Shown here piece by piece: positions 1 through 64,000 of a stretch of 64,000 bases of DNA (positions within the stretch are counted from its first letter, which is position 1; every line of letters begins with the position of its first letter). The notes below the pieces were generated by a model. That model was given only the letters and a program-made list of their open reading frames with translations, made no database searches and was not told where the DNA came from. Source of the stretch: Candidatus Saganbacteria bacterium (lineage in GTDB: Bacteria > Margulisbacteria > WOR-1 > XYC2-FULL-46-14 > XYC2-FULL-37-10); NCBI GenBank assembly GCA_016223245.1, contig JACRPL010000016.1, positions 1,128 to 65,127 of the forward strand. Direction: 5' to 3'. The position numbers were made by a program, and so were the translations under genes.

Positions 1-16
1 TAATTCGGTAAGCCTT

Positions 17-931
17 ATGCCAAGCGGGGCTGTTGGAGCATTGACAAGTACTACTTTTACAAATCCCTTGGTTCTTGGAGCCGACGGCAGTTTTAATTTT
101 TGGGATGGAAGATCGTCTTTAACGGTCGGCATGTTGGCGGTTGAAGGCGTGGACATTGCATCGGTAATCACGGCAAAAGGATATTATGGATTTGGATCGT
201 ATAGCCTTGGCGCCGTTACAAGTACGCCAACAACGCCTACGGTCAATATCAAATGCAATTATAAGGCGGATTCTCCGTATGCCCCTTCGATCACTAAATT
301 CGAAGAAGTATCGGCGACCGATCCGGTAAAAAATACTAAAACTTCATCGTTAAAGGTTACGGCGAACGAAGGTTCGGGTTCTACAGGCGATAGGGAGATT
401 AAATCTCATGGATGGAAGTATTGGATCCCAGCCGATCCCGCCAACGCGATGGCCTCTGCTCCGCCAACTGAAGTTGCGGGTGCTACATCGACTGTATTGG
501 ATCTGGATTCGACAAAGGTTACACCCGGCAAACAATACGCATTTATCTGTAAAACCATAAATCAATGGGGGGAGACTTGGAGTAGCCCGCAACTTTACAC
601 AATCGGCTCCGGCGGCACTGGCGGCGTTGCGACATCTTTCACCTATGACCTGTTAAAATCGGAAGCCGGGAAAGTTGTTATTAACGCAATTTCTTCTCCA
701 AAAGATATACAGGCATTCGAATTGGCTAAATTGATAAATGCGGCAAAGTCGGGCGATCCGGCAAAGCCGGCGAACGTCGTTATTGCGATCGGGCACTGGA
801 CAGGCGCCGCCTCCGAAGCATTTATAGTAGACGACAAGTCCGGCGCGAGCAAAGGATTTACGATACGAGCCGGCGAAGGCGTCCAGGTTTATGTTAATGA
901 CGATGTTAAGGGGTTTAAGCTAAGTAACTAA
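17..931 (+). CDS. Hypothetical secreted/surface protein, C-terminal part; the ORF probably continues upstream of the window
   Basis: The ORF is open to the window edge, has Thr/Ser/Gly-rich segments and no recognisable catalytic motif. Confidence 0.35.
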   Translation: MPSGAVGALTSTTFTNPLVLGADGSFNFWDGRSSLTVGMLAVEGVDIASVITAKGYYGFGSYSLGAVTSTPTTPTVNIKCNYKADSPYAPSITKFEEVSATDPVKNTKTSSLKVTANEGSGSTGDREIKSHGWKYWIPADPANAMASAPPTEVAGATSTVLDLDSTKVTPGKQYAFICKTINQWGETWSSPQLYTIGSGGTGGVATSFTYDLLKSEAGKVVINAISSPKDIQAFELAKLINAAKSGDPAKPANVVIAIGHWTGAASEAFIVDDKSGASKGFTIRAGEGVQVYVNDDVKGFKLSN

Positions 932-946
932 AGAGGAGGAGTGAGC

Positions 947-1051
947 ATGGAGCCGTTGTCAATTGTATATCTTTCACTAATAATTATATCAATAATAATG
1001 CTAGTCGTTTATTTTTTGTTCGGCAAAAATACGCCAAAAGGGATCTTGTAG
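947..1051 (+). CDS. Small hydrophobic peptide (34 aa) ending ...GKNTPKGIL; one of three paralogs in the window
   Basis: It follows a strong RBS (aagaggagga) and has a single TM-like core. Its C-terminal motif matches the peptides at 18776 and about 3244. Confidence 0.35.
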   Translation: MEPLSIVYLSLIIISIIMLVVYFLFGKNTPKGIL

Positions 1052-1083
1052 GATAAAAATGGCATTAAAGAAAGGGTTTAAAT

Positions 1084-1272
1084 ATGAGCGATAGATATAA
1101 AGAATTTTTAATCGATCTAATAGCAAAATCATTCCAAATAATCTTTGCTGTTATGATCATTGCGCCTATCGCAACTAGATCGTTCGATATCCCGTTATTA
1201 ATTTCCGGCTCGGTTATAGCGATAATTTTGATATTATGGGGCGGGAGTATTTCCGCAAAAATGGAGGAATAA
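1084..1272 (+). CDS. Small membrane protein (62 aa), KEFLIDLI...two-TM family; paralogs at 3049 and 18580
   Basis: Three copies share KE(Y)F(I/V)D..I......Q(I/V)(I/V)F near the N-terminus followed by two hydrophobic segments. Confidence 0.4.
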   Translation: MSDRYKEFLIDLIAKSFQIIFAVMIIAPIATRSFDIPLLISGSVIAIILILWGGSISAKMEE

Positions 1273-1273
1273 A

Positions 1274-1381
1274 ATGAGCGAAATGGCATGGTACTGGGTT
1301 TTTATCGGAATATTTCTTGTTGTTTTATTCGGTTTTATGACTTTTGTTTTTCCAAATCTTGTCGCGAGAAGGAAGCATTAG
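1274..1381 (+). CDS. Small hydrophobic peptide (35 aa, MSEMAWYWVFIGIFLVVLFGF...)
   Basis: A short ORF lies immediately after the 62-aa membrane protein and has a single TM segment. Confidence 0.2.
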   Translation: MSEMAWYWVFIGIFLVVLFGFMTFVFPNLVARRKH

Positions 1382-1443
1382 CGAGTCAATTTTGGCGGGG
1401 TTAAAAGTTCCGAGAGAGAAGACCGAAAATTAAAAGTCGGAAT

Positions 1444-2649
1444 TTGAATAATATGAAAAAATTATTATATATTTTAATATTTACATTGTTGGTCATTGGA
1501 AATTGGTCATTGGTCATTTGCGCAGCGTCTCACGCGGCGTATTATTACCCCCAGTATTGGATCGGCGGGACAATACAAGACCCTGACGCGAAAGCGACGG
1601 GCATGGCCGTTTATTTTTATGAATTCCTGAACAAACTTCAGGATGGGAGCGGGTTTGCCTATGGGCTAGCTGAAAAAGATAAATATTTATTAAATGCCGG
1701 CAGTACGCCGATGACCGATCCGTTCTTGTTCCTCGGCGGGACCGACTATCACGTCTTTATCCCGAACAGCAATCAAGCCGATCCGGCAAACGGATATGGC
1801 GCAGATAAAGTCGATGTGAAATTATCAAGGTCGGGGATCGATTATGCGAACCTTGTGCTTACCAAAGGCGGCGGCAAGATTGACGGCAATTATGTATTTC
1901 CTCCGGCTCCGGCGGCAGGCCCGGGGGCTGGCATAGCGTATCCTCCGCCGTTATTCGATTATATAAAATTCGGCAACCGAATTTACCAAAAGGCGTTGGT
2001 TGAAAAGGGTGATAAGTTCATAGTGCCTGCGACGCCAAAAATATTGGCGAAAGTCCAAAGCGAGCTTGCCTTAAAATCCGGGTCATTATCGATCAAGATC
2101 AACGAATCCGGCGGGCCTACGCCAGCACTCACAATTGGCGAGACAAAAATAACCAACAAAGAGCTGTCTGCATCGGGTGTTGGCGCAAAAAGCGTAAATG
2201 CCCTGTCTTTTTCATACGATGTGCCTGAGGAAAACAAATTGGGCGAAGGGGTTAATACTATAAAGATATACGTCGAGAACGCCGACGGCACAGCTACGTT
2301 TGAGGTCGCGACAGTTACCGTCATGTCAGGCCCCGCGTCGATACTGGGGCCAGTGCTTACGTTCCCATCGCCTTTCTCCCCGACAAAAGATAAGACGGTT
2401 ACGATCCAATATACCCTTTCGACGGCAGCCGACATCGATGTCCATATCTTCTCGCCGACAGGCGAAATTGTCAAAAAATTCATACTGCTTTCGGGGCAGG
2501 AAGGCGGCAACGCGGGCGTCAACAAGATAACCTGGGACGGCGTGAAGCCAACAGGCCTGACGCTCGGCAATGCTATATATTCCGGCGTCGTTGTAAGCCA
2601 TGCGCAGGGAAAGATCCTTGGCAAGTTCATGTTGAGCGTTGTTGATTGA
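1444..2649 (+). CDS. Secreted protein with LLVIGNWSLVI-type signal peptide and FlgD-Ig-like C-terminal domain
   Basis: The signal peptide is encoded by (TTGGTCA)n heptamer repeats. The C-terminal ...ITWDGVKPTGLTLGNAIYSGVV resembles a FlgD Ig-like / secretion-tail domain. Confidence 0.55.
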   Translation: MNNMKKLLYILIFTLLVIGNWSLVICAASHAAYYYPQYWIGGTIQDPDAKATGMAVYFYEFLNKLQDGSGFAYGLAEKDKYLLNAGSTPMTDPFLFLGGTDYHVFIPNSNQADPANGYGADKVDVKLSRSGIDYANLVLTKGGGKIDGNYVFPPAPAAGPGAGIAYPPPLFDYIKFGNRIYQKALVEKGDKFIVPATPKILAKVQSELALKSGSLSIKINESGGPTPALTIGETKITNKELSASGVGAKSVNALSFSYDVPEENKLGEGVNTIKIYVENADGTATFEVATVTVMSGPASILGPVLTFPSPFSPTKDKTVTIQYTLSTAADIDVHIFSPTGEIVKKFILLSGQEGGNAGVNKITWDGVKPTGLTLGNAIYSGVVVSHAQGKILGKFMLSVVD

Positions 2650-2668
2650 TCTTTGAGGAGACAATTAA

Positions 2669-2992
2669 ATGGCCGAAGAAAAATTAAAAAAAGAATATTT
2701 TGAAATACTCTTAGAGGGCATAAGAAGCGATGTTAAGCTTGTTCTTGAAGGACACGCCGTATTAAATAAAAAGATCGATAATGGGTATGCTGTATTAAAT
2801 CAAAAGATCGATAATGGGTATGCTGTATTAAATAAAAAGATCGATGATGTTAAAGAGCTGGTAAAAGCGGTGGACAAAAAAGTGGACCAGAATTACAAGA
2901 TGCTGGATTATGATATCAAACAAGTGGGAAAGAGCGTCGGCGAAGTCAAAGAAAAGCTTAACGAGCATATACGTATGCCGGCTCATGCGTGA
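2669..2992 (+). CDS. Hypothetical repeat-containing protein (AVLN(K/Q)KIDNGY x3)
   Basis: It is preceded by an RBS (ggagacaat) and contains a 33-bp tandem repeat encoding an 11-aa unit. Confidence 0.4.
   Translation: MAEEKLKKEYFEILLEGIRSDVKLVLEGHAVLNKKIDNGYAVLNQKIDNGYAVLNKKIDDVKELVKAVDKKVDQNYKMLDYDIKQVGKSVGEVKEKLNEHIRMPAHA
2759..2849 (+). repeat. 33-bp tandem repeat (about 2.7 units) inside the CDS at 2669..2992
   Basis: gtattaaat[a/c]aaaagatcgataatgggtatgct is repeated head to tail. Confidence 0.8.
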
Positions 2993-3048
2993 AATGGTTA
3001 TCAGGCCGGTTTCAGGTTGTTGGTCGATATTATAGGGAGAAATTGCAA

Positions 3049-3240
3049 ATGAACAAGGAAGCAAAAAAATATTTTGTCGATATATTTGCGAGAATGTCCC
3101 AAGTAATATTTACGCTTGCAATAGTTTCCCCTTTTTTCATAAATCTTTTTAGCTTAACAACGTTTATTTTTGGCGGAGTGTTTTTTGGTGTTATAGTTTT
3201 TTTGGGGTATCTTATTTCCAATTCAATATCGGAGGGATAG
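3049..3240 (+). CDS. Small membrane protein, paralog of 1084..1272 (start at MNKEAKKYFVDIF)
   Basis: It is preceded by an RBS (gggaga) and shares the KKYFVDIF....Q(V)IF motif and two-TM layout with its paralogs. Confidence 0.4.
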   Translation: MNKEAKKYFVDIFARMSQVIFTLAIVSPFFINLFSLTTFIFGGVFFGVIVFLGYLISNSISEG

Positions 3241-3243
3241 ATC

Positions 3244-3354
3244 ATGGTTAATGAGGCCGCTTTATATTCATTTTTGTCTATTGTCATATTAGGGGCTATC
3301 GTAGTAACGATATTTTCTGTATTTTCCGGCAAGCCTCCAAAAGGGATGTTGTAG
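3244..3354 (+). pseudogene. KG(M/I)L-type small peptide paralog carrying a +1 frameshift
   Basis: The start MVNEAALYSFLSIVILGAI is in one frame and the conserved end VVTIFSVFSGKPPKGML* is in the +1 frame, with an extra C near 3300. Confidence 0.3.
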
Positions 3355-3438
3355 GGGAAAATGGATATAAGGAGATCAGGTAAAAAACCTGATTATCTGA
3401 TCATCAGATATTCTGCCTACTGATAATCTGATACTCTG

Positions 3439-3509
3439 GAGACTAGTTAGGAACCTGCGAGTGAACCCTGCCTGCCGGCAGGCACGGTTCGCGGTTCCTA
3501 ACTAGTCTC
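3439..3509. repeat. About 70-bp near-perfect palindromic element (arms actagttaggaacc, core gcctgccggcaggc); second copy at 39238
   Basis: The sequence gagactagttaggaacctgcgagtgaaccctgcctgccggcaggcacggttcgcggttcctaactagtctc is present. Confidence 0.85.
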
Positions 3510-3620
3510 ATATTGGCAGTTAGATAGAGTTGCCATTCGTAAGGAATGATTTTTGGCAAGTTTTTGTTATCGGTTGTTGATTGATGAAAAAGGGGGAAAA
3601 TTGATGAAAAAGGGGGGAAT

Positions 3621-5306
3621 ATGAAAAATAAAATACTAGTTTATTCGCTGTTAGTTGTAAGCTGTATGTTCCTGCTGTCTGCTGTCTCATTAGCGGAAAT
3701 ACCGAGGACTATTAATGTCCAGGGGCGTGTTAGCGATAAAGGCATTCCAATTTCTGACGGGAAATATCAAATGTCTGTTGACTTTACGGACAAAGATGGG
3801 AACACGATCGCAGATGGCACGGAAAAAATATTTAATGATAAAGAAATAAAGAATGGCATGTTTAATTTGCAAATTAATTTGACTGGTGCCAATGATTGGC
3901 AATTAAAATTTGATAAGCCTTATTGGGTTCTTGTTGAACTTCCGAACTTAGGCTTGAAGTTTTTGCAACCCTTAACCTCCGTTCCATACGCCTTAAACGC
4001 GGATAGCCTTGGCGGCCTCCCTGCGACTTCGTATGCCACAAAAGATGCAAGTGGAAAGATCATTGGCGCATCGGGAGATTTTGTGAAAAAGAGCGGGGAT
4101 GATATGAGCGGGGTACTTGGGATTTCAGCTAAGGATGAAACAGCGGCTTTACGCGTTACGGACGACAGGACGACTATTACTCCTCCATGGTTTGGAATAC
4201 CTTTTGGTGCTATTGCCGCCAAGGGCGATGGAACGGTTGGCTTAAGCGCATATAGTAAAAACAATATGGGGATTTATGCTAAATCAGATTCAAAGGCAGG
4301 AATATTTGGAGTTGGGAAAGAAGCAGGCGTACATGGTGAAAAATCCAATGATGTCTTTGGCGAGCTTGGGACTGCTCGTTATTTCGCAGGCGTTTATCCG
4401 CCCATGGGCGTTTTTGGAACATCAACGGATATAGGTATTTATGGCTCAGTGGGGGAATCCTCCAAAGCGACGACATTGTCAGGCAAAAAGATCCCGTCAA
4501 TTGGTGTTGCAGGCTGGTCGCCTGATGGGAGAGGGGTTAGCGGTGGAAGCTCCACTGGGAGTGGCGTCTATGGAAGTAGCTGGTATGAATTTCCGGATAC
4601 TAGCTTATGGGTAAACAATAAGGATTACGCAGCAGGTGGATATTTTGAAGCACAAAAAGGATTTGGAGTAATTGGAACTTCTTTTTCGAATAATGGCGGA
4701 AATGGTGGCGGAGTTTTGGGAAGAAGTTTGGATACAAACGATGTTGTATCAGGCTTTTTTGCGAAAAATTTTGGTGTTGCAGGAATTAGCAATAAAGGAA
4801 ATGGTGTTTTTGGCGTTAGCAGTATGAACGATGGAATTTATGGGTACTCGCATGATAAAAACCATGCTGGGGTCTACGCGACGAATGCTGCCGCCACAGG
4901 AAACGCGATAAAAGCAGATGGAAAAGTTCAAATTGGATCGACAAAGGACCAATATTATGCTGATGTTGTTTTGGAAATTAATAAAGGGAAAATACAAATA
5001 GATAACGAAAGTAAAACAACTACTGTTGGGCCTGCAGCTTATTCAATTCATAATGTGGAGATAAATAAAATCGTCGGGAAAGTAACATTAAACGCTTCCA
5101 ATTCCAATTCTTACAATGGCGTAACTGTAACTAATGGTTACGTGAAAAAAGATTCTATAATATTATTAACTATTTTTGACTCAAGCTTTTCTCCCGCATC
5201 GGCGCACGACCAAGCTCTAGTTATCACTAAGCAATATGATGGGGGCTTTGAAGTTGTTTTCAGGTCAAAGCCAATAGGTGGATTTAATTTTCTAGTGATC
5301 AATTAG
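3621..5306 (+). CDS. Glycine-rich fibre-like surface protein with signal peptide and tail-fibre-like KSGDDMSGVL motif (paralog family, subfamily B)
   Basis: It has a signal peptide, a PRTINVQGR motif, PYALNADSLGGLPATSY...KKSGDDMSGVLGI, GVxGxS-type glycine repeats and the C-terminal GGFNFLVIN shared with the 19375 gene. Confidence 0.6.
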   Translation: MKNKILVYSLLVVSCMFLLSAVSLAEIPRTINVQGRVSDKGIPISDGKYQMSVDFTDKDGNTIADGTEKIFNDKEIKNGMFNLQINLTGANDWQLKFDKPYWVLVELPNLGLKFLQPLTSVPYALNADSLGGLPATSYATKDASGKIIGASGDFVKKSGDDMSGVLGISAKDETAALRVTDDRTTITPPWFGIPFGAIAAKGDGTVGLSAYSKNNMGIYAKSDSKAGIFGVGKEAGVHGEKSNDVFGELGTARYFAGVYPPMGVFGTSTDIGIYGSVGESSKATTLSGKKIPSIGVAGWSPDGRGVSGGSSTGSGVYGSSWYEFPDTSLWVNNKDYAAGGYFEAQKGFGVIGTSFSNNGGNGGGVLGRSLDTNDVVSGFFAKNFGVAGISNKGNGVFGVSSMNDGIYGYSHDKNHAGVYATNAAATGNAIKADGKVQIGSTKDQYYADVVLEINKGKIQIDNESKTTTVGPAAYSIHNVEINKIVGKVTLNASNSNSYNGVTVTNGYVKKDSIILLTIFDSSFSPASAHDQALVITKQYDGGFEVVFRSKPIGGFNFLVIN

Positions 5307-5375
5307 TAAACTGTAATCTTAGCCGCAAACGCCTATCCGCTTGACAATTATACTTAAATAAACTATACTTTATAT

Positions 5376-6608
5376 ATGCAAGGTAAAAATAATGTTCTAA
5401 TTAGAAGCTTGGAAGAAGTAATTAATAATACAATAAAAGAGAAGCACTCCGCTCTTGTGTTCGGGCCGCGCCAGGTAGGGAAGACAACGCTAATAAAAAA
5501 GTGCCTATCAAAAACAGAAAATCTGGGATCGTATTATCTGCAAAACCCCGAAATACGGGAACAATTTGAGAAAGACCCTTCTTTGCTAATCCGCCAGGTT
5601 GAAGCTATTGACGGGAACCCGTATATTTTTGTCGATGAAGCCCAGAAGGTGCCGGAACTTTTTGACTCGATGCAGTACTTGATCGACGACAAAAAAGCGC
5701 AATTCTTGATCACGGGGTCTTCCGCTAGAAAATTGCGGAGGAAGGGAGCAAATATGCTTCCTGGCAGGGTGAAATCCTGCCGCTTAGACCCGCTAAATTG
5801 GGGCGAATTCGGATGGATAAAAGGAAGCCATATCAAGGAATTAAAAATTGACAATATCAATTCGAGAGTTGACTATTCGCTGGAAAAAATGCTTGTTTTC
5901 GGAGCCCTGCCCGGCATTGTATTGATCGAAGATGAAGAAGAAAGAAAGGATATCCTGAAATCGTATTCGAATATTTATTTGGAAGAAGAGATCAGGGCGG
6001 AATCCTTGAGCAGAAAGATCGGGGCATTTTCAAGGTTCCTGGAACTGTCGGCAAACGAATCGGGGACAAGCCCGAATCTGTCGAAGCTTTCAATGGAAGC
6101 AGGGGTAAGCGCTCCTGCCATCAAAGAATTTTATAACCTGCTTGTTGATACGCTTGTGGCTGAAAAAGTCGAACCATACCTGAAAAATGCGAGAAAAAGG
6201 ATACTATCATCGCCAAAATATTATTTCTTCGATATCGGGGCAAGAAATGCCGTGTCCAGGATGCCATTGAAAATGGAATTGGTAAATACGCAAAAAGGGA
6301 CGCTTTTTGAGCATGCTGTAATTCTGGAAATCATCAGAAGAATAAGAGTATTAGGCGAAAATTATAAAGTTTGTTTCTGGAGGACAAGTGGAGGGGCTGA
6401 AGTGGATTGTATCCTCGATCTTGGGGATAGAGTTGTACCTATAGAAATCAAGGCCAGCAAGAAGGTCGCATTATCCGAGGTTAAAGGCTTGGAAATATTT
6501 TTGAATGATTATCCCGAGGCCGAAAATATTGGTTTTGTAATTACCATGGGGGATAGGCCGGAGAAAATAACAGATAGAATAATTGCTGTTCCGTGGGATT
6601 ACATATAG
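5376..6608 (+). CDS. AAA-type ATPase of the COG1373 / DUF4143 family
   Basis: It has a Walker A motif (GPRQVGKTTL) and a Walker B motif (FVDEAQ), and its length and architecture are typical of COG1373. Confidence 0.6.
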   Translation: MQGKNNVLIRSLEEVINNTIKEKHSALVFGPRQVGKTTLIKKCLSKTENLGSYYLQNPEIREQFEKDPSLLIRQVEAIDGNPYIFVDEAQKVPELFDSMQYLIDDKKAQFLITGSSARKLRRKGANMLPGRVKSCRLDPLNWGEFGWIKGSHIKELKIDNINSRVDYSLEKMLVFGALPGIVLIEDEEERKDILKSYSNIYLEEEIRAESLSRKIGAFSRFLELSANESGTSPNLSKLSMEAGVSAPAIKEFYNLLVDTLVAEKVEPYLKNARKRILSSPKYYFFDIGARNAVSRMPLKMELVNTQKGTLFEHAVILEIIRRIRVLGENYKVCFWRTSGGAEVDCILDLGDRVVPIEIKASKKVALSEVKGLEIFLNDYPEAENIGFVITMGDRPEKITDRIIAVPWDYI

Positions 6609-6650
6609 TCGCTCACTTTTAATTGATCGGCGCATCATCCATCCCTATAA

Positions 6651-6806
6651 CGATCTAATAATAGATATTTTATTTTTGATTCAAGTTTTAAAGCTTCACC
6701 GGCACAGGATCAAGCGCTTGTCATCGCAAAACAATATGATGGCGGCTTTGAAGTTATGTTTAGGCCAAAGCCCACGGGCGGCTTTAATTTTCTTGTTATA
6801 AATTAA
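6651..6806 (+). pseudogene. C-terminal remnant (about 51 codons, no start) of a subfamily-B fibre paralog
   Basis: It translates to ...FDSSFKASPAQDQALVIAKQYDGGFEVMFRPKPTGGFNFLVIN*, which matches the C-terminus of the 3621 gene, and there is a stop immediately upstream. Confidence 0.6.
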
Positions 6807-6928
6807 ATTCATAGGCCCGTATTTGTAGTTTCTTTATCCGCCCAAAGTAATTTTTGGGCGAGGTTTTTTTGAGTATGAGGAATGTAAATACTTGAAACTT
6901 GACAAATACAAGGAATATGGTATGATTA

Positions 6929-8062
6929 TTGCAAATGTTGCCACGCTATTATCAGAATTTAGAGGAATATCTACATCCCAATAAGGTTTTGGTGATATAT
7001 GGTGCAAGGCAAGTTGGCAAAACTACGCTTCTCCAAACTTTTTTCAAGAATACTAAGCTTAAATATAAAATAGACTCTGGTGATAATATTAAGGTTCAGG
7101 AAATATTGGGTTCACAAGATTTTTCAAAAATATTGGATTACGCGTCAGGGTATCAGCTTATAGTATTGGATGAAGCGCAAAGGATCCCGAATATCGGAAT
7201 GGGGCTCAAGATTCTTGTCGATCAAATCCCGGGGATTCTAGTGATCGCTACAGGGTCTTCTTCTTTCGAGCTTTCCGGCCAAATTGGCGAGCCGCTAACC
7301 GGACGGAAAAGAACCCTTACAATGTATCCATTGTCCCAAATAGAGCTGCTCAAGCTATTTAATGCCCATGAATTAAATGAAAAGCTAGGCGAATGGCTCA
7401 TTTTCGGAGGATATCCAGCAGTCATTACTTCAAAAACAAGAGAAGAGAAAATTAGCGTACTTGAGGAATTGGTGAATTCCTATTTGTTGAAAGATATACT
7501 TGAACTCGAGAAAGTTAAAGGAGCCCAGGTGCTAGTTAATCTTCTCAGATTGCTTGCTTTTCAGGTTGGGAACGAGGTTTCTTTGTCCGAACTCGCGAAT
7601 AAATTGAATATTGATTATAAAACCGTGGCTCGGTATATAGACCTTTTTGAAAAAGCTTTTGTCCTATTTGGCTTGTCTGGATTTTCGAGGAATTTAAGGA
7701 AGGAAGTTACAAGGAAGAAGAAATATTATTTTTATGACAATGGCATCCGAAATGCCATCATTTCAAATTTTAATAATCTTGATATGCGCGATGACATAGG
7801 AAAATTGTGGGAGAACTTTTTAGTCTTAGAAAGGCTTAAAACACAGGAATATATGCAGGTACACGCAAATAACTATTTTTGGAGAACTTGGGACGGGAAG
7901 GAAATTGATTGGATCGAAGAGAGAGAAGGGAAACTCTTCGCTTATGAATTTAAATACAAAAAAGATAAAGTTGGCTTGCCTAAAGATTTTATAACCTCAT
8001 ATCCAAATTCGGCATGGGAAATAATAACATCTGATAATTATTTGCATTTTCTCCTGACTTAG
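6929..8062 (+). CDS. AAA-type ATPase of the COG1373 / DUF4143 family (second copy)
   Basis: It has Walker A (GARQVGKTTL) and Walker B (VLDEAQ) motifs. Confidence 0.6.
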   Translation: MQMLPRYYQNLEEYLHPNKVLVIYGARQVGKTTLLQTFFKNTKLKYKIDSGDNIKVQEILGSQDFSKILDYASGYQLIVLDEAQRIPNIGMGLKILVDQIPGILVIATGSSSFELSGQIGEPLTGRKRTLTMYPLSQIELLKLFNAHELNEKLGEWLIFGGYPAVITSKTREEKISVLEELVNSYLLKDILELEKVKGAQVLVNLLRLLAFQVGNEVSLSELANKLNIDYKTVARYIDLFEKAFVLFGLSGFSRNLRKEVTRKKKYYFYDNGIRNAIISNFNNLDMRDDIGKLWENFLVLERLKTQEYMQVHANNYFWRTWDGKEIDWIEEREGKLFAYEFKYKKDKVGLPKDFITSYPNSAWEIITSDNYLHFLLT

Positions 8063-8142
8063 GACACCCCCACTAATTGTGCAAAAGGCCGCGCATAAAA
8101 AAACCGTGCGAGGCGTTTCAATTATTCCTGCTGCACAATGGC

Positions 8143-8171
8143 TTGCCCCCCCCCCAGAAATATGCTATTAT
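8143..8171 (+). promoter_or_regulatory. Sigma70-like promoter TTGCCC-N17-TATTAT whose spacer contains a C10 homopolymer (8146..8155)
   Basis: The sequence ttgccccccccccagaaatatgctattat sits about 12 bp upstream of ATG 8183. Confidence 0.45.
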
Positions 8172-8182
8172 TTGCCAATAAG

Positions 8183-9874
8183 ATGAAAAGAGTATTGTAT
8201 ATTTTATTGGTCATATTATTGGCAATTAGCTCAAGCGCTTTTGCAGCTACCCCGCATATTATAACTGTCCAAGGCAGATTGTTGCGATCTGGCGGCATCC
8301 CCGTCAACGGAATTAAAACCGCGACCTTTATGATAATCGAGGAGCCAAATTTGTTATTATGGTTGAGCGATCCAATGCAAGTAACCCTAATAGCGGGTGT
8401 TTTTTCAGTTGATCTCGACTTGGATAAGGTTGATGACGAAAGCTTGAGCTCCCCGAATCTATTAACTTTTGATAAGCCTTGTAAAATAATTACTAATATT
8501 GATGGAACGGTTTTTGAACAAAAGATCGCTGCGGTTCCTTACGCCTTAAACGCGGAGAAACTTAACGGTATGAATATCACGAAATTTGCAACACTGGATG
8601 CGAGCGGCAATATTATCGGCGCGAAGGCGGAAAAGTATGTAAAAAAGACTGGCGATGTAATGAGCGGCGGGCTTATTATATCAAGCGGCGGGGCAGATTT
8701 TGGGCTAGTGGCGAGCGGTGAAATCGGGGGTGTTAAAGGAACATATCTGGACAATAGCGATGCTATTGGGATGCTTGGTTACGGCAAAAAGCTGGGATTT
8801 GCAATTGTTGAGGGGAAAAAAATCAGCAAGGGAACCGAATTTTATGGCGCATACGGTAAATTCACCGATCTCGCGCAAGGAGGTCTTGGCGTCCAATTCC
8901 CCGGGAAAAAATCGTTCGGAGCCTGGGGTGTCGGCGGCGTTGCTGGGGGTTATTTTGAAAGCCAAAGCGGATATGGCTTGATTGCGATCGCAAGCAATGG
9001 GTCCGAAGGCGGGGCTTTGGGCGGCTATAATGTATTTGATACATCTGATACTAAGTTTGGAGTTGCAGGAATAAGCGATTCTGGCAATGGAGTTTATGGC
9101 GATGGCGACGCGGCCTATGGCGGGGAAATAAACGGGATATTTAAGAAAGCCGGTGTTTTTGGAAAAGGCGGGGCTAAGACGAGCGGTGTTCTGGGGTATT
9201 CTGAAGTCGACAACCCAAATCGCGCAGGAGTTGTCGGTATCAATCCTAACGGATACGCGGGGATATTCTCCGGCATTAAAGGCATGAATGTATCAGGGTC
9301 TCTTGAGGTAAAAGGTGATATCCGAGGAATTGATTGGATAAGCTTTGCACCATTTGATAAAAATTGGCCTGCACCTTTCCCGACCGACCTGGCCGACACC
9401 GTGATAGGTTATTCGAGCGGCGGCATGTTTGAAGAAGCTGTTCAGGTTGTTTCTCCAACAGAATCAATGGACCCGTATATTGTCTTTGCAAGCTCCTATC
9501 TTAACACTCCTAAGAGAGGAAAGATATTGATCAAGGCAACAGGGACTGTTCAGACTTCGGATGACGGCAACTCTCCATTTTGGGTTTCGGTCAAGCTTTT
9601 ACAGACAACTTACCAAGGAACGACGAAGAAAGAATTGCCAGGCGATCTTATTACAGTGGCAGGCACAAAAGCCAGCAAGATATTCAAGTATCCGTTCACT
9701 GTACAGGGGATGTTTGATGTTTCATCTGGTTTCCCAACCTTGTTTAACCCTAATAACTACGCCGCGCTTATTAGCAATCAATTTACTTTATCTTGCGCCA
9801 TGAAAACTTACGGCGGAAAGCCTTTAAATATTACGGGAAACATTCAGGCAATTTATATGCCGAATATTAATTAA
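8183..9874 (+). CDS. Glycine-rich fibre-like surface protein (paralog family); likely start MKRVLYILLVILLAISSSAFA
   Basis: It has a signal peptide, TPHIITVQGRL, PYALNAEKLNG...KKTGDVMSGGLII and glycine repeats. The track ORF start at 8138 crosses the poly-C tract and lacks a signal peptide. Confidence 0.55.
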   Translation: MKRVLYILLVILLAISSSAFAATPHIITVQGRLLRSGGIPVNGIKTATFMIIEEPNLLLWLSDPMQVTLIAGVFSVDLDLDKVDDESLSSPNLLTFDKPCKIITNIDGTVFEQKIAAVPYALNAEKLNGMNITKFATLDASGNIIGAKAEKYVKKTGDVMSGGLIISSGGADFGLVASGEIGGVKGTYLDNSDAIGMLGYGKKLGFAIVEGKKISKGTEFYGAYGKFTDLAQGGLGVQFPGKKSFGAWGVGGVAGGYFESQSGYGLIAIASNGSEGGALGGYNVFDTSDTKFGVAGISDSGNGVYGDGDAAYGGEINGIFKKAGVFGKGGAKTSGVLGYSEVDNPNRAGVVGINPNGYAGIFSGIKGMNVSGSLEVKGDIRGIDWISFAPFDKNWPAPFPTDLADTVIGYSSGGMFEEAVQVVSPTESMDPYIVFASSYLNTPKRGKILIKATGTVQTSDDGNSPFWVSVKLLQTTYQGTTKKELPGDLITVAGTKASKIFKYPFTVQGMFDVSSGFPTLFNPNNYAALISNQFTLSCAMKTYGGKPLNITGNIQAIYMPNIN

Positions 9875-9877
9875 ATC

Positions 9878-11452
9878 ATGAAAAAATTATATAAATTAAT
9901 AATTACATTGTTGGTCATTGGCCATTGGTCATTGGTCATTATCGCACCGGCGGCCGCTATTCCCAACAAAATAATTAACATCCAGGGAAAACTGACGGAC
10001 GATCACAATAAGATCGTCAAAAGTGTAAAACAGATCCGTGTCAGCATGGTTGATTCGAACAATCAAAGCATTTGGATTTCGCCTGTTATCACCATAACGG
10101 TAAATAATGCCGGAATATTCAATGCTGAATTTGACCTATCTTCCGCAACAGGCGTTGATTTTAATTCGCCTTACAGCCTTATTATTAATGTTATCGATGA
10201 TGCCGACAAAGTTACGACTCTCAATCCGCAGTCTTTGACCTCTGTTCCTTATGCTTTAAATAGTGACAAATTTAACGGCCTTTCATCTTCGAGTTTTGTC
10301 GTGCTCGATGATTTTGGGGAAATTGCTGGTGAACTTGCGGGCAATGTTAAAAAATCCGGGGATTCAATGTCCGGGAGCCTCAAGATAACAGGCGGTGAAA
10401 GCGATGATTATGGCGTCGAGGCAAGCGGGTAGTCGGGCGCAGTGAAAGGGACATGGATAGGGGATAATAATTTCTTCGGGGTATTAGGCGGCTATAGTTA
10501 CAAATATGGGGACGATGTGTCTTTGCCCGGGGTGTATGGGCAGCATTCAAGTTATACTGGCGCTGCCAGAGGAGGCCTTGGCGTTATAAGAAATATTCTA
10601 TGGTCTTTTGGTGTTTGGGGAAAAGGGCTGACCGCGGGCGGATATTTTTCTAGCGCGAACGGGACAGGTGTCCTTGGAAAATCTACGGGAACCGGCGGAA
10701 TATTTGGCGCTTATAATTCAAATTCGACAACTGACAAGTATTATGGAGTCGCAGGTGTTAGCGTTGCAGGCAACGGGGTGTATGGCGAGATAACTAGCGA
10801 TACGTTTAGCAGCGAGTGGAAAGCAGGGGTTTACGGCAAAGGAGGCGCAAAAACCTCTGGAGTTATGGGATACACAACAACAGATAAAGACAATGCGGCG
10901 GCAATTGTCGGGATCAATCCAAAAGGATACGGAGGGGATTTTACAGGAAAAAACGGCGTAAAAATAAATGGGCCGCTTGAAGTTTCGGGCGGGATACAAG
11001 GCAAGGGGCTTCACTGGGCGGAAAAAGGAATTACCGCATCTAATTTTTTTACCAAGACAAGCATTGGCGGTTATTATTACCATAAAATGATCAAGCATAT
11101 ATATGTGACATTCCCATATTCAGGCTATGCCCTTGTTCAAGCAAGCGGCATATTCTCAAACAATGACGAAAGTTTTTCCCAAATGTCCGCGCAAATAACC
11201 GACAACGAGTATTTGGATCCTGACGGAAAAAACTTTATTATTGATGGATCGGTCGCTGTTGTGGGATTAACAAATCCAACTGGGCAAGGATTCTATCCAT
11301 CGTTTCCATTTGCGTCATCAAGGGTTTTTGGAGTGGAAGGAGGCAAGTCGTATCATTTTCATTTGATCGGATTTCTAAAAACAACGAAAAGCGACGTTAA
11401 ATTTAATTTTGATGGCGCCCTTAATTGCATGTTCTTCTCGAGGAAATACTGA
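9878..11452 (+). pseudogene. Fibre-like surface protein paralog interrupted by an in-frame TAG at 10430..10432
   Basis: The ORFs 9878..10432 and 10442..11452 are in the same frame and the paralog alignment runs straight through the stop (GVEASG*SGAVKGTWIG versus GIESSGKTAGVKG). Confidence 0.5.
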
Positions 11453-11453
11453 T

Positions 11454-13007
11454 ATGAAAAGATTATCTATGAATATAATTATTACATTGTTGGTCATTTA
11501 TCATTGGTCATTTGTCATTTGTGCGCCTGCGCGCGCGGATGTCCCCAAAATAATGAATATCCAAGGCAAATTGACCGATCCGAATTCCAAGGCTGTTTCC
11601 GGGGCCAAAAAATTAAGATGTTCTCTGGTTGACAATAAAGGCGCGGCTGTTTTCAATTCTAAGGTTTATGATATCCCGCTAAATAGCGACGGAGTGTTCA
11701 ATGTGGATATTGACATATCTTCCACTCTCGCAGATTTTAATTCGCCATATACTTTGAATATTATTATTATCAATGAAGACGGGTCGACTTCTATTCTTGA
11801 GCCTAAGGCTCTAACTTCCGCACCATATGTATTAAATGCCGGAATGCTCGGAGGGCTTAAGCCCGCCTCTTTTGCGGCAAAAGATGCGGATGGCAAAATA
11901 GTCGGGTCGGTCGCCGGTTATGTCAAAAAAAGCGGGGATGAAATGAGCGGGGGCTTAAAAGTGAACGCCGGTAAATCTAATTTCGGGATCGAATCAAGCG
12001 GAAAAACGGCAGGGGTCAAAGGTTTATCGGCTTCAAGCGGCGATAGGTGGGGAGCGCTTGGCGGAGAGAATTATGGCGTTTACGGTCAGTCAACGGCTAA
12101 TGCGATAGGCATAATAGGCGTTTATGGCGTTTATGGCGTTTATGGCTCTGGAAAAACGTTTGGAGGGTATTTTCAAAGTTCAACAGGTATTGGCGCTATC
12201 GGGAAAACAACCGGCGCTAATGGCGGAGTGTTTGGCGGATACAACACCGCAGAGGCTAATGATAAATGGTTTGGGGTTGCAGGGGCAAGCGATTCGGGAA
12301 ACGGGATATATGGCGAAGTAGCCAGTAATACTTTGGACAGCGATTGGAAGGCCGGAGTTTACGGCAAGGGGAGCAATACGACGAGCGGAGTTTTTGGATA
12401 TACTGATTCAACGAGTGGCGCAGGCGTTAAGGGCGTAGATAATAGCGGATATGGGGCGATATTTTCGGGGGAAAAGGGCGTAAAAGTCGACGGACCTGTA
12501 AATATTTCAGGGACAATTACCGCAAACAATTTGCCGGGAATTGCTTACGATAACTATTTTAATTTTTCTAATACCAATCTAAAGTCGAGCACGGCAGTAA
12601 TCATTAAATCTGTTGAAATAGATGTGCCTGCTCCCGGGTATATATTGGTCCAATCAAGCGGAACCTTGTATTCATACGCCACTACCGATGTTTTAATTGG
12701 CTTAGGAATACTTAATATTGATAATTTCTCTTCTCAAGTCTTTTATGATGTATACTTTGGGACAAATCCATTGGTTTCGTATGTTTTTCTAGCGGATAAT
12801 TCGAAATTTAATTTTTCATGCCAGTTTGAAGCAAAAAAATCGATGGGCCCCAATATATATTTCCCATTTTCTACAAGCAATGTATTTGAAACGAAAACTG
12901 CCGGCAAACAAAAGTTTTATTTGACGGGATATCTTAAACATTCTGCTTCTTCCGGCCGATTAGATGTTTCAGGCTCGATACAAGCTATCTATTTCCCAAG
13001 CAAGTAG
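11454..13007 (+). CDS. Glycine-rich fibre-like surface protein (paralog family, subfamily A)
   Basis: It begins MKRLSMNIIITLLVIYHWSFVICAPARA, then PKIMNIQGKL, PYVLNAGMLGG...KKSGDEMSGGLKV and repeats such as GVYGVYGVYG. Confidence 0.6.
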   Translation: MKRLSMNIIITLLVIYHWSFVICAPARADVPKIMNIQGKLTDPNSKAVSGAKKLRCSLVDNKGAAVFNSKVYDIPLNSDGVFNVDIDISSTLADFNSPYTLNIIIINEDGSTSILEPKALTSAPYVLNAGMLGGLKPASFAAKDADGKIVGSVAGYVKKSGDEMSGGLKVNAGKSNFGIESSGKTAGVKGLSASSGDRWGALGGENYGVYGQSTANAIGIIGVYGVYGVYGSGKTFGGYFQSSTGIGAIGKTTGANGGVFGGYNTAEANDKWFGVAGASDSGNGIYGEVASNTLDSDWKAGVYGKGSNTTSGVFGYTDSTSGAGVKGVDNSGYGAIFSGEKGVKVDGPVNISGTITANNLPGIAYDNYFNFSNTNLKSSTAVIIKSVEIDVPAPGYILVQSSGTLYSYATTDVLIGLGILNIDNFSSQVFYDVYFGTNPLVSYVFLADNSKFNFSCQFEAKKSMGPNIYFPFSTSNVFETKTAGKQKFYLTGYLKHSASSGRLDVSGSIQAIYFPSK

Positions 13008-13024
13008 TTTAATGTTCTACGATT

Positions 13025-13288
13025 TTACCGATAAATATCTTTCCGATGCCCAATTCGAAGTATTATTATAGTTTTGCTTTTTTGCTCAACGTCGTACAGC
13101 ACCCTATAATCCCCGATACGGATACGGAATTGTGCTACATCGTCAGCAATAAGGCGTTTCACTCCATCAGGAAAAGGGATTGATTCCAGTTTCATAATTG
13201 CCGCATCAATACGTTTAACCTCAAAATGATCAATTTTTTTAAGATCTTTCTTGGTGCGAGGAGTGATAAGTATCTGATAAGCAGACAT
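13025..13288 (-). CDS. RelE/ParE-family type II toxin
   Basis: It is 87 aa with a RelE/ParE-like sequence (…RIRIGDYRVLYDVEQKSKTIIILRIGHRKDIY). Confidence 0.65.
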   Translation of the reverse strand: MSAYQILITPRTKKDLKKIDHFEVKRIDAAIMKLESIPFPDGVKRLIADDVAQFRIRIGDYRVLYDVEQKSKTIIILRIGHRKDIYR

Positions 13289-13504
13289 TTAGTTCCGTCC
13301 GACTAAAAGACGATATTTACGATAGGGAACGGCTTTTCCTCTATTGTGATCTTTTCTGCCTTGACGAATAGATTTTTTTAGCTGTTTGGAAGTTGTCTCA
13401 AGGATTATATCCTCCACCAGCGACCAGTCCTTCAATATCTCTTCTTGGAGTCTTTCTATTCTGCCCAATTTCTTTAAAATAAGATTTTTTGACGCTTCCG
13501 TCAT
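13289..13504 (-). CDS. Putative antitoxin partner of RelE (about 71 aa, start MTEASKNLILKKLGRIE)
   Basis: It sits immediately upstream of the toxin with the stop/start adjacent. The longer track ORF 13289..13738 is extended by antisense ilvD-fragment sequence. Confidence 0.4.
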   Translation of the reverse strand: MTEASKNLILKKLGRIERLQEEILKDWSLVEDIILETTSKQLKKSIRQGRKDHNRGKAVPYRKYRLLVGRN

Positions 13505-13620
13505 TTTTTCACCCAAAATAATTTTAGCATATATTTCTGATCGAGTCAAAAAGGGATTGGAATTGAGTCCATCCGTCCCTATCTTTTTTATGTTATAATT
13601 TATAGACTTAGGAGCTGATT

Positions 13621-13890
13621 TTATGCGAAGCGATAATATTAAAAAAATGGGGCCGCCCCGCGCCTTAGTCCACCGGCCTTCCTGCCATTTGTGATTGGAT
13701 CGCCATGGGACACAAGGGGATGCATTATTCTCTGCCATCGAGAGAACTCATAGCAGACACAGTTGAAACAGTAGCCGAAGCCCATCAATTAGATGGTCTT
13801 ATTTTGCTAACTGCTTGCGACAAGATAACACCCGGGATGCTTATGGCGGCGGCACGGTTGAATATCCCTTCTATGTTAATCATTGTTGTA
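13621..13890 (+). pseudogene. Degenerate duplicated 5' fragment of ilvD ([11 protein letters not shown]... fused to ...[66 protein letters not shown])
   Basis: It is about 90% identical at the DNA level to 15129..15183 and 15337..15540, and the atgttataatt promoter motif upstream is also duplicated. Confidence 0.8.
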
Positions 13891-14233
13891 GCCAGGCTTG
13901 ATAAAGTTATGGGAGAGTTGGAGAAATTCCGCGAAGATAGGGTTCTCGCAAAGAAAAAAGACGACGACCAGGACGAGAAATTGGCGGCGCATGAAAAGAG
14001 ATTGCTTCGCGTTGAGTCAAAGGTTGGAGTTTAGAACCGGATACCCAGGGAATTTGGATAATAGGAACAATAATTTTTTCCAAATAACCTAATCTCCCAA
14101 TTCCCAGTCGCAAATTTCCCAATTACCAAATTTCCTCGACAACGCGATTGCCCAAAAACCGCATCATTATGGTATAATTCACAAAAGAAGAGAAAAAAGG
14201 TATGACGCTATTAGTTGAGGCCAGGGCTTCAGC

Positions 14234-14587
14234 GTGATTTGTTCAGCCGCGCTCGGGGTAAAGGAAAAAAAGATGGACGAAGAAATAAAAAATATAACAA
14301 AGCGGATCGCCGAAAAATTTAATCCCAGAAAACTCATTCTCTTTGGCTCGTCTGCTTTAGGTGCGAGAAAAGAAAATAGCGATGTGGATTTATGCGTAGT
14401 TAAAGACTATATCCAAGATCGGACAATGGATTCAGTCGCGATCAGGAAAATTATTGGGAAAAATTTGATACCTTTTGATATTGTAGTTTTAGGCAGAGAT
14501 GAATATGACAGCCGGAAAAATATTTGGGGAACTTTGCAGTATGAGATAGATAAAAAGGGAATAGTTCTTTATGAGCGCAGAGATTGA
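14234..14587 (+). CDS. Nucleotidyltransferase-domain protein (MNT-type antitoxin/toxin component)
   Basis: It has the LILFGSSALGARKENSDVDLCVV motif (GS...D.D). Confidence 0.6.
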   Translation: MICSAALGVKEKKMDEEIKNITKRIAEKFNPRKLILFGSSALGARKENSDVDLCVVKDYIQDRTMDSVAIRKIIGKNLIPFDIVVLGRDEYDSRKNIWGTLQYEIDKKGIVLYERRD

Positions 14588-14957
14588 AAAAGAGAAAGCC
14601 GTAATAATAGGCGAATGGGAGCGGAGAGCGCTTGATGACCTTGTATCGGCGGAAATCATATTGAAGGAGAGCGATAAATATGAGATTTCCGTCTATCATT
14701 CGCATCAGGCAGTTGAAAAATTTTTGAAAGCAAACCTGTTAAAACTGGGGCAAACATTTAAATTCACCCACGATATTGATGTTTTGTTCGAACAAGTTTT
14801 TGGCGATGATAAAGATAAGGCGGCAGCCGAAAAAATCGCCCATCTTAACGCTTTATATCCGTCTTTAAGATATCCCTTTGGGGAAAAGATAACCAAGGAC
14901 CAGGCGATTAATTGCCTGGCGATAGCAAAAGAAGCGATTAGCCGGTTGCGAAAATAG
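14571..14957 (+). CDS. HEPN-domain protein (partner of the MNT at 14234)
   Basis: It overlaps the MNT gene and carries HSHQAVEKFLKANL, matching the HEPN R/H..EK.LKA signature. Confidence 0.55.
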   Translation: MSAEIEKEKAVIIGEWERRALDDLVSAEIILKESDKYEISVYHSHQAVEKFLKANLLKLGQTFKFTHDIDVLFEQVFGDDKDKAAAEKIAHLNALYPSLRYPFGEKITKDQAINCLAIAKEAISRLRK

Positions 14958-15128
14958 TCGTGGCGGTGGAAGGCTATGGGAAATAAGGGGGTTAGACATA
15001 GAAGATAGAAGCTTGTTTCAAGAATCCACAGTCCAGCATCCAATTTCATAATTAGCTTCCGAAACTATGGCCAAGATAACCTCAAACGATTATTTCATGT
15101 TATAATTGCTTCCTCAGGGGGTATCATC

Positions 15129-16772
15129 ATGCGAAGCGATAATATTAAAAAAATGGGGCCGACCCGCGCCTTAGTCCACGCGACAGGCGTTTCTGATAAA
15201 GAACTTTCAAAACCATTTATCGGCCTTGCTTCCTCATTTACCGACTTGGTGCCGGGGCATGTTGATATGCGATCGCTTGAAAGAGTTATAGAAAAAGGGA
15301 TACATGCCGGCGGCGGAGTTTCATTCACATTCGGCCTTCCTGCCATTTGTGATGGGATCGCCATGGGACACAAGGGGATGCATTATTCTCTGCCATCGAG
15401 AGAACTCATAGCAGACACTGTTGAAACAGTCGCAGAAGCCCACCAATTGGATGGTTTAATATTGCTCACCGCTTGCGACAAGATAACACCCGGAATGCTA
15501 ATGGCGGCCGCGCGATTAAATATCCCTTCTATTATAGTTACAGCAGGCCCAATGCTCGCAGGTTGTTATAAAGGCGAGAGGCTTGATCTTGTCCACGACG
15601 CTTTCGAGGCAGAAGCGGCTTACAAGCAGAAAAAAATATCAAAAAAAGATTTCGATAGTTTAATTTTAAGCGCGTGTCCCGGAGCCGGTTCGTGTTCCGG
15701 TTTATTTACCGCAAATACTATGGCCTGTGCGACGGAAGCGATGGGAATGTCCTTGCCATTCTGCGGGACATCCCTTGCCGTATCTTCCAAGAAAAAAATG
15801 ATCGCCTATGAAAGCGGCAAAAGGATAGTTGAGTTGGTATCCGAAAATCTTACTCCAAGAAAGATCATGAACATGAACTCATTCATGAATGCGATACGCA
15901 TCGATATGGCGCTTGGCGGATCGACGAATGCTGTATTGCATCTGACAGCGATCGCGCAGGAAGCGGGGATCGATCTGACGCTTGATATATTTGACAAGAT
16001 AAGCCGTGAAACCCCGCATATTACAAATATCCGCCCCGGCGGAAACCATTTTATGGAGGATTTTGAGAATGCCGGCGGCATTCCCGCCGCTTTTTCCGTC
16101 CTTCAAAAACTCTTGAAAGATAATCCAACAGTTTCAGGGATGTCGGTCAAACAGATCGCAAAATCTGGAGTTGTTTATGATCGCGAAGTCATAAAAACAT
16201 TGGACAATCCGTATCATAAGCAAGGAAGCCTCGCCGTTCTTAAAGGAAACATCGCTCCTGAAGGGGCAGTTGTAAAACAAACCGCGGTTTCACAGAAAAT
16301 GATGAAATTTTCGGGAGAAGCGATTGTTTTTGATTCCGAAGATGCGGCGCAAAAAGCGATCGTTTCCGGTAAAGTCAAAAAAGGGCATGTTGTTGTCATA
16401 AGATATGAAGGGCCAAAAGGCGGACCCGGGATGCGGGAGATGCTTTATCCAACATCGGCTATCGCCGGTATGGGGCTTTCTGATTCAGTCGCATTAATTA
16501 CTGATGGGCGATTTTCCGGTGGAACAAGAGGTCCATGCATTGGCCACGTCGCGCCGGAAGCCGCTTTAGGCGGACCGATCGCGGCTGTAAAAAATGGGGA
16601 CGTTATTGATATAGATATTCCGAACAGGAGAATAGAGTTGCGGGTAACGAGCAGCGAGTTGAAAAAACGATTGGCGGCTGTAAAACCGCATGAGCCGAAG
16701 ATCAAAGCCGGGTGGCTTGCGAGATATCAGAAGCTTGTAACTTCGGCAAGTGTGGGCGCTATACTTAAGTAG
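15129..16772 (+). CDS. ilvD: Dihydroxy-acid dehydratase
   Basis: It contains [19 protein letters not shown] and [11 protein letters not shown], and is the length of a full IlvD/Edd enzyme. Confidence 0.9.
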
Positions 16773-16800
16773 GATAGCAGGAGGTCACTCTGAAGGGAAA

Positions 16801-17127
16801 ATGAAAACAGATAAAATTGATGAAAGTTTAATTAAAGATGCCGCGGCTAAGATAGCGGCAAAGCTTAATCCTAAAAAAATTATTCTTTTTGGGTCGCATG
16901 CATGGGGGAAAGCTTCGGGAAGCAGCGATTTAGACCTTTTTATAATAGCACCTTCGGTTTTACGTCGAGATGAAAGGGGGGTTGAAGTTTCCAAACTTTT
17001 TCCAGATAGGTTGTTCCCACTCGACGCGCTTGTATATACCCCGGAAGAAGTTGAGCAAAGTTTAAGGCGAAAAAATCCGTTTGTGAAAGAAATTTTGGAA
17101 AAAGGGAAAATTCTCTATGGCGCCTGA
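16801..17127 (+). CDS. Nucleotidyltransferase-domain protein (MNT-type)
   Basis: It has the ILFGSHAWGKASGSSDLDLFIIAP motif. Confidence 0.6.
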   Translation: MKTDKIDESLIKDAAAKIAAKLNPKKIILFGSHAWGKASGSSDLDLFIIAPSVLRRDERGVEVSKLFPDRLFPLDALVYTPEEVEQSLRRKNPFVKEILEKGKILYGA

Positions 17128-17530
17128 TTCTTTAAATTTTGAGGATTGGTTTTTAAAAGCGGGAAATGAGATAAAAGCCGCTGATGGGATTTTCTTCTAT
17201 TATGAAGATCCGCCGACGGACATGATCTGTTATCATGCCCAACAGGCGGCGGAAAAAACGCTTAAAGCTTTTTTGATCTATAAGTCCGAACTGGCCCCCA
17301 AAACGCATGATTTGGTTGAACTTGTAAATTTGTGTATTAAGCAGGACAAGGATTTTTTAAGCCTGAAAGAGCTTATTGAAGTTTTAAATAAGTATTATAT
17401 TGAATCAAAATATCCACCGGACAATCCTATTATTTATTCTAAAGACGAAGCAAAGAGCGCTATAGCGCTAGCAAAAAACATTTTGAAATTTTCAAAAAGC
17501 AAGGTCTCAAAAGGGGCGGTGTTAAGATGA
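17117..17530 (+). CDS. HEPN-domain protein
   Basis: It has YHAQQAAEKTLKAFL and overlaps the upstream MNT gene. Confidence 0.55.
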   Translation: MAPDSLNFEDWFLKAGNEIKAADGIFFYYEDPPTDMICYHAQQAAEKTLKAFLIYKSELAPKTHDLVELVNLCIKQDKDFLSLKELIEVLNKYYIESKYPPDNPIIYSKDEAKSAIALAKNILKFSKSKVSKGAVLR

Positions 17531-17769
17531 GCCTCCCAAAATATTTCAAAGGAATATTGTGGTTCGCAGATTTCAATAAACTCTCCCTAAAAGAGGACAG
17601 AAATATTATTTTGTTCCAAGCGCTTGAGAAGGGTAGAATGGAGCACCTCAAATATCTGAAAAACAAGCTTGGCGCAAAAGCGATCGTTGATTTTGCAAGA
17701 AAAAATTCGAATAAATTCAGCAGGAAAAGCGTATTAACTTTCGCGGAAACGGTTTTTGGTGGCAAATAG
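17527..17769 (+). CDS. Small hypothetical protein, probable partner (AbiEi-like antitoxin role) of the downstream AbiEii-type gene
   Basis: It overlaps the start of the 17756 gene and is 80 aa. Confidence 0.3.
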   Translation: MSLPKYFKGILWFADFNKLSLKEDRNIILFQALEKGRMEHLKYLKNKLGAKAIVDFARKNSNKFSRKSVLTFAETVFGGK

Positions 17770-18415
17770 GATGCAGCCGCTTCACTTTGAGGTCCTTGAT
17801 GAGAAAAGAATTAAAGCGTTCAAGGATATTTCCGCTATATTGGACGAAAAATATTATCTTGCCGGTGGCACAGCGCTGGCTCTTCAGCTCGGGCATAGAA
17901 AATCCTATGATTTTGATGTTTTCGGGAACAAAGATATAACTTTTGCCGTTAAAAAAAAGATTATAAAAGGGCTTAGCGGCTATAAGATCAAAACGCTTGT
18001 AGATTCCTCCGATGAATTAAGCCTTATCCTTAATGAAGAGATCAAACTTACAGTCCTGAATTATTATTGGGATCCGATAAAGTCGCTTGTAAAGCTTAAA
18101 GGCTATCTTCCTCTTCTTTCAATATTGGATATCGCGGCAACAAAAGCATACGCACTTGGAAGAAGAGGCAATTACAGAGACTATTTCGACCTTTATATTA
18201 TCATAAAAAATGAGTATGCGACTTTAAGAGCCATAATTTCTTGCTGTAAAAAAAAGTATGGAGAACTCTTCAGCGAAAAGATGCTTCTTGAGCAATTGAC
18301 CTATATTGGCGATCTGGACGAAAAAGAAAAACTCATGTTTTCTTCGGAGAAATTTGTTCCGTCGAGGAAAATAATAGAGTTCTTTAAAAATAAGATCAAG
18401 GGGAACTCGCATTAA
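17756..18415 (+). CDS. Nucleotidyltransferase AbiEii/AbiGii toxin family (DUF1814-like)
   Basis: Near its N-terminus it has YYLAGGTALALQLGHRKSYDFDVF, matching the GGTAL...R.S.D.D signature. Confidence 0.55.
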   Translation: MVANRMQPLHFEVLDEKRIKAFKDISAILDEKYYLAGGTALALQLGHRKSYDFDVFGNKDITFAVKKKIIKGLSGYKIKTLVDSSDELSLILNEEIKLTVLNYYWDPIKSLVKLKGYLPLLSILDIAATKAYALGRRGNYRDYFDLYIIIKNEYATLRAIISCCKKKYGELFSEKMLLEQLTYIGDLDEKEKLMFSSEKFVPSRKIIEFFKNKIKGNSH

Positions 18416-18579
18416 AGAAGCGTGCTATACTTAGGAAGGCGTAATGCGTAACGCGCGATGCGGGATGCGAGGGGGAATTATATGAAAGACGCAGCTGTTA
18501 ATTGGTTTGCAAAGGCAGATCTGACAAAATATGCGCAAGCAGGAGATATTGTTGATCGATTTGTAAAATAAATGTTAAA

Positions 18580-18774
18580 ATGAAAATAACAAAAAGATCG
18601 AAAGAATATTTTATAGATAATATTTCGCGGACAAACCAGGTTGTTTTTACAGTGCTCATAGTCGGCACATTTGTAACAGGGTTCAATATTATTGTTTTTA
18701 TTATCGGCAGTATTATTTTTCTTTTACTTTTGCTTGCAGGAACTTTTTTAACATCAAAAACGGAGGATCAATAA
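18580..18774 (+). CDS. Small membrane protein, paralog of 1084..1272
   Basis: It begins MKITKRSKEYFIDNISRTNQVVFTVLIVG followed by a second TM segment. Confidence 0.4.
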   Translation: MKITKRSKEYFIDNISRTNQVVFTVLIVGTFVTGFNIIVFIIGSIIFLLLLLAGTFLTSKTEDQ

Positions 18775-18775
18775 T

Positions 18776-18883
18776 ATGAACCAATATTTAAGCTTGGTGC
18801 CGATGGTGATATTTTTAGTTGTAGTTTTGATCTTTGTGGCTATTGTTGCGTTTAGCGGCAAGCCGCCGAAGGGGATACTATAG
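18776..18883 (+). CDS. Small hydrophobic peptide (35 aa) ending ...FSGKPPKGIL
   Basis: It follows an RBS (ggagga) and is a paralog of the 947 peptide. Confidence 0.35.
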   Translation: MNQYLSLVPMVIFLVVVLIFVAIVAFSGKPPKGIL

Positions 18884-18927
18884 GGGCTATCGGCGCAAGC
18901 AGGAGATCAGGCAAAAAATCTGATAAA

Positions 18928-19269
18928 GTGAAGGCAGGGCATAATATGGCAAAAGAATATGAATTAGTTGTAAATAATTTTTTGGATAGGATAAGCGCCT
19001 TAAGGCCAAGCATCAGCAGCATGTATCTTTTCGGTTCGCATGCAAGAGGGACCGCTCGACCGGATTCTGATTATGATATTCTCATTGTTGCGCCTAAAAA
19101 AAATAAGGAATTAAAAAGCAAGCTGTATGACGCTGTAATGGATATTGAGTTGGAAAAGGGCGCGGACATTTCGTTGAAAGTGTTAAAACAGGACCAATTT
19201 GACAGGCTTCGGGAATTTAACACGCCATTCATTAAAAATGTTTTAAAAGAAGGGATTAAAATTGCATAA
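18928..19269 (+). CDS. Nucleotidyltransferase-domain protein (solitary MNT)
   Basis: It has the LFGSHARGTARPDSDYDILIVAP motif. Confidence 0.55.
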   Translation: MKAGHNMAKEYELVVNNFLDRISALRPSISSMYLFGSHARGTARPDSDYDILIVAPKKNKELKSKLYDAVMDIELEKGADISLKVLKQDQFDRLREFNTPFIKNVLKEGIKIA

Positions 19270-19374
19270 CAGCGCGTTAATAAAAGAATTTATTTCGGAA
19301 ACTAAGAAGATTTTAAAGATCTAGAAAGAAGTTCCTGTTGACTGTTGTTGATTGATAATTAGGAGGAAATAATC

Positions 19375-21225
19375 ATGAAAAAATTAATATTGTTCCTGGC
19401 CCTGTGCTCTGCTTTCTGCTTTCTGCTGTCTGCTGTCTTATTTGCCGATGTGCCGAGGACAATAAATATCCAGGGGCGATTGACGCAAAAAGATGGCGCG
19501 CCGATAAAAGACGGCCACTATGATTTCACGTTTTTCTTGGTAGATGAAAATAACAACTTCATGTCAACGATACTTAACGGTATAAACCCGATAGTAAATA
19601 ATACAAACAAGCAAACTCTTACTATAGATAAAAATGGGATATTCAATGCAATCCTTGAATTTGATCCAACATTTAGTTTTGATCCCGCTGTTTATCAGAT
19701 CAAAAAAATTGTTTTGGTTTCCAATGTCATAATTGACCCAGGTCAGCCCAAGGGGGTTGGCTTTGCGCAAGATATTACAGCTGTCCCTTATGCGATAAAT
19801 GCTGCAAATGCCGATAAGATCGGCGGAAAAACTTTTGATGAAGCGCTAAAAGCAAGTGGTGTTTCCGTAGGCGGTGGAGGCGTTGTTAACGAAAAATTTG
19901 ATCATTTGTATGTTGGCGATCAAAACAAAAATCATATAACTATGGTACCGCAAGGCAATAGTCTGGCTATATATGCTAAAGGAAATTATGTTGGCATTAA
20001 TGCTGTTGGTTATAGTTTTGGCGGAACATTTGAAGCTGATCCTGTTAAAGGAGTAGGGGTTTCTGGAGCTGGTGGAATTGGCGTGCAGGGCATTGGCGCA
20101 ACATATGCTGGTGGTATTTTTTATGGGCCAAATATAGGCGTTTTCGGTGCGTTATCTAGCGGACCACAAAATGGAAATAATTATGGCGTCTTAGGTGTAA
20201 CGTCTATTGCTGCTGGGAAGTATCTTCCTGGCACCATTAATTCTTATGGGGTTGCAGGAGTATCAGATACGGGAACTGGCGTTTTCGGAAAGAGCGATCA
20301 ATGGATAGCGATAGATGCAAAAACTAACTCGACAAAAGTTGAAGTGGCGGCTGTACATGGAGAAGCATCCAATTTTAAAGTGTTTGGCGAACTTGGGGTA
20401 TCCCGTTATTTCGCAGGCGTTAATCCGCCCATGGGCGTATTTGGAACATCAACGGATATTGGCGTTTATGGTTCCGTCGGAGATTCCACCAAAGTGACGA
20501 CATTGTCAACAAAAAACATCCCATCAATTGGTGTAGCTGGCTGGTCGCCAGATGGGAGAGGCGTGAGCGGGGGCAGCAGTAGCGGGACGGGGGTGTTTGG
20601 GGTCTCACAAGATGGTCTAGGCGGCAAATTTGAAAGCAAAAGCAGTGATGGTATTCATGCTTCGGGTATTTATGGAGTGTATGGCCTAAGTACTTCAAAA
20701 GATGGGATAGGAATATATGGCGCAAATGTTAATGGTATTGGAGTTAGAGGATGGAGCAGTACATCTATTGGAGGAAAATTTGAAAGTGTGAATGATGCAG
20801 GAATTTCAGGATATAGCATGAAAAGCAATGGCGTCCATGGGATTAGCGATCAATCATACGGTGTCTATGGAATTAGCAAAAGCGATTTAACCGCCGGAGT
20901 GCGCGCGCAAAACCAAAATGGCGGCCCCGCATTGTTTGTTGACGGCCCAATTCAAATGCCTGCAGGCAACGCCTCTGTAACTAGCGGCTCGCCCACAGCG
21001 ACAATAAATAAGGCTGTTGGCAGGGTAAATATTTCCGGGACATCCCAGTTTGATGTAACGGTAAATAATTCTTATGTGCATAAGGATTCTATTATATTAT
21101 TGACTATAATAAATTCTAATTCTAATTATGATCAGGCTGTGACGATCAAAAATCAAGTTAACGGGGCATTTACTGTCGGGTTCCGCTCAATAACTCAAGG
21201 GTTCAATTTTCTTGTTATAAATTAA
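19375..21225 (+). CDS. Glycine-rich fibre-like surface protein (subfamily B paralog of 3621)
   Basis: Its signal peptide is encoded by (CTGCTKT)n heptamers. It has VPRTINIQGRL and VPYAINAANADKIGG, and shares 'ELGxxRYFAGVxPPMGVFGTSTDIGxYGSVG' and the C-terminal FNFLVIN with the 3621 gene. Confidence 0.6.
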   Translation: MKKLILFLALCSAFCFLLSAVLFADVPRTINIQGRLTQKDGAPIKDGHYDFTFFLVDENNNFMSTILNGINPIVNNTNKQTLTIDKNGIFNAILEFDPTFSFDPAVYQIKKIVLVSNVIIDPGQPKGVGFAQDITAVPYAINAANADKIGGKTFDEALKASGVSVGGGGVVNEKFDHLYVGDQNKNHITMVPQGNSLAIYAKGNYVGINAVGYSFGGTFEADPVKGVGVSGAGGIGVQGIGATYAGGIFYGPNIGVFGALSSGPQNGNNYGVLGVTSIAAGKYLPGTINSYGVAGVSDTGTGVFGKSDQWIAIDAKTNSTKVEVAAVHGEASNFKVFGELGVSRYFAGVNPPMGVFGTSTDIGVYGSVGDSTKVTTLSTKNIPSIGVAGWSPDGRGVSGGSSSGTGVFGVSQDGLGGKFESKSSDGIHASGIYGVYGLSTSKDGIGIYGANVNGIGVRGWSSTSIGGKFESVNDAGISGYSMKSNGVHGISDQSYGVYGISKSDLTAGVRAQNQNGGPALFVDGPIQMPAGNASVTSGSPTATINKAVGRVNISGTSQFDVTVNNSYVHKDSIILLTIINSNSNYDQAVTIKNQVNGAFTVGFRSITQGFNFLVIN

Positions 21226-21231
21226 TCTATA

Positions 21232-21639
21232 ATGAATAACACGTATATTAATAAGGAATTGCTTGCAATACTGGATAAATATAGCCCCATGCTAGTATAT
21301 TATTTTGGGTCGGCGTCAAGGGACAAGATGGGGCCCATGAGCGACATTGACCTGGCGGTTTTATGGCCTGAAAATGAAAATACCCCAATGGTAAAAAGCT
21401 TGATCCTGCAAAACGAGATCCAAAGCCGGCTAAATAATAAAAAATACGAAATTGGCTGCCTGAATAACCAATCTTTGAGCTTTTGCTATTCGGTAATATC
21501 AACAGGCAGATGCATATATGGTTCGGATCCGAACAGGGTCGCTTATGAAACAAAGATATTGGACGAATATCTTGATTTCGGATATTTGTCCGATATTTAT
21601 AACAAAGAATTCGACAAAAGGATACTTAAAAATGGATAA
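21232..21639 (+). CDS. Nucleotidyltransferase (MntA-like antitoxin)
   Basis: It has the YYFGSASRDKMGPMSDIDLAVLWP motif. Confidence 0.55.
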   Translation: MNNTYINKELLAILDKYSPMLVYYFGSASRDKMGPMSDIDLAVLWPENENTPMVKSLILQNEIQSRLNNKKYEIGCLNNQSLSFCYSVISTGRCIYGSDPNRVAYETKILDEYLDFGYLSDIYNKEFDKRILKNG

Positions 21640-21641
21640 TC

Positions 21642-22049
21642 ATGGTCAATATTGAAGAAATACACCATAGGCTCTCGGAAATAAAGGAAGCGCTCGATTA
21701 TCTTGAAAGCTCGCATGAACAAATGCGGTCGAGCAGGGATAAGTTTTTACTTGGAAGATATTTCTTGCAGGTAATGCTTGAGGCTGTATTCACGATAGGC
21801 AACCAAATAATATCCGATGCCGGGCTCAGAAAACCTTCAAATTATAAGGATATCCTGCTGATATTAAAAGAAAATGGCATAATAAGCGCAAATGAACACG
21901 AAACAATGATAAAATTTGCGGACCTAAGGAACCGGCTTGTGCATACTTACTGGAAAATTTCTTCAGAAGAACTTTTGGAAATAAGCTCTGATCTTATGAT
22001 ATTCCATAATTTTTCAGGAATTATAGTGAGATATATTTCAAAAAAATAA
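21642..22049 (+). CDS. HepT/DUF86-like HEPN toxin
   Basis: It has RNRLVHTYWKI, matching the R-X4-6-H-xY HEPN motif, and lies immediately downstream of the MNT gene. Confidence 0.5.
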   Translation: MVNIEEIHHRLSEIKEALDYLESSHEQMRSSRDKFLLGRYFLQVMLEAVFTIGNQIISDAGLRKPSNYKDILLILKENGIISANEHETMIKFADLRNRLVHTYWKISSEELLEISSDLMIFHNFSGIIVRYISKK

Positions 22050-22052
22050 CAA

Positions 22053-23732
22053 ATGGAAAGCTCAGGCGCAAAAGCGCTCCTCGAATCCCTAAAGCACGAA
22101 GGCGTGGATATCATATTTGGATATCCAGGCGGCACTGTCCTGCCTATCTACGACGCGCTCTACACTTTCAAAGATATTAAACATATCCTCGTTCGCCATG
22201 AGCAGGGGGCGGCGCATGAAGCTGATGGATATGCCCGCGCAACAGGCAAAGTTGGCGTGTGCCTTGCGACATCAGGACCAGGCGCTACAAATTTGGTTAC
22301 GGGAATTGCAACAGCAAACATGGATTCGGTTCCTATGGTTGCCATTACAGGCCAGGTTGCAACAAATTTAATAGGAAAAGATTCTTTCCAGGAAGCGGAT
22401 ATTACCGGCATCACAATGCCGGTCTCAAAGCATAGTTTTCTTGTAAAAAACGCGGATGACCTGCCAAGGATCGTAAAAGAAGCTTTTTATATAGCAAAGT
22501 CGGGAAGGCCGGGGCCGGTGATCATCGATATCCCAAAGGATATACAACTTAAGAAGATAAAATTTAATTATCCGGATAAAGTTGATATTCCAAGCTACAA
22601 GCCGAACATGGCCGGCCACCCGAAACAGATAAAAGAAGCCATCGCGCATATCGTGGCATCAAAAAAACCTGTCATTTATGCCGGAGGCGGGGTTATCTTG
22701 TCTAATGCCGCGCATGAATTGAAAGAGTTCGCAGAAAAATACAATATTCCTGTCACAACTACACTTTTGGGCAAAGGGGCTTTTCCCGAAACCCACGAGC
22801 TTTCCTTGGGGATGCTCGGGATGCACGGGACAGCATTTGCTAATTACGCCGTGACGGACTGCGATTTGCTAATTGCGATAGGTGCCCGTTTTGATGATCG
22901 AGTGACTGGGCATATTGAACATTTCGCGCCGAACGCAAAAATCATCCATATCGATATCGACCCTGCTGAAATAGGAAAGAATGTAAAGATCGATGTCCCG
23001 ATAGTCGGCGACGTTAAAAATGTGCTTAAAGCGATACTAGGAAAAGCCTCTCCAAAAGGAGCATGCGAAGAGTGGATGAGCCAAATTGCCGATTGGAAGG
23101 CCAAGTACCCGCTTTCTTATAAGCAAGTTGGCGGCAGTATTAAACCGCAATATATTATCGAACAGATATACGAATTGACAAAAGATAAAGATACAATAAT
23201 CTGCACAGAGGTTGGCCAGAATCAGATGTGGGCGGCAATGTTCTATAAATACACAAGGCCCAGGTCTTTCATAAGTTCCGGGGGACTGGGTACTATGGGA
23301 TTTGGACTTCCTGCGGCGGTTGGGGCGCAATTCGGGCGGCCGGACGCGATCGTCTGCGATATCGCGGGGGACGGTTCGATCCAAATGAATATCCAAGAGT
23401 TAACTACCGCGGTAAATAATAGATTGCCGATAAAAATTTTTGTTTTGGACAATTCTTTTTTAGGGATGGTCAGGCAATGGCAGGAAATTATCCACGGGAA
23501 AAGATATTGCGCGACAAACCTTTGCGCGAATCCCGATCTTGTGAAAATAGCTGAAGCGTATGGCGCCAAAGCTTTTCGCGTTGAGCAACCGGAAGAAGTA
23601 AAAGAGGCGATCAAGCGCGCGTTAGAGATAAAAGACGGGCCGGTCCTGGTTGACTTTGTTGTGGCAAAAGAGGAAAATGTTTTTCCTTTTGTCCAGCCGG
23701 GGCAAGCGATCAATCAGATGCTGATTGATTAA
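22053..23732 (+). CDS. ilvB: Acetolactate synthase large subunit
   Basis: It has ThDP-enzyme motifs (GYPGG...; GDGSIQMNIQEL) and is about 560 aa. Confidence 0.85.
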   Translation: MESSGAKALLESLKHEGVDIIFGYPGGTVLPIYDALYTFKDIKHILVRHEQGAAHEADGYARATGKVGVCLATSGPGATNLVTGIATANMDSVPMVAITGQVATNLIGKDSFQEADITGITMPVSKHSFLVKNADDLPRIVKEAFYIAKSGRPGPVIIDIPKDIQLKKIKFNYPDKVDIPSYKPNMAGHPKQIKEAIAHIVASKKPVIYAGGGVILSNAAHELKEFAEKYNIPVTTTLLGKGAFPETHELSLGMLGMHGTAFANYAVTDCDLLIAIGARFDDRVTGHIEHFAPNAKIIHIDIDPAEIGKNVKIDVPIVGDVKNVLKAILGKASPKGACEEWMSQIADWKAKYPLSYKQVGGSIKPQYIIEQIYELTKDKDTIICTEVGQNQMWAAMFYKYTRPRSFISSGGLGTMGFGLPAAVGAQFGRPDAIVCDIAGDGSIQMNIQELTTAVNNRLPIKIFVLDNSFLGMVRQWQEIIHGKRYCATNLCANPDLVKIAEAYGAKAFRVEQPEEVKEAIKRALEIKDGPVLVDFVVAKEENVFPFVQPGQAINQMLID

Positions 23733-23796
23733 TGACAAATTACAAATGCCATGCCTACCGGCAGGCAGGTCAAATGACAAATGATGGAGTTGTTTT

Positions 23797-24288
23797 ATGA
23801 AACACACTATTTCTGTAATTGTTGAAAATAAACCCGGGGTGCTCTCGAGAGTATCGGGTCTTTTCGCGCGAAGAGGTTTTAATATCGAATCTCTTGCGGT
23901 GGGAGTGACCGAAGATCCGCAGGTTTCCCGTATGACAATTGTTGCCGAAGGCGACGAAGCGGACCTCGAGCAGATAATTAAACAGCTCTACAAACTTATT
24001 GATACGGTAAGGGTTTTTGACCTGCCGGCAGATAGATCTGTCGAGCGGGAATTGGCATTGATAAAAGTTTCCGCTAACGACAAGACAAGATCGGAGATAA
24101 CCCAGATCGCAGACGTGTTTCGCGCAAGGATTGTCGATGTTTCGGACAATTCGATCATTATCGAGATCTCGGACGAACACTCGAATGTTGAAAGCATCGA
24201 AACAATGCTGCAAAAGTTTGGCATTAAGGAAATGGTAAGGACGGGAACGATCGGATTGCTGCGCGACTTGACACAAAATACAGTCTAG
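23797..24288 (+). CDS. ilvN: Acetolactate synthase small (regulatory) subunit
   Basis: It begins with an ACT domain (HTISVIVENKPGVLSRVSGLFARRGFNIESL). Confidence 0.85.
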   Translation: MKHTISVIVENKPGVLSRVSGLFARRGFNIESLAVGVTEDPQVSRMTIVAEGDEADLEQIIKQLYKLIDTVRVFDLPADRSVERELALIKVSANDKTRSEITQIADVFRARIVDVSDNSIIIEISDEHSNVESIETMLQKFGIKEMVRTGTIGLLRDLTQNTV

Positions 24289-24318
24289 AGTAAGCTACAT
24301 ACACTATGTGTTAGTTGA

Positions 24319-25323
24319 TTGCAGTATTGGCATATGGAAGGTGGAATGATGTATTTCAACCCGCAAGTAAAAGAAAAAAAAGAAGATTTTTATAATTATC
24401 AAATATTGCAGGAAGAGCTCAAAAAAGCTGTTTTAGATAAGTTGATCCCACTGATAGCAGTCTATGGGTTGAGGCGAACAGGGAAAACCAGCTTGATCCA
24501 TGTGGTTCTTAATTCGCTGAAAAAGAAATATGTGTGGCTAGATGGGCGGGATATAGAATCCAGAGAAGATTTTCAGGTAAAAATTGCGAATGAAGTTAGG
24601 AAAATGAAGCGATTCAGCATAAAAACCATTTCCATTAAAGGTTTGCAGGTGGATATCGGGCTATTCAAAGAAGGGCTGAATTATTTAAATCAACGCAAAA
24701 CGATCTTGGTAATAGATGAAGCCCAGTTATTAAAAAGAGCCCATTTAGATAAAATTGTCGCCTATATTTACGATAATTATCCGGATATTAAGATCATTCT
24801 ATCGGGATCCGAGATCGGCATGTTGATGGCTTTTCTTGGGAAAGAAGATGCGCAGGCGCCGCTTTTCGGCAGGGCTGTTTTTGATATCCATACCCATAGG
24901 TTGGAAAAGGAGAATTCATTAGGCTTTTTAAGTATTGGCGCAAAACAAGCTAAATTAAATTTCAAAGAAAATGAAATCATGGAAACGATCGCCAATCTGG
25001 ATGGAATAATCGGATGGCTTACAAAGTACGGCTGGTATCGGTTGAATTTTTCGCACAAAGAGGCCTTGCGCAAGACGATCCAAGACGGCAAGTATATCGC
25101 TAAAGAGGAATTCGGCAGGTTTTCGATCCGGTCGGAAAAGAAATATAATTCAATTTTAAGAACATTAAAAGGCGGGGCTGGATGGGAAGAGATAAAAAAG
25201 AAAACAAGGATTTCCGATAAACAACTCTCATCGATGTTAAAAAGAATGACAAGCTATGGTTTTATCGAAAAGCATGACCGGATATATACCATTGCGGACC
25301 CTCTTCTCGAGGCCGCTTTTTAA
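24319..25323 (+). CDS. ATPase of the archaeal-ATPase/AAA family (PF01637-like) inserted between ilvN and ilvC
   Basis: It has a Walker A motif (GLRRTGKTSL) and a Walker B motif (VIDEAQLL). Confidence 0.5.
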   Translation: MQYWHMEGGMMYFNPQVKEKKEDFYNYQILQEELKKAVLDKLIPLIAVYGLRRTGKTSLIHVVLNSLKKKYVWLDGRDIESREDFQVKIANEVRKMKRFSIKTISIKGLQVDIGLFKEGLNYLNQRKTILVIDEAQLLKRAHLDKIVAYIYDNYPDIKIILSGSEIGMLMAFLGKEDAQAPLFGRAVFDIHTHRLEKENSLGFLSIGAKQAKLNFKENEIMETIANLDGIIGWLTKYGWYRLNFSHKEALRKTIQDGKYIAKEEFGRFSIRSEKKYNSILRTLKGGAGWEEIKKKTRISDKQLSSMLKRMTSYGFIEKHDRIYTIADPLLEAAF

Positions 25324-25382
25324 GATTTAGAAAGATGTAAGGACGGGAACGATCGAATTATTAAGAGGAGGAGTGGAGTAAA

Positions 25383-26381
25383 ATGGCAAAAGTATACTAC
25401 GAAAAAGACGCGGATCTCAATGTTTTGAAGGGTAAAAAGATAGCGATAATCGGTTTTGGGTCGCAAGGAGCCGCGCAATCGCAAAATCTTAAAGACAGCG
25501 GACTCGATGTAGTTATAGGACTAAGAGAAGGTTCGGCTCATTGGGAAAAAGTTAAAGAAGCAGGATTAACCCCAATGACTATCGAAGAAGCCGCAAAAGC
25601 GGCCGATATCGTCCAAATTTTAACCCCTGACGAAACTCAAGCCGATGTGTATAAGCAGTCGATCAAAAAATATATGAAAAAAGGCAAAACTCTGGCTTTC
25701 TCGCATGGTTTCAATATCCATTTCAAATTAATTAAACCATCAAAAGATATCAATGTCATCATGATCGCGCCAAAAGGCCCCGGCCCAATGGTCCGCCAGA
25801 TGTATGTCCAGGGTGGAGGCGTTCCATCTCTCATCGCGATCCATCAAGATGCGACTGGCGATGCCAAACAAATAGCTTTAGCTCATGCCAAAGGGCTTGG
25901 AGGGGCTAGAGCCGGAGTTTTTGAAACAACTTTTAAAGAAGAAACAGAGACCGATCTTTTTGGCGAACAAACTGTCCTTTGCGGCGGCACAAGCTCGCTT
26001 ATTATGGCAGGGTTTGAAACTCTGGTTGAAGCGGGATATCAGCCCGAGATGGCATATTTCGAATGCTGCCATGAGCTAAAACTCATAGTCGATCTGATCT
26101 ATAAAGAGGGCATTGCAGGTATGCGCAAAGCGATCAGCAACACGGCTGAATACGGAGACCTGACCGTTGGCCCAAGGACAATCGACGCACGCGTCAAGAA
26201 AAATATGGCAAAAGCGTTAAAGAGGATCCAAACCGGAGCCTTTGCAAGAGAATGGATAAAAGAGAATAAAAATGGCTGCACCAATTTTAATGCCATGCGC
26301 GAAAAAGATAAAAACCATCAGATAGAAAAAGTCGGCACCAATCTTCGAGCTATGATGCCGTGGCTTAAGAAGTCCAATTAA
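25383..26381 (+). CDS. ilvC: Ketol-acid reductoisomerase
   Basis: It begins [22 protein letters not shown] (a Rossmann motif) and has the KARI C-terminal domain. Confidence 0.9.
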
Positions 26382-26393
26382 ATATAATGAAAT

Positions 26394-27620
26394 ATGGCAA
26401 TAATTGTTCATAAATACGGCGGGACATCCGTTGGGACTCCCGAAAAAATAAACAACGCCGCAAGGCGTGTCAAAAGATTGCATGACGACGGGAATCAGAT
26501 CGTCGTTGTCGTGTCGGCAATGGGCCATACGACGGATGAATTGATTGGCCTAATGGATAAAGTAACCTCAAACCCCAATCCTCGCGAATACGACATGCTT
26601 GTATCGACCGGGGAGCAGGTTTCGGCGGCACTTTTGGCCATGGCTCTTCAAGAATTGGGCTGTCCCGCTGTTTCATTGACCGGAGGCCAAGCAGGGGTTG
26701 AAACAGAGGACATTTATAAGAGAGCCCGCATAAAGGACATTAAGCTTAATCGCATCAAATCCGAACTAAAAGATGACAAAGTTGTCGTTGTAACCGGATT
26801 CCAAGGGATCGATAGTAAAGGCGATATCATAACGATCGGCCGCGGTGGATCGGATACCTCGGCGGTCGCAATTGCGGCGGCGCTTAAAGCGGATGTTTGT
26901 GATATCTATACGGATGTCGACGGCGTATATACGACTGATCCCAGGATCGAGCCCAATGCCCGAAAATTAAAAACAATTTCATATGAAGAAATGCTCGAGC
27001 TTGCTTCCCTTGGGGCGCAGGTCTTGCATCCTCGTTCTGTTGAATTGGCAAGCATCTATGGGATAGTTATTCATCTTAGATCCAGTATCAGTGAAATAGA
27101 AGGAACATATATCAAGGAGGCATCTGAAATGGAAAAGAAAGAAGCGGTGAGGGGGATAGCATTGGACGAGAATGTCGCAAAGATCGGCATCTTAAAAGTG
27201 CCGGACAAGCCCGGGACCGCCGCAAAACTCTTTTCCGCATTGGCCGACGATAAGGTAAATGTTGATATGATAGTCCAAAGTATCCATTCGGGCGGCGCTT
27301 TTGCCGATATGGCATTTACTGTTGAACGCCCCGATGTGAAAAAAGCCGTCGATGTCACACAAAAAATATCAAATACTCTTGGAGCCGAAAAAGTCGTTTC
27401 AGATCCGGGTGTTTGCAAGGTATCGCTTGTTGGCGTTGGGATGGTATCCCAGCCGGGCACCGCGTCACAAATGTTCAAAACGCTTTCCGACGAAAAAATA
27501 AATATTCAGATGATAACCACATCTGAAATAAAGATCTCATGTGTTGTGAAGCTTGAAGACGGCAAACGAGCAGTCAGAGCGCTGCATAAAGCTTTCAGAT
27601 TGGATAAAATTGTTCAGTAA
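26394..27620 (+). CDS. lysC: Aspartate kinase
   Basis: It begins VHKYGGTSVG and has two C-terminal ACT domains. Confidence 0.85.
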   Translation: MAIIVHKYGGTSVGTPEKINNAARRVKRLHDDGNQIVVVVSAMGHTTDELIGLMDKVTSNPNPREYDMLVSTGEQVSAALLAMALQELGCPAVSLTGGQAGVETEDIYKRARIKDIKLNRIKSELKDDKVVVVTGFQGIDSKGDIITIGRGGSDTSAVAIAAALKADVCDIYTDVDGVYTTDPRIEPNARKLKTISYEEMLELASLGAQVLHPRSVELASIYGIVIHLRSSISEIEGTYIKEASEMEKKEAVRGIALDENVAKIGILKVPDKPGTAAKLFSALADDKVNVDMIVQSIHSGGAFADMAFTVERPDVKKAVDVTQKISNTLGAEKVVSDPGVCKVSLVGVGMVSQPGTASQMFKTLSDEKINIQMITTSEIKISCVVKLEDGKRAVRALHKAFRLDKIVQ

Positions 27621-28212
27621 TCTTTTTTTTGCAATAGTAGTCTCGTATCTTATTGGTTCGATCCCCTTTAGTTTGATCTTTGCGAAATTATTTACGGATA
27701 CAGATGTTAGGCAAAAGGGCTCGGGCAACGTCGGCGCTACAAATGTCCTTGTCACGACCGGAAAAAAAAGAGCCGCGATCCTATCGGTGTTTTTTGATAT
27801 TCTAAAAGGATTTGTCGCTGTCGCAATTTCTAAGATATTATTTGGAGCCGATATTTATGCCTATACTGCCGGATTGTTTTCGATAATAGGACATGATTTT
27901 CCTGTTTTTCTTGGATTCAAAGGCGGGAAGGGCGTTGCGGCCACGACAGGGGTCTTGATCGCTCTTAATCCAATAGCAATTTGGTTTTGTCTGCTGATCT
28001 ATATTGTTTCGATCTCAATATCCCGCTATCTAATATTATCGAGCATAATTACGATCGGATTTATTCCCTTTATCTTGTGGTTTTTAGGTGAAGGGTTATT
28101 TGGCATAATATTTGGTATTTTGGCGTTTCTTTTAGCTTTATTCGTCCATCGTAATGATATAATAAGACTCCTTTCGGGCAAGGAAGCAAAATTTGATCGG
28201 GGCGTAGCTTAG
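27610..28212 (+). CDS. plsY: Glycerol-3-phosphate acyltransferase PlsY (probable TTG start; the track ORF begins at 27553)
   Basis: It contains LIGSIPFSLIF, GSGNVGATNV and the HDFPVFLGFKGGKGVA motifs. Confidence 0.75.
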   Translation: MFSNLFFAIVVSYLIGSIPFSLIFAKLFTDTDVRQKGSGNVGATNVLVTTGKKRAAILSVFFDILKGFVAVAISKILFGADIYAYTAGLFSIIGHDFPVFLGFKGGKGVAATTGVLIALNPIAIWFCLLIYIVSISISRYLILSSIITIGFIPFILWFLGEGLFGIIFGILAFLLALFVHRNDIIRLLSGKEAKFDRGVA

Positions 28213-28271
28213 CTTGGTGGAGCACTCGCTTGGGGTGCGAGAGGTCGGCCGTTCAAATCGGCTCGCCCCGA
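28198..28271 (+). tRNA. tRNA-Pro (anticodon GGG)
   Basis: The acceptor stem is cggggcg/cgccccg and the anticodon loop is ttGGGgt on a ctcgc/gcgag stem. Confidence 0.65.
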
Positions 28272-28285
28272 TTCTAATCTTTTTT

Positions 28286-28362
28286 CGGAGCGTGGCTCAG
28301 CTTGGTAGAGCGCCTGGTTCGGGACCAGGAGGTCGTGGGTTCGAATCCCGCCGCTCCGACCA
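28286..28362 (+). tRNA. tRNA-Pro (anticodon CGG), encoded CCA included
   Basis: The acceptor stem is cggagcg/cgctccg, the anticodon loop is ttCGGga on a cctgg/ccagg stem, and the T-loop is ttcgaat. Confidence 0.7.
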
Positions 28363-28439
28363 GACTGTACTCTGTGCGGTTTCGGCGGACGATGGGGAAA
28401 GGCCAGCAAAACAGCCCTGCGCGATTTTTCCCCTGTGTT

Positions 28440-28902
28440 CCGCCACAAAATTATACGGCTGCCGCCATTCCCATGAGCATATTGAGCAGTTATCGCCGCA
28501 CCACATTCACCACACCGCAAAAGACCAACAAAAGGGAAATTATGGCCGCTTTTTGTTTTTCTAGGTTTTGAGTTATCTTTTAACACTTTTTGAACGGCTT
28601 CAAAAGTCGCTCGGGAAACAATTGGATCAAACTTGCCTTCGTAAGCTTCGCCGTTGTGGATTATCACAACTCAGGCGATCACTTAAACTTGCTAATGTAT
28701 GCTTGCCATCTGCAAATTCTTCAAAGGCCAATTTGATAATTCTTGCTTTCACTGGATCTGGATCAATGTTTCTAGTTTTGGGATTATTCACATAGCCAAG
28801 CGGAGCCAATCCATTCCATTCACCGCGCCTGAGTTTTTGACGTTTCCCGCGCTTCACATTTTCAGATAAGTTATCTGAATAATAAGAAATAAGGGAGGGC
28901 AT
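28440..28902 (-). pseudogene. Remnant of a large serine recombinase (recombinase domain plus zinc ribbon; catalytic N-domain missing; internal frameshift)
   Basis: ...YYSDNLSENVKRGKRQKLRRGEWNGLAPLGY... lies in ORF 28627..28902 and ...LLRCGECGAAI... in the shifted ORF 28209..28667. The remnant abuts the tRNA-Pro genes. Confidence 0.6.
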
Positions 28903-28910
28903 TATAATTC

Positions 28911-31900
28911 CTAATCAGAAGAAATCATCTGCTTATCAATTCCACCATATTGATTTATAAAAGATAATACTCGAAGACCGCCGTTCACTCCTTCTTCTGG
29001 AAGTTGAAGGATATTAGGATTTTCTTGGGCAATGGTTCTGGCACGTGTCCCAACATTTATACTTAAGGCCTCAGGAAAAGTCATAAGTAGTTCGCGATCA
29101 ATTTGATGTGTTCTGGCTGAATCAGCCATAATAAGCGTGCTAGTCATATCTATTCCTAAGGTATTTATGCAGAATCTAGCAGCATCTTCTTTGTGTTGTA
29201 ATACAACCTTAACGCTGGTCCTGCCAGCTTTATAGAGTTTTACTTCAATTCCGGTATCAGACAGCATTTCTCTCGCTTTTTCAATAAAGTGGTTTCTCGG
29301 ACTTTTAACATGGCGTAAATCTATTCGAAACTCCGGGTTAATGCGGGGCGTTCTTTGGTCTATTTCAAATTGACCCTTAAAATTCTTATCTAGTAAAGCT
29401 ATAACTCTTTGGCGAAAATCAGTAGTTATGCGACTTTTGCGATTATATTCTTCCAGATAAACTTTTGACCCCGCAGCATCAAAGGTAAATCCTCTGGTGG
29501 CACCATCAGAAAAGATCACTAGTCTATGGCGCAATGCTGCAGGAATATATTGAACAACCCTTTCATCAACATTAGCCTCAAGGTCTTCAGTTTCTAAAAT
29601 GAATCGTTTACCATTCCCAAGAATATCAAGTATTTGCTTAAGCATGCTACCGGAGAGATGCTCATCGGTTACGACTAATACTCCGTCAAGGTCAGCAATG
29701 ACATTATCAATTTTAGTAATTTTAGAAGGTTTATCTGTTTTTGTTTCTATTGCTACCCCTAACATGTTGGCTAGTTCCCTGTAATAAAAACGGGATAGAT
29801 TGGCAAACCTTTTTGATCTAACCACCCCGTATCCTTCTTGGTAAGCCAAGTGGAACTCTTTGAAGTGATCTTTATCATCAAAAAATGCAGGGGTATGTCT
29901 GTCACCATACATAAATTTTTGTCTTATTTGATGAGGAACTGCATCGGGTTCCGCGGCCGCTTGGACAAATATCACTGCCGGACCTTCTATTTTAGAAATG
30001 TCATCCAACCTGGCCGCTTGTGTATTCTTCTTTTTCCCCACTCGTAAATAAAGGTACTTATTGCCAGGGTACCAGAAATATAAACGATATGGCTGAGCCT
30101 CTTTAGGTTTATCTGCTTCCTTTTTTATGGTACTCACCAATTTGTTAAATCCATTTGTGCGGGTTAACCCATCCAAGAAATCTCTATCTTCTCCAAAATC
30201 CTCAGGAACCACATTGCCCAAGAGAGCCCTATTTAGTGCCATAAAATAATTACGGTAACCTTTAAAGGCATCCGGTATGTGCGGTGATGTCCTATGCGGA
30301 TCACTAACTGAAGTAGAAGCGTCAACTACGATGACAATCGGGTTTTGTTGAACCAATGTTCTTAATTGAGAAGAAGTAAAAAGATTAAGATTTAAAACAT
30401 ATTCATTAGTATGGCTTTCGGTGGAGCCAACTTTTGTACTTACAACCGGGATATTTGTACCTACAATTGTCTTCCTGCCATGCCGTTCCTGCAAAATTGG
30501 TGTTAAGGCTACCTCGCCATAAGAAAGATTTGCAACGACCATCACTTTTCGCCCAATTGTTTCAGCATGTTTTTGAATTTCAAGGATTTTTTCTCTTAGA
30601 AGATGTGCCTCATAAGCAACTGCGCGAACCTGAAGTTTCAGCTCTGTGGGAATATCTCTTCTATAGAAACGCCCTTTTTCGCCTTCTTCTACCATAACCA
30701 GATATTCTTCAAAGGTTAGTTCTTTTGGTGAAGATCCTTCCACCACTTTAATAGCATCAAAATAATTTAGGAGTAGGTGCAAGGGATTATTTTTATCAAA
30801 ACTACCATGTATAATTTCTCTTTCGGCTTCAAATGACGGAGAAATCGGCAATAAAGAGTCGAGCATGTTATGATCGGCCAAAACATTTAAGGCCTGGAAA
30901 AGCTTGTCCATTTTATTCCCAGCTATTTCTCTCAGCCCTTTTATGTCCCCAGGTTTAATTTTCTCCAATACTTTTGCATTTAAACTAGACGTAATTGCCT
31001 TTACATAATCCAAGTAACTCTTAACACGTTTTCTTTTCGTATCGTCAGGGAAATTTACCAGTATCATCCCACCAGGGCGGCTATTGTCCGTGAAATACTC
31101 ATATTCTTCAAAATAATCAATAAATTCTTTTATTAATACCAATTGTCCTATGCTTTCTGCCCCCCTAAGAAGCTCTGGCACAACATTTGATCCCAATGCC
31201 TTAGTTTCGCCCTTCCACCATTCCTCATCATGCGTAGGTAATTCGGGTAACAACGTCGCTTTTAAATAGGCCATTTCGTCCGTTATACTTTCATGAGACT
31301 TGCAAATAGCCGCAAGCAGTGCTTTTAACCCCATGTGCCACTCGCTCAATTCTTTCGTGCTTTTTGCTTTCGAGATTAATATAGAAAGAGCAGATTGAAC
31401 GTATGAACCAACAGCATCAGATGCGCCAAGGATAAACCAGCTATTGTTGTCATATATCCTAACTTCTTTATCAGCAATTATAGCTTTTGCTTCATTGTCC
31501 CATTCTTTCAGTTCCGCAGTGTTTTTTACCTTCCCAAGCAAAATTGGAAGTGTATACTCTAAGTGCCAATCGGGCGATCCAAATTTCTCAAAATAATCAA
31601 CAAGCAGGGTCATGATTTCTTTATTCCATTCTTCTAGTTCTTTAACATTTTCAACTTTTGAAAGCAAAACTTTCAAAAGTTTTACGCTGTCATTGATTAC
31701 ATCCTCAATTCTAGAAAGGGAAGATTTTTCGAATTTTTGAAAATAATCAGTAATCAGTAATAGAATTTCTCTGTTCCATTCTTTTAATTCATCAAAGCTT
31801 TTTACCTTCCCAACTAAAATGGGAAGAACTTCTTTTGCATAGGTATCGGCCGTAAATAGTTGACGGCAATCAGCAACCAGAGACTTTATGCTTTTTAATT

Positions 31901-33644
31901 CTTCAATACTTCCTACCGCTTTAATTAAAGTTAGAAGGGCGCTATTTTTGTAAATATACGGCTCTCCAGCAATCAGGGATAGGATTTCTTTACTCCATTC
32001 TTTTAACTCCTCGATGCTTTTCACCTTTTCAAGTAAAGCGGGAAGAATTTCTTTTATATAATGATCGGACTTTTCGTTGGGTGGCCAATGATATTCTGGA
32101 CCAAGTAAATTAATAAGTCTGAATACAAGATTCATTGTTTCATAATTTGTTTTATTCTTTTCTTTAATAATTTCGGGCCACAATTTAGATAACTTTTGAG
32201 ATGCAATCCGGGATATAGTCTGAGCACATGATCTCTCCATCTCTTCTCTTTGTGCTTCTTTTTCTTTACTACCCCATAAGTCGCCAATAATTCTGAAAAG
32301 CCCAACTTCGATTGGTGCATATTTCATTAATGTTGGTTTGCTATCTCTTGTTGCATGGAATTCAAGGCTGATATATTGCTTTGAAAATTCAATAAATTCT
32401 TCTACATTTGAAAATTCATCGGCGTTCCTGCTCGCTATTTTAATCTTTAGTGCTTCTATTAGCCGATTCCTAATTTGTTCCCCATCTTCATGATCGTAAA
32501 GGGCAATTTGAAGCCATAGATAAGCCAATAAATATGACACCTCGATGTTTTCACCGCTTAATAGATACGGCAATAAATTATAAAATAGAGGCCTACAAAT
32601 AGTAGCAAGCTTATCTTTTTTGCTATTTTCCTTACAGATGTACGCAAAGGTAATAAATGCTCTCTCTGATAATAATGGTGCATTAAGTGCTAGTGTTTTT
32701 AAAAATTCAAGACATTCTTCTGAACTGCTTTCAAGCATAAAAAGACCTAACGTCTGGATGAAAAATCCATTTTCTTTAAGATTTGGCTTACCAGCGGCTT
32801 CTTTAATCAATATCCCGGCAAATTCTGCTTTTTGCTCAGGGCTGATATTATGATAAATATAAGACATAATATTGTAAATATCTTTATTAATTTCACGAAA
32901 TATATCCCGATGATATCCGCATGAATCTAACGGCATAACGATCCCTAGCTCAAGTATCTTTCTTGCAAATTCTATTTTTTGGTCAGAAGGGAGATTATAT
33001 GCAATCTGATGCATAAGATATGTCAGCCCCTTCTCGATAGATAGGAAGGGAATGCCTAATTTCCCCTTTGTTTTTTCGCCAAAGCCTGCATATAAAAGAC
33101 GATTCCAACAAAACTCTTTCGTAAACTTGAGAAAATCAATCAAAGTCCCTGCAAGTAAAAAGCTTTTTCCTGTGCTGAGAAAAGGCATAACCCTACTTAT
33201 CTTAATCATGTTTTGATAGATCTTTAGATGTGTTTTTAATGCAATCTTGTCTTGAGATGAGTGATATAATTCTTTATCTCCAACCTTTGCAAGCAATTCT
33301 TGCAATCTTCCGATCAGTCTCAGCCCTTTTCTTTCTTTGCCGAAAGGCAAACTCAAGCATTGAGAAGTAAATGTTTCTGGGATTACGCTAAGGTCAAATG
33401 CTATGTTTGTTGCCTCTTTTACTCGGATTGGGTTAATTTTCAGTCTTCCAGTAAATCTACATAGAACATCTCTTCCCTTTAGTGCAGTCATGGTTTCATC
33501 AACCAAATGAGTTCTTTCAGCTTCTGTCTGAGCAACGGAAGATTTAATTAGAGCATTTCTTAAAAAAGGATTACCTCTTCCAAAATGATAGCCAATAAAG
33601 CCGCGTGTTCGATAAAAGATAGGGCTACTGACCATTTTTAACAT
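28911..33644 (-). CDS. Giant (1577 aa) multidomain hypothetical protein with an N-terminal helical-repeat region, a central alpha/beta domain of unknown function and a C-terminal HAD-like domain
   Basis: There is a five-fold tandem repeat of about 38 aa (KVKSxEELKEWxKEIxxLIxDYFxKF). The C-terminal region carries VIADLDGVLVV, resembling HAD motif I, and IFSDGATRG, resembling Cof-type motif II. Its DNA is AT-rich relative to its neighbours. Confidence 0.5.
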   Translation of the reverse strand: MLKMVSSPIFYRTRGFIGYHFGRGNPFLRNALIKSSVAQTEAERTHLVDETMTALKGRDVLCRFTGRLKINPIRVKEATNIAFDLSVIPETFTSQCLSLPFGKERKGLRLIGRLQELLAKVGDKELYHSSQDKIALKTHLKIYQNMIKISRVMPFLSTGKSFLLAGTLIDFLKFTKEFCWNRLLYAGFGEKTKGKLGIPFLSIEKGLTYLMHQIAYNLPSDQKIEFARKILELGIVMPLDSCGYHRDIFREINKDIYNIMSYIYHNISPEQKAEFAGILIKEAAGKPNLKENGFFIQTLGLFMLESSSEECLEFLKTLALNAPLLSERAFITFAYICKENSKKDKLATICRPLFYNLLPYLLSGENIEVSYLLAYLWLQIALYDHEDGEQIRNRLIEALKIKIASRNADEFSNVEEFIEFSKQYISLEFHATRDSKPTLMKYAPIEVGLFRIIGDLWGSKEKEAQREEMERSCAQTISRIASQKLSKLWPEIIKEKNKTNYETMNLVFRLINLLGPEYHWPPNEKSDHYIKEILPALLEKVKSIEELKEWSKEILSLIAGEPYIYKNSALLTLIKAVGSIEELKSIKSLVADCRQLFTADTYAKEVLPILVGKVKSFDELKEWNREILLLITDYFQKFEKSSLSRIEDVINDSVKLLKVLLSKVENVKELEEWNKEIMTLLVDYFEKFGSPDWHLEYTLPILLGKVKNTAELKEWDNEAKAIIADKEVRIYDNNSWFILGASDAVGSYVQSALSILISKAKSTKELSEWHMGLKALLAAICKSHESITDEMAYLKATLLPELPTHDEEWWKGETKALGSNVVPELLRGAESIGQLVLIKEFIDYFEEYEYFTDNSRPGGMILVNFPDDTKRKRVKSYLDYVKAITSSLNAKVLEKIKPGDIKGLREIAGNKMDKLFQALNVLADHNMLDSLLPISPSFEAEREIIHGSFDKNNPLHLLLNYFDAIKVVEGSSPKELTFEEYLVMVEEGEKGRFYRRDIPTELKLQVRAVAYEAHLLREKILEIQKHAETIGRKVMVVANLSYGEVALTPILQERHGRKTIVGTNIPVVSTKVGSTESHTNEYVLNLNLFTSSQLRTLVQQNPIVIVVDASTSVSDPHRTSPHIPDAFKGYRNYFMALNRALLGNVVPEDFGEDRDFLDGLTRTNGFNKLVSTIKKEADKPKEAQPYRLYFWYPGNKYLYLRVGKKKNTQAARLDDISKIEGPAVIFVQAAAEPDAVPHQIRQKFMYGDRHTPAFFDDKDHFKEFHLAYQEGYGVVRSKRFANLSRFYYRELANMLGVAIETKTDKPSKITKIDNVIADLDGVLVVTDEHLSGSMLKQILDILGNGKRFILETEDLEANVDERVVQYIPAALRHRLVIFSDGATRGFTFDAAGSKVYLEEYNRKSRITTDFRQRVIALLDKNFKGQFEIDQRTPRINPEFRIDLRHVKSPRNHFIEKAREMLSDTGIEVKLYKAGRTSVKVVLQHKEDAARFCINTLGIDMTSTLIMADSARTHQIDRELLMTFPEALSINVGTRARTIAQENPNILQLPEEGVNGGLRVLSFINQYGGIDKQMISSD

Positions 33645-33882
33645 CTCCCTTTAAAAATAGACAACACGAGTTCAATAAGCAAGTATATACTGTGCTGATT
33701 TATTTTACATCCTTTTCTGTCGACCCTCTCAGCGGACCCACATATACATCGTGAAATTTCTGCCGAAATTTCAATATTTTTCTATAACTCTCTTTGGTAT
33801 TTGTGTTCAACGTTTTAAAAAGTGGGAATGAAGATATAAAGCGCCGCGTGGGAATTATTGGCTTGCTATCGTCCTGTTGACT

Positions 33883-34110
33883 TTAATGGGTGTTCCTTTT
33901 CTTCTTTTTAGGCACAAATTCCAGAATATCCCCAACGGAGCAGTCTAATAAGGCGCAGAGTTTTTCCAGCGTCTCAAATTTAATGCCGGAAACTTCCTCA
34001 TTGTAAAGACTAGATAGGGTATTTGGATTTATTCCTGTTTTTCTGGCAATCTCAGCGGCGCGCATTTTTCGCTCCCCTAGCAATTTCCCCAAATGAATTT
34101 TTATTGGCAT
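33883..34110 (-). CDS. XRE-family helix-turn-helix transcriptional regulator
   Basis: It has a Cro/C1-type HTH (MRAAEIARKTGINPNTLSSLYNEE) and is 75 aa. Confidence 0.7.
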   Translation of the reverse strand: MPIKIHLGKLLGERKMRAAEIARKTGINPNTLSSLYNEEVSGIKFETLEKLCALLDCSVGDILEFVPKKKKRNTH

Positions 34111-34206
34111 TCCCCCTTTTCCTTTGTTGTTATCAAATTATACGCCCACAATAATACTTCAGTCAAATGCAATAATAGAAAGTACCATTTTGGGCATAAA
34201 AAGCTC

Positions 34207-34236
34207 TTGACATTTATACTACTATATTGGTATAAT
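34207..34236 (+). promoter_or_regulatory. Near-consensus sigma70 promoter (TTGACA-N18-TATAAT) upstream of the DprA-like gene
   Basis: The sequence ttgacatttatactactatattggtataat is present, with the ATG at 34275. Confidence 0.5.
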
Positions 34237-34274
34237 ATATTATCGGAAGCATATAAATATGGAGGGGGGTAGAT

Positions 34275-34835
34275 ATGAAATGTGTTGGTATCGAGGGTTC
34301 AAGAAGTCTGCCAGATAATTTTCGCTTTCATGTTCGCGAGGTTGTTTCACATCTTCTGGCAAAAGGGTGTTACATAAATTCTGGCGGCGCAATGGGAGCT
34401 GATTCATATGTAATTGCCGCGCTTCTCAGATACGGCAAGGCATACAGAGGAGTGATCTATTCGGCATGGAGTTATTTCTCTGGTTTTCCCTATTCGGTAA
34501 GGCAGGAAATCGGCGAGTTCGCCAAAAGAGGCGGGAGAATAGATTGGGGTACGGTTCAGCCCGACCCGATGGGAAAAGAAGTAATCGCTGGTCTTTTGGG
34601 AAGAAATAGAAAATTAGTGCAAAATTCTGATGCGCTAATTGCGTATTTTTATGGAGAATCCAGAGGAACAATATATACGATAAGGGAAGCAAGAAAAAAG
34701 AACCTCCCGATAATTGTTTTTGTTTGCGATCCTGTTTCATCCCGATTATATCAAAATCTCGACAGACAAATCGGTGGCCAAATCAAAATCTTCGAGATCA
34801 GCACACAATCTATGCCGGATAAACTTTTTGTTTGA
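34275..34835 (+). CDS. Short DprA/Smf-like Rossmann-fold (SLOG-family, DUF2493-like) protein
   Basis: It has GIEGSRSLP..., SGGAMGADSYVIAALL and LLGRNRKLVQNSDALIAYF...TIYTIREARKKNLPIIVF, which match the DprA core motifs. Confidence 0.55.
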   Translation: MKCVGIEGSRSLPDNFRFHVREVVSHLLAKGCYINSGGAMGADSYVIAALLRYGKAYRGVIYSAWSYFSGFPYSVRQEIGEFAKRGGRIDWGTVQPDPMGKEVIAGLLGRNRKLVQNSDALIAYFYGESRGTIYTIREARKKNLPIIVFVCDPVSSRLYQNLDRQIGGQIKIFEISTQSMPDKLFV

Positions 34836-35536
34836 TGAATATTGTAAAATCGCTTATAATAATGTTTGTTCTCAGCCAGAGGCTGATCCGCCTTTGGCGG
34901 AAAAATAGGTTCGAGCATCGTTCAGTATGTTCGATGTGCCTTTTTCATGGTATAATAACAATTATGTTCATTCCCCATGACACTCACGGGAAGCCAATTC
35001 GCTTCGCGATCCTACTTATTGTCGTATTTGCCGCTTTATTTTCATTTTACGGCTTAAAAGAAACCCGGGACAAGCAGCAGACAAGAGAACTTGAAGCAAA
35101 GGTCAAGAAGATCCAAAAAAAGCTCGATTCAACCCCTTCCGGCTGGCCGTTGCGCGGCGCGATCAATTCCGGATATGGATATCGGTATTCCCCATGGCGC
35201 GGAATGCATACAGGCATAGATATCAAGGCATCATATGGGGATCCTGTCAGGGCTACTGCCCCAGGCTTTGTTTCTTATTCGGGATGGATGCAGGGTTATG
35301 GGAAAACCGTAGAGATCGACCATAAAAATGGTTTCAAAACTTTGTACGGGCATAATAGCGTACTCGCTGTCAATGTCGGAGAAAAGATTGAGAAAGAGCA
35401 AATTATTTCTTATGTCGGCCTGACCGGCTTTTCAACCGGAGCCCATCTGCATTATGAAGTCAGGAAATATGAAAGCCCGATCAATCCGGTCGCTTTCTTA
35501 AACTTAAGCGTATTATCTGCCGGCAAGTATTTCTGA
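34832..35536 (+). CDS. M23-family metallopeptidase (LytM-like); exact start uncertain
   Basis: It has HTGIDIKASYGDPV, YGKTVEIDHKNGFKTLYGHNS and GAHLHYEV. Confidence 0.75.
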   Translation: MMNIVKSLIIMFVLSQRLIRLWRKNRFEHRSVCSMCLFHGIITIMFIPHDTHGKPIRFAILLIVVFAALFSFYGLKETRDKQQTRELEAKVKKIQKKLDSTPSGWPLRGAINSGYGYRYSPWRGMHTGIDIKASYGDPVRATAPGFVSYSGWMQGYGKTVEIDHKNGFKTLYGHNSVLAVNVGEKIEKEQIISYVGLTGFSTGAHLHYEVRKYESPINPVAFLNLSVLSAGKYF

Positions 35537-35539
35537 TCG

Positions 35540-36241
35540 ATGGGAACCCTGTATATTGTTGCAACGCCTATCGGCAACCTTGAAGATATAACTTTCCGCG
35601 CGGTCAGGCTCCTCTCCGAAGTTGATCTAATTGCCGCAGAAGATACAAGAAAAACAAAGATACTCCTTGATCGGTATAATATCAACAAACCTCTTACTTC
35701 TTATCATAAATTCAATATCAGGACAAAAACCAGCCATATTATTGGATTATTGAATGAAGGGAAAAATATCGCGTTGGTGTCCGATGCCGGAAGCCCTGGG
35801 ATCTCGGACCCGGGATTTGAGCTTATCAGGGAATCAGTTAATCAGGGCATCAATGTTGTTCCAATACCCGGGCCATCAGCTGTGATTACCGCTCTTTCAG
35901 TGTCCGGTTTAAATACCGACAAATTTATTTTCTTGGGATTTCTTCCGAGAAAACCGGGGAAGCAAAGAAAAATATTTACCGGATTGATTAATTTCGACGG
36001 AACGATTATAATCTATGAGTCGCCGTTCAGGGCCGTTAAGACTTTAAAAGAAATACTTAATATTTTTGGCGACAGGAATGTTGTCGTGGCGCGTGAGCTT
36101 ACAAAAAAATTCGAGGAGGTGGTGCGAGGGAAAATATCACATGTTTTGGGACACTTTACTGCGAAAGATGTTCGCGGCGAAGTTACGGTCTTGATCGAAG
36201 GAAAACGATCCAAGCAAGCGGCTCAATCGGGAGAGATATAA
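35540..36241 (+). CDS. rsmI: 16S rRNA (cytidine1402-2'-O)-methyltransferase
   Basis: It has the N-terminal tetrapyrrole-methylase-like motif GTLYIVATPIGNLEDITFRA and DLIAAEDTR. Confidence 0.8.
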   Translation: MGTLYIVATPIGNLEDITFRAVRLLSEVDLIAAEDTRKTKILLDRYNINKPLTSYHKFNIRTKTSHIIGLLNEGKNIALVSDAGSPGISDPGFELIRESVNQGINVVPIPGPSAVITALSVSGLNTDKFIFLGFLPRKPGKQRKIFTGLINFDGTIIIYESPFRAVKTLKEILNIFGDRNVVVARELTKKFEEVVRGKISHVLGHFTAKDVRGEVTVLIEGKRSKQAAQSGEI

Positions 36242-36314
36242 ACGGTACGCAGGTTCTAATCCTGCCTTGCGTGGAATAGAGTAACCCGGAGCTCTACTTA
36301 TAAGGAGTAGAGTT

Positions 36315-38141
36315 GTGAAAAAAGTTATTAGGTTGGTTTTGTGTCTCTGTGTCGCTATGTCTCTATGTCCAATGGTTAATGCTATCGAGCTTCCCTCCTT
36401 TTACAGCGAAGAAATCGTTGTTACCGCTGCAAGGATGCTTCAGCTCAAAACAAGCATTCCGTGGAGCGTTTCGATAATAAACAGCGATGACCTCAGATTG
36501 AAGGGCGCGAAATACTTATCGGATGCCTTGAACGGAGAAATTGGGACAGATATTGTCAACTATGGGGGCCTGGGCGCCCTCTCTTCTGTAAGGCTTAGGG
36601 GCTCTTCATCCCAGCAAGTTTTGATCCTGGTTGATGGAAAACGAGTGAATTCGCCATTGAACGGCGGAGCTAACCTTTCGAATTATCCAGTGGATGAGAT
36701 CGAGAAGATAGAGGTTGTCCGAACGCCTCTTTCGGCGGTTTATGGGGCGGATGCGGTGGGCGGGGTAGTTAATATAATCACAAAGAAGCCGGTTGGCGGG
36801 GAAAAAGCCGTAATTGTTTCTCTGGGTTCTTTTAACGAACAGAAAATCAGGTTGTCTTATAATTATTCCGATGATAAATGGCGAACATATTTTAATGCCG
36901 GACTAAACAGGGCTGACGGATCCCGCGCTAACAGCCAATTTGCGGAATCGGATTATAATGTAAAACTCAGCAGGCTTCTAACCGATATAACTGATCTTGA
37001 ACTGGAGTATTCCAATTTCTCAGCCGATAAAAGGATTCCCGGATCGGCATCTTCCCCTTCGCCAAACGCGTTGCAGGAAGACAGGAATAACATCCTTGGT
37101 GTTTCGCTTAGGTCTTCGCCCGACCCAAAATCAAGCTATCTTGCAAAGATTTATCAAAGGGGAGAAAACAGCCGTTACAAAGATCCCAATCAATTAACCG
37201 ACAACCCCTATCAGGCAATAATTTCAGGAATTGAAATTGAAAAGCGCGCGGATAAATTAGTCGTTGGGATTGATGCAAGGCAGGACGCCGCGGACGGCAG
37301 CGCAATTTCAGGTTATAAAGCAGTCAGGAATATAGCGATATTCGCTGAAAATACTTTTGGTCCGTTGTCGCTTGGGTTAAGGGAGGATTTGCATTCAACT
37401 TTTGGCTCAATTTTAACGCCGAGAGCCGGAGTCGTAAAGCAAATAAACCAAAATACTTCTATTTCATTAGCATATTCCGGCGCATTCAGAGCTCCTGTCT
37501 TAAACGAGCTTTACGGCAATTATCCCGCTTATTACGCAGGAGGGCTCCCCTATCTGGGGAATCCCAATCTTAAGCCGGAAAAAGGGTATTTAGCTGAAAT
37601 TTCAGTCGAATACTCTCAACAAGCCCGCATAACCGTATTTTCTGGAAAAACTTCCGATCTTATAACGCCCAGCTGGCCGGTTAATGCTTCGTTTACGGCT
37701 TATTCTCCAGTAAATCTCAATTCTATCACCCGGCAGGGAATAGAGCTCGAGTATAAACAAGCAATTACCCCATTGCTAAGAAGTGTTTTTAATTATACGT
37801 ATCAAAATTGCGTAGACGACAGCAACGGAGATAAAATTGTTTACCTGCCGAACAATAAAGCCAATCTGAGTTTGTTGATTGGCGATAGTATTGGTGGTGG
37901 AAGTTTCGTTGCCAAATATGTAGGGGAAAGACCTTATTTTGCTTACCCTGCACCAACTTATGCGGCAACTAAAGCCCTTTTACCAGACTTTTCTACAGTA
38001 GATCTTCATTTGTTTAGGAAAATAGGGATGGCAGAAGCTTATTTGGGAGTCGAGAACCTTTTTGATAGAAGCTATCAGTTGATAGCCGATTATCCTCAGC
38101 CTGGTCGGAGATTTTCATTTGGAATGAAATATGGGTTTTAG
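36315..38141 (+). CDS. TonB-dependent outer-membrane receptor
   Basis: It has a signal peptide and a plug domain (EEIVVTAAR...; [28 protein letters not shown]), and the barrel ends with a terminal F. Confidence 0.8.
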   Translation: [608 protein letters not shown]

Positions 38142-38144
38142 ACA

Positions 38145-38810
38145 ATGAAAGCTTTCGTCTCCTGGAGTGGCGGAAAAGACAGCGCCTTCGCTTGTTACAA
38201 GGCGATAAGGCAAGGATTAGAAATAAGTTGCTTGCTTAACGCAGTGAGAAAACGCTATGGTCGCGTTGCTTTTCACGGCGTACGCAGAGAACTGATTAAG
38301 CTGCAAGCGGAAGCCATTGGCATGCCGCTCCATCAATTTATGGTCAATAAGGATAATTATGAGGGAAAATATAAGGAAGCGGTTTCCGCCGTTAAAGCTT
38401 GGGGGATCAAGGGTGGGGTGTTTGGCGATATATTTTTAGAGGATGGCCGCCAATGGGTGGAGAAAGTTTGTCGGGCGATGAGGATCAAGCCGGTTTTTCC
38501 TCTTTGGAAAATAAAGACCGAAAAGTTGATCAAGGACTTTGTTGCCGCTGGTTTTGAAGCTTACGTCGTTAGCACCCAAGCCAATCTTTTAGGTAAAGAA
38601 TGGGTAGGCCGAAGGGTGGATAAAAGTTTTATCAACGATCTTAAAAGGTTAAAGAATGTGGATATTTGCGGGGAGAATGGGGAATTCCATACTTTTGTTG
38701 TAGACGGTCCGATCTTTAACAAACGGATCAAGTTAATGAAAACCCGCAAAGTCCTTATTCGAGGATACTGGTTCTTGGATATTAGAAAATACGTATTGAT
38801 CGATAAATAA
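38145..38810 (+). CDS. Dph6/MJ0570-related N-type ATP pyrophosphatase
   Basis: It begins with the PP-loop SWSGGKDS. Confidence 0.65.
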   Translation: MKAFVSWSGGKDSAFACYKAIRQGLEISCLLNAVRKRYGRVAFHGVRRELIKLQAEAIGMPLHQFMVNKDNYEGKYKEAVSAVKAWGIKGGVFGDIFLEDGRQWVEKVCRAMRIKPVFPLWKIKTEKLIKDFVAAGFEAYVVSTQANLLGKEWVGRRVDKSFINDLKRLKNVDICGENGEFHTFVVDGPIFNKRIKLMKTRKVLIRGYWFLDIRKYVLIDK

Positions 38811-38887
38811 TTTCCTGAGTGCCCGGGTGGCGATATTCTTTTGATGTGAAATGTGAGTTATAATTTGGTATAATCTGGATAGGAGGG

Positions 38888-39148
38888 ATGCAAATGATTA
38901 TCGATTATATCGAAGCCGCATTAAAGAAAGCGCACTACGACATGATCCAGGATCAAGAGCCGTTTTATGCCGAGGTGCCTGGGCTTGACGGGGTCTATGC
39001 CAGCGGTAAAACATTGGAGGACTGCCGCAAAAATCTGGCAGAAGTAATTGATGATTGGATCGTTGTTCGGCTGAGAAGGGGATTGTCGATTCCGCCAATT
39101 GAAGGGCATAAGATCGAAGAATTGAAGGAATTGAAAATTAATGCCTAA
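38888..39148 (+). CDS. hicB: HicB-family antitoxin (UPF0150-like)
   Basis: It has YYAEVPGLDGVYASGKTLEDCRKNLAEVIDDWI. Confidence 0.55.
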   Translation: MQMIIDYIEAALKKAHYDMIQDQEPFYAEVPGLDGVYASGKTLEDCRKNLAEVIDDWIVVRLRRGLSIPPIEGHKIEELKELKINA

Positions 39149-39230
39149 ACTTGGCCCAATCTCCTGGAAAGAGCTCGTCCGTCGACTCCGAGAGTTCGGT
39201 ATCGCGGAGAGATTGGAGTTGATCTTTTAA
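39141..39230 (+). pseudogene. hicA: Truncated HicA-like toxin (29 codons, MPKLGPISWKELVRRLREFGI...)
   Basis: The N-terminus is HicA-like but the conserved GSH core is missing. The ORF ends just before the palindromic element at 39238. Confidence 0.4.
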
Positions 39231-39237
39231 ACAGGAT

Positions 39238-39300
39238 GAGACTAGTTAGGAACCTGCGAGTGAACCCTGCCTGCCGGCAGGCACGGCTCGCGGTTCCTAA
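39238..39300. repeat. Second copy of the about 70-bp palindromic element (right arm truncated)
   Basis: gagactagttaggaacctgcgagtgaaccctgcctgccggcaggcacggctcgcggttcctaa is nearly identical to 3439..3500. Confidence 0.85.
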
Positions 39301-39366
39301 AATCTACGAGGAAACCGCGACGCTTGTCCCGATTCCCACATCGGGATTTAGTCGCTGGTTTCCGAG

Positions 39367-39846
39367 TTGCTAACTGGTTTGATCGCGGCGTCTTTTAGTG
39401 TTGTTTTCATGGTAAATCACAAAGCAAGGACAACACAGGCCCCGTTGTTTGTTTATGATGAGATGGTAGCGACAAAGGCAAGCATCGCAAAACCTGCGGC
39501 TGAACGCCGCGGTTTAGAAGCGGCAGTGGGAACCGATACGTTTAGTGTCGGGGGTCCCGCCTCAGCTCCTTTGCCCATCATTCCTCCCCGTATTATTTCG
39601 CAGGTATTGCCAATATATCCCGAGTCTGCTATACAAAGCGGCGCAGCTGGCGTTGTAATTATCGAAGCGGCGATCCTCTCCACTGGAAATTTGGGACCCC
39701 TCAAAGTTAACACGACATCCGGCATCGCCGAATTGGATCAAGCAGTTGTAACGGCTGTTTCACAATGGAAATTTTCTGCGGCAACGCAGGGCGGAGCCGC
39801 TATCGCGTCGGTGTTTAAGATACCGATTAGGTTCGTATTGCGTTAA
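39367..39846 (+). CDS. TonB C-terminal-domain protein with an N-terminal TM anchor
   Basis: Its C-terminal part (...VLPIYPESAIQSGAAGVVIIEAAI...GIAELDQAVVTAVSQWKF...) resembles the TonB CTD fold. Confidence 0.5.
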   Translation: MLTGLIAASFSVVFMVNHKARTTQAPLFVYDEMVATKASIAKPAAERRGLEAAVGTDTFSVGGPASAPLPIIPPRIISQVLPIYPESAIQSGAAGVVIIEAAILSTGNLGPLKVNTTSGIAELDQAVVTAVSQWKFSAATQGGAAIASVFKIPIRFVLR

Positions 39847-39973
39847 GCGGCAGCGATACGAGAAACGGAATGCGATACGCGAAACGTTTCGCATTTCTCA
39901 GCCGCATAACGGAGGACTCAGTTAAGTGGCTTTAGAAGGACTAGGCAGGTTACGAATATTCATTGGGGAATAA

Positions 39974-40345
39974 ATGGCAAAAAATAAAATCATTAAAATC
40001 TTAATCGTTTCTCCGAAGCCGGACCAGATTTTTGAGCTTAATGCCTCTCCAGTAGAAACGGATCCCATCATTTTAAGCGCCAATATAATCCAGGATGGCA
40101 CAGATATTACTGGGAAAGTTAATATAAACTGGAAGTTAAGGTTAAGTTGGGCGACAGGATACAAAACTTATCAAACGCTATTTGAAATTTCTGGTAATCC
40201 CGCGGAAGTGAAGGTTGAAACCGGGGGAATATTGAGGGTTCGGGCGGCTGTTGTTATTGATGGAAAGGAATATTCGTCAAGAATCAAAGCCAATATTGTC
40301 GGAACTAATCCAACGCGAGACGAGACCAGATCAATAATATGCTAG
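39974..40345 (+). CDS. Hypothetical protein
   Basis: It is an ORF with no recognised motif. Confidence 0.3.
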   Translation: MAKNKIIKILIVSPKPDQIFELNASPVETDPIILSANIIQDGTDITGKVNINWKLRLSWATGYKTYQTLFEISGNPAEVKVETGGILRVRAAVVIDGKEYSSRIKANIVGTNPTRDETRSIIC

Positions 40346-40770
40346 AAAGCGATATTCTTAAGGCACTTGCCTGGCAAGAAAGCACTTGGTTGCAATTTAA
40401 AGATGATGGGCAGCCATTATTGCCTAAGATCAAAATAAAAAAAGGCCAAAAAATTCCTGCGATGAGAGGACTTTTTCAAATCAGCGAGTATTGGTGGGGG
40501 AGAGATAAAAGGATAGAGCATCAAGATCATAATCGGGTTGCCTGGCAATGGGATTATAATATCGCAACGGCTAAAGAAATTCTAAATCTGTTGCATGGTT
40601 TAGTTCTGGCCGCATATCCAGATGAAAGCGAGGAAAGAAAATGGAATAGAACTATTAAAGCTTTTCACGAAGGCGGAAGCAGCATTAATACAAAAAGAAT
40701 CCCCGATGATTTTTGGTATGTTTTAGAAGTCAGAGAAAAGCTGAAAGGGAAATTATGGGAAAAGCATTAG
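40339..40770 (+). CDS. Lytic-transglycosylase (SLT/lysozyme-like) domain protein
   Basis: It has ALAWQESTW ... MRGLFQIS, consistent with the SLT catalytic E-S and GLMQ motifs. Confidence 0.45.
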   Translation: MLESDILKALAWQESTWLQFKDDGQPLLPKIKIKKGQKIPAMRGLFQISEYWWGRDKRIEHQDHNRVAWQWDYNIATAKEILNLLHGLVLAAYPDESEERKWNRTIKAFHEGGSSINTKRIPDDFWYVLEVREKLKGKLWEKH

Positions 40771-41318
40771 GCTGTTTTCTTTTCCTAGCGTTGTTTTTTT
40801 GTTCAACTGGTATAGCCGGTGCGTCAAATAAGGCTATTAAGGAAAAATTAACAGCCCAATATTATACTGATATCAACGGAGACGGCAAAAGAGAATTACT
40901 GGTACATGATTTTTATGGCGGGACAGCCGGTTTTGGCGAACTAAGAATTTATAATTCAAAAGGCATTCTTATTTTTCGTAAAAAAGTTGAGGGCGATCCT
41001 TATCTCTGGCATCCAGTCAAACATGTTCAAGCCCTTAACCCTGATTTTTTTCCAGATTTAGATAAGGATGGCATAGTAGAAATTCTTGTTGGATATCGCG
41101 GTGAAGATGGCCATGTTTCCCATGTTGACGAACCCTGGTGGTTTGATATATATAAATGGAATGGGAAAGCTTATATTTTGGCGGATGATCAATTTCCTGG
41201 ATTTTATAAAGAAGAATTGTCCGGATATAAATCTTTTGCCAAAGAAAAAGGCGAATGTGAATTAATCAGGGAATATATTAGAAGGGCAGAAAGATTTGCA
41301 GGTCTGGAAGAGGATTAG
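40713..41318 (+). CDS. Hypothetical secreted protein with FG-GAP/VCBS-like Asp-rich repeats
   Basis: It has a signal peptide and the repeats DINGDGKRELLV and DLDKDGIVEILVGY. Confidence 0.4.
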   Translation: MVCFRSQRKAEREIMGKALGCFLFLALFFCSTGIAGASNKAIKEKLTAQYYTDINGDGKRELLVHDFYGGTAGFGELRIYNSKGILIFRKKVEGDPYLWHPVKHVQALNPDFFPDLDKDGIVEILVGYRGEDGHVSHVDEPWWFDIYKWNGKAYILADDQFPGFYKEELSGYKSFAKEKGECELIREYIRRAERFAGLEED

Positions 41319-41326
41319 GAGATAGC

Positions 41327-41548
41327 ATGGCATTAGAAGGCTTAGGTAGATTACTTATCTATATAGGCGTCATAATCGTAATGATAGGCGCCTTCCTTCT
41401 TTTGGTCTCAAAGCTTCCGTGGTTTGGAAGGCTGCCAGGGGACATCGCGTGGCAAAAAGACGGCTGGACGATCTACGTGCCCTTGACGACTATGGTACTG
41501 GTTTCTATTGTAATAACAATAATCTTAAATTTTGTTTTTCGTAAATGA
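41327..41548 (+). CDS. DUF2905-family small membrane protein
   Basis: It has PWFGRLPGDI...GWTIYVPLTT and is 73 aa. Confidence 0.55.
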   Translation: MALEGLGRLLIYIGVIIVMIGAFLLLVSKLPWFGRLPGDIAWQKDGWTIYVPLTTMVLVSIVITIILNFVFRK

Positions 41549-42723
41549 TCCCAATCGACCTTAAAACATCCGACTTCGATTATGATCTTCCCCAAAGTTT
41601 GATCGCTCAAACACCGACCAATAAACGCGACGAATCGCGATTGATGGTCCTCAACCGAAAAGAAAAAACAATCGAACACAGGCTATTCAAAGATATTATT
41701 GACTATCTAATGCCCGAGGATCTTCTGGTATTAAACGACACAAAAGTAATGCCCGCGAATCTTATTGGGAAGAAGGCTGATGGGACGGCGAGGATTGAAG
41801 TTCTTCTTGTTCAGCGATGGAAACCTGCGACTAAATCCCGATGTGGGAATCGGGACAAGCGTCGCGGTTTCCAAAAATGGACATGTCTTGTGAAACCCGG
41901 CAAACGATTAAAAATAGGATCGAAAATAGTTTTCTCGGGAAAATTAACAGGTACGATCCGTGAGAAATTAGAATCCGGAGAACAAGTTATCGAGTTTATA
42001 GGCGAACTTCAGGGATTTATGCGTGAGCATGGGGAGATACCATTGCCGCCTTATATAAAAGTAGCTAACTCACCCCCTCAATCCCCCTCTCTTATTAAGA
42101 GAGGGGGAAGCCCGAAGGGCGGGGGTGAGTTGATCGCTAGATATCAGACAGTCTACGCCGAGAAAGAAGGCGCCTCGGCGGCGCCAACGGCGGGGCTTCA
42201 CTTTACCTCCGAACTTTTGGATCAAATAAAAGCAAAAGGCGTCAACATCGCGAAAATAACCCTTCACACTGGGCTTGGGACCTTTAAACCAGTTTATGCC
42301 GAATATATTAAAGACCATAAGATGTTCGAGGAAGAATACGAGGTGTCTGCGGAAACAATACGCGCGATATCCCGATGTAACATCGGGATGAAACGCGTGA
42401 TCGCGGTCGGAACAACGAGTGTTAGGACATTGGAAACCATTTACCCACACTTACATCTCCCTCTTATCAAGGGGGAGAACGAGAGGGGGTCAACCGACAT
42501 CTTTATCTATCCAGGATTTAAATTTCAAATAGTTGATGCCATGATTACGAATTTTCACATTCCAAGATCAACTTTGCTGATGCTTGTTTCCGCCTTCGCA
42601 CAGAATGCTTCGGCGGACAAGTCCGCCTTCGCAGGGAGAGATTTTATTTTTCGTGCTTATAAAGAAGCGATAGATAAGGAATATAGATTTTTCAGCTTTG
42701 GCGATGCGATGCTTATTATTTAA
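41545..42723 (+). CDS. queA: S-adenosylmethionine:tRNA ribosyltransferase-isomerase, with two in-frame palindromic-element insertions
   Basis: It begins DFDYDLPQSLIAQTP and has the QueA core. It is longer than usual because of the inserts SPPQSPSLIKRGGSPKGGGE and HLPLIKGENERGSTD. Confidence 0.8.
   Translation: MIPIDLKTSDFDYDLPQSLIAQTPTNKRDESRLMVLNRKEKTIEHRLFKDIIDYLMPEDLLVLNDTKVMPANLIGKKADGTARIEVLLVQRWKPATKSRCGNRDKRRGFQKWTCLVKPGKRLKIGSKIVFSGKLTGTIREKLESGEQVIEFIGELQGFMREHGEIPLPPYIKVANSPPQSPSLIKRGGSPKGGGELIARYQTVYAEKEGASAAPTAGLHFTSELLDQIKAKGVNIAKITLHTGLGTFKPVYAEYIKDHKMFEEEYEVSAETIRAISRCNIGMKRVIAVGTTSVRTLETIYPHLHLPLIKGENERGSTDIFIYPGFKFQIVDAMITNFHIPRSTLLMLVSAFAQNASADKSAFAGRDFIFRAYKEAIDKEYRFFSFGDAMLII
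42068..42130. repeat. GC-rich nested palindromic element inserted in-frame in queA
   Basis: actcaccccc-tcaat-ccccctctcttattaagagaggggg-aagcccgaagggc-gggggtgagt is present. Confidence 0.75.
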
Positions 42724-42732
42724 TTGCTATAA

Positions 42733-44769
42733 TTAAAAGAAAATAATCCTTTTTACCTCGTTTAACAAATCGCAAAATTTTTCGTAGGATGCCTCAAATT
42801 CTTCAGAGTTTTGAATAGAGTCTTCCAATGCTTTCAATTGGCCCAATATCTTCTCTTTTAATTCGGGTCGCAGTTTTCCAATGCTTGCGGCAAATAGGTT
42901 TCGCGTCTCCGATATTTTCTTTTTAAGCCTTAAAACTCTTGATCCAGCCATCTCAAGGTCGGAAATAAAAGAATAAATATATACTTGCGCCTCTGTCAAG
43001 AGCGCTTCATATTCTTTCCTTTCCGCGGGAATGATTGAAAATCTTTCAATCCTCCCGATAAGGGCCGCTAAATCGCCATTTGGCCTTTTATTTATTTTTT
43101 CAAACTCCTCTTTGATCTTTAGCAATTCTTTTATTATTTGGGGCCTTTGGCGCCTGTAATTTTCTATTAGCGCAGAAGCCTCGAGGCTGTAGTCCGATTT
43201 TATTTCAGCGTCAATTTCCGCCTTAAGGCGCGATATCCTTGCCTTAACTTGCGGCATTAAATTCGCTTCGTCGCGCTTCACCGGGTATGCCCATCTTCCA
43301 TAAGCGGCAAGTTTCTCGTGCGCCAAAAAAGGAGAGGCTTCGCCTTCGGCTTTTTTTGCGAGTTGAGCCTGCTCTAAATAAAGCTTTAATCTTATGAATT
43401 GCAAGTCGCTAAAATCTCCCGGGATCAAAGATGCCCCCTTAAGGGCCATGATTGCCTCCGCAATAAGCTCTGCCGCAACAGATTTAAGAACGCTGTTATT
43501 TTCTTTCTTATAATCCTTGCTGAAAACCAAGGCGGTTTTTACGGAGCTCAAGATGGAATATAAGCACCTGTAGCCAACTAATACGTCATCGGGTATCTTA
43601 TTAAAAATTTCACGGATAATTTTATCCAGGTCTTCGTGGGATTTAGCGTCTTCAAGCAGGGCATTGGACAAAGCAAACCCTAAAACGGCAAAATCGCGGA
43701 TAAAGCTTTTTTTGCTTTTGGCTGATGTTTCAAGGATTTTCAAAGCCGTCGCAAGATAAGTTGCGTCTCTTTTCCCTTTTCTCGAATTGATAAGCTCTTT
43801 TGTCAGGGCAACAAAATCTTTGAGACTAGTCCAAGCATGGGCTTTTGTTTCATCCGGCATAATATCAGATGTTGGCAGGGATGGTTTTCGTGTTGTTCTT
43901 AAGGATTCGGGGATATTAGGATTTGGCACTGCTTCAGAATCGACAGCTTGGGCCCAAGCCTTCAAGCTTTCAAAATCCATCTGCCCGCGATATTTTTGTT
44001 TAATTGGGTAAGATAGGTTAAAGATTGTTCTTTGGAAGGATTCGCTCCATTGGGAGGCAATTGCAATCTTAATTAAAAAGCCTGCAACTTTTTTTCTCAT
44101 TCCATCACTCATCTGCCAATCTTCAATATAACCAAAAAAGCCCAATAATATTGGGTTGCCGTTGTTTTTGATATTTAGCTCATTTTTTACCACAAGAAGA
44201 AATGCGATGGCATCCGTAATGCCTTTTGTCTTATCGGCGAGAAAAGCTTCAACAAATTCGATATTCTTGTCCCAATTCCCCATTTCTTCGGTGCGGAGCT
44301 CTAATTTTTGGCTTCCCAAAGTAAAGGCATTTAGAGCCTCATCATAAGCCATCCGCCTTGATCTTGCATATTCCTTTACAGCATTGTCAAATTTCAAAAG
44401 ATCGACGTCGTCAATGTTTGACGCTTCTGGTTCTTTTTGCGCTGTCTTATCCCCATCAAGATGCCATCCCCTGGCAATTGTCCTAACAAGAACAAACTGT
44501 TTCGGGTCTATTCCTAATGCCATAAGCTCTTCAAAGCTTAAGCCGTCGCTTAGATCGATTTTTGTAAATGTTTGGTCGGCAGATTTGTCATTTTTATCTT
44601 TTATGACAACAACATTTCCTGAAAACTTTGCGTAAACAAAGGTATCGGCGCTTCCATCGCCTTTATCGTTAGTGTCGCCGATCTTCTTCAGTTCATCTTT
44701 TTTAAGGAACAGATTCCAAGAAGAAATAAGGCGCACATAAAGATTTGTATTTGTTTTTAATTCCGCCAT
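42733..44769 (-). CDS. Large hypothetical protein (678 aa)
   Basis: It is a long ORF with no recognised motif and is predicted mostly helical. Confidence 0.4.
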   Translation of the reverse strand: MAELKTNTNLYVRLISSWNLFLKKDELKKIGDTNDKGDGSADTFVYAKFSGNVVVIKDKNDKSADQTFTKIDLSDGLSFEELMALGIDPKQFVLVRTIARGWHLDGDKTAQKEPEASNIDDVDLLKFDNAVKEYARSRRMAYDEALNAFTLGSQKLELRTEEMGNWDKNIEFVEAFLADKTKGITDAIAFLLVVKNELNIKNNGNPILLGFFGYIEDWQMSDGMRKKVAGFLIKIAIASQWSESFQRTIFNLSYPIKQKYRGQMDFESLKAWAQAVDSEAVPNPNIPESLRTTRKPSLPTSDIMPDETKAHAWTSLKDFVALTKELINSRKGKRDATYLATALKILETSAKSKKSFIRDFAVLGFALSNALLEDAKSHEDLDKIIREIFNKIPDDVLVGYRCLYSILSSVKTALVFSKDYKKENNSVLKSVAAELIAEAIMALKGASLIPGDFSDLQFIRLKLYLEQAQLAKKAEGEASPFLAHEKLAAYGRWAYPVKRDEANLMPQVKARISRLKAEIDAEIKSDYSLEASALIENYRRQRPQIIKELLKIKEEFEKINKRPNGDLAALIGRIERFSIIPAERKEYEALLTEAQVYIYSFISDLEMAGSRVLRLKKKISETRNLFAASIGKLRPELKEKILGQLKALEDSIQNSEEFEASYEKFCDLLNEVKRIIFF

Positions 44770-44829
44770 GCATAATGATCGAAAATAATTTAAGCGGATT
44801 TCAGGCGGGCAACATTTATTTTTTAATTT

Positions 44830-45789
44830 TTACAAGTATTCGGGCGAAAAAGAAATGGATATATATTGGCTGGTCAGCTCCGATTGGAACGCATCCGCCA
44901 TGTATGCGTAATCGAACGAAAAACCCGATGCTTTTAGCCCCAAGCCAAAAGTATAATTGTTCGCTATATTACTTTGGCCGATCGCTTTTTGACTAACGCC
45001 CGCCCTAAATGATAAATTTTGAGCTACTTTCCACTCCGTCCCAAAATGTAAAAGCAACGGCTTTTGTTCCGATAATGAGCTTTCGCTGTCCGCGGCAATA
45101 AGGATACTGGATCCTATCAATTTATATGATCCGCCGAGCCTCAATGCCGCCGGGAGCTTATCGGCGTTGCTCGATCCCCAAGAAATATTGCCTCTCAAGA
45201 AATTCTGGAAGCTTAATCCAAAATTAAAATCTTTTGGCCCGGCTAATATCAGCCCGAAATCGCAATCTATCCCGGAGCCGTTTCCGTCAACAACGCCTCC
45301 CAGGAAATTCCTCATATATTTGACATTGAGGCCAATAGACAAGTTTCCCATGGCAGGGCTTACTTTCATGATCTTATTCATATTTTGCGCGGCGGTCAAA
45401 ATAAACATCGAGCTTGAATATGAAATAGGGGAGGCGGAAGCCATGCTTGCCTTATCTGTCGTGCCGAATCCCGCAGGGGATAATGCGGAAATATAATTGA
45501 GGCCGAAAAACCCGTTCATTGCGGCGATTGTCCCGCCATACAATTTATAATCGACAGTGTTCAGGGCCTTTGTCTGCATGGTAGTTGCTTCAAAGGTCTT
45601 CGTTTGTGAAATTCCAGCGGGATTGAACGCGATCGAATTTGAATCCCCAAAGATCGCCGTGAACGAATTGCCCATGGCAAGGGGTCTTGCGCCGACGCTT
45701 GAATTTAGGATATCGGTTGACAAACCCGCGAGACATATCTTGGGAAATATTGCCAAAAGACAAATGCTTATTAATAATTTATTAGTCAT
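44830..45789 (-). CDS. Outer-membrane beta-barrel protein of the FadL/PorV-like superfamily
   Basis: It has a signal peptide and the N-terminal motif GARPLAMGNSFTAIFGDSNSIAFNPAG. Confidence 0.45.
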   Translation of the reverse strand: MTNKLLISICLLAIFPKICLAGLSTDILNSSVGARPLAMGNSFTAIFGDSNSIAFNPAGISQTKTFEATTMQTKALNTVDYKLYGGTIAAMNGFFGLNYISALSPAGFGTTDKASMASASPISYSSSMFILTAAQNMNKIMKVSPAMGNLSIGLNVKYMRNFLGGVVDGNGSGIDCDFGLILAGPKDFNFGLSFQNFLRGNISWGSSNADKLPAALRLGGSYKLIGSSILIAADSESSLSEQKPLLLHFGTEWKVAQNLSFRAGVSQKAIGQSNIANNYTFGLGLKASGFSFDYAYMADAFQSELTSQYISISFSPEYL

Positions 45790-46504
45790 AGACAGCTATT
45801 TGCCCATATTTAATGACTTTTCCCTGATAAATAATGATATATGGATAAGCGCCGTTGCCGACTTGCGATCCAAAATCGGTATTTCCGTTCCATGAGACCT
45901 CGTTGTATCCCTGTCTGCCGCCGAGCCCAACACCCGCCGAGTCCTGTGCTCCTGCAGTTCCGGTCAGGCGCTTTACCATATTTCCGTTAAGATCATAGAT
46001 ATTTATTGATGTGTCGCCGTCGTCGGTCAAAGTATATGTGATCTTTGTTGTTTCGCCGTGAAGCGGCTTAAAAGGGTTTGGATAATTCATTGCATTGCCG
46101 GTGACAGTTACAGTTCCTAGGACCGAAACCGAAAATGTCGACGTGGAAGTTTCGGCCCCAAGGTTATTTGCGCTAACTTGGATTATATGGGAGCCTTTAT
46201 CGAGCGCCGAAGTTACAGTATACGTTGCCTCATAGGATGTTTGTCCTTCGGTTGTGGGAGATATTGTGAAAGTTTTAATGCCGCCATCGATCGTAAGAGA
46301 GATCGTCATTTTATTAATGCCTGTCGCGTCTGAAATTTTTGCGGAAATTATTGGGAGCCGTCTTACCGTTGTGCCGGCGGAAAGAGTTACTCCGTCCGTA
46401 TAAATTGTTATAGTTGGAGCGGCGACCGCTTGCGCGGTAATGACCAATGACCAATAACCAATGACCAATAATGAAAATATTATAATAGCAAATATCTTTT
46501 TCAT
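45782..46504 (-). CDS. Secreted protein with LLVIGYWSLVI signal peptide and FlgD-Ig-like C-terminal domain
   Basis: A (TTGGTCA)n heptamer repeat encodes the signal peptide, and the C-terminus reads ...YNEVSWNGNTDFGSQVGNGAYPYIIIY. Confidence 0.5.
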   Translation of the reverse strand: MKKIFAIIIFSLLVIGYWSLVITAQAVAAPTITIYTDGVTLSAGTTVRRLPIISAKISDATGINKMTISLTIDGGIKTFTISPTTEGQTSYEATYTVTSALDKGSHIIQVSANNLGAETSTSTFSVSVLGTVTVTGNAMNYPNPFKPLHGETTKITYTLTDDGDTSINIYDLNGNMVKRLTGTAGAQDSAGVGLGGRQGYNEVSWNGNTDFGSQVGNGAYPYIIIYQGKVIKYGQIAVYD

Positions 46505-46570
46505 TTGAAGACATTATACATCAAGACATGGAAACCTGCGACAATATCGTCGCGGTTTCCAATATGGTAG

Positions 46571-48450
<1,880 letters not shown>

Positions 48451-48600
48451 TACAATTAACTCACAGTTAGCATGAAAAACACAAATCAATTCCGCCTGCT
48501 CATAATTTTTGCCATTCTAGGCGCTTCAATTGATTCCATGGCTGGAGTTATTGCGAGAGGGAATCGGAACGAATTGCCAACAAGGCTATTTTGAAGCCAT

Positions 48601-49266
48601 TTAAGGCTTAATGATCCTATCTTTTAGCGCTTTTGCTTCTGATTCATAATAGCTTTGCCAATCCGACTCGTTCAATTTTTCAAGCAATTTTGGATAATCT
48701 TTTAATTCTTTTGCAAGCAATAACTGCGCTCCCAGTTTCAATAGGTCTATATGCCAATCAAACTTAATCCTTGCTTTTTTTAGGAGATCGTTGATTTGGA
48801 AATTGTATTTTTTATTTATCATAAATAGATCCATAAAATCCCTGGAACGGGGGTTCTGATAAATAGTAAAGATTTTATTGACCGCGATATCCAAAACACT
48901 GTCAATCCTTATCCCGCCGATAGTTTTTGGCTTTTCAATTGACGGGAACGGAAAATATGTGAATTCCGATTTCAGCATCTTATTATTGCCGAATCTCAAG
49001 ACGATAATATTGCGATTATAGCTTGTATTTAAGTCGAACTTTTCAAACCCCAGGCTGGTTTTAATGGATTTTAGGAAAACAATAATGGAATTAATGTCGA
49101 TCTCATTTTCAGAGAAAAAATCCAGATCTTCGGAAAAGCGGTAGGGAATATAGTATTCAGCCAAAGCTGTGCCGCCGGAAAGATAAAAATCGTTGACTAT
49201 ATTTTTGTTTTTTGACAACAGGCCAAGAAAAACCTTTTGCCTGCCGCTTAAAATAGATTTTTTCAT
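48601..49266 (-). CDS. Nucleotidyltransferase AbiEii/AbiGii toxin family (second copy)
   Basis: It has FYLSGGTALAEYYIPYRFSEDLDFF. Confidence 0.55.
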   Translation of the reverse strand: MKKSILSGRQKVFLGLLSKNKNIVNDFYLSGGTALAEYYIPYRFSEDLDFFSENEIDINSIIVFLKSIKTSLGFEKFDLNTSYNRNIIVLRFGNNKMLKSEFTYFPFPSIEKPKTIGGIRIDSVLDIAVNKIFTIYQNPRSRDFMDLFMINKKYNFQINDLLKKARIKFDWHIDLLKLGAQLLLAKELKDYPKLLEKLNESDWQSYYESEAKALKDRIIKP

Positions 49267-49460
49267 GAAGAGTGCAAAAGAAATCCTAAATATTTCTTCT
49301 TTAAAGGATCGATGTGAAGTTTTCCTATGTTTGCTTCAAGCTCTTTTTGATCAAGTTTTTCGCCTGAAAGGCCGTAATTTATAAGCTGTTCTAAACGCCA
49401 AATGGCATATTTTTCGGGGTATTTTTTGAGTTTTTTAACATCAACTGACCAATTGTACAT
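49263..49460 (-). CDS. Small partner protein of the AbiEii-type gene (putative antitoxin)
   Basis: It is 65 aa and overlaps the AbiEii gene by 4 nt. Confidence 0.3.
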   Translation of the reverse strand: MYNWSVDVKKLKKYPEKYAIWRLEQLINYGLSGEKLDQKELEANIGKLHIDPLKKKYLGFLLHSS

Positions 49461-49551
49461 AATATTATTATATCACATTTAGTGAGCATTTTGGCGCAAA
49501 TTTCAGTTGGACAAAAAAAATATTCTTTGATACAATTAACTCACAGTTAGC

Positions 49552-50883
49552 ATGAAAAACACAAATCAATTCCGTCTGCTCATAATTTTTGCCATTCTAG
49601 GCGCTTCCATTTTTGTACTTTCACAAATGCCGATCACGCTTGGCCTCGATCTCCAGGGCGGGACCCGTTTGGTTTTTGTGGGAGAGGAAACCGCAAAAGT
49701 AAAAGTTTCCGATGATTCAATGGCAGGCGTTGTCGCGGTAATAAGGAACAGGATCGACGCGCTTGGGGTAGCAGAGCCTGTCATCCAAAGAAAAGGCCGC
49801 GACCAAGTTATTGTCGAACTTCCCGGGATCAAAGATCCCGATCGTGCGATCAAACTTATCGGAGATACCGCGCTTTTGGAATTTGTCGAAGCCGAATGGG
49901 CGCCGGGATCCGAATCCACTCTTACTCCGGAAAAAGTCAAAGAATTTTATGGCGCCGATGCAAGGCTCGACAAAGTATCCGATATCAAAGATGGCCAAGT
50001 TGTTTCATCCAGATTAATTATCCTCAAGAAAACAGCATTATCCGGCGGCGACCTTAAAGCCGCTTATCCGCAAGTCGACGAATACGGCAACCCCTCGGTC
50101 GGGTTTGAATTGAATTCCGAAGGCGCGAAAGCTTTCGCCGACCTTACGACGAGGCACATAGAAAAGCCTATCGCAATAATCTTGGATAAAAAAATTATTT
50201 CCGCCCCGAACGTTAAAACCCCTATCACAGAAGGTAAAGGCATTATAACCGGCAACTTTTCTGCGACCGAGGTGCGCGATATGATAATTAAGCTTAAGGC
50301 CGGCTCTCTTCCAATTCCTGTAAAGCTTATTGAAACGAGGATAGTTGGCCCGACCTTAGGTAAAGATTCGGTAGATAAAAGCAAAATCGCGGGCGCAATA
50401 GGTTTTATCTTTATATTTTTCTTTATGATCCTTTATTATCGCCTGCCAGGGCTTATCGCAAATATCGCGCTATTCCTTTACATATTCTTGACCCTAGCCG
50501 TTCTTTCTATCCTGCATTCAACTTTAACTCTTCCAGGAATTGCAGGGTTCTTGCTTTCGGTGGGTATGGCTGTTGATGCCAATGTTATCATTTTTGAGCG
50601 CCTAAAGGAAGAATTGAGAATCGGGAAAACCATTAAAGCGGCTATCGACACCGCCTTCGAAAGGGCATGGGCCGCGATATTAGATGCGAATGTGACAACC
50701 ATTATTGCCGCAGTGACCCTGTTTTTTGTCGGAACAGGGACTATCAAAGGTTTTGCGGTAACGCTTACGGCAGGCATATTGGTTTCCATGTTCACAGCGA
50801 TCACTCTTACAAAAATGATGTTAAATATGATGGCGGACAGCAAGATCATCCCGAATTCGGATTCGAAGCTGGTGTACAAATGA
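49552..50883 (+). CDS. secD: Protein translocase subunit SecD
   Basis: It has the SecD periplasmic and TM regions (...LGLDLQGG...; AGAIGFIFIFFFMILYYRLPGLIA). Confidence 0.85.
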   Translation: MKNTNQFRLLIIFAILGASIFVLSQMPITLGLDLQGGTRLVFVGEETAKVKVSDDSMAGVVAVIRNRIDALGVAEPVIQRKGRDQVIVELPGIKDPDRAIKLIGDTALLEFVEAEWAPGSESTLTPEKVKEFYGADARLDKVSDIKDGQVVSSRLIILKKTALSGGDLKAAYPQVDEYGNPSVGFELNSEGAKAFADLTTRHIEKPIAIILDKKIISAPNVKTPITEGKGIITGNFSATEVRDMIIKLKAGSLPIPVKLIETRIVGPTLGKDSVDKSKIAGAIGFIFIFFFMILYYRLPGLIANIALFLYIFLTLAVLSILHSTLTLPGIAGFLLSVGMAVDANVIIFERLKEELRIGKTIKAAIDTAFERAWAAILDANVTTIIAAVTLFFVGTGTIKGFAVTLTAGILVSMFTAITLTKMMLNMMADSKIIPNSDSKLVYK

Positions 50884-51755
50884 GCTTTCACATAATTAAA
50901 AAAACAAGGCTATGGTTCATGATATCCGGGCTGCTTATAATATTATCTCTTGGGGGGTTGGTATTTAATTCTGTCAGCCGCGGCCGCGCAATGAACTTCG
51001 GCATCGATTTTACAGGCGGGACTTTGATCAATATCCGCTTTGCAAGCCCGACATCCGTCGCTCAAGTAAGGGCCGTTTTAAATGATTTCAAGCTTGCGGA
51101 AACTGTTATCCAGCGATCAGGTGAAAATGATATTTTTATAAGGACCGAGCCTCTTGAGACAGAAGTACGGCAAAAGATAGTCGCCGCGCTTTCCGAAAAA
51201 TACGGTGGCGCGGAACTTTTGGAAGCCGATACGATAGGCCCTATCATCGGTTCGGAATTAAGGACGCAGGCTTTTTGGGCCTTAGTCCTCGCGTCTTTAG
51301 GCATCGCGATATACGTAGCTTTCCGTTTTGAAATGGTATTCGCGGTAGCGGCGCTGTTCGCCTTATTCCATGACGCGATAATTACTACTGGATTTATGGC
51401 CATTCTTTGGAGGAATATTGATATAACTTTCATAGCAGCCTTGCTTACCATCTTGGGGTATTCAATAAACGATACGATCGTAATATTCGACAGGGTCCGC
51501 GAGAACTTGAAAAAACCTGGAGCCTCAAAAAAGTCTTTTGGCGAACTTGTGAACGCAAGCCTTTGGGAAACGATGGCCCGTTCAATAAACACCGTCCTAA
51601 CTGTTGTCGTCATGGTGCTTGCGTTGTTGTTTTTTGGCGGAGCCCCGCTGCGCGAATTCTGTTTGACGCTGCTTGTTGGTTTTACGCTGGGCGCATATTC
51701 ATCGGTCTTTGTTGCATCTCCCCTTATCGTCCTATGGCATCACGGCAAAAAATAG
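50880..51755 (+). CDS. secF: Protein translocase subunit SecF
   Basis: It begins MSFHIIKKTRLWFMISGL and has NFGIDFTGGT. The ATG overlaps the secD stop, and the track ORF 50667.. is an upstream in-frame extension. Confidence 0.8.
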   Translation: MSFHIIKKTRLWFMISGLLIILSLGGLVFNSVSRGRAMNFGIDFTGGTLINIRFASPTSVAQVRAVLNDFKLAETVIQRSGENDIFIRTEPLETEVRQKIVAALSEKYGGAELLEADTIGPIIGSELRTQAFWALVLASLGIAIYVAFRFEMVFAVAALFALFHDAIITTGFMAILWRNIDITFIAALLTILGYSINDTIVIFDRVRENLKKPGASKKSFGELVNASLWETMARSINTVLTVVVMVLALLFFGGAPLREFCLTLLVGFTLGAYSSVFVASPLIVLWHHGKK

Positions 51756-51770
51756 TGATATAATACTCGC

Positions 51771-53930
51771 GTGGCCCGCAAAAAAAACAATGAACCATCT
51801 CCGTTCGCGCAAGACCTTACAGGGATACTGCTTGTCGCCTTGGCTGTTTTTATCCTGGTCTCGAATTTTTCGTCCGGGACCGGGCTTGTAGGGTTGTATG
51901 TGATAAAGCTGGCCTTCAGGTCGATCCTAGGGATAGGCATTTACTTGCTTCCTTTTATCCTTGCCGCATACGGAGTGATCCTTCTCTTCAGGCATGAAGT
52001 AAAAGAGCTTGCGACAAGGCTGACCGGGCTTTTGATCTTGTTTTTCACTTTTATCACTGCAGTCCAATTTTATGCTCCAAATTATTTTGAGACGAATGCC
52101 CAATATAATATTGTCCAAGGAGCCGGCGGATTTTTGGGGTATATTTTCAAATTCGCCCTGGAGCGGAGCATTGGCGCCATGGGCGCATATATTGTAATTT
52201 CCGCATTTGCGCTGATCTCGCTCCTATTGGTATTCAACATAACTTTTTTAGATATTTTCTCAAGATTAAAACTTTGGCTTTCGCTCGCGCCCAATAAAAA
52301 GGCGCAAATAAGCAAAAAACCAGCAATTCCTGTAAAAACAATGGACGAAAGGTCTATTCCGGCGCAAATACCTCTTATAATAGAATCTTTTCCTATGAAC
52401 GAGCCTGAGCCGCCAAAGGACGAAACAGAAATTGTGATCGAAGAAAAAAAACCTGGCCTGCCGGCAGGCAGGGAAAAACAGTCCTACAATAAATACAAAC
52501 TTCCGCCATTGAGCCTTCTCGACGACCCGACAGCCAAAGAAAAGCAAAAACAGGACAAGCTTAAGGAAACCACAGAATACAGGAGAAAATTGCTTGAAGA
52601 TACTTTGAAGAATTTCGGCGTCGGCGCCCGGGTTGTTTCGACAAACCAGGGGCCGGCGGTGACAAGATACGAGCTCCAGCCCGATCCCGGCGTCAAGATA
52701 AGCAGGATCGCATCTCTTTCGGATGATATTGCATTGAACCTAGCGGCACAGGGCGTTCGAATAGAGGCTCCGGTGCCTGGAAAATCGGTTATCGGTATCG
52801 AGGTCCCCAATGTTTCTGTAACTCCTGTAAGGCTAAAAGAGATCGTAAAAACAAATGAATTCATTAACAACCAGTCAAAATTATTCATCGCTTTGGGAAA
52901 AGACCTGTCGGGGACCCCGATTTACGGCGATCTTGCGAAAATGCCCCATTTGCTTATAGCGGGTACGACAGGGTCAGGTAAATCCGTATGCATAAATTCA
53001 TTGATCATTAGCCTTCTTTTGCGGGCGCGCCCCGATGAGCTGAAATTCATCATGATCGATCCCAAAATGGTCGAGCTTTCCGTTTATGATGATATTCCGC
53101 ACTTATTGGCGCCTGTTGTTACTGATGCCATGCGCGCGGCTCTTACCTTGAAAGAATGGGTAATGAAAGAAATGGAGCGCAGGTACAAACTTTTTTATGA
53201 TGTCGCCGCCAGGAATATTTTTGCCTATAACAGCAAGAAGCCTGATGAAAAGATCCCGCATATTGTAGTAGTAATAGACGAATTGGCTGACCTCATGATG
53301 CTTGCGGCATCGGAGGTTGAAACGACGATATGCAGGCTTGCCCAAATGGCGCGCGCTACAGGAATCCATCTGGTGATAGCCACGCAGAGGCCGTCGGTTG
53401 ACGTCATTACGGGCCTTATCAAAGCGAATATCCCGTCCCGCATAGCTTTTGCTGTTGCAACACAGATCGATTCGCGCGTCATTCTCGACGCGTCAGGGGC
53501 CGAAAAACTGCTTGGCCGCGGCGATATGCTTTATAATCCTGTAGGAGCCATGAAGCCGATCCGCCTGCAGGGATCATATGTTACGGACAAAGAAACTGAA
53601 AAAATAATTGATTTCATAAAAGAGCAGGCCGCACCCGAATATTTGGAAGAGCTTGTGTCATTAAAAGTTGCTGAAGGCGATACTGTATTCAAGGACAAGG
53701 AAGAGAACGGCCGCGATGCGCTGTTCATTGAAGCGGTGAAGCTTATTATTGAAGCCCAAGTAGCGTCGACATCATACTTGCAGCGCAAGATGAGGATAGG
53801 ATACAATCGCGCGGCAAGGCTTATGGACGATATCGAAGCCGCAGGAGTAGTTTCAAAACCCGAAGGCGAGCAAAAGACTAGGCGCATCGTTGCTACTATG
53901 GACACACTTGTTTCTTTAGGCGTTAAGTGA
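51771..53930 (+). CDS. ftsK: DNA translocase FtsK
   Basis: It has N-terminal TM segments, a linker, the motor domain with Walker A AGTTGSGKS and a C-terminal gamma domain. Confidence 0.85.
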   Translation: MARKKNNEPSPFAQDLTGILLVALAVFILVSNFSSGTGLVGLYVIKLAFRSILGIGIYLLPFILAAYGVILLFRHEVKELATRLTGLLILFFTFITAVQFYAPNYFETNAQYNIVQGAGGFLGYIFKFALERSIGAMGAYIVISAFALISLLLVFNITFLDIFSRLKLWLSLAPNKKAQISKKPAIPVKTMDERSIPAQIPLIIESFPMNEPEPPKDETEIVIEEKKPGLPAGREKQSYNKYKLPPLSLLDDPTAKEKQKQDKLKETTEYRRKLLEDTLKNFGVGARVVSTNQGPAVTRYELQPDPGVKISRIASLSDDIALNLAAQGVRIEAPVPGKSVIGIEVPNVSVTPVRLKEIVKTNEFINNQSKLFIALGKDLSGTPIYGDLAKMPHLLIAGTTGSGKSVCINSLIISLLLRARPDELKFIMIDPKMVELSVYDDIPHLLAPVVTDAMRAALTLKEWVMKEMERRYKLFYDVAARNIFAYNSKKPDEKIPHIVVVIDELADLMMLAASEVETTICRLAQMARATGIHLVIATQRPSVDVITGLIKANIPSRIAFAVATQIDSRVILDASGAEKLLGRGDMLYNPVGAMKPIRLQGSYVTDKETEKIIDFIKEQAAPEYLEELVSLKVAEGDTVFKDKEENGRDALFIEAVKLIIEAQVASTSYLQRKMRIGYNRAARLMDDIEAAGVVSKPEGEQKTRRIVATMDTLVSLGVK

Positions 53931-54739
53931 GCAACGCATCCCGCATCACGCTTCTCGCGTTACTTTTTATTCTTATCGTTTCCCCCGCGTTCGCTTTTCC
54001 CCAAAGGATCATCTCAACTATGCCCTCTATTACTGAAACTTTGTTCGCGTTGGGTTTGGGGGACAGGGTAGTTGGTGTTACAACCAATTGCGATTATCCG
54101 CCAGAGGCCAAGAAAAAAGAAAAAGTGGGACAGATGGTCATGAATTTAGAGAAGATCGTATCACTTAAGCCCGATCTCATAATAATGCTCCAGGATGCCC
54201 AACAGTATGATATATGGCGGCTAAAGGGCAGGGGATTGCCGGTCGTCACAATAAATCCCCATTCTGTTTCAGACGTTATGGATTCCATAAAATATATCGG
54301 ATCGATCACAGGCGTTACATATGAAGCGCAGTCGCTGGTCAATAGATTGAATTATCGGCTGGATCGGATCGGATATTTAACAAAAGGAAGAGTTCCTAAG
54401 TCCGCATTTGTCATGGTGGGATATAGGCCGCTTGTTACGACCGGTAAAAGCACTTTTGTGAACGATATTATCACTCGAGCCGGTTTCCAAAACAGCATGC
54501 AGGGCGGCGGAGAGTATCCTCAAGTCAATTTTGAGGAGCTTTACAGGATGAACCCTGATATCGTCATTATTCCGGTAGGGTTAGTCTCATCGTACGAGGT
54601 AATAAATGACGCAAAATTATCGAGGCTAACGGCCGTCACATCTGGTAAAATACTATGGATCGATCCGGATATCTTCTTTAGGCCGGGACCAAGGATAGTT
54701 GATGCCGTTGAAGAGATATCGGGATTTTTATTCCAATGA
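53927..54739 (+). CDS. Periplasmic substrate-binding protein of a cobalamin/Fe-siderophore (BtuF/FecB-type) ABC transporter
   Basis: It has a signal peptide and RIISTMPSITETLFALGLGDRVVGVT. Confidence 0.65.
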   Translation: MSNASRITLLALLFILIVSPAFAFPQRIISTMPSITETLFALGLGDRVVGVTTNCDYPPEAKKKEKVGQMVMNLEKIVSLKPDLIIMLQDAQQYDIWRLKGRGLPVVTINPHSVSDVMDSIKYIGSITGVTYEAQSLVNRLNYRLDRIGYLTKGRVPKSAFVMVGYRPLVTTGKSTFVNDIITRAGFQNSMQGGGEYPQVNFEELYRMNPDIVIIPVGLVSSYEVINDAKLSRLTAVTSGKILWIDPDIFFRPGPRIVDAVEEISGFLFQ

Positions 54740-55698
54740 GAAAAAGAACAGCAATATATTTTGTTCTAGCCGGACTTGTGGTCGCTTCGATCATTTCCCT
54801 TTTTCTTGGCCCTGTCTTTGTCCCCCCCCAATATATTTTAAAAAGCGAGATCTTGTGGCAAATAAGAATCCCACGCGTTCTTCTTTCGGCGCTAGTCGGC
54901 ATGATGCTTGGCCTCTCCGGTGTCATGCTTCAAGGGATATTGCGAAATCCGTTAGCCGATCCATATATTCTTGGGGTATCGTCTGGCGCAGGAGTTGGAG
55001 CAGCAACTGCATTAGCGCTAAAACTTAATTTTGTATTTCTCGGGATGAGCTCGGTCCCGATCCTTGCTTTTATTTTTGCGATCATCGCGGTTCTCGTGGT
55101 TTATAGGTTATCTTACGTTTCCGATCGGAGCTCTCCTGAAGCCTTGATACTTGGCGGCGTAGCTGTCTCCGCTTTTGCATCGGCAATACTTGCTTTAATA
55201 ATTATCGTTTCAGGCCAGCTTCAATCGATCTATTTCTGGCTTTTAGGATCGTTATCAATGGCCTCATATGTTGATGTTGCGACTTTGATACCGTATTTGT
55301 CAATTGGTTTGGTAGTAGCGTATTTTCACTCAAAAGAATTAAATGTTCTTCTGCTTGGCGAAGATATGGCTCTCACTATGGGCGTCGAAGTTTCAAAGAT
55401 AAGATTTCTAATGATAGTTACCGCAACACTTATGACTGCGGCGGCAGTTTCGGTTTCAGGTCTTATCGGATTTGTCGGACTTATCGTCCCACACTTTGTA
55501 AGGCTAACAATTGGCCCCAACCATAGGTCTTTGATCCCGATGTCGGCCCTTGGCGGCGCATTGCTCATGGTGGTTGCCGATTCAATAGGCAGAACGGTTT
55601 TCACTCCGGTTGAAATGCCGATAGGGATCGTAATGGCGCTTGTCGGAGCGCCATTTTTTCTATATATCCTGAAAAAGCGGAGACTTGGCAAGAAATGA
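54736..55698 (+). CDS. FecCD/BtuC-family ABC transporter permease
   Basis: It is a multi-TM protein with LGPVFVPPQYIL...RIPRVLLSALVGMMLGLSG. Confidence 0.7.
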   Translation: MRKRTAIYFVLAGLVVASIISLFLGPVFVPPQYILKSEILWQIRIPRVLLSALVGMMLGLSGVMLQGILRNPLADPYILGVSSGAGVGAATALALKLNFVFLGMSSVPILAFIFAIIAVLVVYRLSYVSDRSSPEALILGGVAVSAFASAILALIIIVSGQLQSIYFWLLGSLSMASYVDVATLIPYLSIGLVVAYFHSKELNVLLLGEDMALTMGVEVSKIRFLMIVTATLMTAAAVSVSGLIGFVGLIVPHFVRLTIGPNHRSLIPMSALGGALLMVVADSIGRTVFTPVEMPIGIVMALVGAPFFLYILKKRRLGKK

Positions 55699-56474
55699 GC
55701 GCATTAAACGCACTTGAAGTGATAAATTTGCACTGCGGTTATGAAGATAAAGTTGTTATCCAAGGCGTTTCATTCACCGTAAAGACAGGAGAATTTGTCG
55801 GCATCGTCGGAGCCAATGGTTCCGGTAAAACAACTCTTTTAAAAGCAATTACAGGCATTCTGCCGATCACCGCAGGCGAGGTCAAAGTTACTGCAAAAGA
55901 AATGCTTTTATTTTCAAGAAAAGAAATGGCAACGCTCGTAGCTTTTGTCCCCCAGCTTATGGAGCCGATCCAAGGTTTTTCGGTCCTTGAAATGGTGCTG
56001 CTTGGACGGACCCCATATTTGGGAAGGTTCGAGTTTGAATCGGAGGAAGATTATAACGTCGCAAAGTGGGCCATAGACGAGCTTGAAATAGGCGATCTAT
56101 CACAAAAAGATGTGACGCAATTATCAGGTGGTGAATTCCAGAGAGTTGCGATAGCAAGAGCTTTGGCGCAAGAGCCAAAAATTATGCTATTAGACGAGCC
56201 GATCTCGCATTTGGACCTGCGGTATCAAATAAAAATACTTAAGCTCCTGCGCAAGATAAGGCAGCAGAGGACCGTTATTGCCACTTTTCACGATCTTAAT
56301 ATGGCGTCGCGCTTTTGCAACAGGCTTATTTTATTAAAGAAGGGCGAACTAATTGCCGCGGGCTTACCTGACGAGGTTGTAACTGCTGAGAATATTTGGA
56401 AGGCGTATAGAGTGAGGGCTCAAGTTAAGAAAAATCCTCGTACAAAGCACGCGAGCTTAGTCTTTTTGCCTTAA
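55695..56474 (+). CDS. ABC transporter ATP-binding protein (FecE/BtuD-type)
   Basis: It has Walker A GANGSGKTTL, the signature LSGGEFQR and Walker B LLDEP. Confidence 0.8.
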   Translation: MSALNALEVINLHCGYEDKVVIQGVSFTVKTGEFVGIVGANGSGKTTLLKAITGILPITAGEVKVTAKEMLLFSRKEMATLVAFVPQLMEPIQGFSVLEMVLLGRTPYLGRFEFESEEDYNVAKWAIDELEIGDLSQKDVTQLSGGEFQRVAIARALAQEPKIMLLDEPISHLDLRYQIKILKLLRKIRQQRTVIATFHDLNMASRFCNRLILLKKGELIAAGLPDEVVTAENIWKAYRVRAQVKKNPRTKHASLVFLP

Positions 56475-56975
56475 AACGAATCTGTAAGGCTTCTTTGCCC
56501 AACTACCTGCATAGCCAACACCAATTCTTGGGGTTCGTTTTATTTGTTTTTTTGATATTCTAACGCCACGATCCTCAAACCAAAGCCCCGACCTGGGTTC
56601 AGCCTTTTTTCCATTCAGTTTCTTGTCGATTTTTAATGCTTTGGTCAAACGAGCAGGGCCGGATATCCCTTCAACGCCTCTTATGAGGATTGCCGCGGGA
56701 TAATCTTTCTTCCCGGTCACAATATTAAGCATCCAGTGGATGCCGTAAGTGAAGTAAACATAGAAATATCCAGCTTCTCCGAACATGATCTCGTTTCTTT
56801 TCGTTTTTCCTCGGCTTGCGTGGGAAGCTTTATCAAGAAAGCCATCATATGCTTCGACTTCTGTTATCATAAAAGCTTTTGTCTTTCCTCTAAAACGGCG
56901 AACAAGATATTCTCCTATGAGAGATTGCGCGACTTTGAGAGTGGGCTTATTGAAAAAATGGGATTTTATAACCAT
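56457..56975 (-). CDS. mpg: DNA-3-methyladenine glycosylase (AAG/Mpg family)
   Basis: It has ITEVEAYDG...SHASRGKTKRNEIMFGEAGYFYVYFTYGIHWMLN. Confidence 0.75.
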   Translation of the reverse strand: MVIKSHFFNKPTLKVAQSLIGEYLVRRFRGKTKAFMITEVEAYDGFLDKASHASRGKTKRNEIMFGEAGYFYVYFTYGIHWMLNIVTGKKDYPAAILIRGVEGISGPARLTKALKIDKKLNGKKAEPRSGLWFEDRGVRISKKQIKRTPRIGVGYAGSWAKKPYRFVLRQKD

Positions 56976-57424
56976 TATTTATACGGAAGGATTATGGAGT
57001 TGATCTCTTTATTTAGCGATTCAAATTCCGGGTCCCGGTGGACCAAGATGGCATTATATTTTTTTGCCGTAGCGGCTATCCAGGAATCAGCCAGTGAAAT
57101 CTCATGCGCGGCTTTCATTTCCGCGGCGATAAGCCTTAGGTCTTCATTGCTTTCGATTATTTCTAACGGCAGGAGCGTCATTTCCAGATATGCTTTATGT
57201 CCTGCTTCTTCTCCGTAGCGAATAAAATTAATATATAAAAATTCCATCGCCGTCATAAAAGAAATGATCACTTTGCAGTGTTTAATTCGTGCCGCCTCTA
57301 AGATAGCTTCAACCTTGGCGGCCCCGTCCTCATCGTCTTTAAGGCAAAAAACAGCCGAAGTATCTAGGACGTAAAGCTTATCTTTTTCCACTTTCTTTTT
57401 CCCGTTCTTTTTTCCTTTCAGCAA
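56975..57424 (-). CDS. PIN-domain protein (VapC-like toxin)
   Basis: It has YVLDTSAV near the N-terminus and acidic residues later in the sequence. Confidence 0.5.
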   Translation of the reverse strand: MLKGKKNGKKKVEKDKLYVLDTSAVFCLKDDEDGAAKVEAILEAARIKHCKVIISFMTAMEFLYINFIRYGEEAGHKAYLEMTLLPLEIIESNEDLRLIAAEMKAAHEISLADSWIAATAKKYNAILVHRDPEFESLNKEINSIILPYK

Positions 57425-57617
57425 GCAGGGTCTTTAGCAGTCCTTTGGAACTTCCACGGAAAGCCTTTATCGGGTTATGCGGCAAAGGGAGGATTGTGAC
57501 CATATTGCCCAGATCGAGCCATGCGATCTTTTGGCCGGCCTTGATGTGATACTTTTTGCAGATCTCGGATGGCACCGCGGTTTGCCCTCTTTTTGATACC
57601 GTTGTTTCTATCGTCAT
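57378..57617 (-). CDS. AbrB/MazE/SpoVT-family antitoxin (VapB-like)
   Basis: It has TIETTVSKRGQTAVPSEICKKYHIKAGQKIAWL. Confidence 0.5.
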   Translation of the reverse strand: MTIETTVSKRGQTAVPSEICKKYHIKAGQKIAWLDLGNMVTILPLPHNPIKAFRGSSKGLLKTLLAERKKEREKESGKR

Positions 57618-57696
57618 ATCGGCACCTCTTAAGGCATTATACAAGGCGAAAGCATGCACTGTCAAGTCGTATTATAATATTGACTTGTAAGGATGG

Positions 57697-57769
57697 TGGG
57701 CGCCGTTGGGATTGAACCAACGACCTCCTGCGTGTGAAGCAGGCGTTCTACCACTGAACTAGGCGCCCG
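57697..57769 (-). tRNA. tRNA-Val (anticodon CAC)
   Basis: The acceptor stem is gggcgcc/ggcgccc, the anticodon loop is ttCACac and the T-loop is ttcaatc. Confidence 0.7.
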
Positions 57770-57818
57770 CATTTGAAAAAAAGAATGGACAGTACCCCGA
57801 TGGAAAATAAATTTTCAA

Positions 57819-57890
57819 TGGGCGCCGTAGGGATTGAACCTACGACCTTCTCGGTGTAAGCGAGACGTTCTACCACTGAACTAGGCGCCC
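57819..57890 (-). tRNA. tRNA-Val (anticodon UAC)
   Basis: It has the same acceptor stem and D arm as the neighbouring tRNA, with anticodon loop ctTACac. Confidence 0.7.
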
Positions 57891-57896
57891 ATAAAG

Positions 57897-57966
57897 CACT
57901 TCTTTCCCATCGGGGTGACCTGTCCGATGTAACATCGGACCATTCTACCGCTGAACTAACTGCCCT
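57897..57966 (-). other. tRNA-like fragment / pseudo-tRNA (acceptor 5' strand, D arm and an odd anticodon arm; no T arm or 3' acceptor)
   Basis: The minus strand reads gggcagttagttcagcggtagaatggtccgatgttacatcggacagg... and then loses the cloverleaf. Confidence 0.3.
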
Positions 57967-58160
57967 TGTTTATGTAATTATATCTTATAAAGCTCCCTCC
58001 GTCGATAGGTTGGGGTAGCGGGTAGCGTCGGGAGAAACGGCAGAGTGATGCGTTTTGCGTCATATTATTGCGTACTTTCGGTATTTATTCAGGCTCTCCC
58101 AGCACGCAACCTCTCAACTCCCAACGTTTCCCCCGACGCAGCCTCTTCCGCCCAACCTGT

Positions 58161-59006
58161 TTAGTGAATTTTCTGAAGGAGATGGATCCGGTAGGTGAGG
58201 TGCTTCTTAAAGGTATCCCGATCTAGGGGCACCACATTGTTTATTATCGTCTGTTTTAAACTTTTCCCGTTGATCCTAATTTTCAATAATTGCATCAAGA
58301 TCCAATGGATAGGCCGGAGATGAACTTCTAGAGTTGTTAGGATACAATCAAGTACGGGTTTTATATAATTCCTGTAAACAATATTGCCGTAGTCAAGCGT
58401 TGGGAGAATTTTATCTGTTATCTCGAGCTCTTTTACTACTTTAAACCCTTGTCTTTCGGCCTCATTCAGGAAATCTGAAAGAGGGTGGCCAGGCAAATTC
58501 TTCTCATTTCGTGACGCTTCATATTTATAATAATCCGAAGCCAATAAATAACCGTTTTCATTTAATAATTGATCCGCTTTCGTGAGAATATCTTTTTCGG
58601 CGATATATTGGACAGATTCGGAACAAAGCATAAGATCATATTTTTTATCGGTGGTGAAATTCTCGAGCGTTGTAAGATAAAACTGGATCTTCCCGTTTGA
58701 ATTCTTTGTAAAAAGCTCCTGCTGGTAAGGGTCTGGGCTCATCGACTCAACTTTAAAGCCTGCTTTTGTAAGAGCGATCGCGTTCCCGCCAACCCCGCAG
58801 CCAACATCAAGGATCGTTTTAACGCCGGACGGCATTAAACTGATGAGTGTTTGCGCGTAATTTTCTTGCGCTTTCTGGAAATTTAGAAGATTTAATTCGG
58901 CGCCTTCATCCCACATCCCGAAATGAAGATAGTTTGTTTTTGACAGGTCCAAATAGAGTTTCAAGACGGGTTGGACCTGGACTTTTGTTTGTACGAAATC
59001 AGGCAT
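58161..59006 (-). CDS. Class I SAM-dependent methyltransferase
   Basis: It has motif I ILDVGCGVGGNAIALTKAGFKV. Confidence 0.7.
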   Translation of the reverse strand: MPDFVQTKVQVQPVLKLYLDLSKTNYLHFGMWDEGAELNLLNFQKAQENYAQTLISLMPSGVKTILDVGCGVGGNAIALTKAGFKVESMSPDPYQQELFTKNSNGKIQFYLTTLENFTTDKKYDLMLCSESVQYIAEKDILTKADQLLNENGYLLASDYYKYEASRNEKNLPGHPLSDFLNEAERQGFKVVKELEITDKILPTLDYGNIVYRNYIKPVLDCILTTLEVHLRPIHWILMQLLKIRINGKSLKQTIINNVVPLDRDTFKKHLTYRIHLLQKIH

Positions 59007-59469
59007 GCTGTTATTTTATCATAATTTTCATTTGTGTTATAATTTATATATGCCAAGCAATACTTACGCCTTCATTATAAAAGGCGGATATTTTGAGGAT
59101 ATGCTTTATGCTTTTAATTTCGCGAGCATTCTGGCAGTATCGCATAAAAAAGTCAGGATCCTTTTTGTGGGGTGGGCGGCAAGCAAGCTCAAGAAAGGAA
59201 ATCTTGATAAAATTGACATCCCAAGCTCGCTTCATGACCAAAAAAGCTTTTTTGTCGATCAATTGAAGAAACATAAGACTCACAACCTCGAGGATTTATT
59301 GAAGCTTGTAAAATCCGCAGGCGATGTGAAGATATATATCTGTTCTTTAGCCGCAAGCGTTTGGGGAGTTACCCGCGAGAACATGATACCCGAAGTCGAC
59401 GATCTAATGGGGTCGCCGAATTTTCTCTTAAGCGAAGCAAAAGACGCCGCGCATATTTTGACTTTTTGA
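59005..59469 (+). CDS. DsrE/DsrF-like family protein (tentative)
   Basis: It is about 150 aa with a ...KIYICSLAASVWGV Cys-containing motif. Confidence 0.3.
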   Translation: MLLFYHNFHLCYNLYMPSNTYAFIIKGGYFEDMLYAFNFASILAVSHKKVRILFVGWAASKLKKGNLDKIDIPSSLHDQKSFFVDQLKKHKTHNLEDLLKLVKSAGDVKIYICSLAASVWGVTRENMIPEVDDLMGSPNFLLSEAKDAAHILTF

Positions 59470-59533
59470 AAGGATAGGATTTTCACTGCGGATCTCGCTA
59501 TCTTCTGACATCTTTTAATGCCATAATGTTTTC

Positions 59534-60613
59534 ATGTGTTTCTCGCCAGAAGGAAGCTTTATCATTGGAACAGCTCTAACGGCAACAGGAGCCCTCTGCG
59601 TCGATCGATCCGCCCGTACCGACAGGAATTTTATTCTATTTGCTTTGATGCCGTTATTTTTTGGTATCCAGCAGATCTTCGAGGGATTTGTTTGGATCGG
59701 GCTTTTAAGAAATATCCCTTGGATGGCCCATATCTTCTCGCACGCTTTTGTCTTTTTCGCTTTCAGTTTTTGGCCGGCATATGTCCCTGTGGCTGTTTAC
59801 TTGGTTGAAAAGCACGAGAATCAAAGGACAAAACAATTGCTGCTGCTTGCAATGATCTTTGGCGTTGGCGCCGGTATTGCCGCATTTTTCTTGCTTATGC
59901 CGGGTTATATCACTCTGACGGCAAAGATCGTTGGGAGCTCTATCAGCTATGATACGCAAAGCCCGCAGAGGCTTAAAGAATTATTTACTTTTACTTATCT
60001 TTTGGCGGTTATACCTCCTTTTCTCATTATCTCCGATATCAGGCTTAAGGTCTTTGGGTATCTACTGCTTTTTTCCGCGATCGTGTCGCAAGTTATTTTT
60101 GAGTACGCGTTCGTGTCGGTCTGGTGCTTCTTTGCAGGGTTGTTGTCTTTTTACATAGCATCAGTTATATTTAGGCTGAGGAGTTGTTGTCATGAAAAAG
60201 CGGTTAGCATGAGCAATAAGATCAAGATATTATTTGTTTGTGTTGAAAATACCGGACGCTCGCAAATGGCTGAGGGTTTTGCCAAGAAATACGCAGGAGA
60301 CAAAATTGAGGTGTTTTCCGCGGGATCAAAGCCATTGGGAAAGCTGAATCCGGTTGCTATCCAGGTTATGCAGGATATCGGCATTGATATTGCAAAACAG
60401 GTTTCGAAAGGATTTGATTCGCTTCCTTACAAGAAATTTGATTATGTTGTCACAATGGGCTGCGGCGATGCTTGCCCTTTTATTCCCTCAACAGAACATT
60501 TGGATTGGAAGATCGAAGACCCAAAAGGAAAGCCTATATCCGAGGTCGCAAAAATAAGGGACGAGATCGGCTTAAAGGTCAAAGAATTGATCGATAGGAT
60601 TTTAGAAAAATAG
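59534..60613 (+). CDS. Multi-TM membrane domain fused in-frame to a C-terminal ArsC/LMW-PTP-family arsenate reductase-like domain (or two genes, with the arsC-like start at ATG about 60209)
   Basis: The C-terminus has KILFVCVENTGRSQMAEG (the CX5R P-loop) and GCGDACP. The N-terminal 220 aa form hydrophobic helices. Confidence 0.55.
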   Translation: MCFSPEGSFIIGTALTATGALCVDRSARTDRNFILFALMPLFFGIQQIFEGFVWIGLLRNIPWMAHIFSHAFVFFAFSFWPAYVPVAVYLVEKHENQRTKQLLLLAMIFGVGAGIAAFFLLMPGYITLTAKIVGSSISYDTQSPQRLKELFTFTYLLAVIPPFLIISDIRLKVFGYLLLFSAIVSQVIFEYAFVSVWCFFAGLLSFYIASVIFRLRSCCHEKAVSMSNKIKILFVCVENTGRSQMAEGFAKKYAGDKIEVFSAGSKPLGKLNPVAIQVMQDIGIDIAKQVSKGFDSLPYKKFDYVVTMGCGDACPFIPSTEHLDWKIEDPKGKPISEVAKIRDEIGLKVKELIDRILEK

Positions 60614-60682
60614 CCCCACGGGGATTCGAACCCCGGCCGTTAGCTTGAAAAGCTAATGTCCTAACCCCTAGACGATGGGGCC
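60611..60682 (-). tRNA. tRNA-Glu (anticodon UUC)
   Basis: The minus strand reads ggccccatcgtctaggggttaggac...ttagc-ttTTCaa-gctaa...ccggggttcgaatccccg. Confidence 0.65.
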
Positions 60683-61032
60683 ATAACGCGCTGCGCTCGT
60701 AATGACCAATGACAAATTTCCAATGACCAACATTGTATCGCTTCGCGATAATTATAATAAATACATTGTTGGGATTTGGTCATTAATAAGTATATCAGAA
60801 TTTCTTTTACAATTCACCCTGCGCCTCGATTGCTCATGCAATGGTCAGGGCTTTTTCGAGTCTGGTTTCCTCGTTGGTAACTGGGCCTCAAGCAGAATAT
60901 ATCTTCGCCAAATTGATTATCTTATCATATCCTTCGACATTCAGGTTGACACATGAAGCAACAACATTTTTTAAGGTTTTTACGTGATATTCGCTTGACA
61001 AAATCGCGGACTCGAGGGCGGCTTTATAAATT

Positions 61033-61199
61033 ATTATTCTTTAGGCCATTTGTTTGTGTCGGAGCCGTAGGCTTCTTTGTTCTTGAGTATTTTAGCCCTT
61101 AATGTCGCGATATTTTTAACAAGTTCGTTCACGGTTTTCTCGAAATCATCGATTTGCTTCAACAATTCATCAACAGATGTTTTATTTTGATCAGGCATA
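61033..61199 (-). CDS. Small hypothetical protein (55 aa, MPDQNKTSVDELLKQIDDFEKTVNELVKNIATLRAKILKNKEAYGSDTNKWPKE)
   Basis: It has a good RBS (ggaggaact) and is a predicted coiled-coil protein too short for the ORF track. Confidence 0.35.
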
Positions 61200-61307
61200 A
61201 TAGTTCCTCCAAATTGTAGTTTTCTATTTGATTATACAGAATGGCATGAGCGGGGGCAAGGCGTAATTTGACTAAGGGCTCGTTTATAAGATAAACTAGT
61301 AGAATAC

Positions 61308-61379
61308 GGGCCCATAGCTCAATGGTGGAGCAATCGACTCATAATCGACAGGTTGTAGGTTCGAACCCTACTGGGCCCA
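61308..61379 (+). tRNA. tRNA with CAU anticodon (Met/fMet or Ile2)
   Basis: The acceptor stem is gggccca/tgggccc, the anticodon loop is ctCATaa and the T-loop is ttcgaac. Confidence 0.7.
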
Positions 61380-61383
61380 TTTT

Positions 61384-62436
61384 TCAATCCCTCAAATATT
61401 CGCGAAGTTTCTTTGCCCTGGTAGGGTGTTTGAGTTTGCGTAAAGCTTTGGCTTCGATCTGTCTTATTCTTTCTCGAGTGACATGGAATTCGCGTCCCAC
61501 CTCTTCTAGTGTCCTTGGGTGGCCGTCATCGATACCAAATCGCATTTTAAGAACTGTTCGTTCCCGTTCGGAAAGCGACGACATTACTTCTTCAAGATCT
61601 TCCCTCAATAATCCGTGCATGACTATCTCATCAGGCGCTACAACCCCCGCATCTTCCACGAAATCGCCTAGTTTTGAAGATTCTTCGTCCCCAACTGGCA
61701 TTTCAAGTGATAATGGAACTTGGGAGATCTTTATTATCTCGCGTACTTTATCAACGGATATACGAGACCTTCTCGCTATTTCTTGTTCTGTAGGTTTTCT
61801 TCCCAATTCCTGCAAAAGCTGTCGGCTTGTTTTTCTTAAACGGTTTATTGTTTCAACCATATGGACAGGTATTCTTATTGTACGGGCTTGGTCGGCTATA
61901 GCTCTAGTTATTGCTTGTCTTATCCACCAAGTGGCGTAAGTCGAAAATTTGTAGCCTTTCCTGTGGTCGAACTTTTCAACCGCTCGAATAAGACCTAGGT
62001 TGCCTTCTTGTACCAGATCCAAGAATAGCATTCCGCGGCCGGTATATTTTTTTGCGATCGAAACCACAAGCCGAAGATTTGAATTTACTAGCTTATGCTT
62101 TGCCGCGCGTTCGTTCAATTTTACTTTTTTTGCAAGATATACTTCTTCCTCGCCGGTTAAAAGTGGGAATCGCCCGATCTCGCGCAGGTACATCCTGACA
62201 GTGTCGTCAACGCCGATGCCGTGCATTTCGGTGACGCCGCCTGTCAGTTCGTCTTCTTTAAGATATGGGGTCTTCGCCGGTTTTTCTTCCGCGATCTTAA
62301 AGCCGTGCGACAAGAGCTCCTCTATCTCGTCGATGTTCTTTTCGGGTTCAGGATATATTTGGAGCAATTGCTCGGGGGTTATCGAGCTTCTTCTCCCGGC
62401 CCGCAAATGTTCGATCATTTCTTTTTTATCTATCAC
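61384..62436 (-). CDS. rpoD: RNA polymerase sigma-70 factor (short RpoD-type)
   Basis: It has region 2 ([27 protein letters not shown]), region 3 and region 4 ([27 protein letters not shown]). Confidence 0.85.
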
Positions 62437-62453
62437 GTTGCCCCTCCTTAATT

Positions 62454-64000
62454 CTATCGTGCAAGGGACCTAAAAATTTCATTTAGGCCCAAATATTCTT
62501 TATTCATGGAAGCAATGGCTTCCGCCCCCCCCTTTTTTTCAGAGTCAGAAAACGCATTTCGGAGCGCTTCCATCTTGTTCTTTATAGCCTCCGCTTTGAG
62601 GGAATTGATGCAGTCGGAGAGTATGAGTTCCCGGTCTTCCAAGGGTTCCTCGCTTAACATTATCTCCCGTAATATTTTGCCTTCATCAGTATTCGCCAGG
62701 TTTTCCAAGACAACATTTGCCGGGCTTTCAAATATTTTCTTTGCGAGTTCTTCGTATCGTCCAAAATTCTCTAACTGCAATTCATCTTTTATCCTAACGG
62801 TTGCTTCATCCCACTCGATCATTAATCTGATCAATTTTTTCTGTGCTTCAATAACTTTTGAAGATGGCTTTGCCGTTGTCCGCCGCAGACTGCTTCTTGC
62901 CCTATAAAAAGAATATTTGCTTTTAACTTCGCCTTCAAGCAATTCGGCCGAAATCCCGATCAACTGTGACGCTAGCTTTATGTATTCGCTTTGCAGTATC
63001 TTGTCTTTTTCGTCCGATAGGATCGCGGATGCTTCATGGGCTGCGCGCGCGCGAGCTTCCGCTTCATTCAAATTAAAGCGCCCGATAACGCGCCTAAGTT
63101 TAAATTCAAGGGCAGGGCATGATGCTTTTACGCTTTCGATAAAGGCTTCTTTTCCGGATCTCTTTATCATCTCATCTGGATCTTTAGCGTCTTTTAGTTG
63201 AGCAATTCTTATTCGAACATCAGCTTCTTTTAGGATTTCTTGTGCGCGTTCGGTTGCCGCAACTCCCGCGGGATCCGCATCAAAAGCCAAGACCACCATA
63301 TCGGAAAATCTCTTTATAAGCTTTGCCTGCCTTGGCGTGAAGGCCGTCCCAAGAGGCGCTATGACATTTTTTATTCCCGCCTCATAAATTGATATGACAT
63401 CCACGTTGCCTTCAACCACAAGCGCGAACTTTTGCTGTTTTATCGCATCTTTTGCAAGCCCCAAATTGTACAAGTTGTCCCCTTTGACAAAAATTTCCGA
63501 ATCGGGAGAGTTCAAATATTTCGGCTCCTCGTTATTAAGAGCGCGTCCCGAAAATCCGACGACTCTGTTCCTATGGTCTGTTATCGGGAATATCAGGCGA
63601 TCGCGAAAACGGTCGTAATATCCTTGAGCGTTCGGCCTCGGGATTATAAGCCCAAGTTTTAACAGATCCTCAAGTTTCGCACCGCGGGACAATAAATATT
63701 TGGAGATTGCGTCCCAAGAATTCGGCGCGAACCCGAGCCTGAACAATTTTGGATCGGCGATCCCGCGTTTTTTTATATATTCATTAGCCCCATCGATATT
63801 TAATTCAAAGAACTCGCATGCCGCTTCCGCAAGAGCGTATAAATGATTTTTTTGTTCCCTGTTTTTTTCGTCGTAAGCCGATCTTTCGATATGGACCCCG
63901 ATCTTGTCGCCTATGATCTCTGCCGCCTGCAAAAAATCGGTATTTTCCATCTTCATGACGAAAGTAAAGACATTTCCTCCTGCGCCACAGCCGAAGCAAT
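62454..64000 (-). CDS. dnaG: DNA primase DnaG (the N-terminus runs off the window end)
   Basis: It has the TOPRIM region (...[15 protein letters not shown]...), and zinc-finger residues [13 protein letters not shown] are encoded at the window edge. Confidence 0.8.

Follow-up and report, generated by a model that had tools for sequence, protein, structure and literature searches.

Heptanucleotide arrays in the signal-peptide coding regions of secreted-protein genes

The DNA considered here is a 64-kb stretch (hereafter, the window) from Candidatus Saganbacteria, in which we found five arrays of the heptanucleotide TTGGTCA. All of them are 4.3 units long and four of the five are coding; no long intergenic TTGGTCA array is present within the 64 kb. 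In each coding case, the imperfect array writes the hydrophobic core of an N-terminal MKK...AxA signal peptide, and the four genes use the same reading frame (TTG GTC ATT ...), which yields LVIG[N/H/Y]WSLVI.

The first array (1489-1518, plus strand; units TTGGTCA, TTGGAAA, TTGGTCA, TTGGTCA, and a terminal TT) belongs to the signal-peptide module (MKKLLYILIFTLLVIGNWSLVICAASHA; 1453..1536, plus strand) of g1453, a 398-aa secreted protein with a C-terminal FlgD_ig-like domain. The second (9911-9940, plus strand; TTGGTCA, TTGGCCA, TTGGTCA, TTGGTCA, TT) lies in the module (MKKLYKLIITLLVIGHWSLVIIAPAAA; 9878..9958, plus strand) of g9878, a fibre-like INxQG paralogue whose window copy owes its disruption to a nonsense SNP at 10430 rather than to the repeat. 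The third, which is the most degenerate of the four (11490-11522, plus strand; TTGGTCA, TTTATCA, TTGGTCA, TTTGTCA, TT), is found in the module (MKRLSMNIIITLLVIYHWSFVICAPARA; 11454..11537, plus strand) of the INxQG paralogue encoded by the 11454 gene, where the core reads LVIYHWSFVI. The fourth (46439-46469, minus strand; TTGGTCA, TTGGTTA, TTGGTCA, TTGGTCA, TT) lies in the module (MKKIFAIIIFSLLVIGYWSLVITAQAVA; 46421..46504, minus strand) of g45782, a 240-aa protein, one domain of which is similar to the PorU C-terminus or a T9SS CTD; its signal-peptide DNA is nearly identical to that of the signal peptide in L124. The array is flanked by ACATTG in three of these genes and by TCATTA in the fourth.

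By inspection, the elements of a signal peptide are all present: a charged n-region (MKK), a core composed of I/L-rich residues followed by LLVIGxWSLVI, in which position 5 varies freely (H, N, Y, or I), and a small-x-small AxA site (SHA, AAA, ARA, or AVA). From these sequence features, we infer that the array-bearing N-termini would function as ordinary Sec-type signal peptides cleaved by signal peptidase I.

A second heptamer, CTGCTKT, likewise encodes the signal-peptide core in two further genes. The 616-aa INxQG paralogue (MKKLILFLALCSAFCFLLSAVLFA; signal peptide 19375..19446, plus strand) carries about 4.4 copies of CTGCT[T/G]T at 19402-19438, and the 561-aa INxQG paralogue (signal peptide 3621..3695, plus strand) carries 2.3 copies of CTGCTGT at 3672-3687. 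All six tracts lie at the positions given by the first-pass annotation, whose central observation, that heptamer repeats encode the hydrophobic cores of signal peptides (TTGGTCA in four genes and CTGCTKT in two), is thereby confirmed. The matches exceed chance: TTGGTCATTGGTCA, allowing up to 2 mismatches, has 14 matches compared to 0.31 expected from shuffles, CTGCTGTCTGCTGT has 4 compared to 0.09 expected, and of the eight perfect period-7 tracts that reach 16 nt or more anywhere in the window, seven fall within signal-peptide coding DNA.

Three related features had not been listed previously. The signal peptide of the INxQG paralogue g8138 (MKRVLYILLVILLAISSSAFA; 8183..8245, plus strand) contains a decayed TTGGTCA module; it is 3 codons shorter and retains a single intact TTGGTCA, at 8207, after which comes TTGGCAA, and its n- and c-regions match those of P0013, a protein of a different family. 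A TTTGGAT array of 4.3 copies (47810-47839, plus strand) encodes the N-terminal hydrophobic segment of a C39-like peptidase, and 3.5 copies of the 8-nt unit TGTCTCTA (36342-36369, plus strand) lie inside the signal peptide of a TonB-dependent-receptor-like gene.

A non-coding array in the leader of tRNA-Glu

The fifth TTGGTCA array (60701-60730, minus strand; TTGGTCA, TTGGAAA, TTTGTCA, TTGGTCA, TT), also absent from the first-pass annotation, lies outside any gene, between a promoter-like site (60783-60754) and the tRNA-Glu(UUC) gene that follows immediately 3' of it (60610..60683, minus strand), 17 nt upstream of the tRNA. This copy keeps a signal-peptide-like c-region (TSAA), and an in-frame ATG upstream opens an ORF of 21 aa (MLVIGNLSLVITSAARYGPIV) that then meets a stop codon. 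Judged by these remnants, the array looks like a relic of the 5' end of a g1453-type gene.

A common module on otherwise unrelated proteins

The array is part of a module of about 80 nt that comprises the MKK... n-region, the 4.3 units, and the AxA cleavage region, and that sits on proteins otherwise unrelated to each other. The signal-peptide DNA is 73-82% identical between carriers, compared to about 50% downstream, and g1453 has only residues 1-28 in common with g9878 and g45782.

A profile search of 1.84 billion representative proteins identified five further carriers: P0013, P0015, and P0044 from the same MAG, P0017 from a JGI contig of 51% GC, and P0085 from another Logan sample. Judged from the proteins, at least three more TTGGTCA arrays are located on other contigs. 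In P0013, P0015, P0017, and P0085, the core is in frame and reads LVIGxWSLVI or differs from it by a point change that leaves the length intact (LVIGHWLLVI in P0085). The exception is the 55-aa P0044, which has an in-frame insert of 11 residues in the array. Taken together, the nine carriers, from three organisms, are all in frame, and all but P0044 share the core length of 10 residues. In L123, from a related lineage, seven secreted-protein genes have ordinary, non-repetitive signal peptides.

Using the codon usage of the window itself, the exact codon choice for the core peptide would arise by chance with a probability of about 5e-5 per gene. The codon identity of the cores suggests a shared DNA ancestry; selection on the peptide does not explain it.

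Array length is constant between genes and strains

The first-pass annotation had interpreted the tracts as phase-variable contingency loci, in which slipped-strand gain or loss of 7-nt units would frameshift the genes and turn surface proteins stochastically ON or OFF, as CTCTT does in Neisseria opa. Part of the reasoning is sound. The unit is not a multiple of three, the genes are for secreted or surface proteins and carry the tract in their 5' coding part, +/-7 nt would indeed frameshift them and truncate their products to 29-65 aa, and the opa precedent is documented (PMC3745409). Nevertheless, the properties of the tracts make such a switch very unlikely. Even the most lenient threshold in the literature asks for a run of 3 or more intact heptanucleotide units, and heptamer tracts that do function contain 13-38 of them (PMC2651432), whereas the longest uninterrupted runs here are 13-20 nt, equivalent to 1.9-2.9 units. 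Every array is interrupted near its center, and synonymous interruption is the experimental way in which opa is phase-locked (PMC3745409). An array of similar kind is also present in the non-coding leader of a tRNA.

For length comparison, we used the contigs and proteins of a second, near-identical strain (SRR12113407), which covered five of the six tracts, that is, all but the one at 1489. None of the five differs in length, despite the presence of SNPs. L001 is 99.95% identical to the window over 3.8 kb, with 2 SNPs, and both arrays that it spans are unchanged; the array in L002 is identical to that at 46439-46469. P0009 and P0011, variants of the 616-aa and 561-aa paralogues, respectively, have amino-acid changes but identical signal peptides. 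The same constancy is observed at larger distances: P0015 and P0017 are 46% identical over their N-terminal 134 residues, yet both have the core LLVIGIWSLVI, and the 4.3-unit length recurs in this pair, in L124, and in L125.

Variation in unit number was not found among the nine genes of three organisms, P0044 having its in-frame insert. No out-of-frame (OFF) allele was found among the four window genes and the five further carriers, in a protein-based search that is biased against OFF alleles. Two observations could still be read in favor of slippage. The near-invariance of units 1, 3, and 4, described below, could mean ongoing realignment within the array, and the contig L002 stops precisely at the 5' boundary of the 46439-46469 array, which could reflect heterogeneity at the array or a k-mer common to another locus. 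With their interruptions, their fixed length, and their identity between strains, the tracts resemble a secretion cassette that has been reused rather than an on/off switch.

Probable exchange of 5' ends between genes

Signal-peptide subtype and mature family disagree: g45782 has a signal peptide of the P0017 type and g8138 of the P0013 type, with different mature families in both cases. Because the type of module fails to follow the protein family, the module appears to have been exchanged between genes as part of their 5' ends. The first-pass annotation had suggested gene conversion or a shared recombination site, and this holds in its weaker form, given that the whole module is found on unrelated proteins; we found no evidence of an active switching system.

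That stronger version, in which crossovers take place at the array, by way of a site-specific recombinase or as at a homologous hotspot, and promoters and n-regions are swapped or inverted relative to the mature parts of surface-protein genes, is decidedly unlikely. It is true that the window contains arrays in both orientations (1489, 9911, and 11490 on the plus strand, 46439 and 60701 on the minus strand) and that, because all copies are in one reading frame, any crossover would be in frame. The discordance between subtype and family, the apparently severed module upstream of tRNA-Glu, the better conservation of the array than of its flanks, and the end of L002 at an array edge are also consistent with it. 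However, Pfam scans of the window ORFs detected no intact recombinase near any copy, the sole trace being a serine-recombinase zinc-ribbon remnant at 28209-28667, and each gene begins with a start codon and a complete signal peptide of its own, which is not the layout of one expression site fed by silent cassettes. Moreover, L001 and L002 are collinear with the window, and an inversion between plus- and minus-strand copies would flip 35-59 kb of housekeeping genes.

The TTGGTCA unit in other genomes

The TT(G/T)GTCA unit is, we presume, the STRR2 of cyanobacteria (Mazel et al. 1990). Arrays of 4-33 TTGGTCA units, mostly intergenic, are found in Nostocales (including Nostoc, Anabaena, and Calothrix genomes), Planctomycetota, Bacteroidota, Verrucomicrobiota, and Acidobacteriota, so that PVC and FCB phyla are included. 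The STRRs are 7-bp repeats to which no function has been assigned (PMC2670836), and the Saganbacteria host is not a cyanobacterium but a member of a non-photosynthetic sibling lineage (PMC6349859).

The use of the array as a signal-peptide core is also found outside this lineage. In a verrucomicrobial Rariglobus MAG of 66% GC, four adjacent amidase/asparaginase genes have 4.3-unit arrays, in the same frame, as the cores of their signal peptides. Among 120 asparaginase orthologues, only a few have the array core, which is always of about 10 residues or decayed by point changes. The pattern suggests that the Rariglobus arrays are an independent recurrence.

These data also bear on the idea that LLVIGxWSLVI is a lineage-specific peptide motif, comparable to YSIRK or ESPR, that directs proteins into a dedicated export or sorting route, such as one linked to the neighboring type IX secretion-like genes. 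Nine proteins have the peptide in conserved form, domains similar to the PorU C-terminus or a T9SS CTD are found in two carriers, and one of these two adjoins a PorP/SprF-like gene. Even so, we consider this proposal most improbable: in Verrucomicrobiota, the same core is found on asparaginases and amidases of the periplasm, the close orthologues of which have signal peptides of the ordinary kind, no specialized signal-peptide model of NCBIfam or Pfam matches, core position 5 is variable, and selection on a peptide leaves the codon identity unaccounted for.

Conservation beyond the peptide

Units 1, 3, and 4 show a single synonymous change in 42 sites across the six coding copies, while the Gly codon of unit 2 shows all four bases at its third position. 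The n- and c-regions flanking the array have diverged, and the array is more strongly conserved than they are. Near-invariant synonymous sites are not predicted by plain peptide-level selection; they point to homogenization among the units or to a DNA- or RNA-level constraint, neither of which is part of our preferred explanation, presented below.

One form of such a constraint would be a nucleic-acid cis element, in which the array, located in the early transcribed region, binds a protein or small RNA that co-regulates the mRNAs of secreted proteins, with the tRNA-Glu leader copy as a target or decoy. The conservation in excess of what the peptide needs, and above that of the flanking signal-peptide codons, is in agreement with this, as are two further observations: the units stay AT-rich, as TTGGTCA, where the genome has 51% or 66% GC, and a non-coding tRNA leader has a copy that follows a promoter-like site in the same orientation. 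On the other hand, there is no complementary (antisense) copy in the 64-kb window and no Rfam family matches apart from tRNAs, the TSAA c-region and the in-frame ATG followed by a stop in the tRNA copy fit a pseudogenized 5' end better, and asparaginase orthologues manage without the array. We therefore give this regulatory role little credence.

A proposed origin of the array-encoded cores

The array anatomy, the sharing of the module, the constancy of length, the invariance between strains, and the occurrence of the unit and the core elsewhere were observed directly. They are probably best explained by a heptamer array that was taken over as a Sec signal-peptide core and is now stabilized, and not by a slippage switch. 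The core is written by a short, degenerate array of TT(G/T)GTCA. Because 7 is coprime to 3 and this strand has no stop codon, any frame of the array yields the cyclic peptide L-V-I-G-H-W-S; the opposite strand invariably runs into TGA. A forward array beside a start codon is consequently a ready-made hydrophobic core, whichever the frame, and exactly 4.3 units would give LVI-GHWS-LVI, 10 residues, which is a normal core length, the usual span being about 7-15 residues. An STRR-like array is the inferred origin, and duplication together with recombination of 5' ends would have carried the module of about 80 nt to nine or more genes of several unrelated families in this Saganbacteria lineage, one severed copy ending in the tRNA-Glu leader. 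The central interruptions look like the product of selection against slippage.

A broader proposal, which we regard as unlikely, is a cross-phylum "hydrophobic cassette" acting at the DNA level: an STRR-type repeat that is actively copied into and between the 5' ends of secreted-protein genes, making or replacing signal peptides, and that is held at 4.3 units by a nucleic-acid constraint (homogenization or factor binding), the tRNA-Glu leader copy included. If true, it would provide the first concrete biological role for cyanobacterial-type STRRs and an unusual route for the origin of signal peptides.

Repeats in leader peptides are usually read as a mark of phase variation; here, the same layout is found without the properties of a switch, which is a caution for automated screens of phase-variable genes in the genomes of uncultured bacteria. 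The results also link a long-unexplained STRR-type heptamer, TTGGTCA, to a coding use, in which a hydrophobic peptide that is the same in all frames would have come to serve as a signal-peptide core and been transferred among unrelated genes, with at least two phyla doing so independently. If the conservation at the DNA level is functional, it offers a testable route to the role of heptamer repeats and to the origin of new signal peptides.

Comparison with known systems

A close parallel in layout is the (CTCTT)n repeat of Neisseria opa, a multigene family of surface proteins in which a unit that is likewise not a multiple of three lies in the DNA for the hydrophobic stretch of the signal peptide (PMC3745409). 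However, the opa tracts are long and perfect, vary in number between copies and cells, and switch at about 1e-3 per cell per generation, with many copies out of frame at any time, whereas the tracts described here do not reach 3 perfect units, contain interruptions, are of constant length and all in frame, and show no difference between strains.

The vsa and vpma systems of Mycoplasma and mba of Ureaplasma also have a short conserved 5'-coding sequence across surface-protein genes, in some cases inverted, with exchange of 5' ends; their dedicated recombinase, single expression site, and silent 5'-truncated copies were not seen here. The YSIRK-G/S, ESPR, and KxYKxGKxW classes are similar in that a recognizable signal peptide is common to otherwise unrelated secreted proteins of one lineage, but they are conserved as peptides, mainly in the n-region or extension, with ordinary codon variation. 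In our case, what is conserved is the DNA repeat that encodes the hydrophobic core, for which no curated model gives a match.

With the cyanobacterial STRRs, the arrays share an identical heptamer, TT(G/T)GTCA, including the TTTGTCA variant, a dispersed distribution of copies, and a host within the Cyanobacteriota/Melainabacteria group. While STRRs are typically longer, often exceeding 5 units, mainly intergenic, and present in many copies per genome in heterocystous cyanobacteria, the arrays in this Saganbacteria genome are short, fixed in length, coding in frame, and used as the cores of signal peptides.

Position and anatomy of the heptamer arrays

The first-pass annotation had located six heptamer tracts in the window, and all six were confirmed at exactly the positions it gave. 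Tandem Repeats Finder detects arrays of period 7, each of 4.3-4.4 copies, at 1489-1518, 9911-9940, 11493-11522 and 19408-19438 on the forward strand and at 46439-46469 on the reverse strand, together with a shorter array of 2.3 copies at 3672-3687 (forward strand). A chance origin is ruled out by the number of matches in the window: with at most two mismatches TTGGTCATTGGTCA matches 14 times against 0.31 expected from shuffles, and CTGCTGTCTGCTGT 4 times against 0.09 expected. Four of the genes, named here by their coordinates (g1453, g9878, g11454 and, on the reverse strand, g45782), carry arrays of the unit TTGGTCA. These four coding arrays are read in one frame, TTG GTC ATT GGN NAT TGG TCA TTG GTC ATT, and every one is preceded by an n-region of MKK type and followed by an AxA cleavage motif. 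Over the whole window, eight perfect tracts of period 7 reach 16 nt or more, and seven of these are in signal-peptide DNA.

Several features had been overlooked. Two further arrays, TTTGGAT (4.3 copies, at 47810) and TGTCTCTA (3.5 copies, at 36342), lie in N-terminal hydrophobic segments, and the signal peptide of g8138 contains a decayed array copy. A fifth TTGGTCA array (60701-60730, reverse strand) is non-genic, with a promoter-like site before it and tRNA-Glu 17 nt further downstream. It is of the g1453 type, with TTGGAAA as its second unit and a c-region containing GCGCAGCG; an in-frame ATG...TAA lies upstream, and a signal-peptide-like TSAA follows the core. From this layout, the copy looks like the severed 5' end of a gene.

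A signal-peptide module exchanged between genes

The four TTGGTCA-carrying genes have nothing but the signal peptide in common. The similarity of g1453 to g9878 and g45782 is a signal-peptide match confined to residues 1-28; pairwise, g1453 and g45782 also share a distant C-terminal FlgD_ig-like domain (27% identity), while g9878 and g11454 (40% identity) are paralogues of the fibre-like INxQG family. At the DNA level, the four signal peptides are 73-82% identical, compared with about 50%, the random level, downstream. Given the peptide and the window's own codon usage, a gene would use precisely this set of codons with a probability of about 5e-5, which indicates that the array copies share DNA ancestry and rules out convergent selection on the peptide as the cause of the common codons. 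A specialised signal-peptide family was also rejected, as no Pfam or NCBIfam model of one matches.

The subtype of the module does not follow the family of the protein. The INxQG protein P0017, from an organism of 51% GC, has nearly the same signal-peptide DNA as g45782, whose product resembles a PorU C-terminus or type IX sorting domain, and the signal-peptide stretch is the sole similarity between the window and L124, the contig of P0017. In addition, g8138, an INxQG protein, has the n- and c-regions of a protein unrelated to it, P0013. This discordance indicates that 5' ends have been exchanged between genes. The earlier suggestion of gene conversion or recombination thus finds partial support as an account of how the genes evolved; a switching system is not demonstrated.

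Within the arrays, units 1, 3 and 4 are nearly invariant at synonymous sites (1 change in 42 sites over six coding copies), and the adjoining n- and c-regions have diverged. Variation is seen in unit 2, where the third base of the Gly codon and the first base of the His codon read AA, CC, TT, GA or TC. The near-invariant units suggest homogenisation within the array or a constraint acting on DNA or RNA. Conservation of the array above its flanks also keeps alive two other explanations, that the arrays are an active recombination site or that they are a cis-acting element, each of which we regard as improbable and to about the same degree. The explanation that we favour, and consider probable, is that the peptides act as Sec-type signals and that their hydrophobic core derives from a heptamer array resembling the cyanobacterial short tandemly repeated repetitive (STRR) heptamers. 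A module of about 80 nt would have spread whole among secreted-protein genes by duplication and 5'-end recombination, and the arrays would now be fixed at the functional length LVI-GHWS-LVI, with the interruption near their centre suppressing slippage. Array anatomy, the sharing of the module, its discordance with protein family, the constant length, the invariance between strains and the occurrences in other genomes are observed, while the STRR-like origin, the recombination route, export and selection for the interruption are inferred.

Further carriers of the signal peptide

A profile of the four signal peptides, run against 1.84 billion representative proteins, retrieved five further real carriers; the other matches were short (LVIGHWS)n junk ORFs. 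Three carriers (P0013, P0015 and P0044) are encoded on other contigs of the window's MAG; of the other two, P0017 belongs to a JGI metagenome and P0085 to a different Logan sample. All except P0044 have a 10-residue core of the same length, in frame. P0044 (HZC34_06920, 55 aa) has a g1453-type signal peptide with an 11-residue in-frame insert, CLLSEASAKEG, inside the array; if the codons that we guessed for it hold, the insert would be a small palindrome with the ends CCTTC...GAAGG. A scan of metagenome DNA for the array with its lineage-specific flank gave no matches, and of 387 pattern matches to the paralogue alignment in metagenomes none was confirmed. On L123, a contig of another lineage with homologues, seven secreted-protein genes have ordinary signal peptides.

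The TTGGTCA unit in other genomes

We take TT(G/T)GTCA to be STRR2 (Mazel et al. 1990). When 185,579 species-representative genomes were scanned, the matches listed included TTGGTCA arrays with 4-33 units, most of them between genes. The arrays lie in cyanobacteria (Nostoc, Anabaena, Calothrix and others) as well as in Planctomycetota, Bacteroidota, Verrucomicrobiota and Acidobacteriota; the window's own genome and other Saganbacteria were absent among the matches listed. Cyanobacterial 7-bp arrays of this kind are STRRs, whose function is not known (PMC2670836), and the Saganbacteria lineage is placed in the Cyanobacteriota/Melainabacteria group (NCBI taxonomy; PMC6349859). Since 7 is coprime to 3, the forward strand of such an array reads as the cyclic peptide LVIGHWS whichever frame is used, and it follows from the sequence that the reverse strand always meets TGA.

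The same use of the unit is found in a verrucomicrobial contig, L103 (JANODO010000165.1, from a Rariglobus MAG of 66% GC), where four adjacent amidase/asparaginase genes have N-terminal signal peptides built from arrays (1690-1771, 3342-3375, 6162-6243 and 7314-7346, reverse strand). These are in the same frame as those of the window (e.g. MHRLRLLLALVIGHCSLVIAANA), and two of the four genes have tandem double modules (e.g. LSLVIGHWSLVIRRFAAAFVIGHSSLVISG). Within 8 kb there are six TTGGTCA/TTCGTCA arrays of 4.6-4.9 units, all in those signal peptides, with a central variant, TTGGACA, that matches the variable second unit of the window's arrays. Few of 120 asparaginase orthologues carry the array core (P0089, P0092, P0095, P0104 and P0122), and three have it in decayed form (P0098, P0099 and P0107); where present, the arrays are always in frame and about 10 residues long. 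Orthologues that are 83-86% identical have ordinary signal peptides, so over short evolutionary times the array is acquired, decays and disappears. These arrays do not stem from contamination, because orthologues from independent assemblies carry them.

Array length and the proposed slippage switch

The first-pass annotation had proposed that the genes vary in phase by slippage of the heptamer. Its frameshift logic is correct: by computation, gain or loss of 7 nt cuts each product to 29-65 aa. The switch itself is not supported. All the arrays are interrupted, and their longest perfect tracts, of 13-20 nt, amount to 1.9-2.9 units, below even the most permissive published heptanucleotide threshold of at least three uninterrupted units; heptamer tracts known to be functional have 13-38 units (PMC2651432).

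Array length is also constant between strains, at the five of the six tracts that were compared, and between carriers apart from P0044. Contigs of a second, near-identical strain (SRR12113407) have the same arrays: L001 matches window 9811-13652 at 99.95% identity, the two differing by 2 SNPs while both arrays stay unaltered, and the array at 46439 is unaltered in L002, which terminates exactly at its upstream edge. The strain-variant proteins differ from those of the window by 3 (P0009) and 2 (P0011) amino-acid changes but have identical CTGCTKT-built signal peptides. In the DNA of two other carriers there is no variation in unit number: the arrays of L124 (TTGGTCA TTGGGAT TTGGTCA TTGGTCA TT) and L125 (TTGGTCA TTGGTCA TTGGTTA TTGGTTA TT) differ by point changes, and P0015 and P0017 share LLVIGIWSLVI despite 46% identity over their N-terminal 134 residues.

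Fibre paralogues and a C10 tract in a promoter-like site

The INxQG proteins are a rare secreted family with five paralogues in the window (3621-5306, 8183-9874, 9878-11452, 11454-13007 and 19375-21225), characterised by an N-terminal (I/V)P..IN(I/V)QG(R/K)L motif, by Gly-rich repeats of the form GVxG and by C-termini that vary. Our search for relatives found only three database proteins, one of which is the query's counterpart in the near-identical strain; JGI metagenomes gave none. The paralogues match NCBIfam NF053851, the N-domain of a Bdellovibrio mosaic adhesive trimer fibre, weakly and below threshold, and may thus be fibre adhesins that form trimers. A single gene has been split into ORFs 9878-10432 and 10442-11452 by a G-to-T nonsense change (TAG) at 10430; it is intact in L001, with 524 aa. 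In g11454, a perfect 9-nt repeat, GGCGTTTAT (3.3 copies, 12117-12146), encodes GVYGVYGVYG; being in frame, a change in its length alters the Gly-rich region without a frameshift. Directly upstream of the start of g3621, a duplicated ATTGATGAAAAAGGGGG(G)AA block (3580-3610) doubles the ribosome-binding region.

The real start of g8138 is the ATG at 8183, and the sole promoter-like site upstream of it (8143-8171; -35 TTGCCC, TG-extended -10 TATTAT) has a 17-nt spacer filled by a C10 homopolymer (8146-8155). This is the classic promoter-spacer layout of phase variation, and the tract is a better candidate for a contingency locus than the heptamers, although C8 tracts are also seen within housekeeping genes (54822-54829 and 62525-62532).

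Other features of the window

On the reverse strand at 44830-46504, a PorP/SprF-like outer-membrane gene overlaps the end of a 240-aa gene whose product is like either the C-terminal portion of PorU, the T9SS sortase, or a C-terminal sorting domain of T9SS cargo (E 6.6e-17, short of the curated cut-off), which hints at type-IX-like secretion parts in a Saganbacterium. Downstream of g1453 there is an intergenic 33-nt tandem repeat (2759-2849; 2.8 copies, 94% matches). A serine recombinase remnant, consisting of the zinc-ribbon domain alone, overlaps a tRNA-Pro pair (28197-28667); beside it, a 1577-aa ORF (28911-33644, reverse strand) has no Pfam match, and the two may mark where an element was once integrated. 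Genes of defence or toxin-antitoxin type are dense and interleaved with housekeeping and fibre genes (5376-8062, 14571-14957, 16750-18415, 21232-22049, 24319-25323 and 48601-49266). They include nucleotidyltransferase/HEPN-like pairs, assigned by eye from translations, two AbiEii toxins, and two ATPases that Pfam confirms as AAA_14, one of them with DUF4143; a third ORF (6929-8062) is assigned by likeness to these.

Comparison with known systems

The cross-phylum reuse of the array and its conservation at the DNA level are the parts worth following. Both elements of the module have precedents, the leader peptide encoded by a repeat and the repeat of STRR type. In the opa genes of Neisseria, the unit number of the CTCTT repeats in the leader region changes at about 1e-3 per cell per generation, and interrupting the repeat with synonymous codons has been used in experiments to lock their phase (PMC3745409), a state that the arrays of the window show naturally.

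Follow-up and report, generated by a model that had tools for sequence, protein, structure and literature searches.

A near-perfect palindrome that occurs at two distant sites in the genome of a Candidatus Saganbacteria bacterium raises the questions of what kind of element it is, and what it has done to the genes around it. The palindrome, GAGACTAGTTAGGAACCTGCGAGTGAACCCTGCCTGCCGGCAGGCACGGTTCGCGGTTCCTAACTAGTCTC, occupies 71 nt at positions 3439–3509 of the 64-kb window (the whole stretch of DNA that was analysed), and a second copy of 63 nt lies at 39238–39300. The two are identical at 62 of 63 positions, and the sole mismatch, T3488 in copy 1 against C39287 in copy 2, changes a G-T pair to a G-C pair. 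Folding predicts a strong hairpin on either strand (−49 to −51 kcal/mol, z about −10 relative to shuffled sequences). The 17-nt arm of the palindrome occurs three times in the window against 0.07 expected from shuffled sequence, and its 14-nt core, GCCTGCCGGCAGGC, occurs four times with no more than one mismatch, against 0.03 expected. The original prediction, made from the sequence alone, thus described a real pair of sites and a real hairpin, and two further recurrences that it listed are also present: an exact copy of the core in frame in ftsK (52456–52469, in the linker that joins the 4TM and alpha domains of FtsK) and a variant hairpin between ilvB and ilvN (23753–23766). In speaking of two intergenic sites, however, it understated the family, as there are seven units in the window, about one per 9 kb, and three of them are inside genes (Table 1). 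It had also missed the conserved 28-nt core, the second hairpin, the units within genes and the link to a transposase.

We interpret the palindrome as a non-autonomous mobile DNA element of the REP/REPIN type, a reading to which we give a probability of about 0.7; REP/REPIN elements and their RAYT (TnpA-REP) transposases were reportedly treated by Nunvar in 2010. The earlier suggestion of a MITE/REP-like mobile palindrome is supported and can be made more specific, in that the units flank Y1 transposase genes and form inverted doublets.

Table 1. Palindromic units and associated features of the 64-kb window.
Feature	Positions	Strand	Composition and context
E1 copy 1, solo composite	3439..3509	+	In a 288-nt gap upstream of gene 3621-5306
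E1 copy 1, outer inverted repeat	3439-3450 / 3498-3509
E1 copy 1, unit	3450-3498
E1 copy 1, nested GC palindrome	3467-3486
GC palindrome variant, stand-alone	23750..23769		CATGCCTACCGGCAGGCAGG; ilvB-ilvN spacer
hicA remnant	39141..39237	+
Doublet composite	39238..39384	+	Right end uncertain by ~5 nt
Doublet composite, left part			In order: GAGACTAGTTAG, unit E1(+) 39249-39297, spacer TAAAATCTACGA
Doublet composite, right part			In order: unit E2(-) 39310-39363, GAGTT, degenerate right terminal repeat GCTAACTGGTTT
tonB-like gene (TonB_C)	39367..39846	+	Houses an in-frame doublet
Short unit, intragenic	39490..39515	+	AAACC-T-GCGGC-TGAAC-GCCGC-GGTTT; encodes KPAAERRG; in tonB-like gene
Degenerate partner unit	39529..39557	-	GGAACC-GATAC-GTTTA-GTGTC-G-GGGGTCC; weak match, 11.3 bits
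Unit E2(+), 54 nt	41819..41872	+	In frame in queA; encodes KPATKSRCGNRDKRRGF
Short unit	46530..46560	+	GGAAACC-T-GCGAC-AATATC-GTCGC-GGTTTCC; covariance model 27.5 bits; in a 75-nt gap between divergent genes 45782-46504(-) and tgt 46580-47680(+)
GC palindrome, stand-alone	52450..52473		CCTGGCCTGCCGGCAGGCAGG; in frame in FtsK linker

Three layers make up the 71-nt palindrome: a 28-nt hairpin unit, a GC palindrome within the loop of that unit, and an outer inverted repeat. The consensus of the unit is GGAA(A)CC, a bulged T, GCGAN, the loop TRAA(M), N'TCGC and GGTT(T)CC. Minimal units of 27–28 nt, with an 11-bp stem, one extrahelical T and the TRAA(M) loop (e.g. GGAACC-T-GCGAC-TAAAC-GTCGC-GGTTCC), are found in the same loci as long forms, which have an additional GC-rich hairpin within the loop. 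E1 and E2 share this frame, with loops composed of TGAAC or TAAAT plus a variable GC hairpin. The loop insert of E1 is a 20-nt palindrome, CCTGCCTGCCGGCAGGCA(C/G)G, that is free-standing in many loci and is also found in the loops of other hairpin families. One site in QueA is occupied by a short unit in locus L038 and by a long unit with a GC-rich loop segment in L098, and because the two forms share this site we regard the loop insert as a separate nested module. The E2 unit at 41819–41872 is complementary to that at 39310–39363 at 53 of 54 positions; E2, like E1, is therefore present as near-identical copies at unrelated sites, which points to recent copying within the window.

The outer layer of E1 is an inverted repeat of 11–12 bp, GAGACTAGTTAG. 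Copy 1 is solo, and its ends are perfect. Copy 2 had been described as having a shortened right arm, but this is mistaken: a second hairpin (39310–39363) starts 12 nt past the end of copy 2 and is followed by a degenerate right terminal repeat. Locus L140 and the window have an identical layout, comprising a left end, unit(+), TAAAAT(A/C)T(G/A)CGA and unit(−), which makes copy 2 the left half of a (+)(−) doublet composite extending from 39238 to about 39384; the left boundary of this composite was set by alignment to the orthologous locus L163.

The terminal repeats raise the alternative that E1 is a classical terminal-inverted-repeat MITE, in which a DDE transposase acts on the GAGACTAGTTAG / CTAACTAGTCTC ends and the internal hairpins are cargo. 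In keeping with this, the terminal motif adjoins units in five independent contigs (the window, L052, L053, L065 and L140), and in L065 a pair of such ends brackets a (+)(−) doublet with ATGTT at either end, which may be a 5-bp target duplication and is seen in that locus only. However, only a small minority of units bear the motif, often at one side only, and copy 1 has perfect ends without a target duplication. There is no DDE transposase among the recurrent neighbours, the motif is without a match in the metagenome scan (the E1 outer arm, ACTAGTTAGGAACCTGCGA, has 0 exact matches in the metagenome collection), and it is the inner hairpin, not the ends, that is conserved and covarying. We consider it highly unlikely that E1 is an element of this class.

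Margulisbacteria/Saganbacteria MAGs and metagenomes contain the family in abundance. A scan of the pattern GGAACCTGCGA-N(15–45)-TCGCGGTTCC against one genome per species gave 35 matches, of which 19 are loci in Margulisiibacteriota/Saganbacteria MAGs or in unclassified MAGs with the same hairpin; the remaining 16 appear to be chance matches, mostly in high-GC taxa. The metagenome scan yielded at least 120 contigs with the family, mostly with short units, and three matches in viral contigs are all chance occurrences in high-GC sequence without hairpins, giving no link to phages. The QueA and HicB proteins of the window are themselves 100% identical to NCBI Candidatus Saganbacteria proteins. No filled-versus-empty site polymorphism was recovered for E1.

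The low-GC loci contain 119 units in 0.6 Mb, and adjacent pairs in these loci (gap of 60 nt or less) include 17 in (+)(−) order, one in (−)(+) order and none in direct orientation. The flanks, taken as 12 nt on each side of a unit, have no position above 0.3 bits and show neither a target motif nor a TA or other target duplication, with GTAG or CGTC present in at most 4 of 119 flanks.

Several observations indicate that it is the folded structure of the unit that is maintained. The stem test anchored only the outer arms, which were fixed by the search and are uninformative. In 166 of 175 units all pairs of the inner 5-bp stem are formed. Three of its positions vary on both sides, giving the stems GCGAC/GTCGC, GCGAA/TTCGC, GCGAG/CTCGC, GCGGC/GCCGC, GAGAA/TTCTC, GAGAG/CTCTC, GAGAC/GTCTC and GAGGC/GCCTC. 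Among 23 distinct sequences, 99.2% of cells are paired and the covariation score is 0.267, compared to 0.077 in shuffles (0/500); shifting the 3′ partners by one to three columns abolishes the signal. G-U pairs are very rare (1 in 253 cells) and the intragenic units are present in both orientations (14 sense and 22 antisense), in which an RNA signal would not function alike; both points suggest a constraint at the DNA level. For the same reasons the structured RNA that had been offered as one identity is unlikely, and Rfam gave no family match, either at gathering thresholds on the window or with lax E-values at the two sites, returning only tRNAs and chance miRNA or CRISPR-repeat matches. A CRISPR repeat was also considered as the identity of the element and dropped, and a DNA uptake sequence was rejected because the stem covariation shows that a structure, rather than a linear motif, is conserved.

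The other proposed identity, a terminator, is unsupported: no unit has a T-run or a terminator-like call, and units are located in a divergent promoter gap and inside ORFs. A broader version, in which the palindrome is an intrinsic terminator or other transcript signal, or else a double-stranded operator or recombinase site (dif- or attC-like), could draw on the strong hairpin, on the resemblance of the 28-bp unit to two 11-bp arms around a 5–6-bp centre, and on an xerC/D-like gene in L114 that is flanked by units. However, loop insertions of 20–40 nt would wreck the spacing of a double-stranded site, and a density of about one unit per 9 kb implies many genomic copies, which is incompatible with active recombination sites; both considerations led us to reject a dif/Xer site. 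An integron attC site was likewise rejected, since although an AAC...GTT motif is present there are no cassette arrays, no integron-type integrase (IntI) was seen, and the outer motifs are in the wrong order. The anatomy largely refutes this whole group of readings, which we regard as extremely improbable.

The units are associated with Y1 transposase genes. Using IS200 and IS608 TnpA sequences as queries, local phmmer searches identified small Y1 ORFs in L044, L060 and L061, all with Pfam Y1_Tnp domains (PF01797, E of about 1e-23 to 1e-24), and tblastn identified another in L081; an E. coli RAYT query had no match in the local search. A database search gave 34 relatives, several of which are named Saganbacteria or Margulisbacteria proteins, and three more Y1 genes were taken by protein alone from NCBI Saganbacteria/Margulisbacteria MAGs (L165–L168). 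Canonical family units are located within about 110 nt of the gene in seven of seven distinct Y1 genes, four of which are ascertained in that they come from loci fetched for containing a unit. Six of the seven are bracketed by inverted units, (+) upstream of the gene and (−) downstream of it, while the L165 gene has a canonical unit downstream only, with core-stem mini-hairpins abutting the ORF. Y1 gene context is identical in two assemblies. None of the seven genes has a tnpB beside it, and the called neighbours are housekeeping genes. Such surroundings are at most suggestive of a transposase that is single-copy and inherited vertically. This placement of units around Y1 genes is the REP/REPIN-RAYT arrangement.

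The Y1 proteins themselves are of the IS200 type. They pass the NCBIfam transpos_IS200 model (65–81 bits, cutoff 55) and fail the REP_Tyr_transpos model for REP-associated tyrosine transposases (44–54 bits, cutoff 80), and their best PDB matches are the IS200-group transposases 2f4f, 2xm3 and 2ec2. There is no Y1 gene within the 64-kb window. Clustering of the ORFs near units for a recurrent non-Y1 enzyme recovered only housekeeping families and xerC/D-like genes.

A substantial number of units are located inside genes. Of the 119 units, 36 (about 30%) are in long open frames and about 70% lie outside them, a depletion relative to typical bacterial coding density and yet far above what is seen for classical REPs. 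The Pfam-confirmed hosts include MutS (two loci, at orthologous sites), a UvrD-like helicase-nuclease, LeuRS, a heavy-metal P-type ATPase (copA-like), RsmE-like, MiaB-like, DAO and MiaA-like (IPP transferase) proteins, and, in the window, QueA. In the latter an 18-residue segment, KPATKSRCGNRDKRRGFQ, occupies a loop that is empty in the aligned proteins P0010, P0016, P0017, P0042 and P0097; the same loop is filled by the short unit (EPATKRRGS) in P0007, while P0018, P0057 and P0104 have a unit there in minus orientation (AATFRS...). A second host in the window emerged from a covariance model made from short units (R1), which revealed a (+)(−) doublet within the tonB-like gene, formed by the units at 39490–39515 and 39529–39557. 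The first of these scores 32.8 bits (E = 4e-6), and the orthologues are without it. Four of the six reading frames of a unit are open and several are used, such that the encoded peptides vary with frame and orientation (e.g. EPATKRRGS, NLRLNVAV, GTATFSRRF and EPRRLVAGS), and it is therefore not the peptide that is conserved.

The mutS units introduce a further alternative. The MutS proteins of L020 and L060 are 69% identical and their third codon positions are 40% identical (i.e. saturated), yet the short unit at an orthologous site is identical at 30 of 30 nt; one of the mutS units in this comparison had been picked up by scanning for exact matches. At a second orthologous site the long unit matches at 37 of 51 positions, with the stem kept by paired changes from GCGAC/GTCGC to GCGAA/TTCGC. 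This conservation fits in-place selection or gene conversion better than the passive decay of a selfish insert. Selection would be expected if the unit were a functional hairpin of the host, acting as protein-binding DNA or RNA in the nucleoid, replication, repair or mRNA stability, with the Y1 association being historical. The conserved TRAA loop and bulged T are in accord with such a role, as are the presence of units in DNA-maintenance genes (mutS and the UvrD-like helicase) and of the nested GC palindrome in ftsK. An RNA role, however, is disfavored by the orientations of the intragenic units and the paucity of G-U pairs noted above, and units sit in positions as varied as protein loops, 3′ ends and a divergent promoter gap. 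Paired changes would also result from gene conversion by other members of the family, which do carry exactly the variants seen in the mutS long units. Moreover, the syntenic relatives (L159–L164, 26 kb) contain zero units, and the units, with any function they have, are therefore dispensable. We regard a host-selected hairpin as an unlikely explanation.

The second copy of the palindrome had been noted to lie where a HicA reading frame ends prematurely, and it was suggested that the element had truncated hicA. In relatives the gene order is a TonB-dependent receptor, a diphthamide-synthase-like gene (seen in L163), hicB and hicA, followed downstream of hicA by the tonB-like gene, DUF2905, queA and tgt. 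The HicB proteins of these relatives are 85–87% identical to that of the window, and in the syntenic orthologues L160–L164 hicA encodes 71 aa (PF07927). The gene is thus not equally short in relatives, nor is the family of hairpin units confined to the two sites. Although the 29-aa HicA fragment is by itself not callable with Pfam or PDB, the 29-codon ORF is, as judged by alignment, evidently a decayed orthologue of the 71-aa hicA, with DNA that aligns over codons 1–21 and about 48–57. Compared to L163, the window sequence matches to about codon 21, after which 76 nt are missing and the frame is shifted, resulting in a premature stop at 39228–39230 (codon 30, after 29 codons). Codons of about 48–57 (GEIGVDLLNR) remain, out of frame, up to the element boundary.

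Homology of hicA to L163 ends between 39237 and 39238, i.e. at the first base of the element and between hicA codons 57 and 58, and because this coincidence is exact the element did remove the 3′ end of the gene. The truncation proposal therefore holds for the lost 3′ part, which coincides with the element boundary, but not for the early stop, which results from a separate lesion, the internal 76-nt deletion that lies upstream of the element by about 37 nt. The composite has taken the place of the final 14 codons of hicA, the spacer and roughly the first 10–22 codons of the tonB-like gene, whose ORF now starts at a TTG within the right end of the element. A plausible course of events is that a doublet at 39238 replaced the hicA 3′ end and the tonB-like 5′ end, accompanied by a deletion of about 80–115 bp; we infer that hicA was either already decaying when the doublet was inserted or decayed afterwards. 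We also note that two units of the window coincide with gene decay (hicA) and with a synteny breakpoint.

Returning to the REP/REPIN interpretation, we suggest the following mechanism. The functional core would be the 28-nt hairpin, which a small Y1 HUH transposase would recognize in the form of folded single-stranded DNA. This enzyme, IS200-like in sequence and RAYT-like in use, would be encoded once elsewhere in the genome between inverted hairpins and would move the units. The (+)(−) doublets would mimic the two flanks of the Y1 gene and so constitute the mobilizable unit, with solo hairpins such as copy 1 being derivatives of doublets. The loop tolerates nested insertions, here the 20-nt GC palindrome, and a subset of units, including both E1 copies, carries GAGACTAGTTAG as an extra terminal inverted repeat. 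Insertions would persist where they are tolerated, either in intergenic DNA or in frame in protein surface loops, where they would be translated in the manner of Rickettsia palindromic elements. Counting against this interpretation are the lack of a Y1 gene in the window, the failure of the RAYT model, the lack of a flanking tag, target motif or duplication, the missing filled-versus-empty polymorphism and outer-arm matches for E1, the 30/30 identity in mutS, and the origin of four of the seven Y1 genes from unit-containing loci.

Comparison with known systems shows both similarities and departures. Like REP/REPIN elements, the units are short, high-copy imperfect palindromes that form inverted doublets with a short spacer (PMC3116915, PMC3333891), and they flank, in inverted orientation, a Y1 HUH gene without tnpB (PMC3116915). 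They also share the division into stem sub-families with complementary changes, and the persistence across related genomes. In contrast, this family has no GTAG tag, has a longer stem (11 bp), a fixed extrahelical T and a conserved TRAA loop, and is associated with Y1 proteins that score as IS200-type and not with the NCBIfam RAYT equivalog; about 30% of the units are intragenic, whereas REPs are predominantly extragenic, and the host belongs to the candidate phylum Margulisiibacteriota.

The intragenic units recall the Rickettsia palindromic elements, which are found in frame in unrelated genes, with RPE-1 being about 100–150 bp and encoding a conserved peptide (Ogata 2000, reviewed in PMC10969869), and the intragenic REPs of Di Nocera 2013 (PMC3733652), whose repeats are also found in replication and repair genes. 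The common features are translated, in-frame palindromes in housekeeping genes, including those of replication and repair, sometimes with two or dimers per gene, and in-frame inserts that are missing from orthologues, as in the QueA alignment. Unlike RPE-1, the units here are 27–60 nt long, occur in at least four frames or orientations, and have no conserved peptide; and whereas RPE-type repeats have a CGTC tag and no dedicated transposase (PMC3733652), this family has no tag and is associated with Y1 genes.

With IS200/IS605 elements and the miniature elements derived from them, the family shares a transposase family (PF01797), subterminal imperfect hairpins with an extrahelical base as recognition elements, and the lack of target duplication. 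It departs from them in that the hairpins beside the gene are inverted and not direct, hairpins are far more numerous than the gene itself, and the called neighbors are housekeeping genes. The joining of a unit to an unrelated outer inverted repeat, as in E1, has a parallel in the Pseudomonas REP-plus-stem-loop repeats that flank RAYT genes (PMC3733652), although the outer repeat here, GAGACTAGTTAG, is short, is present on a minority of units, and was unseen at the Y1 genes examined.

In our literature search, no paper connected such repeats with Saganbacteria or Margulisbacteria. REPIN-RAYT systems, known best from Proteobacteria, are studied as one of the few kinds of mobile DNA to be maintained by vertical descent over very long periods; the Margulisbacteria are an uncultivated sister lineage of the Cyanobacteria. 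The family described here shows a REPIN-RAYT-type architecture in that lineage, with an IS200-like enzyme. It is unusual in two respects: it is built from nested palindromic modules, and it has heavily colonized housekeeping proteins in frame. For the annotation of these MAGs, it means that proteins bear repeat-derived peptide inserts and that repeat ends can supply gene starts. It may also be a tractable system for studying the recruitment of Y1 enzymes from insertion sequences, and for asking whether intragenic hairpins are neutral passengers or are selected. On the latter point we speculate, while considering it decidedly unlikely, that the REPIN-like population and its Y1 enzyme are a long-term, vertically inherited partner of the host, with units selected in essential genes as DNA-level structural signals. 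If this were true of the units in mutS, the helicase, queA and the tRNA synthetases, they would be examples of functional intragenic structured DNA, used for instance by replication, repair or nucleoid proteins.

A complete doublet, that is, an inverted (+)(-) pair of units (28-nt hairpin cores), lies in frame within a gene for an FAD-dependent oxidoreductase (DAO) on another contig, and its long unit is nearly identical to the core of E1, the 71-nt palindrome of the window. Compared with L160, a syntenic relative of the region containing the tonB-like, DUF2905, queA and tgt genes, the window has two additional three-gene blocks; the junction ahead of tgt is occupied by a short unit and the site of the hicA/tonB deletion by the doublet composite, such that two units fall at a synteny breakpoint and at a deletion, respectively.

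The surroundings of the Y1_Tnp (IS200-like) transposase genes on other contigs also show several patterns. At L166 the Y1 gene lies between the two copies of a directly duplicated segment of ~95 nt, and L167 has the same arrangement at equivalent positions; this segment is made up of half a unit together with the first ~20 codons of the SpoU-like methylase gene that lies downstream, and the duplication may represent a footprint of the arrival of the Y1 cassette. Mini-hairpins with only the inner stem and loop (e.g. GAGAA-TAAA-TTCTC) immediately adjoin the Y1 reading frames at three loci, internal to the canonical flanking units. A gene encoding an xerC/D-like tyrosine recombinase is situated between units, next to a doublet at one end and a single unit at the other, although this is probably a coincidence given the density of the units.

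Positions of the repeats and associated genes (L numbers, loci on other contigs)
Feature	Position	Encoded peptide
Doublet in DAO gene	L005 4776-4861	
Additional gene blocks	window 39974-41318, 42733-46504	
Short unit before tgt	window 46530-46560	
Duplication around Y1 gene	L166 ~1830-1930, ~2520-2600	
Mini-hairpins	L044 ~2650-2670; L165 just before 2001 and after 2435; L060 ~5942-5962	
xerC/D-like gene	L114 1456-2476	
TTGGTCA runs (or complement)	window 1482-1518, 9904-9941, 11483-11519, 46437-46487, 60700-60737	
CCCCTCTCCCAGTGGGAG(A/G)GGGG palindromes	window 47113-47140, 47730-47757	
Secreted-protein paralogues	window 3621-5306, 8138-9874, 19375-21225, neighbouring genes	
queA	window 41545-42723	
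queA insert TCCCCCTCTCTTA-T-TAAGAGAGGGGGA	window 42082-42108	SPSLIKRGG
queA palindrome insert CCCGATGT-A-ACATCGGG	window 42360-42398	SRCNIGMK
queA insert TCTCCCTCTT-AAT-AAGGGGGAGA	window 42456-42478	LPLIKGEN
queA 11-aa insert	close to 3' end	AFAQNASADKS

Other repeats are present in the window. The heptamer TTGGTCA occurs in tandem runs, which appear to resemble the STRR heptamer repeats of cyanobacteria; some of the runs fall within the 5' ends, coding for signal peptides, of genes that form a paralogous family. A family of secreted-protein paralogues in the window shares upstream regions and has repeated G-V-x-G-[IV]-S motifs, and a Pfam scan of one of them (3621-5306) gave no match. Two 28-nt palindromes separated by 589 nt, with 93% complementarity to each other, constitute one more hairpin repeat family.

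In addition to its unit, queA contains at least four in-frame palindromic or repeat inserts. The peptide SPSL.KRGG is also present in other Margulisbacteria QueA proteins, at two different sites; genes are thus colonised not only by the unit family but by further hairpin families as well.

Follow-up and report, generated by a model that had tools for sequence, protein, structure and literature searches.

A tandem array of probable MAT-type fibre genes in a Candidatus Saganbacteria genome

Introduction

Mosaic adhesive trimer (MAT) proteins are a protein family that resembles phage tail fibres and is displayed on the surface; it was first described in Bdellovibrio (Caulton et al. 2024, PMC10769870). 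A MAT is defined by a signal peptide, a beta-rich domain that is conserved and ~130 aa long, a trimeric fibre with a beta-helix and 'meandering trimerisation', and variable tips of the S74 or non-S74 type, of which S74 is a chaperone for trimeric fibres; the N-domain has no PDB homologue according to the same study (PMC10769870). The fibres belong to the prey-recognition equipment of Bdellovibrio, and members of the family have been reported in Omnitrophica, Planctomycetes, the FCB group, Myxococcales and others, a wider occurrence that the authors tie to predatory or symbiotic lifestyles (PMC10769870).

We analyzed a 64-kb stretch of DNA (64,000 nucleotides; hereafter the window) from a Candidatus Saganbacteria MAG, a groundwater genome. 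Margulisbacteria/Saganbacteria are a sister lineage of Cyanobacteria. The window holds five paralogous genes, A to E, and we consider it rather probable that they encode Sec-exported fibre proteins of the MAT type, trimeric and adhesive, with swapped tips. Like the MATs of Bdellovibrio bacteriovorus, these proteins have a signal peptide followed by a predicted beta-rich N-domain, an elongated middle part and variable, exchangeable C-terminal tips; several paralogs per genome, phage-tail-fibre-like sequence features and a chromosomal location outside any prophage are also common to both. They differ from the Bdellovibrio MATs in being about half the typical MAT size (517–616 aa), in N-domains that score 20–35 bits against a cut-off of 60, in a Gly-rich shaft of irregular ~10-residue units that lacks capping loops and any match to solved MAT fragments, in tips that match no known fold, and in a host that is not a known predator. 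The architecture and the tip-swapping logic have already been published, and the array would be an added member of this recently described family.

Results and Discussion

Five paralogs, one interrupted copy and one remnant

The initial annotation of this DNA reported five genes sharing a signal peptide, sequence boxes and glycine repeats, together with a 3' remnant near 6651. All five genes are present on the plus strand at the positions given there (Table 1), and their paralogy is borne out by tblastn comparisons among the copies (E = 1e-17 to 1e-102) and by pairwise identities of 25–47%. C and D are 40% identical over their full length, and a DNA block of 221 nt in E (20380–20600) is 81% identical to 4353–4573 in A. 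Only 3 bases separate B from C and 1 base separates C from D, so these three genes probably form one operon, and E lies between ilvD and ilvB. The in-frame TAG in C is a normal stop here, as TAG ends 13 of the 45 genes in the window, and C is probably a pseudogene or a split gene.

The remnant is real as well. It shows 77% nucleotide identity with 5171–5305, its protein is 79.5% identical with residues 518–561 of A and ends in the identical FNFLVIN before the stop, and a terminator-like hairpin lies 3' of it at 6839–6860. A scan for promoters and terminators gave counts equal to the shuffled expectation and was informative for this hairpin only. Strain variants of A and E differ at only 2–3 residues and are uninformative on tip diversification.

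Table 1. Coordinates of the fibre genes, their parts and a neighboring gene in the window
Feature	Position	Strand	Description
Paralog A	3621..5306	+	561 aa; ORF; annotated as hypothetical protein MBI5701409.1
A, signal peptide	3621-3698	+	
A, N-domain	3699-3998	+	
A, neck	3999-4124	+	box FVKKSGDDMSGVL at 4080-4118
A, shaft	4125-4910	+	Gly-rich
A, tip	4911-5303	+	'FLVIN' tip
A/E-type tip remnant	6671..6805	+	44-45 aa; ends ...GGFNFLVIN stop; lacks the 5' part
Paralog B	8183..9874	+	563 aa from ATG 8183; MBI5701412.1
B, alternative start	8138	+	possible upstream ATG
B, neck box	8636-8674	+	YVKKTGDVMSGGL
B, tip	from ~9308	+	B/C/D type
Paralog C	9878..11452	+	524 codons; in-frame TAG at 10433-10435
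C, first ORF	9878-10432	+	N-domain and box
C, second ORF	10442-11452	+	shaft and tip
Paralog D	11454..13007	+	517 aa
D, neck box	11919-11957	+	YVKKSGDEMSGGL
D, tip	from ~12504	+	
Paralog E	19375..21225	+	616 aa; N-domain with inserts; longest shaft; A/E-type 'FLVIN' tip
Neighbor ORF1444	1453..2649	+	398 aa from ATG 1453; secreted; FlgD-Ig / T9SS-CTD-like C-terminus

Signal peptide and N-domain

All five proteins start with MK(K/R/N), and a K/R-rich start, then a hydrophobic core and lastly an A-x-A-like end in each of them point to the shared signal peptide described earlier; residues 4–22 of D form a helix in the AlphaFold2 (AF2) model. The A-x-A-like end directly precedes the conserved PxxI(N/T)xQG box, which is the N-terminal box of the initial annotation and occurs in all five as P(R/K)xI(N/T)(V/I)QG(R/K).

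The best NCBIfam match of every N-domain is NF053851 (Bdello_MAT_N, "mosaic adhesive trimer family chimeric fiber protein"), with E-values of 1.4e-8 (34.7 bits) for E, 1.6e-6 for B, 6e-5 for D, 1.7e-4 for C and 6e-4 for A. The alignments are collinear to the start and the end of the 162-position profile, which is also matched by 67 of the 81 top relatives (best E 6e-14). With 19.6–34.7 bits the five paralogs fall far short of the curated 60-bit cut-off, so any homology to the Bdellovibrio MATs would be remote; it is drawn from one HMM and a chain of intermediates.

With an alignment of 109 sequences, AF2 predicts an all-beta N-domain for D (residues ~30–122, pLDDT 93–98). The monomer models are confident for the N-domain only, the shafts and tips having pLDDT 27–57 (40–57 for the shaft of D with the same 109 sequences), and the model of A built with 8 sequences is unusable (pLDDT 44). 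In Foldseek searches the D N-domain has no PDB match at E ≤ 1e-3, in agreement with what is reported for MATs; searches of PDB and BFVD gave only generic Ig-like matches, weak and to many unrelated proteins. The top two matches, both to a 'minor tail protein', are meaningless (rmsd 36–74 Å).

Neck box and shaft

The central box proposed for these genes holds in part. Its first half, (S/A)(V/A)PY(A/V)(L/I)N, is present in all five, whereas E has this PYAINA half only and lacks DAxGxIxG...VKKSGDxMSGxL. The likeness of the second half to phage tail fibres stands: when a profile of the YVKKSGDxMxGxL box is compared with the PDB, only two distinct sequences match, the long tail fibre proximal subunit 9f4a (E 1.7e-7) and the 'putative tail fiber protein' 8jov (E 2.4e-4), both from phage tail fibres. 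These share YVKK(S/A)GDxM(S/T)GxL with the Saganbacteria proteins, the version in 9f4a being ADGRYVKKAGDTMTGNLNINSS. The box also recurs in relatives, sometimes twice. Nevertheless, it is the only part in common with the phage long tail fibres, from which the Saganbacteria proteins differ in their signal peptides and cellular N-domain.

The shafts are Gly-rich, as had been noted, and consist of G(V/I)xG units 9–12 residues apart; the repeats are irregular, however, and the autocorrelation of G at lag 10 reaches significance in A and E (z ~4) and not in B, C and D. None of the five proteins has VG(G/N)xxxPxxxL, the motif of the capping loops in the Bdellovibrio beta-helix. Solved MAT fibre fragments were not matched in a comparison of the family profile with the PDB, where the sole match is a low-complexity FG-nucleoporin, and PDB searches with D, the N-domain profile and both tip profiles likewise returned noise or FG-nucleoporin only. 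A collagen-like protein (G-X-Y, PF01391) was rejected on the grounds that none of the five has a Collagen match and that the spacing of G in the shafts peaks at lag 10, not 3.

Tips

It is also evident that the C-terminal tips fall into two classes, A/E and B/C/D, which are unrelated to each other (hhalign probability 0.5%) and are carried on related N-domains and shafts. The tips are the most diverged part of the proteins, with 20–30% identity among B, C and D compared with 31–49% for the N-domain plus shaft. The 'FLVIN' tip of A and E also occurs on other family members of 309–744 aa. Some relatives that combine this N-domain with the GVxG shaft terminate, as tail-spike-like fibres do, in S74 (chaperone of endosialidase, PF13884), whereas neither this domain nor its SDxxxK motif is present in any of the five window proteins; their tips are thus of the non-S74 type. 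No PDB sequence is matched by the A/E tip profile. Six of eight A/E-type tips weakly match the C-terminal domain of the K1 capsule-specific polysaccharide lyase (PF24146; best E 4.9e-4), none of the scores reaching the 27-bit gathering threshold, and these tips differ from the K1 enzyme in lacking a lyase domain.

Genomic context

The genes of the window are cellular, among them ilvD/B/N/C, aspartate kinase, a TonB-dependent receptor, queA, tgt, secDF, ftsK and dnaG, and the array occupies an ilv operon and its surroundings, where toxin-antitoxin genes abound. The initial annotation had placed the fibre genes among cellular genes and named a surrounding prophage as a result that would overturn its reading; in the 64 kb we found none of the genes for capsid, terminase, portal, tail, sheath or baseplate. 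We identified no outer-membrane export route for the fibres.

The secreted neighbor ORF1444 matches Pfam FlgD_ig (E 1.1e-5). Its signal-peptide DNA is common to C and D, with repeat families D3, D4 and D8 linking neighbor and array, and short stretches left over from its 3' end are located just upstream of A (3532–3585) and E (19329–19382). Homologs of ORF1444 adjoin fibre genes at two other loci, L005 and L022. The link between ORF1444 and the fibres is one of synteny only. Weak CTD-like matches were found only in ORF1444 and at 45782–46504; A, B, D and E have no CTD match (TIGR04183 / PF18962), and T9SS cargo was rejected for these proteins.

A fibre model and its alternatives

Under the MAT-type reading, each fibre would have five parts: a cleavable signal peptide for Sec export; a beta-sandwich N-domain (~100 aa) whose presumed place in MATs is the cell surface of the producer; a neck with the phage-tail-fibre-type box (lacking in E); a shaft of 180–325 aa in which G(V/I)(Y/F)GxS units repeat irregularly and which is probably a trimeric beta-structure; and a C-terminal tip that would bind the target. 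Trimerization, surface display, outer-membrane export, adhesion and the existence of ligands are what we infer from this architecture. Duplication, tip exchange and decay could then have produced the small repertoire in the window, in which two tip classes stand beside a copy interrupted by a nonsense codon and an orphan remnant, and such a repertoire presumably allows attachment to a wider range of surfaces or cells. The proposal of a diversified fibre or adhesin family, possibly phage-derived, is in this way supported by the cellular context, the box match and Bdello_MAT_N, while surface location and adhesion themselves would follow from the model. In their proposed role as trimeric surface adhesin fibres the proteins resemble YadA-like trimeric autotransporter adhesins, although the orientation is opposite, the presumed anchor being N-terminal here; a trimeric autotransporter adhesin was rejected, as Pfam finds neither the C-terminal YadA-type beta-barrel anchor nor a YadA-type head or stalk domain in the five proteins.

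The generic Ig-like character of the N-domain, with its weak matches to many unrelated proteins, would also suit monomeric Gly-rich beta-solenoids or other non-trimeric envelope proteins of a surface layer or matrix, which have nothing but an Ig-like N-domain and a short motif in common with MATs and phage fibres; the sub-threshold NF053851 scores and the missing capping-loop motif point the same way. We nonetheless think this unlikely, because AF2 gives no confident monomeric solenoid for the shaft even with 109 sequences, there are relatives that have this N-domain and shaft and terminate in S74, described as a chaperone domain of trimeric fibres, and the neck box is common in the PDB to phage tail fibres only. 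It could be argued instead that the proteins belong, as receptor-binding fibres, to a phage, prophage remnant, tailocin or contractile injection system whose remaining genes have decayed or lie outside the window, which covers 64 kb of a 91.6-kb source contig. The tail-fibre-type neck box, the weak and sub-threshold resemblance of the A/E tips to a phage capsule lyase domain and the position of the array in a variable region with many toxin-antitoxin and Abi genes fit such an origin. All copies, however, carry Sec-type signal peptides, which virion fibres do not have; phage structural and injection-system genes are missing from the window; PHROGs gave no match to the five proteins, and no BLAST-level match was found in 50,697 phage genomes (INPHARED), nor any whole-protein relative there or in IMG/VR; and relatives elsewhere also lie amid housekeeping genes. 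Prophage tail fibres were rejected on these grounds, and we regard the phage or injection-system origin as very improbable.

The neighbors raise a further alternative, in which the fibres are not free-standing adhesins and form one component of a multi-protein appendage specific to the Margulisbacteria/Saganbacteria lineage, together with the co-located ORF17 and ORF1444 families of secreted proteins. ORF17-like and ORF1444-like genes adjoin MAT-like fibre genes in the window, at L001 and at the Saganbacteria locus L005, and such genes form a 7-gene array in Margulisiibacteriota L022; the ORF1444-like remnants directly upstream of A and E and the signal-peptide DNA that ORF1444 has in common with C and D are consistent with such an association. 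On the other hand, this synteny is confined to a single lineage, where common descent could account for it, such neighbors are missing at loci from other phyla, B, C and D lack one too, and neither neighbor family matches a function in Pfam or NCBIfam. A joint appendage therefore seems doubtful to us, and the MAT-type fibre remains our preferred reading. It is similarly improbable, in our view, that the fibres serve as the recognition arm of a predatory, episymbiotic or host-attached lifestyle of cell-cell interaction, with the ORF17-like and ORF1444-like arrays taking part; if they did, the G(V/I)(Y/F)GxS shaft, common to thousands of unannotated proteins, would be a new trimeric fibre fold.

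Relatives of the fibre proteins

If the MAT-type reading is right, this five-copy, actively rearranging array extends the MAT family to the Margulisbacteria/Saganbacteria lineage and offers a handle on the possible ways in which these uncultured bacteria of groundwater adhere to surfaces or to other cells. Relatives are numerous. A word-indexed search with D returned 3 proteins only, probably owing to Gly-rich words saturating the candidate list, and wider relatives were collected with an N-domain profile, an exhaustive profile search and an 18-sequence profile; a profile scan of genome contigs was run with a 4-sequence alignment. The exhaustive profile search with the paralogs found 22,883 representatives of clusters at 50% identity at E ≤ 1e-3 (4,225 at E ≤ 1e-10), many of which align across N-domain and shaft. 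The architecture of N-domain and GVxG shaft is thus very large (>22,000 clusters at 50% identity) and is barely covered by Pfam: the N-domain and shaft are left unmatched in the 81 top relatives, and nothing above noise was found for the five window proteins in Pfam (to E ≤ 1) or PHROGs. Most representatives are unannotated, and nearly all named relatives are 'hypothetical protein'. Given this size, the sparse annotation and the lack of a solved structure for shaft or tips, work on annotation and structure would pay off broadly.

When relatives were compared by length with Table S3 of the MAT paper, no identities were found (PMC10769870). Peptidase_S74 (PF13884) is present in at least 17 of the 120 relatives listed, and P0198, P0205 and P0243 show the order N-domain, GVxG shaft and S74. 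Two relatives are named 'trimeric autotransporter adhesin' by JGI, and a distant N-domain relative, P0009, carries collagen repeats.

Results

The five fibre genes (A–E) lie on the forward strand at the coordinates proposed in the initial annotation, as confirmed by open reading frame (ORF) listing and translation, and an exact-sequence look-up assigns the window to a contig of 91.6 kb from a Candidatus Saganbacteria MAG, in which they are annotated as hypothetical proteins. By mutual tblastn they are clear paralogs (E = 1e-17 to 1e-102; pairwise identity 25-47%). All five have a signal-peptide-like start followed immediately by a PxxI(N/T)(V/I)QG(R/K) box, in agreement with the initial annotation. 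The shared central box that it described holds in all five for its first part, (S/A)(V/A)PY(A/V)(L/I)N, ~95 residues past the N-terminal box; the second part, DAxGxIxG...(Y/F/N)VKK(S/T)GDxMSGxL, is present in A, B, C and D and absent from E. The long glycine repeats consist of irregular G(V/I)xG units at intervals of 9-12 residues, and glycine autocorrelation at lag 10 reaches significance in A and E (z ~4) and not in B, C or D. As 13 of the 45 genes in the window end in TAG, this codon is read as a normal stop here, and the in-frame TAG in C probably marks a pseudogene or a split gene. Gaps of only 3 bases (B-C) and 1 base (C-D) suggest that B, C and D form one operon.

Coordinates of features in the window and of secreted neighbours in related loci
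Feature	Coordinates	Strand	Remarks
Fibre gene A	3621-5306	+	561 aa
Fibre gene B	8183-9874	+	563 aa
Fibre gene C	9878-11452	+	in-frame TAG at 10433-10435
Fibre gene D	11454-13007	+	517 aa
Fibre gene E	19375-21225	+	616 aa
Orphan tip remnant	6671-6805		A/E type
Hairpin	6839-6860		9-bp stem, then T-run
ORF17	17-931		secreted neighbour
ORF1444	1453-2649		secreted neighbour
107-aa ORF	2669-2992	+	between ORF1444 and A
Two-TM ORFs	3049-3240; 18580-18774		upstream of A; of E
ORF1444-like 3' remnants	3532-3585; 19329-19382		directly upstream of A; of E
DUF4143 AAA ATPases	5376-6608; 6929-8062		between A and B
ilvD 5' fragment	13623-13874		matches 15129-15532
Inserts in ilv operon	14234-22049; 24319-25323
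NTase/HEPN pair	14234-14957
AbiEii gene	17756-18415		ilv operon region
Lone nucleotidyltransferase	18928-19269		ilv operon region
334-aa ORF	24319-25323		in ilv operon; GLRRTGKTS motif
1577-aa ORF	28911-33644	-	no Pfam match
678-aa ORF	42733-44769	-	no Pfam match
PorV/PorQ-family gene and PorU-like neighbour	44830-46504	-	PorV/PorQ: NF033709, E 1.4e-21
Secreted neighbours, L022	11628-19901
Secreted neighbours, L001	13864-15075
Secreted neighbours, L005	13052-13813

Pfam gave no match on the five proteins. The top NCBIfam match for the N-terminal region of every paralog is NF053851 (Bdello_MAT_N), which models the N-domain of the Bdellovibrio mosaic adhesive trimer (MAT) fibres (E = 1.4e-8 for E, 1.6e-6 for B, 6e-5 for D, 1.7e-4 for C and 6e-4 for A), with alignments collinear with the start and end of the profile. 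As all scores (20-35 bits) are under the curated cut-off of 60 bits, the relationship is remote homology rather than certified membership. The AF2 model (109-sequence alignment) predicts an all-beta N-domain (pLDDT 93-98), for which Foldseek finds generic Ig-like similarity only, and nothing in the PDB at E <= 1e-3. The 21 MAT proteins described in B. bacteriovorus HD100, whose earlier annotations were phage-tail-fibre-like or cell-wall-anchor, all bear a conserved ~130-aa beta-rich domain immediately behind the signal peptide, without PDB homologue and presumed to retain the fibre at the predator's surface, then a trimeric beta-helical fibre and a variable tip (S74 chaperone/protease, novel beta-sandwiches, TNF-like or C-type-lectin) that is swappable in evolution (Caulton et al. 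2024, PMC10769870). In layout the window proteins agree with this scheme, their shaft being the putative fibre. They differ from typical MATs in being short, in a glycine-rich shaft without a solved structure, in two uncharacterised tips and in the absence of the capping-loop motif.

With D as query, a word-indexed search yielded just two relatives; P0002, one of the pair, has the same architecture and sits among housekeeping genes. When a profile of the full-length paralog alignment was searched exhaustively, 22,883 cluster representatives scored E <= 1e-3, 4,225 of them <= 1e-10 and only 23 <= 1e-30, so the window proteins form a small and divergent offshoot of a very large family. Its typical layout is a signal peptide, the pattern IPxxIsYQGxLtD...G.F...LG...PyWL...PR..LtsaPYA and runs of GVxGxS units. 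Among named relatives, the closest are hypothetical proteins of Margulisbacteria and Saganbacteria, with further ones in Aminicenantes, Rhodothermales, Planctomycetota, Chloroflexi, Geobacteraceae, Caldiserica and several Patescibacteria. Among the 81 top relatives, NF053851 ("mosaic adhesive trimer family chimeric fiber protein") matches 67 (best E 6e-14); Pfam covers neither N-domain nor shaft, and its sole relevant matches are two S74 domains. Two Omnitrophota proteins of 238-240 aa (P0007 and P0008) consist of the N-domain and a C-terminal TM helix, nothing more; since both carry the precomputed accession PF26986.1 and have no match in the Pfam copy used here, a newer release may already model part of them. 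Relatives with the window-type N-domain are also found in Patescibacteria/CPR genomes of Saccharibacteria, Parcubacteria, Uhrbacteria and Peribacteraceae (L007, L008, L009, L010, L013, L015, L016), groups generally regarded as episymbiotic; this would fit the proposed link between fibres and cell-cell attachment.

Identity between paralogs varies by domain: 26-46% in the N-domain, 29-57% in the neck, 34-51% in the shaft, 49% between the tips of A and E and 20-30% among those of B, C and D. The two tip classes are unrelated to each other (hhalign probability 0.5%), and neither has sequence relatives in the PDB. Family members of 309-744 aa that have mainstream N-domains also carry the "FLVIN" tip seen on A and E, which argues that tips move between fibres. 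The remnant reported near 6651 is real: it encodes ...GGFNFLVIN and a stop and matches the 3' end of A at 77% identity. A strong terminator-like hairpin is directly 3' of it, so the remnant seems to retain the 3' end of its transcription unit. Together with the nonsense codon in C, a 221-nt block common to A and E (81% identical) and signal-peptide DNA common to ORF1444, C and D, this orphan points to ongoing duplication, recombination and decay in the array. Remnants of an ORF1444-like gene (...KFLLSVVD and a stop) and, farther upstream, paralogous two-TM ORFs of 63-64 aa precede both A and E; the two units therefore go back to a duplicated segment in which an ORF1444-like gene was once present.

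The array region is a rearrangement hot spot. Two ATPase genes lie between A and B, and three nucleotidyltransferase/HEPN(HepT) toxin-antitoxin pairs, the lone nucleotidyltransferase and AbiEii are scattered among the fibre and ilv genes. The ilvD-ilvB-ilvN-ilvC operon is broken by inserts holding the three NTase/HEPN pairs, AbiEii, the lone nucleotidyltransferase, fibre gene E and the uncharacterised 334-aa ORF. A 5' fragment of ilvD is duplicated upstream of the intact gene (92-98% nucleotide identity) and separated from it by an NTase/HEPN pair; this looks like a scar of insertion or recombination within the operon. The 107-aa ORF has three tandem 11-residue repeats (NKKIDNGYAVL / NQKIDNGYAVL) and a coiled-coil-like look, without a signal peptide.

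Discussion

A–E can be named MAT-like chimeric fibre proteins, and the surface fibre or adhesin family, possibly phage-derived, of the initial annotation is essentially upheld. We consider it probable that they are Sec-exported, surface-held trimeric fibres of the MAT type with ligand-binding tips. After export and signal-peptide cleavage the proteins would assemble into trimers, the N-domain would hold the fibre at the cell surface, the C-terminal tip would bind a ligand, and the array would be a repertoire of specificities. What the analysis demonstrates lies at the level of sequence; we infer trimerisation, outer-membrane passage, surface display and adhesion from the Bdellovibrio family and from S74-bearing relatives. 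The main, indirect argument for a trimeric shaft is that S74, a chaperone for trimeric fibres (PMC10769870), is carried by at least 17 of 120 listed relatives, with the order N-domain, GVxG shaft, S74 in P0198, P0205 and P0243. The window proteins themselves have no S74 and no SDxxxK motif, and a non-trimeric envelope protein, set against these relatives, is unlikely.

It is similarly doubtful that the fibres are one component of a larger lineage-specific appendage, although its putative partners do co-occur with them: the ORF17-like and ORF1444-like secreted families, functionally uncharacterised and the latter with a FlgD-Ig-like C-terminus, recur beside MAT-like fibre genes in Margulisiibacteriota/Saganbacteria loci, namely the window, L001, L005 and L022, where a seven-gene array behind the fibre gene holds homologues of both (one of each confirmed by tblastn). 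Derivation from a phage, tailocin or injection system is highly improbable. Individual modules do look phage-related: for a neck-box profile made from 20 family members, the PDB gives just two distinct sequences, each of them a phage tail fibre (9f4a, "long tail fiber proximal subunit", box ADGRYVKKAGDTMTGNLNINSS, E 1.7e-7; 8jov, E 2.4e-4), and six of eight A/E-type tips give sub-threshold matches to the C-terminal domain of a phage K1 capsule lyase (best E 4.9e-4). The box is modular across the family, with two copies in some proteins. No N-domain relatives were detectable in the phage and viral collections searched, and phage-like modules joined to such an N-domain are the chimeric pattern of the MAT paper. 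A prophage origin of the array is rejected: genes for capsid, terminase, portal, tail, sheath or baseplate are absent from the 64-kb window, the fibre proteins have no PHROGs match, and no relatives were found in INPHARED phage genomes or IMG/VR contigs. The gene content of the window is cellular throughout (ilvD, ilvB, ilvN, ilvC, aspartate kinase, plsY, a TonB-dependent receptor, queA, tgt, secD/F, ftsK, an ABC importer and dnaG), in line with the cellular setting noted in the initial annotation.

This MAT-like array is a further member, in a new lineage, of a fibre kind known since 2024. It provides a lifestyle clue for Saganbacteria and exposes a very large unannotated protein family, without adding a new principle. 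MATs have been listed in Omnitrophica, Planctomycetes, the FCB group, Myxococcales and others, and linked to predator-associated lifestyles (PMC10769870, Table S3).

BNR/Sortilin-like proteins are encoded nearby in L001 and L022. In the window, the PorV/PorQ-family outer-membrane protein gene adjoins the 678-aa ORF and lies beside a gene whose 240-aa product is similar to the C-terminal portion of PorU, the T9SS sortase (E 6.6e-17). This product is a paralog of ORF1444 and has weak FlgD_ig and Por_Secre_tail matches. Such T9SS-like parts are unexpected in a Saganbacterium and could bear on surface-protein export.

Follow-up and report, generated by a model that had tools for sequence, protein, structure and literature searches.

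A run of ten cytosines lies across the candidate promoter of a row of three genes for surface fibres in the genome of an uncultured Saganbacterium, where it may tune the transcription of the whole row. The tract, at positions 8146-8155 of the forward strand, is read in ggcTTGCCCcccccccagaaatatgcTATTATttgccaataagATG (sequence 8140-8185); positions refer throughout to the window, that is, the whole 64-kb stretch of DNA that was analysed. It falls in the sole intergenic gap ahead of the secreted fibre gene that heads the three-gene row (paralogs B, C and D, Table 1). Judged by its sequence, the element at 8143-8171 is the most probable sigma-70-type promoter of the genes at 8183-13007 and would be the one in active use. 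To a genuine promoter-tuning function of the tract for the three-gene fibre operon we give slightly less than an even chance. The reading as phase variation, in which the tract would change in length and thereby affect transcription, is plausible and makes a credible candidate.

A preliminary description of this DNA had placed ten C's at 8146 to 8155, within the arrangement TTGCCC-N17-TATTAT upstream of 8183, and reading of the sequence bears out the tract, the geometry and every coordinate. C10 is the longest G/C homopolymer of the window, followed by two C8 runs (54822-54829 and 62525-62532), while runs of G do not exceed six. A first-order Markov model predicts 0.014 runs of at least ten C's in 64 kb; the tract is of a slippage-prone length and is longer than chance would give. 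An incidental tract, variable in length or not but devoid of regulatory effect because an extended -10 works without a -35 or because the true promoter lies elsewhere, is somewhat unlikely. Against it stand the roughly 70-fold excess over the expectation for the whole window and the location of C10 exactly between the hexamers of the only good promoter candidate ahead of the surface-protein operon, a placement that is the hallmark of known contingency loci; on the other side, the two C8 runs sit in ordinary coding sequence of this genome.

The length of the tract could also be an artefact of sequencing or assembly, the true run being shorter or interrupted, given that the source is a metagenome-assembled genome and that homopolymers are error-prone on some platforms. 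This is highly improbable. The tract lies well within a contig of 91.6 kb, away from its ends, and the sole other assembly with the region, an independently assembled 4.8-kb Logan contig (SRR12113407) built possibly from the same reads, has C10 with identical flanks. Hence, the tract is no quirk of one assembler, although the agreement bears on assembler artefact and not on minority length variants. The occurrence of C10 in both available assemblies is also what an incidental tract would give.

The candidate promoter consists of TTGCCC (8143-8148), a 17-nt spacer (8149-8165) and TATTAT (8166-8171), with the ATG of the first fibre gene at 8183. C10, located 28-37 nt upstream of this ATG, provides three bases at the 3' end of the -35 candidate and seven at the 5' end of the spacer. 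The promoter scan scored the element 9/12, with a TG before the -10. It had been described as near-consensus, and the motif is indeed present at that score, but the wording was generous, as 9/12 matches are frequent (7 per 1.1 kb vs 2.9 in shuffles). The composite pattern TTG-N17-TGnTAnnnT is found at five sites on both strands of the window, against 2.45 expected; for the gene's strand of the 120-nt intergenic region the expectation is about 0.002, by our own arithmetic done post hoc. Since the composite is scarce in the window, a single copy in the 120-nt gap is unlikely to arise by chance. A second site of this kind, TTGACTcgatcagaaatatatgcTAAAAT at 13521-13549 (-), is located just past the point where the fibre row ends, with a spacer similar to that of the promoter at 8143 (cagaaatat..gcta). 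A sigma-54 promoter was rejected by eye, the GG at 8140-8141 having CC, not GC, at -12. The window holds no second copy of 8156-8182, the segment just 3' of the tract, and no Rfam family was found at or near the tract.

Table 1. Features of the fibre locus and related elements, in window positions.
Feature	Position	Strand	Remarks
Fibre paralogs A and E	3621-5306, 19375-21225		Paralog comparison
Two DUF4143/AAA_14 ATPase genes	5376-6608, 6935-8062		Upstream of B
GC-rich hairpin, then GTTTCAATTATT	8088..8115	+	After upstream DUF4143 ATPase gene; from fold; weak terminator candidate
In-frame upstream extension MACPPPRNMLLFANK	8138..8182	+	Reads the tract as CPPP codons and joins MKRV...; not supported as coding
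Candidate -35 hexamer TTGCCC	8143..8148	+	4/6 to TTGACA; last three bases in tract; promoter scan
C10 homopolymer, candidate slippage-prone tract	8146..8155	+	Longest G/C run in window; Logan contig L001 also C10
Candidate extended -10 TGcTATTAT	8163..8171	+	5/6 to TATAAT plus TGn; promoter scan, composite pattern count
Inverted repeat TTGCCAATAAgATGA (8172-8186) / TCATaTTATTGGCAA (8211-8225), 15 nt, one mismatch	hairpin 8168..8229	+	Repeat list (I20), RNA fold
Fibre paralog B, 563 aa (NCBI HZC34_06185)	8183..9874	+	Signal peptide MKRVLYILLVILLAISSSAFA cleaved before A; MAT-type N-terminal domain, Gly-rich shaft, TNF-like C-terminal tip
Fibre paralog C	9878..11452	+	Begins 3 nt past B; in-frame TAG 10433-10435
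Fibre paralog D	11454..13007	+	Begins 1 nt past C
30-nt heptamer element	1489-1518, 9911-9940, 11490-11519, 46439-46468, 60701-60730	+, +, +, -, -	Found in window

The promoters of neighbouring genes help to evaluate this geometry. Canonical promoters stand 6 nt ahead of ATG 5376 (TTGACA-17-TATACT) and 8 nt ahead of ATG 6935 (TTGACA-16-TGnTATGAT), and closeness of the -10 to the start codon is therefore normal in this genome. In many genes a TATAAT-like -10, often TGn-extended, ends 5-8 nt 5' of the start codon, for instance at 5376, 6935, 26394, 46580, 51771, 59534, 59006 (-) and 46504 (-); a TGnTAnnnT lies 6 nt from the start at 46580, 51771, 59534 and 59006 (-). Shine-Dalgarno sequences are rare among the window genes, and this scarcity, together with the -10 elements placed close to the starts, suggests that many mRNAs of this Saganbacterium are leaderless or nearly so. 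At 8183 the distance from the end of the -10 to the ATG is 11 nt, compared with 5-8 nt in the clear leaderless cases, and the implied leader of about 4-6 nt, without a Shine-Dalgarno sequence, is odd. The 11-nt spacing is unusual yet inside the range of the TGn promoters of the window (6 to 22 nt). With these caveats, the sequence makes the promoter credible in this genome.

The extended -10 also determines how much could be expected from a change in the tract. Promoters of this type have a lower need for a -35 element, as an established rule, and among the eight TGn promoters of the window, four match the -35 consensus at just two of six positions. Spacer length may therefore have little effect at 8183, and these promoters count in favour of an incidental tract. 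Because the -10 carries the TGn extension, a one-base change of the spacer would more probably tune transcription than switch it.

The tract might act instead at the level of RNA or translation, within a transcript that originates upstream, either by read-through past the hairpin at 8088-8115 or at a weak promoter, for instance CACAAT (8134-8139). Ribosomes on a short ORF from ATG 8138 would then open a hairpin that hides the start codon at 8183. The terminator scan called no terminator-like site after the upstream gene, and since the hairpin at 8088-8115 fails the scanner criteria, read-through from the ATPase gene is possible. The consequences of tract length for the reading frame can be followed directly in the sequence: with C10, ATG 8138 shares the frame of the fibre ORF; a tract of C9 would close the short ORF at a TGA overlapping ATG 8183 (ATGA), and one of C11 would close it at the TAA 8179-8181. 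The RNA hairpin at 8168-8229 (-17 kcal/mol, z -2.75) buries ATG 8183 and overlaps the -10. An RNA beginning at 8178 shows no unusual fold, and the hairpin therefore needs a transcript start upstream of the proposed -10. Noticed post hoc, this hairpin is the main internal evidence against the 8143-8171 promoter, and its weight is modest: the geometry fits the best consensus match, while the hairpin hints at a start further upstream.

Several points make an action at the RNA level improbable. The MK(R/K) signal peptide is where paralogs C and D, as well as the NCBI annotation, begin, and the 15-residue extension is absent from every paralog, for which reason the segment 8138-8182 is not regarded as coding. 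Ribosomes would reach 8183 at all three tract lengths, so that no clear off state would exist. The upstream -10 candidates are poor. Finally, the hairpin was singled out after viewing the repeat list, and its 3' arm is also constrained by the coding of the signal peptide. The inverted repeat, whose 5' arm adjoins the proposed -10, could serve as an operator or in the control of translation. In a more exotic variant of the proposal, the tract would decide whether the protein is extended in frame at its N-terminus or whether an upstream ORF terminates and unmasks the hairpin-hidden start codon. An intragenic, translational frameshift switch was rejected: the supported start at 8183 is 3' of the tract, which lies inside the ORF only through the unsupported 15-codon extension from ATG 8138. 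Tuning at the promoter remains the preferred reading for C10.

The gene that this promoter would control first was described beforehand as a fibre gene, and the designation is supported by the signal peptide, the MAT-type N-terminal domain and the TNF-like tip of its product, which is a predicted surface-exposed structure. The product of 8183-9874 is identical to the NCBI hypothetical protein HZC34_06185 of a Candidatus Saganbacteria metagenome-assembled genome, whose annotated start is ATG 8183. Searches of the fibre proteins against Pfam and PDB sequences gave no match. A profile built from paralogs B, C and D retrieved 2130 protein clusters, most of which have only the first ~150 positions in common. 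The NCBIfam family NF053851 (Bdello_MAT_N, 'mosaic adhesive trimer family chimeric fiber protein') matched protein B with an E-value of 3.9e-5 and 23.5 bits, under the curated cut-off of 60 bits, while 49 of the 60 relatives aligned also gave a match, with 3e-16 as the best E-value. Through their N-terminal domain the fibre proteins are related to the 'mosaic adhesive trimer' (MAT) fibres of Bdellovibrio. By sequence comparison, in which B scores below the curated cut-off, a predicted MAT-type domain of about 130 aa, rich in beta structure, directly follows the signal peptide.

In the AlphaFold2 model, residues ~22-125 of B are predicted as beta-rich, most 10-residue blocks having a pLDDT of 91-97 with dips to 66-80. 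The Gly-rich shaft (residues ~150-400), modelled as a monomer, reaches block means of 37-62 only, a poor result that is expected for the monomer of a trimer. Residues 410-560 would form a beta sandwich, modelled with moderate confidence, that resembles trimeric TNF-like lectins such as BC2L-C-N (2wq4; E 1e-5, TM 0.62 on target). Paralogs B, C and D differ most at the C-terminus. The proteins would hence end in a variable, independently folding tip, which for B is seen in a moderate-confidence model.

B is separated from C by 3 nt and C from D by 1 nt; consequently, a single promoter at 8143-8171 would serve all three genes. Paralogs C and D are 34-37% identical to B. The TAG within paralog C (EASG*SGAVKG) stands where E or K is found in the other paralogs; either C is a nonsense-mutated pseudogene or the codon is a sequencing error. 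Five MAT-like fibre paralogs with mosaic relationships lie within 18 kb (3621-5306, 8183-13007 and 19375-21225). A and E have in common a C-terminal half, at 41% identity, that is absent from B, C and D. The two DUF4143 ATPase genes are inserted between paralogs A and B. Paralog A is preceded (3581-3620) by a tandem duplication of 20 nt, TTGATGAAAAAGGGGG(G)AA x2, with runs of G5 and G6 immediately 5' of the ATG, and further upstream by a perfect 17-nt inverted repeat (3439-3455 / 3493-3509), inside whose palindrome the Logan contig breaks. On the other side of the row, an N-terminal ilvD fragment (13705-14034) is followed by a pair of small ORFs (14234-14957) and by a full-length ilvD (15129-16772), an arrangement beside the fibre cluster that looks like a duplication or insertion scar. 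The ORF pair is taken for a nucleotidyltransferase/HEPN pair by analogy with locus L002 of another organism, where such a pair follows the fibre gene. No phage similarity was found in the region.

A 30-nt element, TTGGTCATTGGnnATTGGTCATTGGTCATT, made of about 4.3 copies of the heptamer TTGGTCA, has five occurrences in the window where none is expected. In four genes it is located 33-36 nt past the ATG and codes for the signal-peptide core LLVIG(N/H/Y)WSLVI; these are fibre paralogs C and D and the genes of two proteins seemingly unrelated in the region compared. The fifth copy lies 18 nt upstream of tRNA-Glu, in the form of a 21-codon mini-ORF. The element is conserved at the DNA level. The heptamers were rejected as a real switch, the repeats being interrupted and their number equal in all five copies.

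The tract was also sought in relatives. Protein-pattern scans of genome and metagenome contig collections confirmed no close relative, and neither collection contained a match to exact DNA patterns with a tract of C6 to C14. A word-indexed protein search returned only B itself when B was the query and nothing when its N-terminal domain alone was used; exact-protein look-ups gave nothing for fibres B, C and D, and one Logan contig only for the upstream ATPase. Five distant loci of other organisms (L002 to L006) that carry fibre homologs, too far removed to serve as a test, lack G/C runs of seven or more upstream of the fibre gene. From this absence the tract appears to be particular to this locus rather than general in the family; that no sampled homologous locus has such a run is one more point in favour of an incidental tract.

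Taking the promoter-tuning reading as the preferred one, we propose the following mechanism. In replication, a G/C run of ten would be expected to gain or lose a base via slipped-strand mispairing. The anchored TTG would then stand 16 or 18 nt from the -10 instead of 17, and the strength of the promoter would change for all three fibre genes (8183-13007). As the -10 is extended (TGn), the outcome would likely be graded, a 'volume control' and not a strict on/off switch. Slippage switches of this kind usually control genes for surface adhesins. Saganbacteria are a sister lineage of Cyanobacteria. The complete proposal, that in an uncultured environmental Saganbacterium a poly-C promoter tract varies how strongly an entire operon for mosaic adhesive fibres like those of Bdellovibrio is expressed, is tentative, possible rather than probable. 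If true, it would mean that bet-hedging over cell-surface or partner/prey recognition also occurs beyond the host-adapted pathogens known for such switches, and it would link contingency control to fibres of the MAT type. Should the tract vary and tune the operon, slippage-based contingency control of adhesins would extend to a little-known, non-pathogenic candidate phylum; the mechanism itself being textbook, the gain would be in breadth and not in principle.

In Neisseria meningitidis, the sigma-70 promoters of the genes for the outer-surface proteins PorA (poly-G) and Opc (poly-C) contain a homopolymer between or overlapping the -35 and -10 elements, whose length sets the spacer and gives rise to graded expression. 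The locus described here resembles porA and opc in that the homopolymer overlaps the -35 and spacer of a candidate sigma-70 promoter of a surface-protein gene. It differs in that those genes belong to host-adapted pathogens with many such loci, whereas here a single tract is found in 64 kb of an uncultured environmental lineage.

As to the product, the MAT proteins of Bdellovibrio bacteriovorus are described as surface fibres (PMC10769870). According to this description and to NF053851, the proteins studied here have in common with them a signal peptide, a conserved beta-rich N-terminal domain of ~130 aa, a shaft and a swappable C-terminal tip, as well as the presence of several paralogs per genome. 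They differ in the score of protein B (23.5 vs 60 bits for the cut-off), in that no S74 domain was found, in the Gly-rich shaft and in the host, since Saganbacterium is not a known predator. Control of MAT fibres by simple sequence repeats is not mentioned in the passages of PMC10769870 consulted.

By analogy, the nearest relative of the arrangement appears to be the C-stretch of the Bordetella fimbrial promoters. Changes in C-stretch length alter transcription from the fim2, fim3 and fimX promoters, C7 and C8 in fimX differing 3.8-fold in transcript (PMC1891110). In the same study, tracts located 21-80 nt upstream of a start codon ranked as the likeliest to overlap promoters, and C10, at 28-37 nt, is inside this range. 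As in the fim genes of B. pertussis and B. bronchiseptica, a poly-C tract is placed 5' of the -10 in the promoter of a surface-filament gene. In Bordetella, however, the tract separates the site of the activator BvgA from the -10, and both its variation and its effect were measured, whereas in Saganbacterium it lies between a weak -35 and an extended -10 and is known from sequence alone. The poly-C promoter switch proposed here is, hence, a candidate addition to the mechanism represented by the Bordetella fim C-stretch and by Neisseria porA and opc.
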